Shown here: one piece after another, positions 1 through 31,825 of the stretch
How the letters are laid out: each line of letters begins with the position of its first letter
Position numbering within the stretch: the first letter of the stretch is position 1
From: a virus
Length of the DNA: 31,825 bases
Direction: 5' to 3' (one strand)
Virus record (IMG/VR): IMGVR_UViG_3300045988_159010
The notes under the pieces: generated by a model
What the model saw: the letters and a program-made list of their open reading frames with translations, nothing else
Databases searched by the model: none
Told to the model about the DNA's origin: nothing
Translations under genes and position numbers: made by a program

Positions 1-1
1 A

Positions 2-3000
2 TTAACTTATGTATATTCTAAAGGAACTAATGTATATGTAAAAGTACCAGGCGGTGATTTTACTCAAAAAAAAACTATTGAAGGCAAAGCATCTGCTACT
101 TCTTATACAGAAGAAGAATATAATGATTTATCTTAGCAAGTAGTCGAAATAAGTGAAATATATAGTAATGGTAATGAATATGGTATCTTAGCTTATGCAC
201 CAGAACCTAAAAAGGAAGAAGAAGAAACTCCAAAAGATGATAAAAATAATTCATCAAATGATACAGAAGAAGGTACTGCAACTGATACTTAGGCTGAAGA
301 TAGTAAAGAACCGATAGAAGAGGAAGAAGATAAAAGTAAATATTATGAATAGGTAATTTATGAAAATGATAATCTCACTGAAGATGTAATTTTTACTAGT
401 TTATTAACTACTTATCCTCGTATTATGATTTAGGCCGATTTTAGAACATAGTTTTATGGAACAATGATGGCTGGTAATTATGGATTAAAAATTGATTTTG
501 TAGAAAAAGATACAGGTATTGTTTTTAGTCGTAGATTAGATATTATAAATTTCTCTGGTAGTATTTACGATTATGAAGTATTTTCACCATAGTATGTAAT
601 TTATGATTTAACTGGAATTAATTTAATTGGCATAAAAAAAATTACATTTTTTCAAGAAAGATTTTTAAGATATGATACTGTTTTTAACGGCAAAGGTGAG
701 ATAACTGCGGTTTATGATAAAGAGCCTAATCTTTTTGTTAAAAATATAAAACTTAATTTTGTTGATGTCCAAGATTCTACTAAAGATTTATATTATGTAG
801 GTATTAGTGCGCCATAGGGTTTATCATTAATTCAAGATACCGATAAAATAAAATTAATAGGTGTTTTTTATTATGCTAATAAGAATATATTAGAAGAAAA
901 AACTTGCAAATGTTATTGGTATAAATAGAATCCGGCAGTTCTATCTGGTAGTGAAAAATATGATTAGATAGGCGGCCCTGGGTGGGAATGTATTAATGAT
1001 AGTTCTAATGTAAGATTTAATGAACTAATTATTTCGGGCAAAGATGTATATCAATAGATGCGATATAAATTAGTGGTAGTATATAATTCTAATGTTACTT
1101 TATATAAAGATATTAGAGTAGTTAAATATTATAATGAACGATTTACTATAATTCCGCAATTTATTAGTGAAAATGAAGTTAAATTATCTATTGTAGATTC
1201 ATTAGAAACTATTAACGAAGCTGATTGGTATGTTGATTTGATGGATGGATCATATTTACCTTTATCTACTGGAGTTAGTTAGATTGATATAAGTTAGTTT
1301 TTAGAATATGGTAATGTAATATTTTATACTGTTAGTAAATTAGATACTGGTGATTATGTACCTTGCGAATACAAATTAATTACTTATAAACAAGAATCGC
1401 CTGTGCGAGTAGTATTTAGTGGGACAGATACTTTTTAGTATGATGACAATGGTAGTATTTCTTTAGATTAGGCTAATAAAGAAATAATTATTACTCCAAC
1501 TATTAGCGTAGATAAAGAAAATATAGGAGTTAAAAGTGTTACTTGGTATTCACCCGATGGAGGAGAACTTTTAGAATACCCTACTACTAAAATTACTAAT
1601 TCAATGCTTTCAAAGCTTTGGATAGATAAAACTAATAATGCTTTACATTATTATATTAAACCTAAATATGTAGATACTTATACTAATAATACCTTATCAT
1701 TAAAAGTAATAACATTAGCTGATAAAGAATTTAAGTTTAATAAAAGTATTGTTTTTATTAAACCAGGTGACTCAACAGTTAGTGGTTTAGATTATCAATT
1801 AATTATTAAAGATTGCAATGCTGATGGCAGTGAACTTGACACTAAACCTATTAATAAAAAAAGTGGGTCTGATTATGAACCAATTTATCTCATGCCAGAA
1901 GTAAGATATAATGGTAATAAAATAATAAATGGTTCTGCTTATTAGGATGCCGTTGGTAATGCTACAGATAAATATAAAATAACTGTTGAAGCAGATCCCA
2001 TCAATTTAGATTGTAAAAAAGTAAATAAAGAAAAAAATGTATTTAAAATTTCAAATCCAGTTGAAGATTGTAAGGGTTAGTATTTTATAAAATTTAAAGT
2101 AACTATAGGGTTAGAAAATAAAGCTATTACAAATTAGACTTTATATTATTACAAGCCTATAATGGTTAGCACTGATTTTGTAGTTAATAGCATTGGTAAT
2201 ATTAATATACCTTCTAAAATTACTTATAATGAAAAGGGAACTCCTTCTTTAATAAATAAATAGATTTCTTTTATGTATAAATATGATGGTAAAAAATTTA
2301 TTGATTTATTATAGGTTACTAATCCAGTGTCTCTTACTGATTATATAATTATAGTTAATTCTACTAATTCTGATAATGTGAAATAGCAATATCTTAGACC
2401 GCAAGAAAATTATCCAGGTGCTTATTTTGCTAAATCTACTGACCAAGTAAAAACTGTCCCTATGGGTGCGTTATAGATTTTTTTACCAGATAATAAGGGC
2501 AGTTTATTTTATCCAATAGTAATGCTTAATAATAAAGATATTACTATTATAACAGATGAAGATAATAATGGTACTAATATACCTGTGCTTGATGAAGATA
2601 CTGTAGAATCTGAAAAACCTCTTGATCCAGGATTTTCTCATGGTAGACCTTGGGCACGAGATGAAGGCAAAACTTATGTAGGTTCTTTATGGGAAAACAA
2701 GCGTAGAAAATATACTTTACCTATTGAAGATCCGGGAAAAGATTTAGAAATTTAGACATTGAGTTTAGAAGCTGAAGAAGAACCACTAGAAGAATCAGAT
2801 AGTTCAGGATTTGTTTCAGGATTATATCAATATGATATAGATGGTATTCCTACTAATATTTTGCGTTCTGATGGAGTTGTAAAATTAGCAGGAGATGCTT
2901 TATGTTTTAATGTTGATGGTTCTATTTAGTTAAAAGAAGAAAGTGTAACTAATATTTTAACAGTAGCTAAATTATTAAATGAGATAGCTACAAATGCTGA

Positions 3001-3073
3001 TTTAAAACAATAGTTATCTGATTATATTGCTCCTAAAAATATAAAATTACGTGATTGGTATATCGAAGAATGA
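2..3073 (+). CDS. Large virion structural protein, 5' partial (>=1023 aa). Read in frame 2 through about 35 in-frame TAG codons; ends at TGA 3071-3073
   Basis: Frame 2 is open from the window start to TGA 3071, with no TAA/TGA in frame. The ORF-track pieces 1058-1282, 1604-1945 and 2522-2755 are all in frame 2 and each ends at TAG. The translation with TAG=Q is protein-like (beta-rich, Ig-like repeats, an LDPGF motif). A rho-independent terminator follows. Confidence 0.7.
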
Positions 3074-3102
3074 TGGATTTTTATCCATCATTCTTTTTTT
3101 TT
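3071..3102 (+). terminator. Rho-independent terminator after structural gene A
   Basis: Hairpin tgatgga-ttttta-tccatca followed by ttc plus a run of 9 T. Confidence 0.6.
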
Positions 3103-3122
3103 ATTTGGACCAAAATAGTATG

Positions 3123-3151
3123 TTTACAATATATAATTTTTAAAAATAAAT
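3123..3151 (+). promoter_or_regulatory. Putative sigma70/sigmaA-type promoter for structural gene B
   Basis: TTTACA (3123-3128), a 17-nt spacer, then ATAAAT (3146-3151). It lies about 30 nt upstream of the RBS AAAGGAGG (3166-3173) and ATG 3180. Confidence 0.3.
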
Positions 3152-3179
3152 AGAAATAAGAGTTAAAGGAGGTCAATAA

Positions 3180-6100
3180 ATGGCAGCGTCCACAATAAAT
3201 ATAAATAGAGTATATCCGCCTATTGTAGATAGTTCAATACCAGCATTTTTAGCAACTGCGGCCTCTATTAATATAAATTTTTCTTTACCTAAATCATTAA
3301 ATTATGAGGATGTAAAGAATATTTCAATTAAATTTGTATAGCAATCCAATAATAAAAGTATAATTAATACTGATAAATATTGGGATGGTATTATTTATAT
3401 GGAAAAGCCAACTACCTCTACTGATAATGGAATATATACAGTTACTGTAAATAGTTCAGATATTAAATTAGGAGATACAATAGGTTGGATTTCTAATACT
3501 TATTATAAGATTTAGATACGTTTTGGCTATGGAAAAATAGATTATACAGATAAAATTTCATTTTTTAAATGGAAAAAATCTTAGACTGTGGCTGAAGCTT
3601 TTTCAGAATGGTCTAATATTATAATTACTAAAGCAATTGATGATCCAATTGTTGAAATATTAAATAATAAAGATACTTCTTCATTAGATGTAGGATTTAT
3701 TTTAATATCAAGCAATAATGTAGAAGATAGCCGTTTTCCTAAATTTGAGGGAGGATATCAAAGCGATACTGAACCATTGGATAAATATCGTTTTAGATTA
3801 TATGAAGGTAGCTATGATTCAAAAAATCCTCCAAGTTCTGAACCATATTTATAGAGTGATTGGTTACAATATAATGGCGGAGGAAAAGATAAATATAGTG
3901 CTTTAGTCTCTTATAGTTTTAATAGACAATTAGATTAGACTGGAATAAAAATGTATTCATTGATTTTTGATGTTATTACAATGAATAATTATCAAAAATC
4001 TTCTGAATATTATAATTTTACTATTACTGAAAATTATTTAAAATAGTTATAGACTTTAGTATTTACAGTAAAAGATAATACTGAATCTACTGTATTATTA
4101 AATAAAATATCCGGAGCAAATCAAGTTGCTTTTTAGATGTATAAGGAATATTTTGGATTAAAAGGATAGGCTCCTAAATTTATTAAAGGTTATTATGATG
4201 ATGCAGATGGATATAATGCGGGAGATATAATTTATCAAACTGGTAATATTAATGAAGATAATATAGAAACTCATGTATTAAGTAAAATTACGAGAATAAA
4301 AGCAATTGAAGATTTTAGTCATAATTTACGAGCTGATGAAAATGGTAGTTTAGAGATCTATATTAAAAATAATCCTTATGAAGTAAAAGAAAAAATAACT
4401 ATTACTACTATCACTGGAGAAAAGGTAGAACGTGAAATAAATGTAGAAAAGTATCAATCACTTGATGGTACTTTTATTCTATCTAGAGCTTGTGAAACGG
4501 ATAATTATACTTAGTGGAAAGACATAGCTCAATTTGATTGGTATAATGAAACTAATTATGACGATAAATTGACTTTATTATATGAAGATTTTACAGTTGA
4601 AAGCGGAGTCAAATATAAATATGCTTTATAGAAATAGAATGCTGTAGGATTAAGAAGTGCTCCTAAATATGAATGTGATGATATTGATTCATCACCTGCC
4701 CATTGGTCTAATTTTTAGTATAGTTATATTTATAATAATGGTATTCAAGTTCGTTTAGATTTTGATTGTAAAACGAATAGTTATAAGCATACTACTTTAT
4801 TCCAAAAGCAAGATAGCTTAAATTCTAAATATCCAATTATTCTACGCAATGGATTAGCACATTATGCAGAATTTTAGTTAGGTGCTAAAATTTCTTTATT
4901 AAGTGATATTGATTCTTCTTTTTTAATGCGTAATGATGCTAAAGGTGGTTATTATCACAGTTGGTATGGGGATGTAGTTATTTCAAAAGATAAATATATT
5001 AAAACTTTTGAACGTGATTTATAGAATCCATATAATAATGATTATAGTATAAGACAATACAATATCCAAAATGCTTCTACATTTAATACTAATCCAACTA
5101 ATGATAATATATATATGGAACGTATATATAGGCATTGGGTAGAAGAATTTTTAAATGATGGTGGTTATAAATTATTTAAGTCGCCAACTGAAGGAAATCA
5201 TATAGTTACTTTAACTAATGTTACTTGGACTCCTCAAGCTTCTTTATATCGTATGATTTATGATTTTAATTCAACAGCTTATGAAGTGGCTGATTGCACC
5301 CCAGAAAATATTATTTTATATTAGATAAATCCATTAACTACTTTGTCTAATAATTCTAAATTAGCAATTTAGAATGCTAGTACAAAAACTAAAACAGTTA
5401 TTGGGCAAGTAGCTCGAACATTTAATGGAAAATATGCACAGGAAATTACTAATAATAAATTATCTATAATTGATAATAATAAATTTAATCTTACTTATGA
5501 TAATATTTGTAACGCAATAAAACTTCAAGAAGAGCAAGAAATAAGTGAAGATAGAAAATATCGAGTAAGAAGAATAAAAGCGATTTGGATAGAATAGTAT
5601 CCTAAACTAAATCTCAAAAATAAAATAGAATATTTAAAAAATAAAACTAGTTCAACTATGATAGGTCAGTTAACTAATGCAGTTGAATTATTAAGATGTG
5701 AATAGCTTTTATAGGAATATGAAAAAAATTAGAGTAATATTATTACTATGATAATAAATGGTAAAGAAATTTCTATGATGCCCAGTCGTATTTATCATTT
5801 GGATGATACTACTATTGATAGTATGTATTTAAAATTTACTCGTCCTGTTTTAATTAATTATATAGTTGATCTAGAGGAAGAAGATTTCTTAGAAATAGTG
5901 ACTGTTGCTAAACGTGAATTTGCACAATGGGGATAGCTTGGTGGAGTATTTACTGATACTCAAGATATTCTTGATAACCATTAGTTCTTTAGAAATGATG
6001 ATACTTATATAGTTAATGAAAAATACAATTATGGATTATATTCCACATTAAATTTAATGGATATAATAAAAGAAAAAGTACATACTTCTATTTTAAATAA

Positions 6101-6608
6101 TTATAGCGATCAAAAACTTGAATCTACTTTTGATTTATTATATAATAGTATAAATGAATTTTTAGATAAAGTTAAAGATGCTACAGAGTCCATCGAAGAA
6201 TTAGTAATAACTGGTACATAGTTATTAGAAAATTATAGACCTTTATCTGGATTAACTTTAAATAAATAGACTGACGCTTGGATGAATGGTTCAGATCAAT
6301 TAATTATATATAATTTTACTGGTATTGATAGTATCGAAATTGAAGCAGATGCTAATACAGATTTAGTTTTTTATAGAGAGTATGATCTTGATGCAACTAC
6401 TGGTAATTATCATCTTAGTTCTCCTGGCACTCATGTACGTATTGGACCTACTAATAAATTAGTTTTAAATCCTTTGAAAGATGAGATTGTTAAAGTAGAA
6501 TTTGTTAGACCTACTTATGCAATAATTAATTATAAATCTGTTTCGTCTTTAGAAGTTAAAAAAGGTAAGCAGAAAGAAAAAGATGAATCATAGGAGAAAA
6601 CGGAATGA
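3180..6608 (+). CDS. Large virion structural protein (about 1142 aa; tail or baseplate-like), about 30 in-frame TAG
   Basis: RBS AAAGGAGG plus ATG 3180 in frame 0. The ORF-track pieces 3588, 5115, 5748 and 6282 are all in frame 0 and each ends at TAG. Reading through by hand lands exactly on each next piece. Terminates at TGA 6606-6608, overlapping the next ATG (ATGA). Confidence 0.7.
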
Positions 6609-9600
6609 GAGAATATCTAAAAGATAGTGAGTTTTTAACTGCATTAGATGAAATGCGTATAAAAAAACATTATATCAAACTTACCATTTTATCTTTTGTT
6701 GATGAAAAACCTATACGAGAGGTATAGGGTATAGCAACGGCAGGCTCTATTACAGTTAATGGGTCTGCCGCCTTGCGCCGCACGATTAGTCTAACAATTA
6801 GCGGTATAGAAAATGAGAATGACATTAATAATATTGAAAATATTATTTCAATTAATAAAAAAGTAAAAGTAGAGGTAGGGCTTGAAAATCCATTTGCAGA
6901 TTATAAAAACTATGGAGATATTATTTGGTTTCCTCTTGGAACATTTGTAATTAATCAAGCTACTTCTTCTACTACAGCTTCTTCAGCAAATATTTCTATC
7001 TCAGGTAAAGATAAAATGTGTATGCTTGATGGTACTTGCGGAGGTACATTACCTTCAGCAGTTACCTTTCATGAAACACAATATGAAGATGAAAATGGAG
7101 ATATTACAATTGAGCAAGTGCCTATATTTACGATTATTAAAGAATGTGTAACACATTTTGGTAAAGAACCAGAATAGAATGTTATAATTAATGACGTAGA
7201 TATGACAGCTAAACTTAGTACAAAATATATGGGCCAAAATCCTATATGGTTTTCTAAAGATTATAAAAGTTTTGTAATTAGTGAAAACGCTCCTGAAGAT
7301 GAAAATTTTTTATAGCACAAATTTATTTATGGACAAGACGTAGGATATCAAGAAACAGATTTTACTTATCCAGGAGAATTAGTATTTTCTGCGGGAGACA
7401 CAGTAACTTCTGTCCTTGATAAAATTATTGAATCTTTAGGAAATTATGAATATTTTTATGATTTAGATGGTCATTTTGTATTTTAGTAGAAAAAGAATTA
7501 TTTAAACTATTATTATACTCCTATTACAGAAATAAATGATACTTATTATATAAAAGCTTTTTCAGATAGTAAATATTATTATACTTTTGCAAATGCTAAA
7601 GATGCATTATCTTATTATAATAGTCCTAAATATGAAAATATAAAAAATGATTTTATTGTATGGGGCGATAAAACTAATAGTAATGGAGTTACTAAAACTA
7701 TATAGTATCATTTAGCCATAGATGAAAAACCTCAAATTGATTTAGCTAATCAATATATGTGGGATGTAGTTCGAGGTAATGGTGACCATGCTTTTTATTT
7801 ATTTGAGTATAAAAAAAGTAATTATAATTAGACACCTGATAAAAAAGCTTTAGAAATTATTTATTCTGTTAATCATGAAGAAATGGTGGATGAAGTAATT
7901 GAATCTAACATTAAAGAAGATATAATTGAAAATATTTTAAAGAATTATTCTTTTTACACTGGTGATTAGTTTATTTTATATTATAAAATAATATTTTTAA
8001 ATTAGATAAGATATTATAAAATTACTTTATTAGATGGAGAAATTATAGGATTTCAATATCTTGAAGATTTAACTGATATTATTGACTTTACTCATTTAGC
8101 TCTTGGTGTTTATCCTAAAAAAGATGCTACTGATAGTTGGCCAAGTAATAATAATTCTTCTAATAAAAATAATAATAATAAAAATGATAGCTATAAAGAT
8201 GATAATACATTAGATCCGGGTTTTGGTATTCCTACCTCTTGGTGGCGTAAAGGCCAAGGAACTGGAGATTCAGAAAATTATGGTATTATGCTAATATCTA
8301 ATACAAAAGAGTTAGATCCAGATTTTATGGTACCAAATCCAGGTTCCACAGTATTAGATCCTGATTTTATGTTACCAGCAGACCAAGAAAATAATGCAAA
8401 TAAAAATAATAATTCTTCTAATGATAAGTCTGATAATAATAATAATAATACAACGATTAATGAATCTAAAGAATATTATTTAACTATAATAAAAAATATA
8501 GATAATAAAAATATTTTGGGTTATTATGATAGTGAAGGTTAGTGGATTTAGATTTATGAATTAACTGAAGAACTTTCATTAAAAAATATAGAAAATTTTT
8601 TAAATACCATTAAAATTAATTATTATATTAAAATTATTAAAGATATAAATTTTGATAAAGAAAATAAAGATTATGATTTTAATTTTATTGATTCTAATAA
8701 TTTAATTTCCATCAATAATACTATTGTTGCTAGTTATAAATTAATTAGTTACAATGAATCTAAAAAGAAGACAGAATATAGTTATATATTTCCTAATAAT
8801 TATTCAGTAATAAAAAATAAAAATGATGAAACTGTTATTACTGAAGAAGAACATAATGATTTAGTTAAAAAATTATTAGAATATTATAAAACAAATAAAG
8901 ATGATTTAACTTCAGATATTGAACTAATTTATAGTTATAAAGATATGGAAGAAATTCCTAAAGATGATCCATCTGAGTCAAATAAACCTGGCAATTCAGA
9001 AGATAATAAGATACCTGGCCCTACTCCTAGAGATCCAAATTATGGAATTATGCCTTTAGATATTTTAGATCCAGGTTTTACATTAAAACCCAATGAAGAG
9101 AATAATAATAAAGATAATACATCAAATGGAAATACATCGGGAGGAAGTAATTTATTGTTACCATTCTTAGATCCAGTAGATGGTAAAAAAGATTAGTTAA
9201 AAATCTTAGGTGATTAGGAAGATATAATAAAAAAAATTTTTATTTTACGTGATGATGGTAATTATTCATTAAATGAAATTATTGAAGAAATTACTAAAGC
9301 TTATAATTCTAATATTCTTGATTTTTCTACTATTAATGATAATAATAAAATTAAAATTATTACATATACTCCTGAAGAACCTCCTTTTGATTATGAAGAT
9401 AATTTTTATTTTACTTTAATTGGTACTCCTTGTAATGAATGGCGTGAAGAATTATTTAGACAAGCTTTATTAAATAATGAAAATGGCACTCAGAAAGGAG
9501 ACTATGATGATGAATTATTAGCTAAAATAGATGGTGAATACTTGTGGCGTAAACAAATATTTAATCCTTAGAATGAAACTTGGCATGAAGAATGGCGGAA

Positions 9601-10204
9601 TCAAATTGATTAGATTGAATCAAAAAATTCTTCTGAAGAAAATCAAAATGAAGAAATCATACCTGATACTTGGATTGGATGGAATCCTGCTATTTATCTT
9701 GATCCTAGCTTAATAACATATTGGTTAGATTTTATTGATGTAGATTAGTTAGTATCTAGATATTCAGTTAATAAAATAGGCCGGCGTACTAAAGCATTGA
9801 CTAAAACTAATATGAGTCTTTTATATAAATTAGAAGTGCCTGATATCATATTTTTTGAAAATACTGGGGAAGCAGATTTAATTCAAAAGATAGAAGATTA
9901 TACATTAAAAGGTTAGGCTTATTGTGCTTTAAAACCGGGGCAAATGAAATTATTTAGTTCTAGCGGAACAGGAAGTACGGCATTTGATTATATAAGAGAA
10001 ATGTTATATTAGTATTTAATTTATAATTTAACTGTTACTATTAACTGTGCGCCAAGATATTATTTAGAACCTAATAATTTAATCTATATAAATGATAGAA
10101 AAAGTAATATACAAGGGGAATTTGTTATAACTCAATATACTCTTCCTTTAACTTATAATGGAAATATGTCGATTACAACAAATGAAGCTTTAACAAGAGT
10201 ATAA
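6605..10204 (+). CDS. Large virion structural protein (about 1199 aa; may be more than one protein), with N/D/S-rich low-complexity linkers carrying LDP(G/D)F motifs
   Basis: ATG 6605 overlaps the preceding TGA. Frame 2 is continuous through the ORF-track pieces 6773, 8288 and 8945 (all frame 2, each ending at TAG) to TAA 10202-10204. The frame-0 ORF 9531-9713 is out of frame and is rejected. Confidence 0.55.
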
Positions 10205-10215
10205 GGAGGTAAATA

Positions 10216-10917
10216 ATGGGAATTCAATTTAAACAAATTGTTTATAATTTAGAGGACTATGGTGGTTCTGGTGGATTAGTTTCTACTAAATAGGGAGATT
10301 TATCTGAATTAGTATATAGTGCTGTATATTAGAATAATTTAAATGATTCTACTGAAACTACTACAAATGATGAAACAGATTATGAAAATAAAAAAATAGA
10401 TATTTTTGGGGCTAATATTTTAAAAGGCTTCAATAATGTAAAAAAAATAGGCATTTAGGCACCCCCTGGTACTAAATTCACTTTTAATAAAGCAACTACG
10501 CAAGATACTGGGGAATGGATTATGGTTGGACGTACTGGTATTTATGAACTTAATGATGATATTGTAATTAATTATTTAAGATTTCAACGTCCTTAGAATT
10601 ATATTATAAATAAAGAATTGAGTCAATAGTTATAGGCTACTGGGACTGGAATAATGAAAGTAGCAAGAGATACATTTTTATAGAAAATTAATGATTTAGA
10701 AAAAACATTAGGTTCAGCTCCTGACCGCACTGAAGCTGGTTCAGAATATTGGACTGAATATAATAATGCTCATCAAAATTATATAACTTAGTATAAAAGC
10801 GGTTTAGGAATTTATTTAAAAGGTAAAGCAGGAGTATATGTACCTGATCCAACTATTGTAGATTTATATAATATAATTATAGACTTTACTTATGAAACAT
10901 ATGAAGGGGGAGAGTAA
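10216..10917 (+). CDS. Virion structural protein (233 aa), about 9 in-frame TAG
   Basis: RBS AAGGAGG (10203-10209) and ATG 10216 in frame 1. No ATG-to-stop ORF of 60 aa or more was called here because TAGs occur every 20-40 codons. Ends at TAA 10915-10917. Confidence 0.55.
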
Positions 10918-10920
10918 TAA

Positions 10921-13818
10921 ATGTATAGCTTTTATGGTGGACAAAAAGGGCAAGACTTTAAAATAACACGAATATTTGCCAATCGTGCTATTGATATGGT
11001 TGGAGATTTAAAAGCAAGATGGACTTCTCCTGTGAATGTTGGAGATTATGTTTTTATTAATTATGGTGATCCATCTTATATGAATGAAGAAACCTCCAAC
11101 TATAATACTAATCTTCAGATAGATTTAAAAGATAGCGGAAAATCATATACTAATTCATTGTGGTAGAAAATCTATGTAGATAGAAATTTAACAGTTTCTC
11201 CAGATTTTCCTTAGAATGATAATAATATTTATATTTTCTTAAATTTAGAAGAAGATAATAAAGAAGAATATGGAGAATCTCTTCATGAAGTATCTGATTT
11301 AGAAAATGAAGAATGTTTTGGTTTTGGATATCGTTTAATTGCTTGCGTAACTGGCGTTACTCCTCGTATTCAAGTATTTCATTAGACTATAGATATTGAA
11401 GATGGAGATCCTTATGTTACTTTAGATTTAACCAATCCTGATACTCCTAAAATTAAATTTTATTTACAACGTGGATAGCGTATTGAAGAAGTATATAAAA
11501 ATATAGTTGGCTCTTAGGAAGATCCAAATGTTTATTTTAAAACTGAAGGAACTTATTTTGATAAAAATGGAAATATTAAGACAGCAACATTAACTAGGCC
11601 TCAATTAACTTTTGATTTGCCTAAAGCTCCAACATTTTTTTCTGGTTCTTTATTTGGATTAGGACCATTATCTTATTTTCATAATATGGGTAATTATAAA
11701 ATTTATGGATATCAAAATTATGATTATAAATATACAATTCGGAAAAATTAGGTTTCTATACTATCACGAATTTCGTATTATTTATTACATATCCTAAAAG
11801 AAGATAAAGTAATATATGATGAAAATGGGAATATTATTGATAATAAACATTTTTTCAATAATAATTTAAATGCAATATATGCTTAGCCTGATGAAAGAGT
11901 TTTATTTAATCCTCAAAATAATTTAAAAATAACTAAATTATCTTAGCAATTATATACTTATTTAGTTGATAATTTTAAATTATAGCAAATTAAAAATAAG
12001 TTAGAATATGAATGGTACTGGATAGATTCAGAATATAATCTAAGTAGCCAATAGAATTTATTTTATTTATTTAATGATATGTATCCTAGATCTTTGGTTT
12101 AGGTTGATCAAATAATATATTCTTTATTTAATATTTTATTAAAGTTAATAAATAATAATAAAAAAGATGACATTAGTTCTGTATATTATTTTGAAAATAG
12201 TAGTATAGCTAATTATTGTTTATCAATATTAGCTGAATATGCTACATTAGGAGATCATTTTTATGATATAACTAATAATGGCTATAAAGCTGATTTCTAT
12301 ATAAATGAGCCAACTGGGAAAATTTATAGCTTATATGAGATAACTTCTTCTTAGATTACTGGCATTTATTTAGGGGCTATTACAGCACCGGCTCCATTAG
12401 CTAAAACAGAATTAGTTGATTCTTTTATTAAAGATAAAGATAATAGTTATATTAAAAATTAGATTGTAGTTGAAAGTAGTATTTTAGAAGAAGATAATAT
12501 TGGTACTTATTAGGAAATTTTTAATTTTTCCATTCCTAAATATCCTGATATATCAATAAAAACTATAAATGTTAAAAATGAATAGACTTATAAAGTATCT
12601 AATATAAAACCTATAAGTAAAAATATGGAACAAATCGATTTAGAAACTCCTTTGCCTATTCATATCCTTACTCCTAAAAATTCTGGATTAACTGTTTCTA
12701 TAGATACAATTAATAATAATATTGAAAAAGTAATAGGTAATAAAGAGAGTTATATTGGTCCTATTCTTTCTAAAAATGATTTATTTATTAATATTACAGA
12801 TAATTTAAGTGATTCTACACGTGGACATATTTTTTAGTATAAAAAAGATCCAGTCCAATCATTAGAAGATTAGGAGTTTTTATTTGATAATTGGGAAAAA
12901 ATTGGTACTTTAACTGGTTTGCCTGGAATCCCATTAGCTAAAAAAATTATTAATATAACTGCTGTAGAACATTTATCAAATAATATTGTTTATGAAGGTT
13001 CTGAGGGCAATGGTAATAATGATTATATTTTTAATTACAATATTTTAAAAACATATTATGTAGATCATGTTAATGATGGATTAGAATTTATTATCAAACA
13101 AATATTAAATGGAACTAAATTAAATCAAGAAGCAATAAAAAATGCAGGTAGTAGCACTCCATAGTTAATAATTAATTTTGGAGATAATGCTGGGGCTAAT
13201 TTGCCTGATTTAACAATTAATTCTGACAGTGGAGAAGTAATTCTTATTAATTTTTATAATCCTACATTAACTAGCAGTTATTGGGGACTTTATATTCAAA
13301 ATAATTGGGATTTAATATCTGTTTCAGGTAACAGCCAGGATTCTATTATTTCAATACAATAGAATCCTTAGCAAGAAATTAGTAAAAAAACTGCTTATTC
13401 TAGTTGGTATTTAGATACTCAATATTTAAACAATAATTTAGTTTGGAATAAATGGATTGGAATTACTACAAAAAATCTTGTAGATACTTCAATATCTATT
13501 GATGGAATCTCAAAAACAAATATTCCAAAATTTACAGCTAAAGAAGGAGATAAAATAACAATTCATACACTTAGTAGAAATAAATCTACAACGGAAATAG
13601 GAGAAATAACTAGTAAAATTTTTTATAATAATACGTTGATGAAAGAATCTGCTAAATGTTAGGTTGCTCCGTCAGAAGGATTATGGGGATATGCTGAAGT
13701 AACTTATGAATTTAACTTAAAGAATGATATATCTATTGAAGTCATAAGTGAAAAATATCCAGATTCTTCTCCTTATGTTTTTGGGCAAAATGTTTATATT
13801 ACAGATTATTTAGATTAA
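10921..13818 (+). CDS. Large virion protein (about 965 aa), likely tail fiber or receptor-binding protein; last big structural gene before the holin. About 30 in-frame TAG
   Basis: ATG 10921 in frame 1. The ORF-track pieces 10921, 12625 and 12919 are all in frame 1. The frame is continuous to TAA 13816-13818, followed by RBS AAGGAGG. Confidence 0.6.
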
Positions 13819-13831
13819 GGAGGAATTTTAA

Positions 13832-14239
13832 ATGGATGCTCAATTAGTTGCGCAAATATTTCAAATTTGTATTATTCCTTTACTTGGAATTTTAACGACA
13901 TTCTTAGTTACTTGGATTAAATCTAAAAAGGACGCTTTAAAGCAACAAACAGATAGTGAATTAGCTAAAAAATATTTAGACATGCTTGATAATACAATTA
14001 CTGATTGTGTTATTGCAATGAATTAGACTTATGTTAATTCATTAAAATAGCAAGGAAAATTTGATGGTGAAGCTTAGAAAAAAGCATTTACTGATGTTTA
14101 TAATAAAGTAATTGCTATTTTAGGTCAAGATGCTATTGAATATTTGAATTCTGCTGTTGGAGATCTCAATGAATATATTTCTTCTAAAATTGAGAAAGAA
14201 GTTAATTCAAATAAAATTACTCCAACAGAAACAAAATAA
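13832..14239 (+). CDS. Holin (LL-H / phage_holin_6-like; single N-terminal TM, then charged tail), 135 aa with 3 in-frame TAG
   Basis: RBS AAGGAGG plus ATG 13832. N-terminal TM segment FQICIIPLLGILTTFLVTWI. After TAG=Q the central region reads QTYVNSLKQQGKFDGEAQKKAF, which resembles the conserved core of LL-H family holins. Lies directly after the tail genes and is followed by a strong terminator. Confidence 0.6.
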
Positions 14240-14243
14240 TAAA

Positions 14244-14279
14244 ATGGGAGAACCAATGCGGTTCTCCCATTTTTTTTTA
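14244..14279 (+). terminator. Rho-independent terminator after the holin
   Basis: Perfect 9-bp stem gggagaacc / ggttctccc, loop aatgc, then a run of 10 T. Confidence 0.8.
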
Positions 14280-14401
14280 TGCTTATTTATTATATTAAAA
14301 TGCCCTAAATTTTTTCCCAAAAATTTTGACAAAATTGGGAAATTATTTGACAATAATTTTTATATACCTATGGAAAGAATAAATAAGAAAGGATTTTAGT
14401 T

Positions 14402-14833
14402 ATGAATTTATATCAAGGTTTTGGAAATAATCAAAGTTATTATCAACCACAAAGAGCAAATACAATAATACCTTCAAGTTAGTAGCAATAGCCAGCTTTT
14501 ATTGGGTTAAAAGGTCGGCCAGTTTCTTCATTAGAGGAGGCAAGAGCTGCTGCTATTGATTTTGATGGTTCTGTATTTTTCTTTCCTGATTTGGCTAATA
14601 AAAGGATTTATACTAAGCAAATTAATTTAGATGGAACAGCATCTATGAATATGTATGAGTATAAAGAAGTTCCTACTGAAGCTTTTAATTCATCTAATTT
14701 TGTTACTCGTTAGGAATTTGATGAAACATTAAATGATATTAAAGGTGCATTAAATATGATAGCTTAGTAGACTTAGCAGCAAAAACAATAGCCAAAAGTA
14801 GAAGAACAGTCTAAACCACAGATTAATTTTTAA
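14402..14833 (+). CDS. Hypothetical Q-rich protein (143 aa), 10 in-frame TAG
   Basis: Two TTGACA hexamers lie upstream (14326-14331 and 14347-14352), then RBS AAAGGA and ATG 14402. Frame 2 runs to TAA 14831-14833. With TAG=Q it reads SSQQQQPAF and IAQQTQQQKQQPKVEEQ, where TAG codons are interleaved with CAA/CAG. Confidence 0.55.
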
Positions 14834-14846
14834 GGAGTAATGAATT

Positions 14847-15083
14847 ATGCAGATGAATCCTATGTAGATTATTCAAATGATAAGAAGTGGGTCTAATCCT
14901 CAATAGCTAATGATGTCATTTTTATAGCAATAGAATAATCCAATGGCGAATAATTTGTTATAGATGGCATAGAATGGAAATATTAGTGGAATAGAGCAAA
15001 TAGCACGTAACATGTGTGCATAGAAAGGATTAGACTTTGATAAAGAATTTAGTTCCTTTAAGCAATAGCTTGGAATTAAATAA
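14847..15083 (+). CDS. Small hypothetical protein (78 aa) with 11 TAG codons (14%)
   Basis: RBS AAGGAG (14832-14837) plus ATG 14847 in frame 0, running to TAA 15081-15083. The translation MQMNPMQIIQMIRSGSNPQQLMMSFLQQQNNPMANNLLQMAQNGNISGIEQIARNMCAQKGLDFDKEFSSFKQQLGIK is natural only if TAG is a sense codon. Confidence 0.55.
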
Positions 15084-15109
15084 TATATTTATTAAAGGAG
15101 GACATTTTT

Positions 15110-15961
15110 ATGTTCAACACAAGTAATGGTTATAGTTTAGCTGATATTGCCGCGGCCACAGGCGGTAATGGATACCGTAATGGTGATGATGGTATGTGGG
15201 GTAATGGTGCATGGTGGATAATTATTCTTTTCCTTTTCTGCTTCAATGGCTGGGGCGGAAATGGCTGGGGTAATGGCGCCAATGGTTCTGGATATCAGGG
15301 AACTACAACAAGAGAAGAATTAACTTATGGCTTTGATGTAAGCGACATTAAGTCTGGCATTAATTCTTTACAGACAGGTTTATGTAATGGTTTTGCTGGC
15401 GTTAATAATAATTTATTAACTGGCTTTGCAGGCGTTACTGAAACTTTAAATGGAAATGCTCGTACCTTGCAATCTGATATTAGTAATTTAGGCATGAATG
15501 CTATGTAGAATACTTTTGGTATTACTCAAGCTATTAATGCTGATACTATTGCTAATATGTAGAACACAAACGCTCTTTCTCAGCAATTAAATAATATGGC
15601 AGCAACAAATGCTCATTGCTGCTGCGAGAATAAGAATCTTATTACATCAAGCTTCGCTGATTTAAATTATAATTTAGCAAGTCAAGCTTGTCAAAACCGT
15701 CAAGTAGTTAATGAAGGAGTAAGAGATATTATTGACAATACTAATGCTAGTATGCGTTCTATCCTTGATTTCCTTGTTCAAGATAAGATTGAAACTCTTA
15801 CTGCTGAAAATGCTACTCTTAAAGGTCAAATTTCTCAAAACTTACAGAATGCTTATTTAATAGACCAATTAAGCAGCAAAGCTCCTATCCCAGCTTATGT
15901 TGTTCAAAATCCTTATGCAGGAACTAATTATACTGGATGTGGATGCTAGTATACTGCTTAA
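15110..15961 (+). CDS. Gly/Trp-rich membrane protein (283 aa): GNGWG repeats, one TM (WWIIILFLFCF), Cys-rich C-terminus. 3 in-frame TAG
   Basis: RBS AAAGGAGG plus ATG 15110. ORF-track pieces 15110 and 15596 are both in frame 2 and are joined through TAGs. Ends at TAA 15959-15961. Confidence 0.55.
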
Positions 15962-15981
15962 TAAAGAAAAGAGGTTAAAAA

Positions 15982-16401
15982 ATGGAAATAACAGCTAATG
16001 CTTTACAAACGGTAAATGCCAATGGTAATGTAGTGTTTACTAATACCGCTGTTCCAGGTAGTTGCGCCATGGTTCATCGTGAAGGTAGCGGATTAGTAAC
16101 TTTACGAGGCATAACTAATCAATGTAGAGCCAGATTTAAGGTTACTTTTGGAGCTAATGTAGCTCTTCCAACTGGTGCAACTGTAGCTCCTATTTCTTTG
16201 GCAATAGCTATTAATGGGGAGCCTGTTGCAGAAACTACAATGATTTCAACTCCAACTGCAGTAGAATAGTTTAATAGTATTTCTCGTGCTTTATTTTTAA
16301 ATGTTCCACGTGGATGTTGCCAATAGATAAGTGTTGAGAATACCAGTGCTTCTGCCGTCAGTGTTGAAAATGCCAGTCTTATTATAGAAAGGGTGGCTTG
16401 A
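15982..16401 (+). CDS. BclA C-terminal-domain-like (C1q/TNF-fold) protein, 139 aa, 2 in-frame TAG
   Basis: RBS AAGAGG plus ATG 15982. The C-terminus ...SVENASLIIERVA closely parallels the Bacillus BclA / collagen-like exosporium protein C-terminus ...SIIIEKVA. The IAINGEPV segment matches the BclA beta-sandwich region IQVNGVPV. Ends at TGA 16399-16401. Confidence 0.55.
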
Positions 16402-16403
16402 CT

Positions 16404-16955
16404 ATGATGGAAAAATTATGTTAGATTAAAAATAGTTTAATAACTTTAGTTGAATAGCAAATGGCTAATCCTCAACAAGCAGATACCCATGAAATGGGAG
16501 AAGTTATTGATATGATTAAAGATTTGGCCGAAACTTGTTATTATGGATCAATCGTAGATGCTATGATAGGGAGTAAGGAAGAAGAAATTTATGGCATCGG
16601 TATGATGAAAGACCCTCGTAAACGTAAAAATCCATATCCTTATTATGTAAATAATGATTATTATGAAGATAAACATTATGGTAAGGATTATGATGGCGGA
16701 TATAACGGCTATAGTTATACAGGCACAGGCGGAATGAATGATGATAGTAAAAAAATGGGCCATAGCCCAATGAAGCGTAAATCTTACATTGAAAGTAAGG
16801 AACATCATATGGACTAGGCCCAATAGATGAGAGAGCTAGAAGATTATGCCCAAGTTCTAACTTCTGATCTTTTAGAAATGATTCAGGATGCTACTCCTGA
16901 AGAAAAACAATTATTACAAAGAAAGATAGCCACATTAGCTACAAAAATTGTATAA
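16404..16955 (+). CDS. Tyr/Gly/Asp-rich protein (183 aa), spore-coat-like composition. 6 in-frame TAG
   Basis: ATG 16404 lies 2 nt after the preceding TGA, in frame 0, and runs to TAA 16953-16955. It contains the ORF-track piece 16461-16817. Composition example: NPYPYYVNNDYYEDKHYGKDYDGGYNGYSYTGTGG. Confidence 0.5.
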
Positions 16956-16960
16956 GAATA

Positions 16961-17000
16961 AAAATAAGGGGAAGTAATTACTTCCCTTTATTTTTTTTAT
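16961..17000. terminator. Bidirectional rho-independent terminator at the convergence of the + and - modules
   Basis: Palindrome gggaagtaattacttccc with an A-run on the 5' side and a T-run on the 3' side. It therefore works as a terminator on both strands. Confidence 0.8.
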
Positions 17001-17002
17001 TC

Positions 17003-17434
17003 TTATACATCATGGACAGGTAATTGGATTGCCCGTTCATAATAAGTCTTTGCTTGACCATTTCCGCCCAAGCTAGTATAAACTTTATAAAATTCTACTA
17101 ATTGTTCGTACTCACCATTTGTCATAAATCCTTGCTGGATATATGCTTTACATAATTGAGTCAATCTAAAACGATAAGAAGCTAAAATTACATCCATATG
17201 ATTATTTGCAATTTTATTGCTTTCTAGTACATACTTTCGTAATTCTTCAATTTCTTGACGAATTGGCTCAATATGAGTTTCAATTGTATTATCTAAAGTA
17301 CTATTCTCTTTTTCTTCAGTTAGTTTTTTATAAGTTTTCATTTTGCTATGAAGATGTTTGCAGAAAGCTAGGGCGCCCGCAGAAATTAATCCAAAAATAA
17401 TTTCAAGCAGATGTGTTGTGATAAATTCTAACAT
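17003..17434 (-). CDS. Hypothetical membrane protein (143 aa, N-terminal TM helix)
   Basis: Complete ORF with no internal TAG. RBS GGGAGGA. TACAAT and TTGGGA-like promoter elements lie upstream. TM segment LLEIIFGLISAGALAF. Confidence 0.5.
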   Translation of the reverse strand: MLEFITTHLLEIIFGLISAGALAFCKHLHSKMKTYKKLTEEKENSTLDNTIETHIEPIRQEIEELRKYVLESNKIANNHMDVILASYRFRLTQLCKAYIQQGFMTNGEYEQLVEFYKVYTSLGGNGQAKTYYERAIQLPVHDV

Positions 17435-17520
17435 TTATATAATCCTCCCGACATGAATTTGTCGCTCTTTCTCATATTATAAATGAAAGAAAGAATTATA
17501 TAATTGTATAAAATTGCCCG

Positions 17521-18027
17521 TCATTCCCAATTTAATTCATCCTACTACGCTTTAAAATATGCAGTATATAAACATATAGCATCACAAACATCATCATTTG
17601 CTTCAATACCATATGTATCTTTTACATATTTTATGTCAAGAGGTTTAAGATTTTCACGTTTAATACCGCGGCCTGTTTTAATTCCTAAATTTTTTCGCCA
17701 TTCACTAGCTTGCATAAATTCTATGCTTTTGGAATTTATATTATCATTTACACTATGAGCACCAAGGACTATAGAGCCTTGAAGCCACATAAGTAAACGA
17801 GCTGTATCTGAGTAGCCATAAGCTTCTGGATGAACATCTTCAGCTATTAATTTTTCTATATTATACTATTTTACTAATTCAATAATTCCACTTTGTATCT
17901 TTTGGATACGGCTTACATTATTAGAAGAAGATGCAGTAATTAATCCATAAGTAATTAATTTACCTTTGTCATCTGATATAGCGTATCCAGTAGATTTTGT
18001 GGATAAGTCTAAAAATAAAAAATTCAT
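17521..18027 (-). CDS. ruvC: RuvC-like Holliday junction resolvase (168 aa), 3 in-frame TAG
   Basis: RBS GGAGGAG plus ATG 18027. The N-terminus MNFLFLDLSTKSTGYAI matches the RuvC catalytic-Asp motif, and the C-terminus has DDVCDAICL. The ORF track stops at TAG 17545, but two consecutive TAGs are read through to TGA 17521-17523. Confidence 0.65.
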
Positions 18028-18069
18028 ATAAATCTCCTCCTATTATAGAAGGAGATTATTATTTATTGA

Positions 18070-18618
18070 TTAATTATTAACGTCCTTACTGGTTGAACCA
18101 AATCCGCCAATTCTTGTACCTTTAGCTTTATCATCATCTGTAATAAGATAATTACGAATAATCCCTTGACCAATAATATCGCCCTTGGCAATTTCAATAT
18201 CAAAAGGTGAGAGATTAATTAATTGAAAATAAATATGACCCTCATTATCAGGATTGTTATAATAATCAGCATCAATGATGCCAACACTATTAGCCATAAT
18301 AATCCAATGCTTTAAGGGTAAAGAAGAACGAACAGATAGTTCAAGGAATTGTCCATCTTCCATATGGCACTTCATTCCAGTAGGGATAAGAGTAGGTTTT
18401 AAATTAAGTCCCTTAGTAATTTTAGCCATATCATTCAAAGAAATAATATCGTTAGTAGCTGCCCCATTTTTAAAAACTTCTACAATATGGGTATATGAAG
18501 GAATTACAACATCTTCAGCAGATGCAAAATCATAACCAGCACTATATTTAGTCTTACGTTCTGGCATTGGTAAATCCCAATTATTATATTTACTTACCTT
18601 TTCAAAATAAATACTCAT
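18070..18618 (-). CDS. dut: dUTPase
   Basis: Motifs SAGYD, GIIDADY and RIGGFGSTS. No TAG. Ends at TAA. Confidence 0.85.
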   Translation of the reverse strand: MSIYFEKVSKYNNWDLPMPERKTKYSAGYDFASAEDVVIPSYTHIVEVFKNGAATNDIISLNDMAKITKGLNLKPTLIPTGMKCHMEDGQFLELSVRSSLPLKHWIIMANSVGIIDADYYNNPDNEGHIYFQLINLSPFDIEIAKGDIIGQGIIRNYLITDDDKAKGTRIGGFGSTSKDVNN

Positions 18619-18893
18619 TAGTTAATTATAGTCTCCCCGTCAAAATTAGTTCTGGTTGTATAACAAAGTGAAATATGATCTGTCGGTTCTTTTTCATCAT
18701 TAAATTTTTTTACAAGGGTTACTTGATACCATTCATCAATAATCTCGCCCTTCTATTTACGTTCTTTCTTTGTAGAAGAATATTTAGCTAAATCATATTC
18801 TCTATCCTACTTAGCATTATTAATAAGCTCAGCTGCTTCTTTTTCTGTGTCTACTCTATATACTTCAGTAGTATTAATTAAATATTCAAACAT
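18618..18893 (-). CDS. Hypothetical protein (91 aa), 2 in-frame TAG
   Basis: RBS GGAGAA plus ATG 18893. Its TAA overlaps the dut ATG (TAATG). Confidence 0.45.
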
Positions 18894-18904
18894 ATTTTCT
18901 CCTA

Positions 18905-19165
18905 TTAATTTACATAAACTTTAATATTATTATTACTATACTTAGTAATTAAAGAATTTTCAATAGTTTCTTTAAGACCTTCGCCATAAGTTTGATTACC
19001 ATAAAGATGAATATCACTATCTTTATATTGTTCTGATAGCTTAGTTAAAGTATCACTAAGATTATCAAGACGGCAAGTGCAAACCATAATAGGCTTTTTA
19101 TCATTTGGACCTTGGTAATAAATAATTTGTGTTGTATTAAATAAATCAAAATAAGTAAATAACAT
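18905..19165 (-). CDS. Hypothetical protein (86 aa)
   Basis: Complete ORF. RBS GGAGA. Ends at TAA. Confidence 0.45.
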   Translation of the reverse strand: MLFTYFDLFNTTQIIYYQGPNDKKPIMVCTCRLDNLSDTLTKLSEQYKDSDIHLYGNQTYGEGLKETIENSLITKYSNNNIKVYVN

Positions 19166-19167
19166 AA

Positions 19168-19683
19168 TTATCTCCCTATCACTGGAACAATGCCAGCATC
19201 ATAATCAAATAAATGATAGCAATGAGTTTCATCGTTATTTGTAATCCAAATTTCAACTGCCCCAGAGCCACTATCATTAATGTCTTTAATCTGTCCTAAA
19301 TCTTTAATAATATCATAAACGGCGGAAGTCATATTAAGATAAGGATTATCATTGCTCAAGCTATTAGTTTCAAATACTGTATAATAATTTAGTTCATTAC
19401 ACAAAAGCATAAAATACTTATCAGAACTTTCTTGAACATAGGTATCAATAACTTCTAATTTTTTATCTATTTCTTCTGGAGTTAGTTCTTTCATTTGGCC
19501 AATTACACATTTATTTAATTCATAATTGCTCATTTTAAAATCGACGCCATCTGCTAATACACCCCATTCAGTGCCGGACCAGACATAATTATGGGTATCA
19601 GTAGTATTATAGAATACATCTCCTGCTTTTGGTTCTTTCTATATTGCTTCTTCTAAATTGGCAATCTTTCCTCTGTATCTCAT
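19168..19683 (-). CDS. Hypothetical protein (171 aa), 1 in-frame TAG
   Basis: RBS GGAG plus ATG 19683, which overlaps the nrdG TAA (TAATG). The frame continues through a TAG into the ORF-track piece 19168-19533. Confidence 0.5.
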
Positions 19684-20168
19684 TAATTCATCTCCTTTAA
19701 GTTTATAATATTTTGATTTTTACTACCTCTCATTGATAATGTAATATCTCTTTGAGACTGAATATATGGACCATCAATTAATACATCAGCTTTTTTAAGA
19801 ATTTCTTGAAGCTTACCATTAGTAGTTTGCTTAATTAAATCGTCATAATAATATCCAGTCCAAACATAAATTTTAGTATCAGGAAGCTTTTCTTTAATTG
19901 TATTAATAAGAAGTAGAGTGAGTAATTGATTTTGTTCACATAATGGTTCACCACCCATTATACAAAAATTTCTATGAATGCCATTAGCTTGAAGGGCTTG
20001 AAATATTTCTCCAAAAGTCTCATTAGTAAATTCTTTACCTTTTTCGAAATCCCAAGTTTCAGGATTATGACATCCAAAGCAATGATGTGGGCAACCTTGG
20101 GTGAAAAAGGAGACACATACTCCCGGAGCTGCGGCTATATCATTTTTTATAATTCCTGCGTATTTCAT
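19683..20168 (-). CDS. nrdG: Anaerobic ribonucleotide reductase activating protein (radical SAM)
   Basis: CxxxCxxC cluster GCPHHCFGC. The real start MKYAGI at 20168 follows RBS GGAGG and overlaps the upstream TGA (ATGA). No TAG. Confidence 0.8.
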   Translation of the reverse strand: MKYAGIIKNDIAAAPGVCVSFFTQGCPHHCFGCHNPETWDFEKGKEFTNETFGEIFQALQANGIHRNFCIMGGEPLCEQNQLLTLLLINTIKEKLPDTKIYVWTGYYYDDLIKQTTNGKLQEILKKADVLIDGPYIQSQRDITLSMRGSKNQNIINLKEMN

Positions 20169-20512
20169 TCTATAACCTCCCAAGAACAACAATATAAATC
20201 ACAGCAAGGTATAATTACTTGTTCTAACATTTCTTCATTATCATAATTTTTAGATATTTTTACCTTATTAAATCTATAACCTCTAACGTTATGTTTTATT
20301 GGAGTCCATATCCATTGTTCATTATTTTCTTGCCATTCTATACGGGTTTTCGATATTCTAATTGGTGTAATATTATTTTTATTCAAATAATCATAAACTT
20401 CTTGGGAATTATCCGTTATATAAGCACATATTACTATCTAATTAGAACAAGGATATTTTCTTCCTTCTTCCTAATTAAAATAGTTAGCTAAATCATAAAT
20501 TGAACGTCTCAT
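20165..20512 (-). CDS. Small Cys-rich hypothetical protein (115 aa) between nrdD and nrdG, 2 in-frame TAG
   Basis: ATG 20512 overlaps the nrdD TGA (ATGA). C-terminus CCDLYCCSW. The ORF-track piece 20165-20386 is its 3' part. Confidence 0.45.
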
Positions 20513-22773
20513 TCCATCTACCCCGTATGCTTTACTCGTGCTTCTACTTCTTTTTGCTTGCCATAATTAAAAGCTGTTTTGTAGTTTCCAGTTAAATAAC
20601 CAGTTACACGGCGTAATTGCTAGATATTAGTACTGCCGCATTCAGGACATTTATCATTAAATTCATCACAATATCCGCAATCAAGACAAGTATCATTAGG
20701 CACGTTTACTGCGAAATAAGGAATATCCTTATCCATAGCATAATTAACAATTTGTTCAAGAGCATCAATATTGTGTTTTACGGTGGAATCTAATTCTACG
20801 TATGTGATACATCCAGCAGAAGAATAACCAGTCAATTGGCTCTCAATGTCAATCTTATCAAAAGGTGACATTTTTTTCCAAACGGGAACATGAATACTGT
20901 TAGTAAAAAATTCTTTATCAGAGACATTAGGGATAATACCATATTTCTCTTTAAATTTAGTCATTGCCGTATAGCATAAATTTTCAGCAGGAGTGTAATA
21001 AACTCCAAAATTAAGTTTAAATTGTTCTTTTGCTTTTGCACAGTAATCTTTAAACATTTGTTCAATTCGTTTCGCTAATTCCATACCTTCTTTAGTTGTA
21101 TGGTCTTTACCAATAAGAATCTAAAGAGTTTCTGCTAAACCAATTTGTCCAATGGCTAATGTGCCATGCTTAAGGGCACTTCTAATTCCTTCTTCTGGAA
21201 TATAGCCAGCCATTAAATTATTTTCATACATAAATTTAGCAGACTTAGGATCTTGAGAGCAAATCCAATCAAAACGCTCCATTAATTGAATGCGAGCTTC
21301 ATTAATTTTTCTATTTAATAAAGCCATAAATACTGGAATAATATCTTCTTCTTGCCCTTCTTCTTCACATTCTTTTTTAGCAATCATAGCTAAAGTAGGA
21401 AGAATAATAGTTACTGGACAAATATTACCACGGCCATCTTTTAACTAACCGAAACCGTTAATATCGTACCCATTGGCTGTTCTGCATCCCATTGTAGAAA
21501 AATAGGTGCGGGGGTCATTGATGTCATATCCAGCGTTCCCTGACCAATCAACATTTGCATAGTTGGGATATAATCTTTGGGCGGTGGACTATAGTGCGAG
21601 TTTAAACAAATCATAATTTGGGTCACCTGGTTCACGGTTAACTCCTTTCATGCATTGGAAAATACCACAAGGGAAAATAGATGTTTTATGCAATTTACCA
21701 ATACCTTCAATAGATACATCTAAAAGTGCTTTAGTAATCATTCTTCCTTCTGGAAGAGTACAAGTACCATAATTAATAGATGTGAAAGGTAATTGATTAC
21801 CAGAACGAGATTGTAAAGTATTAAGGTTATGATACATACCTTCTACTGCTTGATGAACTTCTTTTAAAGTCATATCCATAGCGTATTGATATACTTTATC
21901 AAAATCTCCAGCATCATCTGCTTCATTTAGATAAGCTGAATAATTATTAATCGGAATATCTATGATTTTTTTATAGGTATCGCTATCTTCTAAATAGTTA
22001 TCTAAATTCCAATTACAATTGCATAAGTATTTCATACCATCACGATAATGCTTATAAAAAGATTTACGAACATAAGGAACCATAGTCCAATCAAGATGGG
22101 TCGCACTAACGCCACCAAATTGAGAAAGACTTTGAATTTGGAAAATAACAGCCACTAATTGGAAAGCTGTATTTACTGAACCTGCTGGACGTACATCTGT
22201 CTGGCGTGTATTAAATCCTTTAGCAAGTAAATCATCAAAAGGTACACTTAAACAATTATGAGAACCAACATAATAAGCATCTAAATCATGAGTATAAATT
22301 ATATTTTCTAAATGATTTTTGCGTGTCATAGGAGATACAATATAATCTAAAGCTAATTGTTTAGTTACTACACTACTGGCTTCACCAATACGGCCACCAA
22401 ATGATGCTTCATCTACATTGGCGTTTTGATTTTTAATATCTTTGCCATCTAATTTTTTTCTAATGGCTTGGATAAAATCATCTTTCTTTTGTCGTGCTAC
22501 TTCTTTTTTATATCTATATCTAATATAAGCTCGTGCAACATCACGTCGTTCTGACTACATTAAATAATCTTCAATTATATCTTGGATATCTTCTACTTCA
22601 ATACTACCATCTGGACATTTATTTATCCAAGATTCAATATCATTGGCAATATCAGTAGCTGTATCATTTTCATATAACTATCCATCGATTTCTATAAATG
22701 CCTTATTGATAGCATTAATTATTTTATTTTTATCAAATAATACAACTGTACCATCACGTTTAATTATATACAT
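20509..22773 (-). CDS. nrdD: Anaerobic ribonucleoside-triphosphate reductase (754 aa) with 7 in-frame TAG
   Basis: RBS GGAGG plus ATG 22773. N-terminal ATP-cone MYIIKRDGTVVLFDKNKIINAI. C-terminal Zn-ribbon CLDCGYCDEFNDKCPECGS, then the glycyl-radical motif RRVTGYL just after a TAG. Ends at TGA 20509-20511. The ORF-track pieces 21589-22329, 21121-21387 and 20620-21084 are all in this frame and are separated only by TAG codons. Confidence 0.85.
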
Positions 22774-22784
22774 TTTAACCTCCG

Positions 22785-22828
22785 CACTAAATATAGTATA
22801 AATTTTTGAACTTATACTATATTTAGTG
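22785..22828 (-). promoter_or_regulatory. Tandem NrdR-box-like palindromes (17-bp perfect inverted repeat, 10-bp spacer) immediately upstream of the nrdD RBS
   Basis: CACTAAATATAGTATAA, a 10-nt spacer, then TTATACTATATTTAGTG. Each arm is close to the NrdR box consensus acaCwAtATaTwGtgt. The centres are about 29 bp apart and overlap the likely -10 region. Confidence 0.45.
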
Positions 22829-22864
22829 TTTATTATTAATTCATTATCTACTTTGGGTTAAGAT

Positions 22865-23434
22865 TTAGTACCAAAACCAATCATAATCTGTAATTATATC
22901 ACAGCATTTTAATCTATCTCTTTCCGTTTCATTAAATAAAATTTGCATATTATCAAAATTTATATTTTTAAAGTCTTCTTCATCAGCAGAATAACGTCTA
23001 ATAATTTCTTTGATATTAGGGTATTCTTCTCTATTTAATTGACGAAGGAAACGCTGTTTATCAGAAGCATGAATATAATATATTCGTAAATCAATTTCTG
23101 AAAAATTGATTAATGATCTAATCCCAGAAGGATTAAAAATACCTATATTAATTTTATCATCAGCTAAACATTTAATACCAGTTCCATACCACCAATTATT
23201 AAATTGAACATATTCAAGCATTTGATTATTATTTATCATTTGCTTAAAATCTTCTTCAGATATAAAATGATATTCTTTTCCTTCTGTCTCTCCCTCACGC
23301 ATTGGACGAGTTGTATAAGAAACAACAATATTCATAGGTAATTCATAAGCTTTTACTACATCTTTTAAAATAGTATCTTTGCCTGAACCGGCTTTACCTA
23401 TAAGTGCGACTAATTGATATTTTTTATTATTCAT
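22865..23434 (-). CDS. gmk: Guanylate kinase-like nucleoside monophosphate kinase
   Basis: P-loop GKAGSGKDT and the guanylate kinase signature TTRPMREGETEGKEYHFISEEDF. No TAG. Confidence 0.7.
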   Translation of the reverse strand: MNNKKYQLVALIGKAGSGKDTILKDVVKAYELPMNIVVSYTTRPMREGETEGKEYHFISEEDFKQMINNNQMLEYVQFNNWWYGTGIKCLADDKINIGIFNPSGIRSLINFSEIDLRIYYIHASDKQRFLRQLNREEYPNIKEIIRRYSADEEDFKNINFDNMQILFNETERDRLKCCDIITDYDWFWY

Positions 23435-23683
23435 TTATTATTCCTTCTATTAAAAGACTAAAAACAATATTTACCATTACAACAATTATAAGAACACGAT
23501 CCTAAAAACTATGTTAAAAGGCATAAGATATCTGGAGTATATACCATCCAATAATCATTTCCATTTAACTCTCTTATAATTACTCTAAGATAAGGAGTCT
23601 ATTCAAATTTAATTAAAATTGTTCCTCTAATTTCAATATATTGATGGGTTTTTAACAAATCCTATAATTCATCATAATCAATT

Positions 23684-26600
23684 TTATTCTTCATCTTCTG
23701 CTACTCCTTGATATCGTTCACTTCTTAAAATTAAATCCCCATTTGATTGAATAGTGTCAATATGATAAAGTTGATGACCAGCAGTTGAGGCATATTTTTT
23801 AGCGATGAAATCATCGCCTGAACGGATACCTTGAACTACAATCATATTGCCCCGATTAAACCAAGATTTTTCAATAATTTTTTTAGTTCCATCAGGTTGT
23901 TTTTGAGAAATTTGTTTATCGAATAATGTAAAATATTCTTTTCTAAATTTTACATTTACTACTCCTGTTGGAGTAAGAATTGTTACAATACTTTTATTTT
24001 TATTTTTAGCAATACAAGTACCGCATAATTTAGATAAATAATAAATATTTATTGTTTTTCCAGCTTTAACAAAACTTCTTTCTACTACTGGATCTTCAGG
24101 TAAGTTATAAAAATCAGCGAAGCCATATTTACTTTGATTAACTTGAGCCAATTCATGTTCATGATAATAGAAGCATAATACTTCCATTTCCCAAGCTGAA
24201 TAATTTACTTTAGGACAATATTTTTTCCAATCGTCTTTAAATATAATTTCATTTAATTTATTTAAAATTTCTTTTTTATTATCAGCAATTTGTTTACGAT
24301 AAATATCCATCCAACCTTGATAAACTTTATCATTCCAATCTTTAATATTTAAATAAAAATTAGAATCTTTACTCTGAATTAAATCATCTTTATCAATTTT
24401 TTGTAAGAACTCAATAGCTCTATCATCCAATTTGTAATAAACTTTATCATATTTACAAATTTGTTTTAAATAACGAGTAAATTCATAAATGTGTAAAGCT
24501 TGCTGCCGTTCAAGAGTATCTGCAGGAAGAAGATTGAATTTCATTAAAGTAGCTAAATTTTGAAGATTAAGATTTTTCTTTTTATCACAAGTTTCCCAAA
24601 TATACCAGACCATACAAAGTTTTCTATCCATCATATGATCAAATGCTCCCCCTTTAATAAGTGAAATCATTGCTTGCTTATTAGGATTAACCTTATTTAA
24701 AAAATCTCTTGGGGATTTATAAGGTCTATTTTCAATAATAGTTTTAACTACATCATCACCAACATTTAGCATACCTTTTAAGCCAAATAGGATTTGATTA
24801 TTTTCAACGTCAGGAATAAAACTAAATTCTGATTTATTAATATCAGCAAGGCTTACTTGAATACCAGCTTTACGAATATCTCCAATAGCTTTAGCGATCT
24901 TTCCATAGTCAGTAGAATTAGTTTTTCTTACTTTAGATTTTTTATCAGGCAAATCTTCAAAAGTAACTCCATTAGCTAAATCATCTGCTTCTGGATCATA
25001 AATATCTACAATTTCTTCTTCACTATTGTCTTCCAAAGATCCACTATTAACAATCAGACAAGCACAATTCCAATAGATAGGATTATAATGAATAACAAAA
25101 TAAATCATTTGAATAGCCACAAAAGAATAAGGAAGAGAGTGATTTAAGCTAAAAGCATATCCTAATTGCGGTGCAACTGCTGTTTCCCAGAAATATTCTG
25201 CATCATTTTTATTATTAAAGCGACTAAATACTTGTTCTTTTAATTGAGGAATCTTAGCCATTTGTTTTTTAGCAACAACTTTACGAGCTGAATTAGCTTC
25301 ACCCAATGTAAAGTGTGCTATATCCATAAGGATTTCCATCATTTGCTCTTGTAAAGGGCAACAACCATAATATTTATCACAATGTTTATGGAATTTATCA
25401 ATAAGCTCTTGCGGCAAATGATGTTGTTTCATTTCTTGATCAAATGCTTGGATACCTTGATGCTGAATACGATAAAATCTATCTTGTTGTGATTCCTTAC
25501 CTTTTTCAGACATAAGACGCATCATGGCATTAGCCGCAGTCATTTCCATAGGATCTTGTGGTTTTAGTTTTTTAGCAATCGCTAAACCAACACCAGTAGA
25601 GAACTAGAAGCAGTCTAATACATCACCGGCTGCAAGATGATCCCAAATGCTTTGATCTGTTGTATCTATTACTTCTGGATGAATATATTGATTATAAAAA
25701 TCTCTTAAAGATAAGTCAGGAATTTCTTTTGCCTTTAATAATAATTCATAACAAGTAATAATTTTGTCAGAAGCTTCAGTAACAAGGAAATCATATTTTG
25801 TATCACCTGCTGCTTCAGCTTGATGTAAATCCCAACAAGTAATTAAACTGCCACTAGGCGTTCTCATAAATGCTGCTGTATCATATGGGTCATCACCATA
25901 AAGAATAACACCGGAAGCATGAGAAGAACGTTTATTAACAATACCACCAATATAAATAATTATATCAAGAAGACCTGGGTATTCATTTACTTTATTAATA
26001 AATGTTTTTACAGGCTTTCTATCTTTTTCTTCATTACCATAAATAACATCATTAATTTCCCATAAAAATCCACGCTCTTGCGGAATAAGAGAAGACATAT
26101 ATTGGGCTTCATCTACATCAATACCATTTGGATAATCATCAGATCTATAACCTCTACAAGCCGTAAGAATAGCAGATTTAGTAGTTTCAGTACCAAATGT
26201 AGCTACCTGAATTAATCCTAATTCTCCACGTTCTTTACGGATAGCTTCAAAAATGGCTGGACGCTTTGAAGGAGCCAAATCAATATCAATATCAGGCAAT
26301 TCAGCTCTCTCTTTATTCAAGAATCTCCAATATGGTAAACCCCATCGAATTGGATCCAATTGGGTTATTCCCAATAGATAATTAGATAAGAAGCCTGTGG
26401 CCGAACCACGTCCAGGACCTACTATTGAGCCACAATTCCAAAACAAATCAATATAATGTTTAAAAGTATTAAAATAAGCAAAAAGGCAATCATCTAATTT
26501 TTCGCCAATATCTCTTATAATATCAGCTTCAATTTCAAGACGAGCTAAATAATTTTCATTATAATAAAGTTGTTTTTCTTGTAAAGCTTTAATACATTCA

Positions 26601-27664
26601 TTTATCCAATATCGTTCTTGAATATTATCACTATTAATTAAAGAACAAATAATAGGATATTTATCAATCCATTCTATAGGGATAAAACCTTTTTTATAAT
26701 CTAATACTTCTACTTTTGGAATTATTTGTTTTCTCTCAAGAGAAAAATCTTCAATTTTATTTTGAATTTCAAGAGTATTATTTAAAATTTCTTTAGCTAT
26801 TTCTTCTGGTTGTTCTTCAATATCTAAATATATAAAACAAGGGACAATTAATTCAAAAACTTCATCATAAGTCATTAAATGAGCAAATTCATAAAACTTG
26901 TCAACTTCTCGTTCTCCATCTTTTGAATTAAGATAAGCTTTATGAATTGGTCTATCTTCTTTCGTTAAATAATGGCTATCAGTAGCAACTTCTACTTTAA
27001 TTCCATATTTATGACCGATTTTATAAATCATATGGTTTACAAGTTTTTGATCTGCCGCGGTCGATGGAGCAATTTCTAAATAGAAATCGTCACCAAATAA
27101 GTCTTGACAGAAAGTAAGAAAAGTATCTATTTGTTTTAAAATTTGATACAATTCATAATTATTTTCTTGTTCTTTATATTCTACAGCTTTTAAAAGACAA
27201 GTACCTAATTCTCCACCAATACATGCAGTAGTGGCAATTAAATGCCCCTTATATTTCTCTACTACTGATTTTAATTCATTCTTTAAAAGTGGAACACGTT
27301 CCATTTTTCTATCAACATATAAATTTTGCCAAGCAATTGAGCTTAATTCTTTTAATGCTCGATATCCTATAGCATCTTTAGCAATTAAAATAAAATGGTA
27401 ATACTTTTGTCCTGTGCTTCTATCATCAGTTAAATAAATTTCATTGCCTAATGCTATTTTAAAATTTGGATATTTTTCTTTGATTTTTTTAGCATATTGA
27501 TTTACTGTCATATGAGCAGAAAGACTTTCGTGATCTGTGATAGCAATTCCCGAAAGTCCTAATTCAATAGCTTTATCAATTAAAGTTTCTGGCTTATTTA
27601 TACAATCCAGTAAACGGAGGTTCGAATAATCAGTATGATTATGGCAACCAAAATAAGTATTCAA
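23684..27664 (-). CDS. dnaE: DNA polymerase III alpha subunit (DnaE-type, N-terminal PHP domain), 1326 aa. One gene containing a single in-frame TAG at 25604-25606
   Basis: PHP motifs HNHTDYS and ITDHESL. RBS AAGGAGG plus a TTG start at 27664. ORF-track pieces 25604-27664 and 23684-25549 are in the same frame. The 18 codons between them (FSTGVGLAIAKKLKPQDP) have no stop. Ends at TAA. Confidence 0.85.
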
Positions 27665-27702
27665 TTCCCTACCTCCTTAATTTATTATTATTTTCTATAA
27701 AT

Positions 27703-27731
27703 ATTATATCATAAAATTTCATCAAAATCAA
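27703..27731 (-). promoter_or_regulatory. SigmaA-type promoter for dnaE
   Basis: On the - strand: TTGATT, a 17-nt spacer, then TATAAT. It sits about 30 nt upstream of the dnaE RBS. Confidence 0.5.
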
Positions 27732-27733
27732 TT

Positions 27734-27925
27734 TTAAAAATCATCTATCTAATTAGCTATTCTATTTATGATACCGGCTAATTCAATTAAATTCTATTTA
27801 TATGTTGATAAATTATTTTTTAATTTTTGATTTTCATTGCGTAAATAATTAATTTGGTTTTGATTTTGTTGTTGTTGTAGATCTAACTCATGACCTAGCT
27901 AATTAAGCAAATTTTGTATTTCCAT
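27734..27925 (-). CDS. Small coiled-coil protein (63 aa), 3 in-frame TAG
   Basis: RBS GGAG plus ATG 27925, which overlaps the upstream TAA (TAATG). With TAG=Q the sequence reads LQQQQNQNQINYLRNENQKLKNNL. Confidence 0.4.
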
Positions 27926-28524
27926 TATTCTATAATCTCCAAATGATAATTATTTTTTTCATTTAAACAGTCCAAAAGAGTATAAAATAAACTATGATAA
28001 TAAGGTGGAACCCATTCTGGAGATAAACAGATAAAATATTTATCATAAGAATTAGCAAATTTAAATTCTTTAAATGGTATTTTGTTATATTCAAAAGGTA
28101 CTTCATAATTAGGATTCCAAGAATTATTATTATGAACCCAAGTATAACTTTTTAATTTATTCTAATCATAGAAATATTTAACCCAATCAGCACAACTACA
28201 ATCACACAATTTATTTTCTGCGTCTTTAGGATTATAAAAAATATCATGATGATGATCTATATTAGTTATATTTAAATCATAATCATATTGTAAATATTCT
28301 TTTATTTTATTATGACCATAAGAAATATAAATAGAAGTTGTTTTATCTATAGTTCGTAATAAATATCTAAGTATATTAGAATAAATATTTAAATCAGCAG
28401 GAGTTGTTGTAAGATTGGGTAAACTTTTTAATAAATCATCCCAATTAGTCCCAGGAACCATATTATTATATAAATTAATACTTGGTGCCATAATAATATC
28501 AAAATCTATGCTTAATACATTCAT
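27925..28524 (-). CDS. Hypothetical protein (199 aa, IDHHHD motif), 1 in-frame TAG
   Basis: RBS AAGGAA plus ATG 28524. The ORF-track piece 28162-28524 extends through a TAG to TAA 27925-27927. Confidence 0.45.
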
Positions 28525-28527
28525 ATA

Positions 28528-29646
28528 TTATTTCCTTATAACTACTAATTTTTCACTGGCTCTTGTAATGCCAGTATATAAATATTTCTAATGTTCTAAT
28601 GTATCAAAAGGATGGGCTTCTTCAATTAATAACACTTTATCCCATTCACTACCTTGAGCTTTCCAAACAGTTATTGCATAAGCATAAGCAAAATAATAAG
28701 GAGCTTCTAATGCATCAGAATTTCTAGCAAAACTATTCATTCTAAATGCTTGCTTATTATCAAAGGCTGGAGTACCTGTAATTAAAGCCTCATAATCAAT
28801 AGGTATAGATTCAAATCTTCCATTGGGTATATCCATCCCCGTAAACATATACTGAAGTTGTTTATTATAAATAAAGCTTGGATAATTATATGGAATAATT
28901 TGATAATTAGTAATCGTTCCAATACATCCATTAGTTAAAGGCCATAAACCATCAGTAGATGTAAAATCCCAATGGTTAGTTAATCCTATAATTTTATCTC
29001 CTATTTCTGGAGTAGCTCCTCGTCCTTGTCGCTCTCGAACTTTATTATTAATTTTAATACGTCTTTTATTAGATGCACATAAAGTTTGATCTGCCCAATC
29101 ATACATTTCTGGAATTAATTCATATGGCCTTAAAATCTAGACCTATTCTTTAGCTACTGGGAATTGCCCAAGGGGTTTACCTTCTCGTACCCACATAGAT
29201 AATCTAATAATTTCACTATCTTGGGCCTGTCGCATAATTTCATCTAAAAAGATATGCGGCTTATCTAAGACATGATTATCTTCATTTTGGTCTACTGGAG
29301 GAAGCTAAAAGGGATCACCACAAGCAATTACATATTTATGGTGAGAAAGAAGTAAATCCCACATTGTTTTAGGTAACATTGATATTTCATCTACAATGAT
29401 TACTTTATATGGAATAGGCCATCTTTTTTTTAAATAAAATGTACCATTAGGTCTTGGTTTAGCTTCATATAGTAATTTATGTGCTGTTGTTGCATTAGGA
29501 CATCCTTTTGTTTGAAGAACAGTAGCTGCTTTGCCAGTATAAGCTACATATGCTACATCAGTTTCAGGATTTAAATTCAATGATTGAACTATAAATTTTA
29601 CTAATGTAGATTTACCCGTTCCAGTTAAGCATAGCCAGCAATACAA
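28528..29646 (-). CDS. Dda/RecD-like SF1 ATP-dependent DNA helicase (about 372 aa), 3 in-frame TAG. N-terminus uncertain (TTG start)
   Basis: Walker A LTGTGKST and Walker B IIVDEISM. With TAG=Q the motif GDPFQLPPV is restored. Further motifs ITVWKAQGSEWDKV and LYTGITRASEKLVVI. ORF-track pieces 29305-29646 and 28588-29106 are in the same frame and are joined through TAGs. Confidence 0.75.
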
Positions 29647-29706
29647 GTATAAGGTTCACGGCTCTTGTATCTGGCTACGGCAATTTTCAATCCAGCATTC
29701 TATTTA

Positions 29707-30120
29707 TCAGTTAGTATCAATGGGATTTACTTCTCCTTTCCATATAAATTCATCATTTTCAAAGACTACCTTCATTGGTTTTTCTTGAGCTGTTGGAATA
29801 ATATAAACATAATCTTCATCAAATGGCATTTTTAATCTACTATCACCATTTTCATCAAAAATTTCTAAATCATATTTTCGATTTGAGCTTTCGGTCTCTA
29901 CGCCTGCTCTTGGCCGGAGCATAGCCATCTTTTTGTTGCCCTTGCCGCCCCTAATTTCATAGGCATCACAAGGAGCTATTTTATTAAATTCATCAAGGTT
30001 AGCTATTAAATCATTAATAGCTTTTCCAGCTTCTTCAGCTGAAATACCAAAGCTACCCCAAGAAGTAGCCATTTTATTTATAAGTTTATTAAATTCATCT
30101 TCATTGAACGAAGTATTCAT
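29707..30120 (-). CDS. Hypothetical protein (137 aa)
   Basis: Complete ORF ending in TGA. Overlaps the upstream gene by 20 nt. Confidence 0.4.
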   Translation of the reverse strand: MNTSFNEDEFNKLINKMATSWGSFGISAEEAGKAINDLIANLDEFNKIAPCDAYEIRGGKGNKKMAMLRPRAGVETESSNRKYDLEIFDENGDSRLKMPFDEDYVYIIPTAQEKPMKVVFENDEFIWKGEVNPIDTN

Positions 30121-30829
30121 AGGCTATTGTTGCATATTGTTGTCTAACATAATTTGATTGCGGTAATCCTCTTTCATAGCATTTCATAAAAGCTAAAGCA
30201 GCTTCTTGCTCATTTTCCAATTCTAAAAATTTTTCAAAATTAAAATTATTTGAATAACAAAAACCAAACATATCAATTTGATATTTAATATCATCACGAA
30301 GAAAATCCATTTGGCCCTTTAGGTCTGCACCCCATACTTCATCAGTAAATACCTGATTCCATTGACATAATCCATAAAATCCATTACCATAAATAGTAGT
30401 TTGCAAATCTAAAGTCCCGCCACCAACCTCAGCCATCATATTACCTAAAATACCAGCACATACGTAATTATTCCAGCCAAGATTTTTCATATATTCCCAA
30501 ATAAGAGTAGCGTCCTTGTATTCAAGGTCATCTAATTCTTTATTAATTTTATCTAATTGATTTTGATAAAATTTAATAATTTCATTATAAAAATACCACT
30601 GACTTTTAGCACTTATAATTGGTTGACTATTTTCTGTATAACCAATCATTCGAGCTTTATCAGCCACTAAATGCACTTCTTCTTTTTTCAATGTATATTC
30701 TTCAATTAAATTGATAAGTTCCCAATAATTATTGGTTTCTTTTAAAGGAGTATATTCAACAGCTATTGCACTTACATTAATAGTTAAAATTAAAAGAATA
30801 CTAATAATTATAATAATTTTTGTTTTCAT
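30101..30829 (-). CDS. Secreted protein with a putative lysozyme-like (phage tail lysozyme family) domain
   Basis: Sec-type signal peptide MKTKIIIIISILLILTINVSA. The segment GILGNMMAEVGGG...GLCQWN resembles the GNxxxESG...GxxQW signature of the phage tail lysozyme family, as recalled from memory. Confidence 0.4.
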   Translation of the reverse strand: MKTKIIIIISILLILTINVSAIAVEYTPLKETNNYWELINLIEEYTLKKEEVHLVADKARMIGYTENSQPIISAKSQWYFYNEIIKFYQNQLDKINKELDDLEYKDATLIWEYMKNLGWNNYVCAGILGNMMAEVGGGTLDLQTTIYGNGFYGLCQWNQVFTDEVWGADLKGQMDFLRDDIKYQIDMFGFCYSNNFNFEKFLELENEQEAALAFMKCYERGLPQSNYVRQQYATIAYEYFVQ

Positions 30830-30846
30830 ATTTTTCTCTCTATCTA

Positions 30847-31825
30847 TTAAAAATAATATTTTACATTTTTAGTAATATGATAATCAGTAATAAAAATTTC
30901 TGGATTAGTTTTTCCTAAAAATTCATTTATTTTACAAGTACCTATAATATCAATAATAATACATCCTGTATCACTATGTAAATTATTATATTCTTCTTGA
31001 TTGACATTAAATTTAATTAAATCTAAATCATTTGGTAATTTAATCTTTAATGTTCCAGTAGTCTCTTTAGGATAATAAATTACATTATTATTTGTAAGTT
31101 TTAAATTTTTAATAACTATATATGGCTCTTTAAAATTCTATCCCCATAAAGGTTCAAATTCTGGTATTTCTAATATAGTATTTATATCAATATTATTACT
31201 ATCAAAAATATAATCGGCTAAATAAACTGGCTAACCATCATAACCATACAATTTACTATTTGTATCTGTTATAAATTTTCTTATATTGCTATCTGCGATT
31301 TTCGCACCAAAAGCTCCCTAATGACCTTCTGCAAATTCAAAATATCCAGTAGAGTTAAGATAAGCCTTAAAATCTTTTATAGGCTCAAAAAACTCATAGC
31401 CACGACCTGATCCTTCCCAGTATTTTATTCCATTTTCAATTACTTCATTAAGTATAAGAGTTGGCTTCTAAAATCTATTTGCAAATTCATTTGCAATTAA
31501 TCCAGTTAAATTTTTATTTACCTCATACTTTTTCTCCAACTAAACAACTAAAATCTAATCATTTAATAAACCTTGTTCTTCGATTAATTTCTCAATTATT
31601 TCAACATTAGTATCACGGATCTTAGTCTATCGCGTTTTTACATTACCACTTACTCGGCATGCTTGTTCTACAATAGTTTCTGCCTATCCTTTACATCCTC
31701 TTTTGGTTGATGGAACTAAATCATAAGCAAGAAAATCTAACATACTCTAAAATACAACTTGTCGTTCATCAATTTCTCCAACACGTGTGACTGCATTAAT
31801 AAGTGGAGCAATATAAAAAGCAACA
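30847..31825 (-). CDS. RecJ-like DHH-family exonuclease, C-terminal (DHHA1) part. 5' partial at the window edge. About 9 in-frame TAG
   Basis: DHHA1-type motif FAEGHQGAFGAKI, cf. GGGHxxAAG. The frame stays open from the window end through TAGs to TAA 30847-30849. Confidence 0.5.

Follow-up and report, generated by a model that had tools for sequence, protein, structure and literature searches.

Known code 15 phages and the phage described here

Reassignment of UAG to glutamine (genetic code 15) is well documented among gut phages, namely in the crAss-like, Lak, and Jade/Sapphire phages and in phAss-1, and the phage described here is a further member of this assemblage. Borges et al. reported TAG recoded to glutamine in Lak, crAss-like, Garnet, Amethyst, Jade, and Sapphire phages, the Jade clade being described as infecting Firmicutes (10.1101/2021.08.26.457843). 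Among code 15 phages a tRNA with the anticodon CUA is common without being universal, and accessory code-change genes (RF2, GlnRS) are found in only some members and do not define the group. In the crAss-like phages code 15 has been validated by metaproteomics, and it is only there that glutamine at UAG has been shown at the protein level (PMC9523058). The phage phAss-1 (OQ749652; NCBI taxon 'Caudoviricetes code 15 clade') represents a proposed Phassvirus group, the members of which share 80-86% nucleotide identity (PMC10607447).

The window, meaning the whole 31.8-kb stretch of DNA that was analysed, very probably belongs to a ~188-kb tailed phage from gut metagenomes that uses code 15, in which UAG stands for glutamine and translation ends solely at UAA and UGA. 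The phage has a G+C content of 28%, and its genes form two modules, a late one (structural and lysis) that runs rightward and, after it, a replication module that runs leftward (Table 1). Same-species status was assigned along chains of nucleotide identity: the window is 95-97% identical to IMGVR_UViG_3300045988_152007 (the reference relative), which is 96-97% identical to contig 164919, and contig L229 is 97.5% identical to L148; L231, a fragment, is 96% identical to L148. In public gene calls, TAG is apparently already translated as glutamine on near-identical contigs. One contig of this phage has been binned with an 'uncultured Mollicutes' MAG.

Like the phages of Borges et al., this phage reads TAG as glutamine, concentrates its recoding in structural and lysis genes with variable recoding of replication genes, and encodes a suppressor tRNA(CUA), and its size is within the limits stated for their large clades; it differs in that the sequence screened yielded no release-factor/aaRS 'code-change module', and in that TAGs also occupy essential motifs of replication enzymes. 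With phAss-1, a code 15 phage of the human gut, it shares a DnaE-type polymerase, NrdD/NrdG, the order of a rightward structural and then a leftward replication module, and a suppressor tRNA(CUA) within a tRNA cluster; a dedicated aaRS is absent from phAss-1 and was likewise not found in the sequence screened here. The two are nevertheless distant, as the DnaE and NrdD of phAss-1 are 38% and 40% identical in amino-acid sequence to those of the window, its genome is 136 kb, and it carries 36 tRNAs with three suppressors, two of them adjoining nrdD, whereas the lineage studied here has 4-7 tRNA genes and one suppressor. Membership of Phassvirus (the phAss-1 genus) was rejected on these identities and on a megablast comparison in which the window matched no INPHARED record. 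The crAss-like phages also read TAG as glutamine and recode late genes, but their lineage and probable host phylum are unrelated to those here, where a DnaE-type polymerase is most closely related to those of Bacillota phages resembling SPbeta, EF1, and phiCD211. The closest GenBank DnaE homologues (~38% identity over 99% of the length) come from SPbeta-like and Enterococcus EF1-like phages, whose large siphovirus-style replication module is like that of the window; these phages, in contrast, use the standard code and show no detectable nucleotide similarity.

Table 1. The 27 genes of the window called with TAG as a sense codon; positions are those of the window.
Product	Position	Strand	Matches and remarks	TAG	Stop
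Tail-region structural protein	2..3073	+	C-terminal 1023 codons of 1098-aa ORF in reference relative	24	TGA
Structural protein, 1142 aa	3180..6608	+	phrog_30026	26	TGA
Tail protein, 1199 aa	6605..10204	+	phrog_32343, phrog_1887; start overlaps preceding stop (ATGA)	18	TAA
233-aa protein	10216..10917	+		8	TAA
Structural protein, 965 aa	10921..13818	+		21	TAA
Holin	13832..14239	+	phrog_13712; TAG at 14024, 14048, 14075	3	TAA
Gln-rich protein, 143 aa	14402..14833	+	phrog_21718	8	
283-aa protein	15110..15961	+	phrog_16490	3	TAA
139-aa protein	15982..16401	+	phrog_20016	2	TGA
183-aa protein	16404..16955	+	final gene of rightward late module	4	TAA
143-aa protein	17003..17434	-	phrog_4257	0	
RuvC-like Holliday junction resolvase	17521..18027	-	phrog_827; TAG at 17866, 17545, 17542	3	TGA
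dUTPase	18070..18618	-		0	
91-aa protein	18618..18893	-		2	TAA
86-aa protein	18905..19165	-		0	TAA
171-aa protein	19168..19683	-		1	TAA
NrdG activating enzyme	19683..20168	-	Fer4_12, Radical_SAM	0	
115-aa protein	20165..20512	-		2	TGA
NrdD anaerobic ribonucleotide reductase, 754 aa	20509..22773	-	TAG at 22678, 22555, 21589, 21445, 21121, 20620, 20518	7	TGA
Guanylate kinase	22865..23434	-		0	
87-aa protein	23431..23694	-		4	TGA
DnaE-type DNA polymerase III alpha	23684..27664	-	PHP, pol3 alpha, finger, HHH domains; TAG at 25604-25606	1	
199-aa protein	27925..28524	-		1	
RecD/Dda-like SF1 helicase	28528..29646	-	TAG at 29305, 29143, 29137, 28588	4	
156-aa protein	29707..30177	-		1	TGA
Secreted lysozyme-like protein	30101..30829	-	Phage_lysozyme2	0	
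RecJ-like exonuclease	30847..31824	-	C-terminal 325 codons; full 580-aa gene in reference relative has 14 TAG	9	

TAG as a sense codon

When ORFs of at least 100 amino acids were called over the window (10,608 codons on one strand), the standard code yielded 28 ORFs with a total of 5,317 aa and a longest of 690, about half of the content obtained with TAG as sense (32 ORFs, 10,987 aa, longest 1,330). The first-pass annotation had claimed that the standard code shatters the locus, and the late region is indeed left in short fragments. Reading TGA as sense barely changed the standard-code total (6,280 aa), and codes 4 and 25, in which TGA is recoded, were rejected on this small gain, on the lack of in-frame TGA, and on the use of TGA to end nine genes. 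The gene set with TAG as sense covers 96.2% of the window in 10,212 codons, within which 152 in-frame TAGs are spread over 19 of the 27 genes and TAA and TGA do not occur in frame at all, an outcome with a chance of ~10^-471 given that TAA and TGA occur off frame at a rate of 10%. The genes end in TAA (18) or TGA (9), and most are separated by gaps of -11 to +20 nt, four of the boundaries being 4-nt overlaps of the anticipated ATGA type. Taken on the evidence of the reading frames, the view that TAG is a sense codon and that termination would be by TAA and TGA only is supported; the earlier claim that TAG is sense throughout the element goes too far, as eight of the 27 genes contain none.

Pfam and PHROG matches run across the in-frame TAGs, as in NrdD, where positions 2-562 of the 562 in the Pfam NRDD model are matched straight over the seven TAGs that had been predicted for this gene. 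The interruption of a RuvC-like resolvase by TAG was borne out as well, and so was the presence of a TAG-containing holin, but its supposed likeness to the LL-H holin was not, since it matched none of the Pfam holin families, LL-H included. The fragmentation of the late region is also what might be offered in favour of a decaying, pseudogenised standard-code element in which the TAGs arose by nonsense mutation or through faulty assembly. Against such decay, one stop type alone interrupts the frames, most TAGs are kept in independent contigs, full-length domain matches cross them, and where they change they do so non-randomly, to CAA or CAG; with no in-frame TAA or TGA and with conserved TAG sites, the pseudogene reading had already been refuted and its probability is negligible.

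A second possibility is that TAG is still a stop and is passed by leaky or context-dependent read-through of low efficiency. In several genes (among them those of NrdD, the RuvC-like resolvase, and the 1142-aa structural protein) a TAG lies 3-10 codons before the end, one relative has TAG at the position of a TAA stop of the window, and TAG must in any case act as a stop until the suppressor accumulates. Yet with 18-26 TAGs in each tail gene and 108 in the reference relative's tape-measure gene, inefficient read-through would leave essentially no full-length product, and all 27 genes can be terminated without recourse to TAG. The stops expected by the first-pass annotation are conserved among relatives, with 103 of 109 aligned stops identical, changes otherwise running between TAA and TGA, and TAA replaced by TAG only once, a test that is strong rather than absolute in that a gene truly ending at TAG would appear merely extended. 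Leaky read-through is thus very unlikely, and full reassignment is the preferred reading.

The amino acid encoded by TAG

That TAG encodes glutamine, as had been thought probable from the outset, is supported by codon exchange among relatives of 93-97% nucleotide identity. In the two such relatives compared first, TAG was kept at 187 sites, replaced by CAA at 11 and by CAG at eight, and replaced by no other codon; the change from TAG to CAA requires two base substitutions. The remaining close relatives depart from this pattern just three times (CGT, AAA). In relatives of 65-87% amino-acid identity the residue opposite TAG was most often glutamine, in agreement with the earlier suggestion (Q 57, K 19, E 11, and others), and a likelihood test of amino-acid substitution profiles on these divergent sequences gave -315 for glutamine and -451 for lysine, the next best residue, a lead of 136 log-likelihood units, and a lead of 208 over glutamate.

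Two TAGs occupy positions where glutamine is catalytically invariant. The one in DnaE, found where the first-pass annotation had placed it, corresponds to CAG or CAA in all seven relatives, and solved Pol III alpha structures have at this point the invariant Q within GVFQLES/GVFQLDG (the FQ(L/F)ES motif). The helicase codon at 29305 reads ACGDPF-TAG-LPPV, restoring GDPFQLPPV as had been proposed, and aligns to the motif III Q (GDPF-Q-LPPV) in RecD2, 9kwf, and Dda. The predicted run of TAGs among glutamine codons, AGT TAG TAG CAA TAG CCA, was located at 14477 within the Gln-rich gene, and when TAG is counted as glutamine the content of this residue is similar in late (4.6%) and early (4.2%) genes. 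For the C-terminal TAG of NrdD the suggested glutamine is present in Thomasclavelia phage TR-TP1, the nearest standard-code phage homologue, but solved NrdD structures have D or N there; in distant homologues some of the NrdD TAGs face K, E, D, or N, at sites that are variable.

It could be argued that TAG is sense but specifies another residue, such as pyrrolysine, lysine, glutamate, or tyrosine, as K and E rank second and third opposite TAG in the divergent relatives, as similarity of the CUA tRNA does not single out glutamine, and as ARAGORN labels this tRNA 'Pyl', a label taken from the anticodon only. K and E are the usual substitutes for Q, however, and the restriction of exchange to CAA and CAG in the first two relatives, the likelihood differences, and the invariant glutamines of DnaE and helicase motif III make a different residue highly improbable. 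Pyrrolysine decoding of UAG was rejected on the alternation of TAG with CAA and CAG.

The suppressor tRNA and the code of the host

The search for a tRNA with a CUA anticodon, one of the checks originally proposed, was successful only outside the window: no tRNA was found in the window itself, within ~40 kb past its right end, or within ~20 kb past its left end. Such a tRNA is encoded ~42 kb beyond the right end in same-species contigs that are 96-97% identical to the reference relative, and because none lies in or near the window, the link between the two rests on these contigs. It is present in L148 and L229 as an identical 75-nt sequence and in L231 as a variant, reaches 49 bits against the Rfam tRNA model, and is the single suppressor among the 4-7 tRNA genes of a small cluster, far from nrdD and at the head of a long leftward gene array that holds replication genes. 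Its sequence resembles tRNA-Gln no more than it does other tRNAs, and its amino-acid identity is not readable from it. The RF2 gene for which a search had also been advised did not come to light, as no RF2-type GGQ[HNS][VI]N motif occurs in any fetched locus, nor was the class I aaRS motif pair (HIGH plus KMSKS) found in the ~110 kb screened of this ~188-kb phage.

An alternative source of UAG decoding would be a host bacterium that itself reads TAG as glutamine, with the phage mirroring its code. The binning with a 'Mollicutes' MAG mentioned above would be compatible with such a host, and TAGs are not confined to the late genes but also occur in replication genes. No bacterium is known to use code 15. 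The phage, moreover, has its own tRNA(CUA), and the lack of TAG from eight genes of the window, and from whole multi-gene blocks of the reference relative, would be expected if early translation followed the standard code; Borges et al. likewise expect the hosts of such phages to use the standard code (10.1101/2021.08.26.457843). A recoded host is accordingly a very unlikely explanation, and decoding by the phage's own tRNA in a standard-code host is preferred.

Late genes, early genes, and the timing of UAG decoding

TAG accounts for 47% of glutamine codons (117/248) in the late tail and lysis genes versus 18% (35/198) in the early replication genes (odds ratio 4.2, p = 4e-11), and in a 92-kb stretch of the reference relative whole multi-gene blocks, such as gyrase/ligase, are free of TAG. 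Judged from the sequence, a plausible scheme is that the host keeps to the standard code, that a host enzyme would charge the phage tRNA(CUA) with glutamine, and that the charged tRNA would out-compete host RF1. The skew, with about half of glutamine codons being TAG in tail, tape-measure, and lysis genes and few or none in many replication and early genes, might then mean that the suppressor tRNA has to build up before late genes can be fully expressed, in line with the timing model of Borges et al. Should the host be a Bacillota or 'Mollicutes'-type bacterium without GlnRS, charging with glutamine would call for acceptance of the CUA tRNA by GluRS/GatCAB or for an unrecognised phage factor, a doubtful possibility that, if true, would be an undescribed route for a recoding system.

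Gating of late genes by the suppressor tRNA cannot be strict in this phage if its genes are read as proposed, because internal TAGs must be read through to make NrdD, RecJ, and the helicase, and in this genome DnaE as well. One could go further and suppose that UAG decoding is more than a late-gene timer and is needed from the replication stage onward in this lineage, because TAGs fall on the motif III glutamine of the helicase, in the cores of NrdD and RecJ, and on the FQ(L/F)ES glutamine of DnaE; this must be considered doubtful. The DnaE TAG is found in this genome only and looks like a recent change from CAG to TAG.

Reading frames and gene content

Under the standard code the window, 31,825 bp with a G+C content of 28%, holds 28 ORFs of at least 100 aa, which sum to 5,317 aa and of which the longest is 690 aa. 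When TAG alone is read as a sense codon there are 32 ORFs that sum to 10,987 aa, the longest being 1,330 aa, set against a yardstick of 10,608 codons per strand of the window; treating TGA as sense instead gives a sum of 6,280 aa, nearly no change from the standard code. The resulting TAG-sense map is clean, with a rightward block of tail and lysis (late) genes and a leftward block of replication (early) genes, 27 genes in all that cover 96.2% of the window, are tightly joined and include four 4-nt overlaps of the ATGA type. Their 10,212 codons comprise 152 in-frame TAGs and not a single TAA or TGA; given that these two triplets account for 10% of off-frame codons, their complete absence in frame has a probability of about 10^-471. 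All terminators are TAA (18 genes) or TGA (nine). The first-pass annotation had proposed from the sequence alone that TAG is a sense codon, probably for Gln, and that real stops are TAA or TGA only, and had named ORF length and coding density as a check. The proposal is upheld, and the DnaE TAG, the seven TAGs of NrdD, the helicase motif GDPF-TAG-LPPV and the run AGT TAG TAG CAA TAG CCA were found as described. The 'LL-H-like' label that it gave to the holin is without Pfam support.

Translation table 15 is needed to annotate the locus, as table 11 loses half of the coding capacity and makes the tail/lysis region resemble pseudogenes, including the adjacent 3,107-aa tape-measure gene of the reference relative (IMGVR_UViG_3300045988_152007, same phage species). 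Some start sites call for care: if each is taken to start at its first ATG, two adjacent leftward ORFs share 77 nt, and the stop/start relations of the upstream gene of this pair are uncertain, while the helicase ORF starts right at the P-loop and its N-terminus may be mis-set.

Features of the window and of related contigs (L011, L058: pieces of the reference relative; L148: IMGVR_UViG_3300045988_164919; L229: OIXL01000006.1; L001: Thomasclavelia phage TR-TP1)
Feature	Sequence	Coordinates	Block	Details
Late genes	window	2-16955	rightward	
Tail proteins	window		rightward	
Holin	window		rightward	phrog_13712
233-aa gene	window	10216-10917		stop at 10915-10917
AGT TAG TAG CAA TAG CCA	window	14477		
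Early genes	window	17003-31824	leftward	
DnaE-type polymerase	window		leftward	PHP, pol III alpha, finger and HHH domains (Pfam/PHROGs)
DnaE TAG	window	25604-25606	leftward	
NrdD	window		leftward	Pfam model positions 2-562 of 562, E = 1e-143
NrdG	window		leftward	Pfam/PHROGs
Guanylate kinase	window		leftward	Pfam/PHROGs
dUTPase	window		leftward	Pfam/PHROGs
RecD/Dda-like helicase	window	28528-29646	leftward	Pfam/PHROGs
Helicase motif III TAG	window	29305	leftward	
RuvC-like resolvase	window		leftward	phrog_827
RecJ OB domain	window		leftward	Pfam/PHROGs
Lysozyme-like protein	window		leftward	Pfam/PHROGs
Overlapping ORF pair	window	29707-30177; 30101-30829	leftward	
Tape-measure-like ORF	L011	406-9729		3,107 codons, 108 in-frame TAGs
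ROOL RNA	L148	4123-4716		RF03087, 320 bits
Split tRNA-Leu(UAA)	L148	5785-5818; about 6557-6610		
HNH endonuclease ORF	L148	6002-6448		within tRNA-Leu insert
RAGATH-33 motif	L148	6622-6734		RF03102, 139 bits
Radical-SAM/SPASM-like ORFs	L229	2899-7997		
Cys/Gly/Ser-rich protein	L058	6949-7809	leftward	286 aa, repetitive
NrdD of TR-TP1	L001	3001-6124		two CDSs

Identity of the amino acid encoded by TAG

Four lines of evidence, from close relatives, divergent relatives, invariant positions and composition, agree in pointing to Gln, as the first-pass annotation had supposed. Within two close relatives of 94-97% nucleotide identity (L002 and L003), the TAGs of the window are kept at 187 sites and replaced by CAA at 11 and by CAG at eight, and by nothing else; the remaining close relatives contribute only three exceptions to this exchange. 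Because TAG to CAA takes two substitutions, the exchange bears the signature of synonymous turnover, and the lineage offers clean natural cases of Gln-to-TAG codon turnover. Opposite TAG in relatives of 65-87% amino-acid identity stand Q (57), K (19), E (11), S (6), A (6) and others, and when these residues were scored against each amino acid's empirical substitution profile from the same alignments, Gln had the best log-likelihood (-315, against -451 for Lys and -523 for Glu). DnaE has one TAG, for which all seven relatives compared have CAG or CAA and which falls on the Q of GVFQLES/GVFQLDG when aligned with solved Pol III alpha structures, and a TAG of the helicase aligns with the motif III Q (GDxxQLPPV) of RecD2, 9kwf and Dda. 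With TAG counted as Gln, the Gln content is normal, at 4.6% for the late genes and 4.2% for the early ones.

The TAG positions of NrdD are variable sites, at which solved structures carry K, E, D, N, V or S and thus lend no support to a conserved Gln. At the five that can be aligned with the closest standard-code phage homologue, the NrdD of TR-TP1 (69% identity), the residues are S, D, K, Q and Q. The first-pass annotation, which had aligned a TAG near the end of NrdD with a Gln, was therefore only partly right: Q is present at some TAG sites in TR-TP1, but the structures have none. The TR-TP1 gene, the closest in GenBank, is broken into two CDSs by insertion of an HNH endonuclease. Public databases hold more than 100 near-identical full-length NrdD proteins (754/761 aa), from contigs of 183-192 kb, with Q at the TAG positions. 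Wherever a relative retains the TAG codon (L002 and L003 mostly do), Q there can only come from TAG-to-Gln translation, and automated gene callers apparently already treat the lineage as recoded.

Aligned stops were identical in 103 of 109 cases across 13 relatives, the changes including TGA to TAA twice and TAA to TAG once. The sole TAA-to-TAG case is in a divergent relative (L014, 65% amino-acid identity), at the end of the orthologue of the window's 233-aa gene; with this TAG read as Gln, that gene would be fused in frame with the following 965-aa gene, from which it is separated by one codon. Inefficient read-through of TAG, the alternative to true reassignment, is ruled out as the mechanism by the 108 TAGs of the tape-measure-like ORF, the most heavily recoded gene seen, which in the reference relative directly precedes window position 1.

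A candidate suppressor tRNA and its surroundings

The window contains no tRNA by ARAGORN and no tRNA or other known RNA by Rfam, and the hits returned by ARAGORN with relaxed thresholds and introns were only obvious false positives and were discarded. The reference relative (188,474 bp), which shares 95-97% nucleotide identity with the window, has no tRNA from position 96,456 to the contig end at 188,474. L148 is 96-97% identical to it and reaches past its end, and only contigs with this reach, namely L148, L229 (188,902 bp) and L231 (OIZL01002220.1), carry a tRNA cluster, which in L148 runs tRNA-Thr, tRNA-Pro, tRNA-Gln(UUG), tRNA-Tyr, ROOL RNA, tRNA(CUA), tRNA-Leu(UAA), tRNA-Gly. The tRNA(CUA) scores 49 bits with the Rfam tRNA model, is identical over its 75 nt in L229 and occurs as a variant in L231; its site is about 42 kb past the right end of the window, where it heads the leftward gene array. 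The tRNA with a CUA anticodon for which the first-pass annotation had advised a search is therefore found in contigs of the same phage species and not in the window. Similarity was uninformative as to its isotype, as it is 61-66% identical to phage tRNAs of many isotypes. The RF2 gene also suggested did not emerge: crude regex scans, as distinct from profile searches, detected no class I release-factor motif in any fetched locus and no class I aaRS motif pair in about 110 kb of the phage's sequence. Judged from sequence, TAG would be translated as Gln by the phage tRNA(CUA), with termination at TAA and TGA only.

The ROOL RNA between tRNA-Tyr and tRNA(CUA) is full-length. In L148 an insert of about 740 nt interrupts the tRNA-Leu(UAA) after U34, in the anticodon loop. 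With its HNH endonuclease ORF the insert looks like a group I intron at the classical tRNA-Leu position; Rfam at the gathering threshold called no intron family for it, and about 530 nt, including the HNH ORF, are without counterpart in the near-identical L229. A RAGATH-33 motif lies directly downstream of the split tRNA. Several radical-SAM/SPASM-like ORFs adjoin the cluster and, with a very Cys/Gly/Ser-rich protein encoded in the leftward array about 20 kb away, constitute unusual phage cargo.

Distribution of TAG among genes

Among Gln codons, the share of TAG is 47% in the late genes (117 of 248) as against 18% for the leftward block (35 of 198; odds ratio 4.2, p = 4e-11), and eight genes of the window have no TAG. 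A wider survey of 92 kb stitched from the reference relative found the TAG share of structural genes to stay near 50%; the block at 157.6-164.6 kb (ligase, GyrA, GyrB, RNase H) has no or almost no TAG, and that at 171.8-184.7 kb, presumably a run of early genes, has one among its larger genes. A TAG-containing endolysin/holin pair is located between these low-TAG blocks, at 165.3-167.1 kb. On the replication side, there are 14 TAGs in the full RecJ gene, four in the helicase (one in motif III), three in DnaB and two in the primase; as these genes and NrdD all need suppression, the separation of early from late is not strict. The late-gene bias is real, not absolute. The DnaE TAG is unique to the window's genome, the DnaE of the reference relative having none in 1,333 codons. 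In a gene that otherwise avoids TAG, it would have arisen recently from a Gln codon, at an invariant residue of the catalytic domain. Such a fresh TAG in an essential motif bears on how strictly recoding can part early from late expression.

Known code-15 phages and possible host

Code-15 recoding was first reported in metagenomic phages; TAG-to-Gln recoding of phages is already well known, and the established picture is unchanged. Catalogued cases include the Lak, crAss-like, Garnet, Amethyst, Jade and Sapphire phages, which share late-gene bias and suppressor tRNAs with the phage described here (10.1101/2021.08.26.457843). In crAss-like phages the recoding was validated through metaproteomics (PMC9523058), and code 15 has been described for the phAss-1 group (PMC10607447); the NCBI taxonomy holds a 'Caudoviricetes code 15 clade'. 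phAss-1 is a distant relative, its DnaE and NrdD being only 38-40% identical to those of the window, and the DnaE of SPbeta- and EF1-like standard-code phages is as close to the window's as that of phAss-1. A megablast of 25 kb gave no nucleotide match to any INPHARED record. The code-15 catalogue gains a well-sampled, low-G+C phage of about 188 kb with an SPbeta-like replication module.

Homologues of the endolysin gave an ambiguous picture of the host. The only full-length match of the endolysin in the genome collection (97% identical) is on a 60.6-kb contig of the same phage (CAMELE010000010.1) binned with an 'uncultured Mollicutes bacterium' MAG, a placement that could reflect either the true host or faulty binning. 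The amidase domain is widespread in Clostridia. The low G+C content and the nearest homologues point to a Bacillota host.

Follow-up and report, generated by a model that had tools for sequence, protein, structure and literature searches.

Uneven use of a recoded TAG codon across two convergent gene arms of a code 15 gut phage

Gene content and genetic code of the locus

The window, by which we mean the whole 31,825-nucleotide stretch analysed here (IMGVR_UViG_3300045988_159010), is contained at 100% identity in a 189,494-bp gut-metagenome phage scaffold of low GC (~27%) from a non-westernised human gut sample. In it meet two convergent arms of a virulent-type gut phage of ~189 kb that uses code 15 and whose host is probably Clostridia-like. 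Genes were labelled early or late from their function and strand alone. The features are given below with the number of in-frame TAGs and, as "share", the fraction of Gln codons that are TAG.

2–3073, + strand: tail or virion protein gene, incomplete at its 5' end where the window begins; 24 TAG in 1023 codons, share 0.63
3180–6608, + strand: large virion protein gene (phrog_30026); 26 TAG in 1142 codons, share 0.51
6605–10204, + strand: tail protein gene (phrog_32343; phrog_1887, tail protein); 18 TAG in 1199 codons, share 0.47
10216–10917, + strand: virion-module gene; 8 TAG in 233 codons (3.4%), share 0.57
10921–13818, + strand: large virion (tail-fibre-like) gene; 21 TAG in 965 codons, share 0.49
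13832–14239, + strand: holin-annotated gene (phrog_13712, holin, E = 4e-29), one N-terminal transmembrane segment, which would be retained in the 64-aa fragment made if suppression were lacking; 3 TAG, share 0.30
14241–14273: strong hairpin terminator with a 14–15 bp stem, closing the tail/holin operon
14402–14833, + strand: Gln-rich gene (phrog_21718); 8 TAG in 143 codons, share 0.42
14847–15083, + strand: 78-codon Gln/Asn/Met-rich gene; 8 TAG (10.3%), share 0.57
15110–15961, 15982–16401 and 16398–16955, + strand: three genes in a 35–39% GC island (phrog_16490, phrog_20016); 3, 2 and 4 TAG, shares 0.17–0.40
16960–16995: bidirectional terminator, convergence point of the arms
Within 17003–20512 (distal end of the early arm), − strand: 143-aa gene; 0 TAG
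17521–18027, − strand: RuvC-like resolvase; 3 TAG
18070–18618, − strand: dUTPase (dut); 0 TAG
18618–18893, − strand: small gene; 2 TAG
18905–19165, − strand: small gene; 0 TAG
19168–19683, − strand: small gene; 1 TAG
19683–20192, − strand: NrdG; 0 TAG
20165–20512, − strand: small gene; 2 TAG
20509–22773, − strand: NrdD anaerobic ribonucleotide reductase (phrog_487, E = 2e-196); 7 TAG in 754 codons, share 0.21
22865–23434, − strand: guanylate kinase (gmk); 0 TAG
23684–27664, − strand: DnaE-type DNA polymerase, SPbeta YorL-like, 1326 codons; 1 TAG against 57 CAA/CAG
27703–27731, − strand: sigma-70-like promoter candidate upstream of dnaE (TTGATT-17-TATAAT, extended -10 TG)
Within 27925–30177, − strand: 199-aa gene, first of three; 1 TAG
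28528–29646, − strand: Dda-like helicase (phrog_325); 4 TAG in 372 codons
Within 27925–30177, − strand: 156-aa gene; 1 TAG
30101–30829, − strand: lysozyme-like protein (PF18013), signal-peptide-like N-terminus; 0 TAG against 14 CAA/CAG
30847–31824, − strand: RecJ-like exonuclease, C-terminal 325 codons; 9 TAG (2.8%), share 0.69

In the closest relative, a tape measure gene of 3107 aa and 108 TAGs immediately precedes the first of these genes. The dnaE promoter candidate is a consensus match only, and promoter-like sites are no more frequent around it than in shuffled sequence.

With the standard code, open reading frames of at least 100 aa sum to 4,012 aa; when TAG is read as sense they reach 10,310 aa, while TGA read-through brings no gain in this total within the window. 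The stop codons of all 28 genes are TAA or TGA. TAG read-through alone thus restores the long reading frames, in agreement with the initial annotation, which had the virion arm depend on suppression. When the TAG sites of the window were aligned to relatives of 60–90% identity, the facing residues were mostly Gln (Q 172, TAG 107, K 39, E 26). CAA/CAG sites show a matching profile of substitutions, and these alignments therefore support a reading of TAG as Gln. In the RuvC-like gene, a conserved C-terminal motif follows a TAG-TAG pair, indicating that both are sense codons.

TAG use in the two arms

The plus-strand tail/"holin" arm holds 125 TAGs in 5,525 codons (2.26%), against 36 in 4,784 (0.75%) in the minus-strand replication arm. 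The late versus early bias proposed at the outset was borne out at arm level when TAGs were counted per gene and gene labels permuted (p = 0.0018; Fisher p = 2.4e-10; Mann-Whitney p = 0.0025), and it kept its significance without dnaE (p = 8e-6). The TAG share of Gln codons differs likewise, at 0.477 in the plus arm and 0.180 in the minus arm (p = 1.5e-11). In a close relative, where longer stretches of both arms were covered, the 65 genes of the early arm stand at 0.70% TAG (share 0.19) and seven late genes at 2.52% (share 0.50), and the same bias is found in the distant, published phage phAss-1 (TAG share 0.29 vs 0.09, p = 3e-21).

Both arms are strongly heterogeneous among genes (chi-square p = 9e-5 and 5e-8). 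TAG occurs in all 11 plus-strand genes and at least once in 11 of the 17 minus-strand genes, so that the proposed independence of the core enzymes from suppression stands for a subset and fails for the arm as a whole. That subset includes gmk, dut and nrdG, which lack TAG as initially described; dnaE has a single TAG, at 25604–25606 (− strand). TAG use along the early arm is mosaic, and 40 of the 65 genes in the extended arm of the close relative carry at least one TAG. RecJ, at first called intermediate, has a share as high as any tail gene (the full-length protein of 580 aa has 14 TAGs), and a 96-codon early-arm ORF is equally TAG-rich. Some late densities were in turn overestimated: four of the five large structural genes credited with 3–4% TAG have 2.35, 2.28, 1.50 and 2.18%, and only the 233-codon gene reaches 3.43%. 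The 78-codon gene, credited with 14%, owes its high density to a protein that is 18% Gln, its TAG share being ordinary for the late arm.

Composition does not account for the bias. The Leu control TTG/(TTG+CTA+CTG) is equal between the arms (0.63 vs 0.65, p = 1.0), and the late-arm share of 0.48 falls inside the neutral expectation of 0.35–0.63. Late genes thus show no preference for TAG, contrary to what the initial annotation implied. Because their share fits the neutral expectation, the real signal is that some of the early-arm genes avoid TAG, not that late genes are enriched in it.

Selection against TAG in early genes

Avoidance of TAG in dnaE, gmk, dut, nrdG, the lysozyme-like gene and the topoisomerase genes persists in about 50 relatives. 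The gmk genes of close relatives have no TAG among 105 Gln codons, and both topoisomerase subunits (GyrA/B-like) and several large accessory genes outside the window are TAG-free. Among dnaE Gln codons of relatives, TAG was counted in 9 of 835, 1 of 442 and 1 of 815 cases, the middle figure referring to orthologues in the 60–90% identity band (64–90%). At <60% identity, CAA/CAG exchange in dnaE has already reached saturation (211 of 405 aligned Gln pairs), so the scarcity of TAG reflects selection and not short time; 107 of 266 pairs in late genes are exchanges of CAA/CAG with TAG. At the late-arm share, the chance of finding no TAG among 56 DnaE Gln codons would be ~1e-16. These comparisons support the view that purifying selection keeps TAG out of some of the genes for replication and nucleotide metabolism.

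Neutral drift set by evolutionary rate would offer another account, in which fast-evolving virion proteins have gained TAG (through K/E/Y-to-Q and CAG-to-TAG changes) and conserved enzymes have not yet done so, selection linked to timing playing no part. Tail-gene TAG sites are indeed often K or E in relatives, the most conserved enzymes are among the TAG-poor genes, and overall TAG use is lower in distant relatives. However, TAG share in the early arm does not track protein divergence (rho = 0.04). The tail genes at 3180–6608 and 6605–10204 are 73–75% identical to their nearest homologues below 90% identity and reach shares of 0.47–0.51, against the one TAG among 442 Gln codons in dnaE orthologues at 64–90%. 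The lysozyme-like gene remains TAG-free in some relatives down to 63–65% identity, and CAA/CAG exchange in dnaE is saturated, so time is not limiting. The Leu control indicates equal mutational bias in both arms, and we consider drift of this kind highly improbable.

All 45 other relatives have CAG or CAA (Gln) where dnaE of the window has its one TAG, and this TAG was seen in no sequence but the present scaffold and one identical sample. It is a recent, lineage-specific CAG-to-TAG change at an invariant Gln. DnaE here requires one read-through event, and replication in this phage is therefore not fully independent of suppression.

A suppressor tRNA in the lineage

A suppressor tRNA(CTA) is absent from the window, but one was found in 12 of 12 lineage loci spanning a tRNA cluster ~40 kb beyond it, in relatives 93–97% identical to the scaffold in the replication arm. 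This tRNA (Rfam tRNA score 49 bits) is oriented as the replication arm and has a sigma-70-like TTGATT-17-TATAAT sequence 127 nt upstream; such sites are consensus matches showing modest enrichment (33 found vs 22 ± 4.3 in shuffles). Its 1-72 mismatch with G73 resembles tRNA-Gln identity features and, together with the alignments above, hints that it may be charged with Gln.

The early-arm strand and the near-consensus upstream promoter lend support to the earlier suggestion that the suppressor is expressed very early. Such a promoter suggests that its transcription may begin as soon as the cell is infected, which would narrow any time window in which suppression is lacking. This would suit a cost of imperfect suppression with no element of timing, whereby suppression is always on at below 100% and TAG is purged where truncation is most harmful; it would also suit the dominance of large catalytic enzymes in the TAG-free set (DnaE, the topoisomerase subunits, and 829-aa and 459-aa proteins). 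Against it, the longest genes bear 18–108 TAGs (the 3107-aa tape measure and the 1000–1200-aa tails), so that suppression would have to be very efficient at the time of their synthesis. Moreover, the equally long or essential NrdD, DnaB and RecJ bear 4–14 TAGs, and the short genes gmk, dut and nrdG are also TAG-free. This makes a timing-free cost, too, a very unlikely explanation.

TAG use in lysis genes

The initial annotation correctly gave the holin-annotated gene three in-frame TAGs, located at codons 65, 73 and 82 (14024–14026, 14048–14050 and 14075–14077), and proposed that their suppression could act as a lysis timer. As a rival explanation, TAGs in the holin and other lysis genes would be selected targets that block lysis until suppression is established. 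The position of the three TAGs after the transmembrane segment would be consistent with this, as would a 152-aa protein with two transmembrane segments adjoining the endolysin, which has 4–5 TAGs among 7 Gln codons (share 0.57–0.71). In crAss-like and Agate phages, lysis genes are reported to be the most TAG- or TGA-biased families (Borges et al., 10.1101/2021.08.26.457843).

The holin-annotated gene, however, has a TAG share of only 0.30, with still lower values of 0.17 in close and 0.03 in distant relatives, and both its count and its share are below those of every tail gene. With three TAGs it would be translatable before tails with 18–26 or a tape measure with 108. The name "holin" itself comes from PHROG annotation only, the gene at 13832–14239 having no significant Pfam match. 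The CHAP+amidase (Amidase_2) endolysin outside the window has only 1–2 TAGs (share 0.12–0.25), and the secreted lysozyme-like gene is TAG-free here and in 22 relatives at >60% identity. Thus the holin, the endolysin and the lysozyme-like gene show no preference for TAG over CAA/CAG, with the 152-aa neighbour as the exception. Because TAG use in these three genes is low, a holin-specific timer is not indicated by the sequence; that reading is weak, and we regard it as clearly unlikely. The lysis genes point to a Gram-positive host.

A probable graded dependence on suppression

The explanation we favour, at a probability of about 65%, combines neutral TAG use in the virion arm with the purging of TAG from a subset of genes expressed before suppression, giving a graded, count-dependent reliance on the code switch. 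Sequence comparison shows the genetic code in use, the bias between the arms, selection against TAG and a suppressor tRNA in the lineage; timing, promoter class, Gln charging and graded yield are inferred. A phage-encoded tRNA with a CUA anticodon, from the small cluster ~40 kb beyond the window, would read TAG as Gln. In the virion arm TAG behaves as an ordinary, neutral Gln codon near mutational equilibrium, making up about half of Gln codons. The genes for DnaE, guanylate kinase, dUTPase, NrdG, the lysozyme-like protein and both topoisomerase subunits and several large accessory genes are held TAG-free by purifying selection, most likely because their products would be needed right after infection, when the host's standard code applies and suppression would be absent or weak. 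Genes with few TAGs (NrdD, the helicase, DnaB, RuvC and RecJ) would become translatable as the suppressor tRNA accumulates. Yield would fall roughly as a power of suppression efficiency, with the TAG count as exponent, so that the tails and tape measure, with 18–108 TAGs, would need near-complete suppression. The predicted outcome is that genes rely on the code switch to graded degrees and that the holin is not its special target.

A more speculative extension, which we hold to be rather unlikely, is that the TAG number of each gene is itself a graded translational clock in place of a simple early/late switch: genes tuned to none, few, or tens to a hundred TAGs would become translatable in that order as the suppressor outcompetes release factor 1, and the dnaE TAG would mark the code change spreading into the last standard-code genes. 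If so, the strictly TAG-free set would be the true pre-suppression proteome, with a secreted lysozyme-like protein and large accessory proteins among its unexpected members.

Comparison with known systems

The window is a new example of an already published recoding pattern, that of code 15 stop-codon-recoded gut phages (Borges et al., bioRxiv 10.1101/2021.08.26.457843; Nat Microbiol 2022), and the overall picture agrees with the published model as initially proposed: structural genes are recoded and a block of replication genes remains in the standard code. As in those phages, TAG is read as Gln with a suppressor tRNA(CTA) that the phage itself encodes, recoding is heavy in structural genes and variable in the replication machinery, and recoded structural and lysis modules are dispersed over a low-GC genome of ~190 kb from the non-westernised human gut. 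In contrast to them, the lysis genes here are not the most TAG-biased, and the late TAG share equals the neutral expectation, with early avoidance in place of late or lysis enrichment. The phage probably belongs to the ~200-kb "Sapphire" clade of Borges et al., as judged only from its size, code, habitat and scattered recoded modules, the criterion for membership being a large terminase that groups within the clade at a bootstrap support of 95% or more.

TAG-recoded crAss-like phages (Yutin et al.; Peters et al. 2022, PMC9523058) share code 15 and a suppressor-dependent late block, and in that group TAG read-through as Gln was confirmed by proteomics. They are nevertheless an unrelated lineage, podovirus-like, ~100 kb in size and with Bacteroidota hosts, and their replication module differs from the SPbeta-like one found here (YorF, YorH, YorI, YorL).

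By DnaE, the closest GenBank relative is phAss-1 (OQ749652; 43% amino-acid identity), a member of the "Caudoviricetes code 15 clade" (Babkin et al. 2023, PMC10607447). It has the same two-arm layout, a TAG-rich tape measure and tail genes, and Sup-CTA tRNAs on the replication-arm strand; its DnaE, NrdD, helicase and topoisomerase subunits are TAG-free and its RecJ carries TAGs. The seven TAGs of NrdD in our phage contrast with none in phAss-1. The latter has a genome of 136 kb with 44.5% GC and 36 tRNAs, including three suppressors, two of them directly upstream of nrdD, whereas the lineage described here has ~189 kb, ~27% GC and ~7 tRNAs, with one suppressor far upstream.

Genetic code and genome organization

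Under the standard code, the + strand of the window from 1 to ~15,000 holds only short ORFs; once TAG counts as sense, ORFs of 100 aa or longer sum to 10,310 aa rather than 4,012 aa (longest, 1,326 codons), and reading through TGA gave no gain in ORF total in the window. When TAG is read as glutamine (code 15), TAA or TGA is the terminal stop in all 28 window genes. Standard-code annotation of such contigs leaves most virion genes fragmented, and even NrdD and RecJ. Gene functions were assigned by PHROG and Pfam searches, and the arms are termed late and early here from gene function and strand:

2-16955, + strand: large tail/virion proteins, a holin-annotated gene (phrog_13712) and five small genes of unknown function (late arm)
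14241-14273: strong hairpin at the end of the tail/holin operon
16960-16995: bidirectional terminator at the convergence point of both arms
17003-31824, - strand: RuvC-like resolvase, dUTPase, NrdG, NrdD, guanylate kinase, DnaE-type polymerase, Dda-like helicase, lysozyme-like protein (PF18013) and RecJ (early arm)

An ORF at 14157-14405 was rejected as a gene, as it overlaps the terminator hairpin and has no family match. Downstream of this hairpin, a GC island (15110-16955; 35-39% vs ~26% elsewhere) carries three conserved genes of unknown function (phrog_16490, phrog_20016), with a lower share of TAG among glutamine-type codons (TAG/(TAG+CAA+CAG), hereafter TAG share) of 0.17-0.40; one of them encodes a transmembrane segment and Cys-rich motifs.

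The window is contained at 100% identity in ENA ERZ5855809 scaffold_9 (189,494 bp, Peruvian gut metagenome), and dozens of sister contigs of 185-191 kb occur across ENA, Logan and IMG/VR. The replication genes form an SPbeta-like module (YorF, YorH, DnaB/YorI, DnaE/YorL), and a megablast search with 25 kb of window sequence found no match among GenBank phages. In three related loci (L051-L053) the tail genes share only 52-75% amino acid identity with those at 2-13818, whereas the replication arm is 88-93% nucleotide-identical and the dnaE protein 93-98% identical; this gap points to exchange of putative host-recognition genes as modules.

The reading of TAG as glutamine was examined by comparing window codons with those of orthologues from over 200 loci. 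In relatives of 60-90% identity, window TAG positions are occupied by Q (172), TAG (107), K (39) and E (26), the same residue profile as at window CAA/CAG positions. RuvC has a conserved C-terminal '...NWE' motif downstream of a tandem TAG-TAG near its end; these TAGs are therefore sense codons, and the possibility that they are ancestral stops was rejected.

TAG usage in the two arms

Pooled per-gene counts gave 125 TAGs in 5,525 codons (2.26%) for the + arm and 36 in 4,784 (0.75%) for the - arm, a difference that was significant by Fisher (p = 2.4e-10), gene-label permutation (p = 0.0018) and Mann-Whitney tests (p = 0.0025), and that was kept without dnaE (p = 8e-6). The TAG share differed likewise (0.477 vs 0.180; p = 1.5e-11), with heterogeneity among genes within each arm. 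The late-gene TAG bias claimed in the initial annotation is therefore real and significant, and our counts agree with three TAGs in the holin-annotated gene, none in gmk, dut and nrdG, and one in dnaE (25604-25606, - strand). The accompanying figures were overstated: densities given as 3-4% in the big structural genes are 2.35, 2.28, 1.50 and 2.18% in the four large ones and 3.43% in a 233-codon gene, and the 14% given for the 78-codon gene at 14847-15083 is 10.3% (8 TAGs). This last density arises because the protein is 18% Gln; its TAG share (0.57) is typical of the late arm. RecJ, described as intermediate, is TAG-rich like the tail genes (9 TAGs in 325 codons, 2.8%), and the early arm as a whole is a mosaic.

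The arms were extended by walking along the closest IMG/VR relatives and the parent scaffold. The late arm extends upstream into a tape measure gene of 3,107 aa, in which 108 TAGs occur (TAG share 0.48), and the early arm runs on for ~55 kb past the window, again as a mosaic. Over the extended arms, TAG makes up 0.70% of codons in early and 2.52% in late genes, with TAG shares of 0.19 and 0.50, respectively, and 40 of the 65 early-arm genes carry at least one TAG.

TAG content of early-arm genes beyond the window
GyrB-like gene: TAG/CAA+CAG 0/18
GyrA-like gene: 0/22
402-aa gene: 0/15
459-aa gene: 0/24
829-aa gene: 0/28
DnaB: 3-4 TAGs
Radical-SAM genes: 5-6 TAGs
Homing-endonuclease-like ORFs: 6-10 TAGs
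Tail-fibre-like genes: 13 TAGs

In the 28 window genes, the base that follows TAG also differs from that following CAA by chi-square test (p = 2e-4): G follows in 0.19 vs 0.33 of cases and C in 0.16 vs 0.06, a difference that may reflect a context effect on read-through.

Avoidance in early genes rather than enrichment in late genes

A difference between arms could result from base composition as well as from selection. As an internal control we used the Leu codons TTG, CTA and CTG, whose mutual differences are identical to those of TAG, CAA and CAG. The ratio TTG/(TTG+CTA+CTG) was nearly equal in the two arms (late, 0.63; early, 0.65; p = 1.0), and composition or mutational bias is therefore no different between the arms. 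Neutral expectations for the TAG share range from 0.35 (position-specific nucleotide model) to 0.63 (Leu analogue), and the late-arm value of 0.48 lies within this range. TAG is thus a neutral synonym in the late genes, and the non-neutral part of the pattern is depletion in the early arm.

Judged by this codon control together with the clade-wide comparison, the depletion is focused on particular genes and upheld by selection. In relatives, TAG accounts for 9/835, 1/442 and 1/815 dnaE Gln codons in three identity bands, while exchange between CAA and CAG has reached saturation at aligned Gln sites (211/405 pairs at <60% identity); in late genes, CAA/CAG and TAG exchange in 107/266 pairs (60-90% identity). 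Other genes are also lastingly TAG-free or nearly so, namely gmk (0/105), the lysozyme-like gene (0/174 and 0/113), dut (1/37) and nrdG (2/100), and lastingly TAG-rich genes occur in the same arm (RecJ, 166/244; the 96-codon ORF 23431-23721, 46/63). Recent horizontal acquisition of the TAG-free genes was rejected, as they are syntenic and TAG-free clade-wide; across early-arm genes the TAG share showed no correlation with protein divergence (rho = 0.04). The measurable selection is accordingly against TAG in a defined gene subset, not for TAG in virion or lysis genes, and this subset provides a concrete list of candidate pre-suppression proteins.

ORF 23431-23721 (- strand) overlaps the dnaE end and the gmk start; with TAG at 5 of 7 Gln-type codons, and conserved at an equal TAG richness in nine close relatives, it is a heavily recoded small gene between two TAG-free ones.

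The site of the single dnaE TAG is CAG or CAA in 45/45 other relatives, some of them 96-99% identical, and TAG occurs there only in the window scaffold and one 100%-identical sample, which therefore indicates that an invariant Gln codon recently underwent a C-to-T change. Its position within a continuous alignment led us to reject this TAG as the mark of a split gene. In many sister genomes (loci L001, L003-L008, L047 and L048), dnaE and nrdD are split by homing-endonuclease ORFs (NUMOD3, GIY-YIG, HNH); in the window, both dnaE (23684-27664) and nrdD (20509-22773) are intact. These ORFs are TAG-rich (e.g., 6 TAG vs 5 CAA/CAG, or 10 vs 17), as likewise noted for Agate phages (Borges et al., bioRxiv 10.1101/2021.08.26.457843).

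Location of the suppressor tRNA

ARAGORN detected no tRNA and Rfam no family in the window; ARAGORN found no tRNA in ~45 loci near dnaE, and Rfam nothing over 117 kb. In relatives, a tRNA cluster (tRNA-Thr, Pro, Gln(UUG), Tyr, an anticodon-CUA tRNA, Leu(UAA) and Gly) lies ~40 kb past the window end, co-oriented with the replication genes. Exactly one CUA tRNA (Rfam tRNA score 49 bits) is present in 12/12 lineage loci spanning the interval, all of them from relatives. One sequence type is dominant and an unrelated type occurs in locus L296; in both, the 1-72 pair is mismatched, base 73 is G and CCA is encoded. The 1-72 mismatch and G73 resemble tRNA-Gln identity features, a hint of putative Gln charging.

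Near-consensus sigma-70-type promoter candidates, identified as consensus matches only, lie upstream of cluster members (TTGAAA-17-TATAAT, TTGATT-17-TATAAT), the latter 127 nt upstream of the CUA tRNA, and the same hexamers match upstream of dnaE in the window. By position and orientation, the suppressor is grouped with putative early or middle genes, which fits early suppressor expression, one of the alternatives raised in the initial annotation.

The cluster also contains a full-length ROOL RNA (RF03087, 320 bits) and a RAGATH-33 RNA (RF03102, 138 bits), which flank tRNA(CTA) on both sides in locus L295 (6746-7333 and 8565-8677; IMGVR_UViG_3300029858_000001), each region with a near-consensus sigma-70-like promoter upstream. 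Two unrelated tRNA-Gln(UUG) sequences alternate among near-identical genomes (L295-L315); together with the unrelated Sup(CUA) type of L296, this alternation indicates cassette-like turnover of tRNA genes.

Lysis genes and the proposed lysis timer

The holin label derives from a PHROG family only, and the gene has no significant Pfam match. Its three TAGs all lie downstream of the transmembrane segment, and its TAG share of 0.30 (0.17 in close relatives) is less than in the tail genes. A canonical Gram-positive lysis pair lies ~20 kb past the window:

Replication-arm strand, ~20 kb beyond the window: CHAP+Amidase_2 endolysin (PF05257, PF01510; phrog_20388), 1-2 TAGs
Replication-arm strand, adjoining the endolysin: 152-aa protein with two transmembrane segments, 4-5 TAGs

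The lysozyme-like gene at 30101-30829 (- strand, PF18013) has no TAG and is TAG-free in 22 relatives of >60% identity. It lies between RecJ and the helicase and has a signal-peptide-like N-terminus; candidate roles include a secreted lysin, a superinfection function or a virion enzyme.

If protein yield scales as read-through efficiency to the power of the number of TAGs, holin and endolysin would be translatable well before the tails (18-26 TAGs) or the tape measure (108), and on this scaling the sequence would not point to a holin-specific timer. Caution is due in taking raw TAG density as a sign of a lysis timer, since Gln content confounds it. The general recoding model invoked in the initial annotation fits our results; its emphasis on the holin as a lysis timer does not, given the low holin TAG share, the 1-2 TAGs of the endolysin and the TAG-free lysozyme-like gene.

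The amidase domain of the endolysin shares ~82% identity with prophage lysins of Clostridiales and Flavonifractor genomes, and a gut Clostridia-like bacterium is the probable host. The MAGs into which contigs of this phage were binned (L319 = CAMELE010000010.1; L320; cluster member MDD7151422.1) carry labels that disagree between Mollicutes and Clostridia ('uncultured Mollicutes'; 'uncultured Clostridia'; 'Clostridium sp.').

Comparison with known recoded phages

Code 15 has been confirmed by proteomics in crAss-like phages (Peters et al., PMC9523058). The distantly related phage phAss-1 (OQ749652; 43% DnaE identity, 44.5% GC), described with its relatives by Babkin et al. (PMC10607447), shows the same bias (TAG share 0.29 vs 0.09; p = 3e-21): TAG is absent from its DnaE, NrdD, helicase and topoisomerase subunits, RecJ and the tape measure carry 4 and 110 TAGs, respectively, and two Sup-CTA genes lie immediately upstream of nrdD. 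Borges et al. (bioRxiv 10.1101/2021.08.26.457843) reported recoded structural and lysis genes, variably recoded replication genes and phage suppressor tRNAs, and hypothesized a mid-infection code switch gating late genes; a similar human-gut dataset is the source of their TAG-recoded representative of the ~201-kb 'Sapphire' clade, a clade to which our phage plausibly belongs. Because the main elements were already described there, the pattern is a further instance of known recoding, in a well-sampled Gram-positive-type lineage of ~189 kb with more than 50 near-complete genomes. To this our analysis adds evidence that selection acts as avoidance in a defined gene subset, not as preference in late or lysis genes. 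It further locates the suppressor and dates the dnaE TAG as recent.

Follow-up and report, generated by a model that had tools for sequence, protein, structure and literature searches.

Borges et al. (bioRxiv 10.1101/2021.08.26.457843) proposed that late genes of recoded phages cannot be made before the code changes, and they put forward the idea of recoding as a lysis timer, arguing from lysis families that prefer the recoded codon. The phage studied here is represented by a stretch of 31,825 nucleotides (IMG/VR record IMGVR_UViG_3300045988_159010; hereafter referred to as the window). It resembles their phages in being a low-GC gut phage whose TAG codons cluster in the structural and lysis genes and are less frequent in the replication genes. 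Unlike their lysis families, the holin-family gene of the window is under-recoded, and neither a 'code change module', which they described, nor a suppressor tRNA was found near it. Their study was reportedly published later in Nat Microbiol (2022). The lysis-timer idea is therefore not new, and the gene described below is another instance of a known phenomenon.

Judged by the polymerase sequence (42% identity), the nearest described recoded phage is Phass-1, whose group (OQ749652; NCBI 'Caudoviricetes code 15 clade') likewise consists of TAG-recoded large siphophages of the human gut. Phass-1 and the present phage both encode, besides DNA polymerase III alpha, a class III ribonucleotide reductase and a dUTPase. 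The tape measure protein of Phass-1 has about 3,100–3,150 residues, and one of similar size is found in a close relative of our phage, where the region upstream of that corresponding to the window (L108:4–9306, + strand) contains a tape-measure-like ORF of at least 3,100 residues with 108 in-frame TAG codons. The 136-kb Phass-1 genome has two tRNA-Sup-CTA genes just 5′ of nrdD, whereas the window has no tRNA at this place. In the Phass-1 study (PMC10607447), the holin ORF carries a suppressor TAG in two of the three genomes, and it is listed with other ORFs in which such TAGs occur in only part of the genomes of a genus; the trait is thus variable, as it is in the present phage. A tblastn search of the Phass-1 record with the window holin gave no match.

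The holins of the Holin_LLH/PHROG 13712 type, including those of FP_Lagaffe and FP_Brigit, share with the window protein a length of about 130 residues, an N-terminal transmembrane (TM) segment and a helical C-terminal part. The FP_Lagaffe and FP_Brigit holin genes are, by annotation, located directly 3′ of endolysin genes, whereas the window gene closes a tail operon and has no lysin gene beside it. The cultured phages with holin-family homologues use the standard code, whereas the phage of the window reads TAG as glutamine.

Genetic code of the window

The phage of the window uses genetic code 15, in which TAG specifies glutamine. When TAG was taken as a sense codon, the total length of window ORFs with 80 or more residues increased from 4,566 to 10,476 residues. 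Read-through of TGA gave only 4,873 residues, and recoding of TGA was rejected. With TAG as sense, 29 ORFs tile the window, 11 on the + strand (425–16955) and 18 on the − strand; they end with TAA in 20 cases and with TGA in nine, a count that is partly circular because the ORFs were delimited by these two codons. The + strand contains tail-like and unknown late genes, then the holin-family gene and then five small conserved genes. The − strand genes include those for dUTPase, NrdG, NrdD, a guanylate-kinase-like protein, DNA polymerase III alpha, a helicase, a Phage_lysozyme2 protein and a RecJ-like protein. TAG occurs in 22 of the 29 genes (all 11 on the + strand and 11 of 18 on the − strand), and its share of the glutamine codons is 47% on the + strand and 18% on the − strand.

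Comparison with relatives agreed with this assignment. We aligned about 20 window genes codon by codon with those of six relatives. The codons opposite the window TAGs were TAG (464), CAA (66), CAG (39), GAA (17) and AAA (16), with any other codon occurring at most three times each. Where a window TAG was changed, the counterpart was CAA or CAG in 105 of 157 cases, followed by GAA or AAA. Public gene calls of near-identical contigs of 185–190 kb give the same gene lengths as in the window. Under translation table 11 the relatives' loci do not give the recorded products, which were therefore evidently translated with TAG as sense.

Neither a tRNA (ARAGORN) nor an Rfam family was detected in the window. 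No tRNA, suppressor or other, was found between 106.8 and 176.6 kb (about 70 kb) of a 188-kb close relative (IMG/VR contig 3300045988_152007), and no tRNA within 10 kb on either side of the gene in contigs retrieved by exact-protein look-ups. As no suppressor tRNA was found in the window or in these 70 kb, the manner and time of TAG decoding, and likewise a code 'switch' in this phage and its timing, are presumed.

Phass-1, Enterococcus phages and SPbeta-like phages have DNA polymerase III alpha proteins with about 42% identity to that of the window, and YorF/YorH domains were found in this phage. The window belongs to a large (about 185–190 kb) gut siphophage of 28% GC, distantly SPbeta/Phass-like, whose host is probably a Clostridia-type Firmicute. 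The convergent + and − gene blocks are separated by a strong 16-bp hairpin with T and A runs on both strands (16960–16995), which looks like a bidirectional terminator. In relatives, nrdD is split by an HNH or GIY-YIG endonuclease ORF, a GIY-YIG ORF is present 5′ of the polymerase gene, and an extra ORF of 220–225 residues adjoins nrdG; these insertions, listed below, look like intron or homing-endonuclease polymorphisms.

L102:18055–20729, mobile insertion in a relative
L103:13251–13820 and 18709–20711, mobile insertions in a relative
L088 and L090, about 16230–17003, mobile insertions in relatives

The holin-family ORF and translation beyond its TAG codons

The features of the holin-family gene are as follows.

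13817–13823, + strand: Shine–Dalgarno-like AAGGAGG, 8 nt 5′ of the ATG, read directly from the sequence
13832–14239, + strand: holin-family ORF of 135 sense codons, with ATG at 13832 and TAA at 14237–14239, encoding an N-terminal TM helix and a three-helix C-terminal domain
13853–13915, + strand: single TM segment (codons ~8–28; Kyte–Doolittle)
14024–14026, + strand: in-frame TAG, codon 65, read as Gln
14048–14050, + strand: in-frame TAG, codon 73, read as Gln, in a variable column
14075–14077, + strand: in-frame TAG, codon 82, read as Gln, in the conserved EAQKKAF motif
14241–14281, + strand: intrinsic-terminator-like hairpin with a 14-bp stem followed by a T run, directly 3′ of the gene

The AAGGAGG site overlaps the TAA of the preceding gene (10921–13818), and a second TAA directly follows the stop codon of the ORF. 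The reverse strand of 13832–14239 contains no ORF. A terminator scan gave eight sites in the region against 1.8 expected, the terminator at 14241–14273 being one of the two strongest. Since this terminator follows directly, the holin-family gene is the last of a long + strand block of tail genes. Beyond it, two small Gln-rich genes (14402–15083, + strand) have the highest TAG density in the window, with eight TAGs in 143 codons and eight in 78 codons; their homologues in two standard-code relatives (L012 and L051) are intact, with CAA/CAG.

An earlier note, made from the sequence alone, had placed the first TAG after residue 64, and this was the case: the first TAG is codon 65, the others are codons 73 and 82, and the ORF ends with TAA. 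The note had further described the product of termination at this TAG as a TM-only fragment. Kyte–Doolittle windows of 19 residues exceeded 1.6 only at starts 2–13, with a peak of 2.23 at residues 9–27, and the Lys-rich stretch IKSKKDALK comes after the TM segment. In the AlphaFold2 (AF2) model (pLDDT 91.5), helices span residues 3–74 (containing the TM segment), 79–109 and 112–128. With its one hydrophobic segment at residues 9–27, a protein stopped at codon 65 would have the TM helix and about 36 further residues of the next helix.

Read in the standard code alone, codon 65 would be a true stop, leaving a 64-codon ORF or a pseudogene with an untranslated frame downstream. This reading is extremely improbable in view of what follows the TAG. 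In codons 65–135, dN/dS was 0.03–0.09, as low as before the first TAG, and in the comparison with L001 it was 0, with no nonsynonymous change. Judged from these ratios, the frame 3′ of the first TAG is under purifying selection. A frame free of TAA and TGA for 135 codons was obtained in none of 20,000 shuffles of the region, and only 0.6% of the TAA/TGA-free runs in the six frames of the window attain this length. The dN/dS values and the shuffles together ruled out a pseudogene or a 64-codon ORF. The holin family comprises 2,408 representative clusters at E ≤ 1e-3, across which the C-terminal motifs are conserved. Among the 150 representatives listed, 110 have 120–140 residues, the shorter ones being fragments (contig-end cuts or internal-start calls), and homologues cut neither by a contig end nor by a gene call all have about 125–140 residues. 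No holin-family homologue ended at residue 64, the finding that, according to the earlier note, would speak against its proposal.

The residues encoded at the TAG positions were also consistent with glutamine. Codon 65 lies in an NQTYV motif and corresponds to Gln in all 120 close homologues; this column has Gln in 90% or more of 91 representatives at 50% identity, and it does not vary in an alignment of eight sequences, among them those of three cultured standard-code phages and two MAG loci. The codon itself is CAA or CAG in L002, L003 and L006. The column of codon 73 varied among the 120 homologues (Q 97, L 15, E 4, A 2), and that of codon 82 was Q in 119 of them. At codon 82, L003 and L086 have TAG, and the remaining close relatives have CAA/CAG. 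Eight standard-code relatives, without TAG-dependent ORFs in their flanks (L012, L014, L015, L017, L051, L053, L057 and L069), have CAA/CAG at positions 65 and 82 of a gene for the same full-length protein, which also counts against a true stop at codon 65; L012 and L051 have, in addition, downstream synteny in common with the window. This answers the check that the earlier note had suggested for relatives that lack recoding, and its basic statement, that the ORF cannot be completed without TAG decoding, is borne out, the full-length product being the conserved one.

Holin-family membership and the lysis-type genes of the phage

The product had been called a holin, and by sequence comparison it belongs to a family annotated as such. 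It matched the PHROG 13712 'holin' profile (E = 4.3e-29), residues 6–131 aligning with positions 9–133 of the 175-position profile, and its homologues in FP_Lagaffe and FP_Brigit are annotated as holins. The match to Pfam PF09682 Holin_LLH (Phage_holin_6_1) was 15.7 bits (E = 0.021), under the gathering cut-off of 24.9 bits. Holin_LLH is the most recurrent Pfam match across the family (10 of 91 representatives at E ≤ 0.01, the best at 8e-7), which marks the window protein as a distant Holin_LLH relative, not a member by the curated threshold. Its holin-class features are one TM segment at residues ~8–28, Lys-rich flanks and a helical C-terminal domain. Other searches added little. When 6 kb of sequence surrounding the gene were compared with GenBank phages by blastn, there were just two weak matches, both unannotated. 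Among PDB sequences, the profile matched nothing but designed helical repeat proteins, and Foldseek of the AF2 model against BFVD gave no match below E = 0.01. The fold is too simple to be informative.

Using tblastn, we found homologues in Roseburia phage Shimadzu and in Faecalibacterium phages FP_Lagaffe and FP_Brigit, in each case directly 3′ of an endolysin gene. The endolysin domains are Phage_lysozyme2, Amidase_2 and SPOR in FP_Lagaffe, CHAP in Shimadzu and, by annotation, M15 in FP_Brigit. In the MAG contigs L098 and L100, the holin-family gene adjoins a double-M23 peptidase gene, and adjacency to an endolysin was thus seen in five distant phages or prophages in all. A lysis role of the family, assigned by association, appears well supported. 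In the present phage, the neighbours are the gene for a 965-residue late protein and genes without an assigned function, with no endolysin gene among them. Because of this, and because Holin_LLH is below the cut-off, we assign holin function to the window protein at the level of the family only.

In L098, a 226-kb Ruminococcaceae MAG contig, an 83-residue TM protein, the double-M23 peptidase and the holin-family protein are encoded in a three-gene island (3490–5390) flanked by ordinary bacterial genes (SpoVT/AbrB-like and PNPase), possibly a lysis cassette that has been domesticated or the remnant of one.

Three other lysis-type or membrane-protein loci were noted in this phage or its close relatives.

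L194:9482–11253, + strand: lysis pair, at about 165.3–167.1 kb of IMGVR_UViG_3300045988_152007; also in L195–L198 and L202
30101–30829, − strand: Phage_lysozyme2 protein (PF18013, E = 8e-14) of 242 residues with a signal-peptide-like or TM N-terminus
17003–17434, − strand: N-terminal-TM protein of 143 residues (PHROGs 4257 and 4105)

The lysis pair, of the canonical Gram-positive type, constitutes a second lysis locus, located about 36 kb from the holin-family gene in a relative whose holin-family protein is 98% identical to that of the window. Its endolysin (430 residues, CHAP and Amidase_2, PHROG endolysin E = 4.5e-57) is encoded with two TAGs. Directly after it is the gene for a 152-residue protein with two hydrophobic segments (2-TM), in which TAG accounts for four to five of six to nine (mostly seven) Gln codons; all six closest relatives have the first of these TAGs at codon 5. 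The genes 3′ of the pair in that block are TAG-free. This pair, outside the window, fits the published recoded lysis cassette better than the window gene does. The phage probably has a further holin-like gene besides the holin-family gene.

These observations bear on the function of the holin-family protein. A serious alternative, which we regard as possible though on the doubtful side, is that it does not form the pore itself. It would then be an accessory or regulatory lysis protein, similar to an antiholin or to XhlA, or else a late protein anchored in the membrane and unrelated to lysis, and the 2-TM protein would be the true holin. The predicted architecture, a single TM segment with a helical bundle of roughly 100 residues, would suit such a role. 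The alternative is also consistent with the position of the gene at the end of the tail operon and not beside a lysin, with the endolysin and 152-residue 2-TM genes about 36 kb off in close relatives, with the Holin_LLH score below the cut-off, and with FP_Brigit and L100, which have a family member plus a separate small multi-TM protein next to the endolysin. The strong PHROG 13712 match argues for a holin instead, as does the arrangement in FP_Lagaffe and Shimadzu, where, directly after the endolysin, no membrane protein other than the family member is annotated or obvious. Nor does a single TM segment speak against a holin, since one-TM holins, those of class III such as T of phage T4, exist.

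The lysozyme2 gene at 30101–30829 lies between the RecJ-like and helicase genes, in the replication module, and has no TAG among its 14 Gln codons. Its product, which has the Phage_lysozyme2 domain in common with the FP_Lagaffe endolysin, may be a secreted lysin made before TAG is decoded. The gene at 17003–17434 is TAG-free in the window and in six relatives (none of seven Gln codons), and its product is weakly similar (E = 7e-5, pairwise) to a 117-residue protein of L100, whose gene has that of the M23 endolysin on one side and the holin-family gene on the other.

TAG usage of the holin-family gene and the lysis-timer idea

The earlier note had presented the holin as a direct functional target of the recoding switch. 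The corresponding explanation would be that the TAGs form a selected translational gate, at which ribosomes stop at codon 65 until the code is switched, thereby setting the timing of lysis. Such a gate is in line with the hypothesis of Borges et al., with the need for TAG decoding to complete the gene and with the association of the family with lysis. Given the TAG-free candidate lysozyme gene at 30101–30829, whose product has a signal-like N-terminus, the holin would remain as the step open to gating. We nevertheless consider a selected gate unlikely, for the following reasons.

Firstly, the gene is not enriched in TAG. Three of its ten Gln codons are TAG, as compared with a late-gene background of 0.48 (binomial p = 0.35), and in six relatives one or two of the ten are TAG, against about 40–50% in most adjacent genes. 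We further grouped 85 loci (L001–L085) into lineages at 90% identity, leaving columns 65 and 82 out of the count. In this set, found by peptide patterns back-translated with CAA/CAG and hence biased against TAG at the pattern positions, 13 of 15 recoded lineages had a lower TAG share in the holin-family gene than in its same-strand neighbours and one had a higher share (Wilcoxon p = 0.002); five of the 15 had no TAG in the gene. By the published criterion, the window gene is not a preferentially recoded lysis gene.

Secondly, the TAG sites vary among genomes with an identical protein. The six contigs encoding the identical protein P0007 all have TAG at codon 65, but only two have it at codon 38, one at codon 82 and none at codon 73, which is CAG in all six. 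L004 and L007 have TAG at Gln codons 39, 74 and 99, and L004 also at codon 11. L002 and L006, which are near-identical strains with heavily recoded flanks, have no TAG in the holin gene, while TAG makes up 36 of 82 and 29 of 69 of their flanking Gln codons, respectively. Within the closest clade, most members do have TAG at codon 65, namely the window, L001, L005 and the six P0007 contigs; this is a point in favour of a gate, and there may be weak selection for at least one TAG in this clade.

The position of the first TAG, just after the TM/juxtamembrane helix, and its frequency in the closest clade would also be compatible with partial read-through that gives both the 64-residue TM fragment and the full-length protein, at a ratio tuning lysis in the manner of a holin and antiholin. 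This possibility, in which a suppressor tRNA competing with release factor 1 would set the ratio, as a recoding-based analogue of the dual start of lambda S105/S107, seems very unlikely to us. The TAG at codon 65 is absent from L002, L003 and L006, the first TAG of other relatives is at codon 11 or 38, and among more distant lineages only the L024 and L042 clusters have TAG in column 65; the 64-residue fragment is itself hypothetical.

Thirdly, the genes for replication and nucleotide metabolism (17521–31743, − strand) carry TAG as well: seven in NrdD, four in the helicase gene, eight in the RecJ-like gene (298 codons), three in a RuvC-like gene and one, at codon 636, in the gene for DNA polymerase III alpha (DnaE). 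The decoding of TAG must already operate when these genes are expressed, and so it cannot alone hold the holin-family gene back until the end of the cycle. Seven − strand genes are TAG-free, namely 17003–17434, dUTPase, 18905–19165, NrdG, the guanylate-kinase-like gene, a gene for a 161-residue protein and the lysozyme2 gene. Five of them were compared with relatives; four were TAG-free there also, and NrdG had one TAG in four of six. The TAG-free genes may be a truly early set.

Finally, the more typical pair of endolysin and 2-TM protein genes elsewhere in close relatives also weakens the case for a gate at the holin-family gene. The proposal of a special switch target was thus not upheld, in view of the under-recoding of the gene relative to its neighbours, the polymorphic TAG sites, the TAG-free alleles of L002 and L006 and the TAGs of the replication genes.

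Taken together, we found no sign of selection for the TAGs of the holin-family gene as a lysis gate, and probably they are routine Gln codons in a gene of a code-15 phage whose full-length product is functional. The three TAGs would be ordinary Gln codons that interchange with CAA/CAG by drift, most often through one T/C substitution that gives CAG, and the full-length protein of 135 residues would be the functional product. Like all other late genes, the holin-family gene would be made only once TAG is decoded.

Had the holin been specifically gated, it would have offered a simple handle for testing the hypothesis of recoding as a lysis timer. Being one of many recoded late genes, with TAGs that come and go between near-identical strains, it is a poor test case, and the 2-TM gene, in which the TAG at codon 5 is conserved, would be the more promising candidate for a holin gated by TAG. 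The value of the holin-family gene is that it provides a clean and well-controlled illustration of TAG specifying glutamine in this phage lineage.

Follow-up and report, generated by a model that had tools for sequence, protein, structure and literature searches.

BclA, an exosporium protein of Bacillus, combines an N-terminal exosporium-targeting segment with a collagen-like GXX region that precedes a globular C-terminal domain (CTD), and F-BclA is an endospore-appendage protein with a tip domain of the same type. ExsFA/BxpB is a stand-alone TNF-like protein of the exosporium basal layer. ExsY/CotY-type and coat proteins are Cys-rich and Tyr-rich, and CotG-like coat proteins are built from tandem Lys/Ser/Arg/Tyr-rich modules. 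In phages, the same fold class is found in the tail fibre of cyanophages A4 and A-1(L), gp23 of TM4, P5 of PRD1, and the tail-needle knob of Sf6; in such TNF-like fibres and needles, stalk and knob are one polypeptide that forms an essential virion organ, with the knob placed distally on a trimeric stalk. C1q/TNF-type jelly-roll proteins are normally trimers. The gtrABC, sie, and ltp genes are integrase-adjacent surface-modification or exclusion morons of temperate phages.

The window analysed here, which is the whole stretch of 31,825 nucleotides from a phage genome of ~190 kb, had no near-identical DNA relative among GenBank phages. Five co-oriented, tightly spaced ORFs (g1 to g5) were identified at positions 14402-16955 once TAG was decoded as Gln. 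The features of the region were as follows.

13832..14239, plus strand: holin gene, 135 aa, one N-terminal transmembrane helix, three in-frame TAG codons; a neighbour outside the cassette
14241..14273, plus strand: intrinsic terminator in the gap between holin and cassette, with a T-run after a stem of 14-15 bp
14326..14354, plus strand: putative promoter-like site ahead of g1, weak (TTGACA, 17 nt spacer, GACAAT)
14402-14833, plus strand: g1, 143 aa, eight in-frame TAG codons
14847-15083, plus strand: g2, 78 aa, eight in-frame TAG codons (10% of codons)
15110-15961, plus strand: g3, 283 aa, three in-frame TAG codons
15982-16401, plus strand: g4, 139 aa, two in-frame TAG codons; jelly-roll of BclA-CTD/C1q/TNF type, stand-alone, its GCC motif invariant
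16404-16955, plus strand: g5, 183 aa, four in-frame TAG codons
16960..16995, both strands: bidirectional intrinsic terminator that closes the cassette, at the meeting point of convergent transcription, which is also the turning point of the GC skew

The gene positions proposed in an earlier sequence-only reading of this DNA were confirmed, but only with TAG as Gln. ORF calling on this basis was adopted instead of the standard code, under which the genes break into fragments, with stops at 15508 in g3 and at 16269 in g4. Compared with a strain 95-97% identical to the window, TAG was exchanged with CAA/CAG in both directions, and in alignments of relatives TAG codons fell in Gln-dominated columns, with Q115 of g4 near-invariant. 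In these conserved genes TAG is read as Gln, as in genetic code 15. Like the stop-codon-recoded gut phages that use this code (Borges et al., bioRxiv 10.1101/2021.08.26.457843), the phage had in-frame TAG codons concentrated in structural and lysis genes, and its clade held both recoded and standard-code relatives; it also resembled the 'Agate' clade of that study in genome size and bidirectional GC skew. Unlike in those phages, no suppressor tRNA(CUA), or any other tRNA, was found within the 31.8-kb window.

All five genes are under strong purifying selection, with dN/dS values of 0.15 (g1), 0.06 (g2), 0.09 (g3), 0.05 (g4), and 0.10 (g5) against the same strain, and these values together with thousands of homologues of g1, g3, and g4 establish the five genes as real. 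None of them reached the curated thresholds of Pfam, NCBIfam, or PADLOC, PHROGs matches were to unknown-function families only, and no function was assigned to the cassette in the libraries or literature searched. For annotation, caution is needed where the standard code is applied, as it fragments the cassette genes.

The five genes make up a self-contained operon bounded by the terminators at 14241-14273 and 16960-16995. The product of 13832-14239 matched phrog_13712 'holin' (E 4e-29), the match to the Pfam LL-H holin family being weak (E 0.021). The 163-nt intergenic region between holin and cassette was near-identical in the strain, while the dS of the flanking genes was 0.1-0.39; this conservation is the one line of evidence pointing to the promoter-like site at 14326-14354, as such sites were no commoner in the region than in shuffled sequence. 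Inside g3, the minus strand matched the sigma-70 consensus perfectly, but this site was not conserved in the sister strain and was set aside as a chance match. No Rfam family and no tRNA were found in or near the cassette. Further, no endolysin-type or other peptidoglycan hydrolase domain was detected in g1 to g5 (Pfam, PHROGs, NCBIfam), and the cassette is probably not an endolysin substitute.

The claim that g4 is a stand-alone protein of C1q/TNF fold was borne out by structural comparison. The protein, predicted as a monomer, formed a ten-stranded jelly-roll beta-sandwich that superposed on C1q, TNF, and BclA-CTD structures, and its top structural matches were the exosporium proteins F-BclA, BclA, and ExsFA/BxpB. 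The g4 N-terminus (MEITANALQTV) ran directly into the first beta-strand. By its fold family, g4 is probably a trimer. No Pfam or NCBIfam match was found for g4, and a profile search of PDB sequences matched no chain significantly and returned no BclA chain at E <= 1; identity to the BclA CTD and the F-BclA tip domain (PDB 1wck, 9h38) was 16-21% without a sequence-level match. Unlike BclA, g4 had no GXX repeats, its fold accounting for about the whole protein, and no N-terminal exosporium-targeting segment; it carried the invariant GCC motif and was phage-encoded, with hosts mostly not known to sporulate, and all contexts examined were phage genomes or phage-like contigs. Identity to ExsFA/BxpB (PDB 7r1m, 8d02) was 9-11% with no detectable homology, the genomic context differed, and there was no sign of a lattice or of anchoring of a collagen-like partner.

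Relatives of g4 comprised 6751 sequence clusters at 90% identity and 839 family clusters at 50% identity, and were present on at least 577 IMG/VR contigs. In the best 150 of the 839 clusters the proteins were 71-196 aa long with no fusions, g4 being stand-alone throughout. g4 was among the region's most conserved proteins, sharing 60-76% identity in relatives whose tail proteins and RuvC share ~30%, which is not what a host-range determinant should show. In Bajarodcaudo virus 5, CPD1, Dulem virus 36, and cr116_1, g4 was replaced by small beta-rich Cys-motif proteins; these were considered as diverged g4, but the two tested (Dulem virus 36, cr116_1) had no detectable similarity to it.

The g3 product matched the earlier description of a GNGWG-repeat membrane protein with a Cys-rich tail. 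It holds the cassette's only strongly hydrophobic segment, GAWWIIILFLFCF, with GNGWG-type repeats on both flanks and a short hydrophobic core of 11-13 residues. The N-terminal peptide was conserved (MFN..GYSLSDIAAA), and the segment was followed by long Asn/Gln-rich helices, a PAYVVxNPY motif, and the Cys-rich tail. A CCC motif at residues 170-172 was near-invariant, and a GCGC motif was found at the C-terminus. In the alignment, W35 and W36 were invariant, xxNTxx motifs were repeated, and the C-terminal motif was conserved. A double-glycine leader at the N-terminus was considered, but the GG was not conserved in the alignment. g3 belonged to phrog_16490 (E 9e-36) and had > 7700 homologues, some labelled 'spike protein/glycoprotein' by other annotators. 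A low-confidence AF2 model (pLDDT 51) placed helices at residues 35-45, 77-130, and 135-254. No PDB chain was matched significantly by the g3 profile, the top sequence match being the coronavirus spike HR1/HR2 fusion core (E 0.044, non-significant). The crAss001 head fibre gp29 was rejected as a relative of g3, since gp29 is a 118-aa Ig-like dimer (PMC10172136).

The remaining products are small. g1 consisted of a Gln/Asn/Tyr-rich N-terminal tail, a small conserved domain at about residues 36-117 that looks beta-rich by eye, and a Gln-rich C-terminal helix; it matched phrog_21718 (E 9e-7) and had 4717 database homologues, including proteins of C. perfringens phages and other phages. g2 was a Met/Gln/Asn-rich, helical-looking protein without a family match at curated thresholds (Pfam, PHROGs, NCBIfam). 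The description of g1 and g2 as Q-rich held for composition (13% and 18% Gln), but this is largely a product of TAG recoding, as TAG encodes eight of 19 Gln residues in g1 and eight of 14 in g2. A fusion of g2 to the N-terminus of g3-type proteins of Bacteroides and crAss-like phages was dropped at hhalign probabilities of 0.6-1.4%.

The g5 start codon lay 2 nt past the g4 stop. g5 had helix-like conserved N- and C-terminal ends and a variable, low-complexity centre rich in Tyr, Gly, Asp, and Lys, with 15 Tyr in the central segment; both ends were shared among homologues, whereas the centre differed. It had been likened to CotG on account of its Tyr/Gly/Asp-rich composition, which was seen, but no family match and in particular no coat-protein family was found (Pfam, PHROGs, NCBIfam), and its DNA had no CotG-type tandem repeats, only one 18-nt repeat of 2.2 copies. 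The two helix-like ends around a variable centre set the g5 family apart from the modular CotG-like proteins.

The cassette is conserved and horizontally mobile, with hundreds of unrelated gut phages carrying the operon. All five genes were detected in 58 of 77 IMG/VR loci in the fixed order g1 to g5, a small zincin-type peptidase following g5 as the sixth gene in most carriers (62/77). Order and position were constant across a large clade of ~110-200 kb phages, in which the cassette is fixed on the late strand. The cassette was also present in 30-60 kb temperate phages unrelated to this clade, where its neighbours were integrases, a lysin on the upstream side, or scaffold and capsid genes immediately downstream. 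An integrase or recombinase was encoded within three ORFs upstream in 11 of the 77 loci, and a holin within the same distance in 33. In Dulem virus 33 the cassette was flanked by the lysin and the integrase, and in Dulem virus 39 the integrase immediately preceded it. In Dulem virus 35 and in crAss-like cr116_1 the next genes downstream were those for scaffold and major capsid protein, and in Dulem virus 36 the gene immediately before it encoded the receptor-binding protein. Lysis genes came before the cassette in four phages: Ceridwen, Dulem virus 33, Bajarodcaudo virus 5, and cr116_1.

As for hosts, g3 and g4 were found together in a phage of Butyrivibrio fibrisolvens, one carrier group consisted of C. 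perfringens phages, and g3-type proteins were encoded by crAss-like phages, Bacteroides phages, and a virus assigned to Methanomassiliicoccales. The MAG labels of the nearest relatives were Mollicutes, Anaeroplasmatales, and Bacilli. All 24 genome-collection matches were in metagenome bins, and the mapped loci carried homologues of RuvC, holin, and tail proteins, with a few short loci seen for g3 and g4 only. Three groups of carriers are cultured (Butyrivibrio phage Ceridwen, MN882553; CPD1-type phages of C. perfringens; and Bacteroides phage C3_41T2LP), which makes the cassette testable; a literature search for C3_41T2LP returned nothing.

The own terminators and the varied places in unrelated phages agree with the moron-type cassette considered in the sequence-only reading. 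Conservation of ordinary virion components in synteny had been named there as an observation that would speak otherwise; of this, the same position in related phages was found. Like the integrase-adjacent surface-modification and exclusion morons, the cassette is autonomous, lies at prophage ends or by integrases, and includes a membrane protein. Unlike gtrABC, sie, and ltp, it contains no glycosyltransferase or lipoprotein and shows no homology to them, and large phages with their own replication genes also carry it at a fixed place on the late strand. The five-gene order is fixed across phages that are otherwise ~30% identical, yet the cassette moves between unrelated phage types, and it represents a large piece of gut-virome dark matter, into which the BclA/C1q-like fold of g4, beside the Cys-rich, putatively membrane-inserting helical protein g3, offers a concrete entry point.

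We tentatively propose, at a probability of about one in three, that the cassette is a moron-type accessory operon that builds a stalk-and-knob envelope complex anchored by g3. It would be expressed as its own transcription unit after the holin, translatable only where TAG is decoded as Gln. g3 would enter the membrane via its short Gly/Trp-flanked hydrophobic helix. Its Asn/Gln-rich helices would extend as a long stalk, probably in the form of a trimeric coiled coil, that bears the CCC motif and the Cys-rich C-terminal tail. g4 would form the knob, making g3 and g4 the core pair, and the low-complexity or helical g1, g2, and g5 would be small partners. With g3 as its anchor in the host's cytoplasmic membrane, during infection or lysogeny, the complex may act on the envelope by masking or remodelling, by exclusion of other phages, or by protection of progeny.

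The cassette is independent of virion type, which speaks for such an envelope complex: carriers included ~110-200 kb phages, 30-60 kb temperate phages, and, with a g3-type variant, crAss-like phages. Other observations fit it less well. By eye, g1, g2, g4, and g5 had no obvious N-terminal signal peptide, so these proteins should stay cytoplasmic, a poor fit to a complex on the outer face. An N-in/C-out g3 would place its Cys tail and g4 in different compartments, and the g3 core of 11-13 residues is short and its AF2 model of low confidence. The cassette lies beside scaffold and capsid genes or the receptor-binding protein in Dulem virus 35, cr116_1, and Dulem virus 36, it is a fixed late-strand part in the large-phage clade, and the g4 fold is frequent at virion fibre tips.

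Nearly as likely is an accessory virion structure, a capsid or tail fibre or decoration in which g4 would sit as a knob at the far end of a stalk that g3 forms as a trimeric coiled coil, with Cys motifs linking the two; in an alternative form, the proteins would be ejected and insert into the membrane, with g1, g2, and g5 as adaptors or chaperones. The lack, by eye, of signal peptides on four of the five proteins fits assembly in the cytoplasm, g3 and g4 are both Cys-rich and low in charge, which suggests a shared final environment, and the cassette follows the tail genes on the late strand here and adjoins the scaffold/capsid genes and the receptor-binding protein in the three phages named above. 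As in TNF-like phage knobs on their stalks, a coiled-coil-like protein is encoded beside g4. The sequence-only reading had likewise considered virion decoration or fibre-tip proteins, and structural matches support it in that the TNF-like fold is frequent at such tips; the conservation of g4 does not, as it is much higher than that of the tail proteins and unlike that of receptor-binding tips. In addition, g4 is a separate conserved protein, and the candidate stalk has a membrane-type hydrophobic segment (WWIIILFLFCF) that would be awkward within a soluble fibre. The cassette is also portable, one and the same cassette occurring in phages of unrelated morphology and size, often by an integrase and far from structural genes, and no virion proteomics was found.

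A role in lysis or egress is unlikely by comparison. In it, g3 would resemble an i-spanin or fusion protein that disrupts or fuses envelope layers at the final lysis step, helped by the other four proteins. The putative N-terminal anchor, the long heptad-type helices (low-confidence model), and the conserved cysteines of g3 recall class I viral fusion proteins and the i-spanin Rz, as do the non-significant spike HR1/HR2 match and the 'spike protein/glycoprotein' labels of relatives. Like Rz, the cassette is frequently beside lysis genes, with the holin upstream in 33 of the 77 loci and lysis genes before it in the four phages listed above, and no endolysin follows the holin in the window. However, a strong terminator separates holin and cassette, four extra proteins are encoded, and g3 has no significant sequence similarity to spanins or fusion proteins. 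Moreover, carriers appear mostly to infect single-membrane Firmicutes, whose phages need no spanin, and visual inspection revealed no lipoprotein partner, that is, no o-spanin lipobox ORF within the cassette or next to it. Integrase or capsid genes, not lysis genes, are its neighbours in many phages, and a place after lysis genes coincides with the end of the late operon, where accessory genes commonly insert.

More doubtful still is a phage-built, Cys-cross-linked protein layer or fibre that resembles an exosporium by convergence or distant ancestry. Such a layer could unite a trimer akin to BclA/ExsFA with a Cys-rich stalk, linkers rich in Tyr/Gly or in Gln, and usually the small metallopeptidase, and might assemble in the dying cell to coat virions or membrane remnants. 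If true, an exosporium-like layer serving gut persistence or adhesion would be common to phages infecting Firmicutes, Bacteroidota, and perhaps methanogenic archaea.

There is little reason to expect a phage-borne defence or counter-defence system in a moron slot: the cassette has several genes, adjoins integrases, is mobile between unrelated phages, and is followed by the zincin-type peptidase in 62 of the 77 loci, but PADLOC 2.0 gave no match (the sole hit, to g2, was non-significant, E 0.018), no nuclease, NTPase, or other enzyme typical of defence systems is encoded, and the jelly-roll, long helices, and low-complexity regions give the proteins a structural character. The least probable explanation is the spore-surface mimic or lysogenic-conversion cassette, altering the coat or exosporium of a spore-forming Firmicutes host, that the sequence-only reading had advanced: although the best structural matches of g4 are F-BclA, BclA, and ExsFA/BxpB, the composition of its Cys-rich and Tyr-rich partners is reminiscent of ExsY/CotY-type and coat proteins, and one carrier group infects the spore former C. 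perfringens, this host assignment was not supported in view of carriers in Butyrivibrio (non-sporulating, including B. fibrisolvens), g3-type variants in phages of Bacteroides (also non-sporulating), in crAss-like phages, and in the Methanomassiliicoccales virus, and the Mollicutes, Anaeroplasmatales, and Bacilli labels of the nearest relatives, and no sequence-level match to coat or exosporium families and no CotG-type tandem repeats were found, all 24 genome-collection matches being in metagenome bins with phage genes on the mapped loci.

The composition of g3 and g4 differed from that of the tail and early proteins, with 11-12% charged residues (vs 21-25%) and 1-2% Lys (vs 7-11%), and the local rise in GC is due to this composition. 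The window's phage is itself common, and a g1 variant 97% identical to that of the window was seen on 682 contigs.

The window was AT-rich (22-35% GC), and under the standard bacterial code its plus-strand half contained only short ORFs. When TAG was read as a sense codon, an unbroken plus-strand gene series was obtained, including five large upstream proteins (233-1199 aa), one of which matched a tail-protein family, a holin, and five small genes (g1 to g5, hereinafter referred to as the cassette). The coordinates of these five genes in the sequence-only reading agreed exactly with ours once TAG was taken as sense. Early genes on the minus strand, encoding RuvC, dUTPase, NrdG, NrdD, guanylate kinase, and DNA polymerase III alpha, converged on the cassette.

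Features of the cassette and its flanks:
13832-14239, plus strand, holin of 135 aa (phrog_13712, E 4e-29)
14241-14273, strong terminator between the holin gene and g1
14402-14833, plus strand, g1, 143 aa, ORF with TAG as sense
14847-15083, plus strand, g2, 78 aa, ORF with TAG as sense
15110-15961, plus strand, g3, 283 aa, ORF with TAG as sense
15982-16401, plus strand, g4, 139 aa, ORF with TAG as sense
16404-16955, plus strand, g5, 183 aa, ORF with TAG as sense
16960-16995, bidirectional terminator at the cassette end
17003-17434, minus strand, 143-aa protein with an N-terminal transmembrane helix (phrog_4257, phrog_4105, function unknown)

Comparison with a 95-97% identical strain (L003) revealed swaps between TAG and CAA/CAG in both directions, and TAG positions lay in homologue columns dominated by glutamine, such as the nearly invariant Q115 of g4. 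Judged from sequence, TAG is glutamine across the whole window. Its frequency per 100 codons was 1.5-3.4 in tail genes, 5.6 in g1 (including aa 27, 28, and 30), and 10.3 in g2; in the early genes checked it was mostly 0-0.9, with 1.8 in RuvC. The DNA polymerase III alpha gene (23684-27511, minus strand, 1275 aa) contained a single TAG, which divides it into two pieces under the standard code, and the gene at 17003-17434, which converges on the cassette, contained none. A tRNA search of the window found none, and hence no suppressor tRNA within it. Recoding of this type, concentrated in late genes, is known in gut phages (bioRxiv 10.1101/2021.08.26.457843).

The ORFs g1 to g5 are genuine genes. 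Their dN/dS values relative to L003 were 0.15, 0.06, 0.09, 0.05, and 0.10, respectively, and database searches returned 4717 homologues of g1, more than 7700 of g3, and 6751 of g4, none of them informatively named or assigned a Pfam domain. The intergenic gaps from g1 to g5 were 13, 26, 20, and 2 nt, and the 163-nt spacer between the holin gene and g1 was almost unchanged between the window and L003, with dS of 0.1-0.39 in coding regions. Because of this tight spacing, the conserved spacer, and the terminators on both sides, the cassette was regarded as its own transcription unit.

A g4 model, built from a 98% identical database homologue, was confident (pLDDT 90.8, pTM 0.83) and all-beta. The top Foldseek match in PDB was the F-BclA tip domain (9h38, E 5e-7, TM 0.73-0.75), followed by the BclA C-terminal domain (1wck, E 1e-5) and then by EDA and ExsFA/BxpB. 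The BclA-like fold proposed earlier for the 15982-16401 product was therefore correct, and the modeled fold adds a member to a known superfamily; the protein is probably a trimer. Membership in the BclA family itself was not borne out, as g4 had no sequence-level match and lacked a collagen-like region. Among predicted viral structures, the best matches were stand-alone phage proteins of 135-142 aa, one structural match carrying the automatic name 'BclA protein'. A scan of 1.84 billion representatives placed the g4 family in 839 clusters, the best 150 of which contained proteins of 71-196 aa, all stand-alone.

The g3 protein began with a conserved MFN..GYSLSDIAAA peptide and a Gly/Asn/Asp spacer, followed by the very hydrophobic segment AWWIIILFLFCF, in which W35 and W36 were invariant, and a Gly/Trp spacer. 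Beyond this lay about 180 residues of predicted helix, Asn/Gln-rich, in which xxNTxx motifs recurred and a CCC was nearly invariant; the protein closed with the conserved motif PAYVVxNPY and a tail rich in Cys. The AF2 model of g3 was poor (pLDDT 51) and was thus used for secondary structure only. Charged residues made up 11-12% of g3 and g4 versus 21-25% of surrounding proteins, and Lys 1-2% versus 7-11%; Ala, Gly, Thr, and Val were abundant in both. This composition accounts for the local GC rise to 34-35%. In addition, g1 had a small conserved domain preceded by a Gln/Asn/Tyr-rich N-terminal tail and followed by a C-terminal helix, g2 (about 80 residues) was Met/Gln/Asn-rich, and g5 had a variable Tyr/Gly/Asp/Arg-rich center between two conserved helix-like ends. 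The repeats typical of CotG, to which g5 had been likened, were absent.

The cassette was found in the same order across a wide clade of contigs about 110-200 kb long, including recoded and standard-code members, with the same convergent transmembrane-protein and RuvC genes downstream and, in many relatives, a holin upstream. The position of the 17003-17434 protein between the cassette and RuvC was kept in many members. Identity to the window was only about 30% for tail proteins and RuvC, versus 60-76% for g4, 47-62% for g1, 45-65% for g2, 35-78% for g3, and 30-42% for g5. The phage of the window, with a genome of about 186-192 kb, was very common in public metagenomes. Its nearest genome-collection relatives were the binned contigs L018 and L021 (MAG CAMELE01, 'uncultured Mollicutes bacterium') and L019 ('Anaeroplasmatales'); these labels, which are weak evidence given the binning of phage contigs, and the 26% GC hint at a low-GC Bacilli/Mollicutes-type host.

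The cassette also occurred in unrelated small phages. It followed the lysin gene of Butyrivibrio phage Ceridwen and the holin and lysin genes of Bajarodcaudo virus 5. In Dulem virus 33 a lysin lay on one side of it and an integrase on the other, and in Dulem virus 39 it came immediately after the integrase. Dulem virus 35 had it between the minor capsid gene and the scaffold/capsid genes, and Dulem virus 36 had it behind the gene for the receptor-binding protein. C. perfringens phages carried a partial cassette. Of 77 IMG/VR loci that contained cassette genes, 58 had all five detected; in 33 loci a holin, and in 11 an integrase or recombinase, was encoded no more than three ORFs upstream. The idea that the cassette replaces an endolysin was not supported, since no hydrolase domain was present in any of its proteins, a terminator stands between the holin gene and g1, and a normal lysin precedes the cassette in other phages. 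The supposed spore link likewise failed: hosts of carriers include non-sporulating and Gram-negative ones, no cassette protein was tied at the sequence level to coat or exosporium families, and g5 lacks repeats of the CotG type.

Directly after g5, 62 of the 77 loci encoded a zincin-type HExxH peptidase of about 105 aa (within L045-L124; e.g., L105 8156-8479, L104 8081-8395) with weak DUF6782, Peptidase_M78, and SprT-like matches, which looks like a sixth cassette gene; the window has no trace of it at 16956-17002. Some small phages encoded, directly upstream of g1, a 125-131-aa protein (L001 7068-7445; L002 6337-6717; L109 4964-5359) without a Pfam match, bearing a Cys-peptidase-like signature, NPNP..EDCAVRA...H. 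In some Firmicutes phages the g4 slot held a small beta-rich protein that carries a Cys motif near its N-terminus and is apparently unrelated to g4. Several crAss-like phages combined a g3-type protein, annotated 'spike protein/glycoprotein', with different small partners, and g3-type proteins were also present in Bacteroides phage C3_41T2LP and a virus assigned to Methanomassiliicoccales. The parallel cassette of Bacteroidota phages (L042 4719-7203, crAss-like cr116_1; L043 5653-8422, C3_41T2LP) comprised a g3-type protein, a 136-180-aa beta-rich protein with a KCGC/KCCG motif, a 168-177-aa protein with an apparent beta domain and coiled coil, and a 74-77-aa acidic Arg/Tyr-rich protein, with small HExxH proteins nearby.

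No function was assigned to the cassette as a unit in the libraries or literature searched. What is left is a portable accessory operon, the core of which is a Cys-rich helical protein predicted to insert into a membrane and a stand-alone C1q/TNF-type protein. We tentatively favor (probability roughly 0.35) an envelope-anchored complex of infected or lysogenic cells, in which g3 would form the stalk and g4 the knob, because g3 carries a hydrophobic anchor, carriage of the cassette is independent of virion type, and some copies lie next to an integrase. Nearly as likely is a role as virion fiber, decoration, or ejected protein, which is consistent with the lack of an apparent signal peptide on four of the five proteins, the Cys motifs and composition common to g3 and g4, a g4 fold typical of fiber tips, and the capsid genes adjoining the cassette in two phages. 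The high conservation of g4 points to a conserved partner or lattice rather than a host-range determinant. A spanin- or fusion-like lysis accessory is weaker than both and doubtful, and a defense-type system is highly improbable. The cassette is abundant, conserved, and cross-phylum, cultured phages make it testable, and there is a real, though so far unproven, prospect that it is more than a variant of known things.

The cumulative GC skew peaked at about 16900-17100, where plus- and minus-strand genes meet at the bidirectional terminator, a possible replication terminus or origin boundary. A perfect TTGACA-17-TATAAT consensus lay antisense within g3 (15666-15694, minus strand), but both hexamers were altered in L003, and it was therefore considered a likely coincidence of AT-rich sequence. 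The nrdD gene of the window (20509-22773) was intact (754 aa); in relatives (L008 14948-17724, L010 14888-18784) it was interrupted by an HNH endonuclease ORF, and one of these also carried an intein/LAGLIDADG-type insertion.

What the first reader, a model, noticed from the sequence alone, without database searches (positions are those of the whole stretch)
22785..22828. Host-type NrdR operator (tandem palindromic boxes) in front of the phage nrdD-nrdG operon
A perfect 17-bp inverted repeat, CACTAAATATAGTATAA N10 TTATACTATATTTAGTG, sits between gmk and the nrdD RBS. Each arm resembles the NrdR box consensus acaCwAtATaTwGtgt. This suggests the phage RNR operon is under host dNTP-responsive NrdR repression, which would be a phage co-opting a host regulator.
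Basis: partly seen in the sequence, partly recalled or inferred. Interest (0 to 1): 0.55.

Follow-up and report, generated by a model that had tools for sequence, protein, structure and literature searches.

The report
NrdR repressor site before phage nrdD
A gut phage carries, directly in front of its anaerobic ribonucleotide reductase genes, a textbook two-box binding site for the bacterial dATP/ATP-sensing repressor NrdR, so the phage's supply of DNA building blocks is probably switched by a host regulator.

Summary
The inverted repeat is real: 17-nt perfect arms at 22785-22801 and 22812-22828, extendable to 20 nt. The genes lie on the minus strand in the order gmk-like, repeat, GGAGG, nrdD, a 115-aa ORF, nrdG. 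Read on that strand the repeat is two 16-bp NrdR boxes, ACACTAAATATAGTAT and ATACTATATTTAGTGC, separated by 14 bp and ending 10 nt before the ATG.

- **Match to the published site.** Both boxes carry all six conserved positions (C4 A6 A8 T9 T11 G13).
- **Score.** With a matrix built from 23 experimentally bound boxes they rank first and second in the window. The pair scores 28.8 bits, against a maximum of 26.0 in 1000 null sequences.
- **Conservation.** Phages whose NrdD is 69-97% identical keep the boxes 10-16 nt before nrdD. Their linkers are unrelated in sequence and always 14-16 bp.
- **Symmetry.** Box 2 is the reverse complement of box 1, as in the experimentally bound nrdDG operators of Listeria and Streptococcus.
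- **Known-host case.** Bacillus phage SPbetaL4 has an identical box 1 upstream of its nrdI-nrdE genes.

No terminator, no Rfam family and no nearby phage nrdR gene was found. The host is unidentified (probably Bacillota) and binding is untested. This is a new member of a known kind.

The parts
22814..22829 (-). NrdR box 1 (promoter side); on the nrdD sense strand it reads ACACTAAATATAGTAT
   Evidence: C4 A6 A8 T9 T11 G13 are all present. Matrix score 14.8 bits, rank 1 of the window. All 16 positions are identical to box 1 of Bacillus phage SPbetaL4. The core CTAAATATAG equals that of L. monocytogenes nrdAB distal box 1.
22800..22813 (-). 14-bp linker between the boxes (sense AAGTTCAAAAATTT), partly palindromic
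   Evidence: Linkers of 14-17 bp are accepted by NrdR proteins and occur naturally. Relatives have unrelated linkers of 14, 15 or 16 bp.
22784..22799 (-). NrdR box 2 (gene side); sense ATACTATATTTAGTGC, directly abutting the Shine-Dalgarno sequence
   Evidence: All six conserved positions are present. Score 14.0 bits, rank 2 of the window. It is the reverse complement of box 1 at 15 of 16 positions.
22785..22828 (.). The inverted repeat as reported (17-nt perfect arms; 20-nt arms with one mismatch)
   Evidence: As RNA it would fold at -21.8 to -23.5 kcal/mol, z -4 to -8.
22816..22821 (-). Candidate -10 hexamer TATAGT inside box 1 (inferred)
   Evidence: TATAGT at box positions 9-14 is shared by 6 of 7 operator variants. 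A TTAAnn-like -35 lies 16 nt upstream in most relatives, but is weak in the window itself. Not mapped experimentally.
22832..22861 (-). Alternative promoter-like site (TTAACC, 18 nt, AATAAT) ending 3 nt before box 1 (inferred)
   Evidence: Consensus scan, 9 of 12 matches. The region has no more such sites than its shuffles.
22779..22783 (-). Shine-Dalgarno GGAGG, 5 nt before the nrdD ATG (22773..22771)
   Evidence: Read directly from the sequence.
20509..22773 (-). nrdD, class III ribonucleotide reductase with an N-terminal ATP-cone, 754 aa, 7 in-frame TAG codons
   Evidence: Pfam NRDD 1.1e-143, ATP-cone 6.9e-23, Gly_radical. Public gene calls give the same 754-aa product.
20165..20512 (-). 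115-aa ORF of unknown function between nrdD and nrdG, overlapping both
   Evidence: No Pfam hit. Called as a gene in public assemblies.
19683..20168 (-). nrdG activase (radical SAM), 161 aa from the ATG
   Evidence: Pfam Fer4_12 5e-39 and Radical_SAM. Gene call of 161 aa.
22865..23434 (-). Guanylate-kinase-family gene immediately upstream of the operator
   Evidence: Pfam Guanylate_kin 8.5e-25. The order gmk, operator, nrdD is conserved in L058, L092, L113 and L115.

Best explanation
The repeat is a two-box NrdR operator of the type found before nrdDG operons in Bacillota. It controls the phage nrdD-orf-nrdG operon. Established for NrdR proteins elsewhere: a tetramer loaded with dATP plus ATP binds two 16-bp boxes about three helical turns apart, with one pair of Zn-ribbons per box. 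ATP-only NrdR forms larger oligomers that do not bind DNA. Inferred here: box 1 overlaps the promoter (-10/TSS region) and box 2 covers the short leader up to the Shine-Dalgarno sequence. The host's NrdR would therefore block transcription of the phage reductase when dATP is plentiful and release it when phage DNA synthesis drains dATP. The phage NrdD also has its own ATP-cone, so the same signal would act at both the transcriptional and the enzyme level. Shown: the sequence match, its statistical significance, position, spacing and conservation. Inferred: which protein binds, the promoter position, and the physiological logic.
For: 1. The site meets the published definition (C4 A6 A8 T9 T11 G13, 8-bp C-G distance, 14-17 bp linker, at least 63% AT core, upstream of an RNR operon) in both boxes. 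2. With a matrix from 23 bound boxes the two boxes rank 1 and 2 of 31.8 kb. The pair scores 28.8 bits against a null maximum of 26.0 in 1000 sequences. Control phages SPbeta (50 kb) and Phass-1 (136 kb) have no properly spaced pair of 20 bits or more. 3. Nine relatives with NrdD at 70-97% identity carry a pair scoring 23.7-29 bits. In eight of them it ends 10-16 nt before the nrdD start; in L022 the top-scoring pair is an upstream box plus box 1 with a 26-bp linker and ends 44 nt before the start, and box 2 there is the C-N9-G variant. Apart from L015/L016 (20.5 bits, carried by a single strong box 2.6 kb upstream), loci without the operator score 16 bits or less anywhere. 4. Across 7 operator variants the six key positions are invariant in 13 of 14 boxes. 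Linkers are unrelated in sequence but always 14, 15 or 16 bp. 5. The one deviant box (L022 box 2) has a 9-bp C-G distance, which experiments tolerate in one box only. 6. The mirror arrangement of the boxes matches the bound nrdDG operators of L. monocytogenes (12/16), S. thermophilus (14/16) and S. pneumoniae (16/16). In Listeria nrdDG the ATG is 13 bp after box 2; here it is 10 nt. 7. Bacillus subtilis phage SPbetaL4 has ACACTAAATATAGTAT-N17-ACACAATATATAGATT (31 bits) in the intergenic region before its yosL-like/nrdI/nrdE genes. 8. NrdR proteins bind boxes from other phyla, so a phage-borne site is readable by any host NrdR.
Against: The host is unknown, so presence of NrdR was not verified; NrdR is absent from about 23% of bacterial genomes. 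No binding or expression data exist. The 14-bp linker is at the edge of the optimum: tight for Listeria NrdR (2 nM) but about 13-17 times weaker than the 15-16 bp optimum for S. pneumoniae NrdR. Each box alone is not significant in this AT-rich sequence (window-wide p about 0.1-0.2). The promoter is not mapped, and the -35 in the window itself is poor. The two boxes covary as a long inverted repeat beyond what NrdR is known to need (covariation score 0.246 against 0.081 in shuffles), so an additional hairpin role is possible.
Confidence: 0.72

Rival explanations
1. The repeat acts as an RNA hairpin in gmk-nrdD read-through transcripts, or at the 5' end of the nrdD mRNA. It would affect processing, stability or translation, either instead of or in addition to NrdR binding.
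For: The stem is predicted at -21.8 to -23.5 kcal/mol with z -4 to -8. Seven of 8 operator variants fold at -17 to -22 kcal/mol. Flank positions covary between the arms (5 pairs changed on both sides; 0 of 500 shuffles reach the score). In the window type and in L022 the linker is itself palindromic with unrelated sequences.
Against: A hairpin does not explain four observations. Each arm is internally palindromic at exactly the NrdR positions. The linker is held at 14-16 bp while loop sizes range from 3 to 18 nt. L003/L004 fold only weakly, at -7.9 kcal/mol, z -1.7. The same box occurs in SPbetaL4 with a non-mirror partner. Mirror symmetry is also a property of proven nrdDG NrdR operators. There is no Rfam match. 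The Shine-Dalgarno sequence lies outside the stem.
Confidence: 0.1
2. The boxes are a relic carried along when nrdD was acquired from a bacterium. They are not used in the present host, which may lack NrdR.
For: Phage RNR genes are commonly acquired by transfer (general knowledge). Host identity and NrdR status are unknown. Many related phage nrdD genes have no boxes.
Against: The boxes stay intact in lineages whose NrdD has diverged to 69-70% identity. Over the same divergence the linker and the upstream 40 nt have been replaced: boxes 0.77 identity, against 0.52 and 0.57 under best alignment. Near-identical strains vary around the boxes but not within positions 2-15. This indicates purifying selection.
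Confidence: 0.08
3. The site is read by a phage-encoded protein, either an NrdR copy or an NrdR-type Zn-ribbon protein encoded elsewhere in the roughly 188-kb genome, rather than by the host repressor.
For: A survey of gut phages lists nrdR (K07738) among phage-borne genes. Environmental viral contigs encode 47-112 aa NrdR Zn-ribbon proteins without an ATP-cone. Only about 33 kb of the genome was inspected.
Against: There is no NrdR-like ORF in the window, in the 10 kb either side of nrdD in sister strains, or in about 1 Mb of viral DNA fetched around box pairs. Two viral-collection scans for NrdR motifs returned no contig of this phage clade; both scans were of limited sensitivity.
Confidence: 0.07
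4. The repeat is an intrinsic terminator of gmk, or a chance palindrome in AT-rich DNA.
For: It lies 36 nt after the gmk stop codon and forms a strong stem.
Against: No terminator-like site was found. The stem has almost no G+C and is followed by GCGGAGGTTAAAATG, not by a T-run. Chance is excluded by the pair statistics and by conservation.
Confidence: 0.02

Closest known systems
NrdR operators of Bacillota nrdDG operons (L. monocytogenes, S. pneumoniae, S. thermophilus), experimentally bound (PMC12051234)
   Same: Two 16-bp boxes with the same six conserved positions and AT-only cores. Box 2 mirrors box 1 (12-16 of 16; the window has 15 of 16). The site lies immediately before the gene (13 bp from box 2 to the ATG in Listeria; 10 nt here).
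   Different: The site is in a phage genome, not a bacterial chromosome. The linker is 14 bp rather than 15-16 bp (or 25-26 bp in S. pneumoniae). The strong CAC/GTG half-sites face outward in the window, but inward in the three bacterial sites and in phage relatives L005, L006 and L058. Binding is untested.
Box pair upstream of the class Ib RNR genes of Bacillus phages SPbetaL4, L6, L7 and BUCT083 (found here; unannotated in the SPbetaL4, L6, L7 and BUCT083 records)
   Same: A phage-borne pair with an identical box 1 (16/16), a 17-bp linker and a 31-bit pair score, lying before a phage RNR operon. The replication module is of the same SPbeta type.
   Different: It precedes nrdI-nrdE (class Ib) at about 190 nt, not nrdD at 10 nt. 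Its boxes are not mirror images. SPbeta itself lacks the pair.
Host LexA boxes in temperate phages such as Bacillus phage GIL01 (PMC4551915)
   Same: A phage places the operator of a host global repressor on its own promoter, so that a host physiological signal controls phage genes (abstract).
   Different: A different repressor and a different signal (DNA damage, not the dATP/ATP ratio). There the target is the lysis-lysogeny switch; here it is a metabolic operon.

Membership tests
NrdR-binding site (NrdR box pair) | Two partially palindromic 16-bp boxes | tested here: met
   22814-22829 and 22784-22799. Within-box pairs 3-14, 4-13, 5-12, 6-11 and 8-9 are complementary in both boxes.
NrdR-binding site (NrdR box pair) | Conserved C4, A6, A8, T9, T11, G13 in each box, with an 8-bp C-G distance | tested here: met
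   All 12 positions are present. They are invariant in 13 of 14 boxes across 7 phage variants.
NrdR-binding site (NrdR box pair) | Linker of 15-16 bp (14-17 tolerated, or 24-27) | tested here: met
   14 bp in the window, at the edge of the range; 15 and 16 bp in relatives.
NrdR-binding site (NrdR box pair) | At least 63% A+T between C4 and G13 | tested here: met
   8 of 8 A/T in both boxes.
NrdR-binding site (NrdR box pair) | Lies within about 500 nt upstream of an RNR operon | tested here: met
   Box 2 ends 10 nt before the nrdD ATG.
NrdR-binding site (NrdR box pair) | Overlaps the promoter or transcription start | tested here: inconclusive
   There are two candidate promoters: TATAGT in box 1, or AATAAT 3 nt upstream. 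Neither is strong and there are no TSS data.
NrdR-binding site (NrdR box pair) | Scores like known sites and above the genomic background | tested here: met
   14.8 and 14.0 bits against a training median of 13.8. The pair at 28.8 bits exceeds all 1000 nulls.
NrdR-binding site (NrdR box pair) | Bound by NrdR loaded with dATP plus ATP; loss of binding on C4/G13 mutation | not testable with these tools
   Needs EMSA or MST.
NrdR-binding site (NrdR box pair) | An NrdR protein is present in the cell (host or phage) | not testable with these tools
   The host is unidentified. No nrdR was found in the window or within 10 kb of nrdD.
Intrinsic (Rho-independent) terminator | G+C-rich stem followed by a T-run | tested here: not met
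   No terminator-like site. The stem is A+T-rich and the tail is GCGGAGG.
Curated structured RNA family (Rfam 15) | Match to a covariance model | tested here: not met
   No match at E of 1 or less in 22500-23100.

The most novel reading that the evidence does not exclude
NrdR boxes may be a general device by which phages of NrdR-bearing hosts read the cell's dATP/ATP state, and not only for reductase genes. In other 90-215 kb gut-phage contigs, at least 134 NrdR-type box pairs and triples lie in intergenic regions. Their linkers are almost always 15 or 16 bp, there are several per 13 kb, and most precede non-RNR genes. These phages may run a large part of their early or replication programme through host NrdR. 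As the phage DNA replicates, its many sites could titrate NrdR and derepress host reductases. The window's operator would be the simplest member of this strategy.
Probability: 0.3. Interest if true: 0.75.

Novelty: new member of a known kind. Interest (0 to 1): 0.5.

Why it matters
NrdR is described as a strictly prokaryotic repressor of cellular reductase operons. In five searches of the held literature I found no paper on its operators in phage genomes.

A conserved NrdR operator on a phage reductase operon means the virus lets the host's dATP/ATP sensor decide when to make its own dNTP-synthesising enzyme. That is feedback control of the step that limits phage DNA replication.

It gives a directly testable system, because Bacillus phage SPbetaL4 has the same box and grows in a genetically tractable host. 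It also adds NrdR to the short list of host regulators (such as LexA) known to be co-opted by phages.

The many NrdR-type sites before non-reductase genes in other gut phages suggest the phenomenon may be much broader than this one operon.

Tried and rejected
- **Terminator and known RNA.** Neither a terminator-like site nor an Rfam match was found.
- **Phage-encoded NrdR.**
  - tblastn and a profile search of the window, of the 10 kb either side of nrdD in sister strains, and of about 1 Mb of fetched viral DNA found only NrdD's own ATP-cone.
  - A viral-collection scan with an NrdR alignment returned only Zn-ribbon mini-proteins on unrelated environmental contigs.
  - A codon-biased RFASVY pattern scan gave three truncated hits on unrelated contigs.
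  - SPbeta YosT, next to its nrd genes, is GyrI-like and not NrdR.
- **Host identification.** The genome-collection scan returned only the phage itself, binned in an 'uncultured Mollicutes' MAG, plus three distant loci without boxes. Public assemblies gave human-gut samples but no host.
- **Other sites in the window.** The third-best box (18539-18554) lies inside dut. It is explained by the codons for the RKTKYSAGYD motif and has no partner box.
- **Controls.** SPbeta (50 kb) and the code-15 gut phage Phass-1 (136 kb) have no valid pair. The Thomasclavelia phage nrdD has no boxes.
- **BLAST with operator DNA against isolated phages.** The window operator led to SPbetaL4. A perfect-box query found nothing, probably because of low-complexity masking.
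- **Literature.** Five searches found no paper on NrdR boxes in phages.

Full report
**Observation**

The + strand reads CACTAAATATAGTATAA at 22785-22801 and TTATACTATATTTAGTG at 22812-22828. These are perfect 17-nt arms 10 nt apart. The repeat finder extends them to 20-nt arms at 95% complementarity with a 4-nt gap.

All neighbouring genes are on the minus strand. nrdD is broken into pieces under the standard code. Reading TAG as a sense codon doubles ORF coverage of the window, from 15.6 to 32.8 kb. It also gives a 754-aa NrdD (ATP-cone plus NRDD, E 1e-143) running from 22773 to 20509. At the TAG positions, standard-code homologues mostly have Gln. Public gene calls give the same 754-aa protein.

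The local order on the minus strand is:
- guanylate-kinase-family gene (23434..22865);
- a 91-nt gap containing the repeat;
- GGAGG (22783..22779) and the ATG (22773);
- nrdD, an overlapping 115-aa ORF, and nrdG (20168..19683).

**What the repeat is made of**

On the nrdD sense strand it reads ACACTAAATATAGTAT, then AAGTTCAAAAATTT, then ATACTATATTTAGTGC, then GGAGGTTAAAATG.

The current experimental definition of an NrdR site is as follows (J Bacteriol 2026, PMC13584703; Mol Microbiol 2025, PMC12051234):
- two partially palindromic 16-bp boxes with conserved C4, A6, A8, T9, T11 and G13;
- an 8-bp C-G distance, with 9 bp tolerated in one box;
- at least 63% A+T between C4 and G13;
- a linker of 15-16 bp, with 14-17 or 24-27 bp accepted;
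- a position upstream of a ribonucleotide reductase operon.

Both boxes meet every sequence criterion. The linker is 14 bp. That is tight for Listeria NrdR (2 nM), weaker for the S. pneumoniae protein, and natural in Thermotoga nrdJ. The 10-bp cores are identical to those of two experimentally bound boxes. These are L. monocytogenes nrdAB distal box 1 (CTAAATATAG) and S. pneumoniae nrdHEF box 2 (CTATATTTAG).

**Is it more than chance?**

The six-position core alone is common in this 27-30% G+C sequence: 9 hits against 11 expected. A correctly spaced pair occurs only here. About 3% of dinucleotide shuffles contain any such pair anywhere in 31.8 kb.

I built a symmetrised weight matrix from 23 boxes that purified NrdR proteins bind. 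The boxes came from the tables of PMC13584703 and the oligonucleotide list of PMC12051234; the latter is machine-read, so minor transcription noise is possible. Results:
- The two boxes rank first and second in the window, at 14.8 and 14.0 bits. The training median is 13.8.
- The pair scores 28.8 bits. The next best pair in the window scores 14.5.
- The maximum over 1000 first-order Markov sequences of the same length is 26.0.
- Each box alone would not be significant (window-wide p about 0.1-0.2). The pair is.

As negative controls, 50 kb of SPbeta and the whole 136-kb code-15 gut phage Phass-1 contain no properly spaced pair of 20 bits or more.

**Conservation**

Of 50 related nrdD loci (46 viral contigs, and 4 loci from the genome-collection scan), nine (L002-L006, L020, L022, L023, L048) carry a pair scoring 23.7-29 bits. 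In eight of them it ends 10-16 nt before the nrdD start codon. In L022 the top-scoring pair is an upstream box plus box 1 with a 26-bp linker. It ends 44 nt before the start, and box 2 there is the C-N9-G variant. Apart from L015/L016 (20.5 bits, carried by one strong box 2.6 kb upstream), loci without the operator score 16 bits or less anywhere in 8-9 kb. A pattern scan added L058/L113 and L092.

Seven distinct operator variants result, in phages whose NrdD is 69-97% identical to the window's:
- The six key positions are invariant in 13 of 14 boxes.
- Linker sequences are unrelated, but their lengths are only 14, 15 or 16 bp.
- Mean pairwise identity is 0.77 in the boxes. Under best alignment it is 0.52 in the linkers and 0.57 in the 40 nt upstream.
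- The single deviant box (L022 box 2) has a 9-bp C-G distance, the variant shown experimentally to be tolerated in one box.
- Near-identical strains from human-gut assemblies vary around the boxes but not within box positions 2-15.
- The order gmk, operator, nrdD is conserved.

This is the pattern expected of a protein-binding site under selection with a spacing constraint.

**Hairpin or operator?**

As RNA the repeat would fold strongly, at -21.8 to -23.5 kcal/mol with z -4 to -8. Seven of eight variants fold at -17 to -22 kcal/mol.

Box 2 is the reverse complement of box 1 even at flank positions that NrdR is not known to read, and these positions covary between lineages. Five pairs have changes on both sides. 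The covariation score is 0.246 against 0.081 in shuffles, and 0 of 500 shuffles reach it. In the window type and in L022 the linker is itself palindromic, with unrelated sequences.

A hairpin alone does not explain the following:
- the internal palindromy of each arm at exactly the NrdR positions;
- the fixed 14-16 bp spacing, while loop sizes range from 3 to 18 nt;
- the weak fold of L003/L004 (-7.9 kcal/mol);
- the same box in SPbetaL4 with a non-mirror partner.

Decisively, the three experimentally bound Bacillota nrdDG operators are also mirror pairs: Listeria 12/16, S. thermophilus 14/16 and S. pneumoniae 16/16, with flanks 5-6 of 6. The E. coli and Streptomyces sites are not. Mirror symmetry is therefore a feature of this class of operator, presumably reflecting the two-fold symmetry of the tetramer.

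An added RNA role in read-through transcripts remains possible. I record it as unexplained rather than excluded. No terminator-like site and no Rfam family match the region.

**Promoter**

Two candidates exist.
- TATAGT at box 1 positions 9-14 (22821..22816). A TTAAnn element lies 16 nt upstream in most relatives, but the window's own -35 is poor.
- TTAACC, 18 nt, AATAAT, ending 3 nt before box 1.

Either places box 1 on the -10/TSS region and box 2 on the short leader. [quoted passage not shown] It also matches Listeria nrdDG, where the ATG lies 13 bp after box 2. The promoter is inferred, not mapped.

**Who binds?**

NrdR proteins from different phyla bind each other's boxes, so the site is readable by any host NrdR.

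The host is not identified. The following point to a low-G+C Bacillota host in the human gut:
- The replication module is SPbeta-like: YorL-type polymerase at 38-41% identity to Enterococcus and Bacillus phages, a RecJ-like gene and a YonG_N gene.
- The nearest isolated-phage nrdD belongs to Thomasclavelia phages.
- The same phage is binned in an 'uncultured Mollicutes' MAG.
- Assemblies carrying it come from human-gut samples.

No nrdR gene lies in the window, in the 10 kb either side of nrdD in sister strains, or in about 1 Mb of viral DNA fetched around box pairs. Two limited scans of the viral collection for NrdR motifs hit no contig of this clade. The rest of the roughly 188-kb genome was not seen, so a phage-encoded reader cannot be excluded.

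**A case with a known host**

Blasting the operator against isolated phages led to Bacillus subtilis phages SPbetaL4, L6, L7 and BUCT083. In SPbetaL4 a 467-bp intergenic region holds ACACTAAATATAGTAT-N17-ACACAATATATAGATT. Box 1 is identical to the window's, and the pair scores 31 bits. The pair lies about 190 nt before a yosL-like gene followed by nrdI and nrdE. SPbeta itself lacks it. This gives a genetically tractable system in which to test the idea.

**Comparison with what is known, and novelty**

The element is a member of the NrdR operator family by every sequence feature that defines it. Binding and the presence of NrdR could not be tested.

What is new is its location. Five full-text searches found no paper describing NrdR boxes in phage genomes. 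The recent NrdR papers survey bacterial genomes only. Use of host repressors by phages is known for LexA. I therefore rate it a new member of a known kind, of moderate interest.

**Beyond the finding**

Linkers were 15 bp (83), 16 bp (24), 14 bp (4), 17 bp (2), 24-27 bp (8) and 19 bp (1).

With the matrix and linkers of 8-40 bp allowed, 142 of 163 pairs had 15- or 16-bp linkers. There were also three-box arrays and extra unseeded pairs in the same loci. These collapse to 40 families after removing similar linkers. The pairs are intergenic: 7% lie inside long ORFs, against 75% of random positions.

Only the AAATAT/ATATTT-type pairs precede nrdD. The perfect ACTATATATAGT pairs lie in other large gut-phage contigs before:
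- NAD-dependent DNA ligase, with nrdDG 3.6 kb further on in two loci;
- a nucleoside-hydrolase-like protein;
- a GHKL-ATPase-like protein;
- many small unknown proteins.

This was only partly followed up. It supports the more novel reading that some phages use NrdR-type operators genome-wide.

Noticed in passing
whole window; for example nrdD codons at 22680, 22557, 21591, 21447, 21123, 20622, 20520: The phage uses TAG as a sense codon (code 15-like). There are seven in-frame TAGs in nrdD. ORF coverage doubles when TAG is read through. Standard-code homologues have Gln at the best-conserved of these positions. The polymerase gene (23684-27664) is likewise joined across a TAG. There is no tRNA gene in the window.
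   Followed up: partly
L052-L170 (IMG/VR contigs of about 90-215 kb, mostly from sample 3300045988): At least 134 NrdR-type box pairs and three-box arrays, with linkers almost always 15 or 16 bp. There are several per 13 kb. They are intergenic (7% in ORFs against 75% of random positions) and mostly precede non-RNR genes: LigA, a nucleoside-hydrolase-like protein, a GHKL-ATPase-like protein and small hypotheticals. This suggests a genome-wide NrdR-type regulon in other large gut phages.
   Followed up: partly
L246 2502-2550 (Bacillus phage SPbetaL4, OQ921344.1, about 3724-3772): An unannotated NrdR box pair (ACACTAAATATAGTAT-N17-ACACAATATATAGATT, 31 bits) lies in the intergenic region before the yosL-like/nrdI/nrdE genes. 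L6, L7 and BUCT083 matched the same box-1 region in the BLAST search. It is absent from SPbeta (SPBc2).
   Followed up: partly
L171-L201 (environmental viral contigs): Short ORFs of 47-112 aa consist of the NrdR Zn-ribbon DNA-binding domain (Pfam PF22811, E 5e-19 and 5e-15 for the two tested) without an ATP-cone. They could be nucleotide-independent NrdR mimics or competitors.
   Followed up: partly
window 18539-18554: The third-best NrdR-like box of the window (GCACTATATTTAGTCT, 13.5 bits) lies inside the dUTPase gene. It encodes the RKTKYSAGYD motif and has no valid partner box, so it is most likely a by-product of coding.
   Followed up: yes
L022 2899-2956 (relative with NrdD 93% identical): Box 2 has a 9-bp C-G distance. 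An extra box (GTACTAAATCTTGGAC) overlaps the gmk stop codon 26 bp upstream of box 1. The homologous window sequence (22856-22871) lacks G13. This may be a compensating third box.
   Followed up: no
window 22800-22813 and L022 linker: In these two closely related lineages the linker itself is palindromic with unrelated sequences, closing the stem to a 3-4 nt loop. More distant variants have unpaired A- or T-rich linkers. The cause is unresolved: template-switch homogenisation or a hairpin function.
   Followed up: partly
L001 (Thomasclavelia phage TR-TP1, PQ571309.1, 62758-65881): The closest isolated-phage nrdD is annotated as two CDS separated by an HNH endonuclease gene, which looks like a homing-endonuclease or intron insertion.
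   Followed up: no
L248 4445-5014; L253/L254 12606-13283: Strain-level insertions in otherwise near-identical phages: a GIY-YIG endonuclease gene before the polymerase, and a 225-aa ORF between the 115-aa ORF and nrdG.
   Followed up: no
window 16955-17003: A block of large plus-strand ORFs without identified function (1-16955) and the minus-strand replication and nucleotide-metabolism block (17003-31743) converge here. GC skew changes sign at the same point.
   Followed up: no
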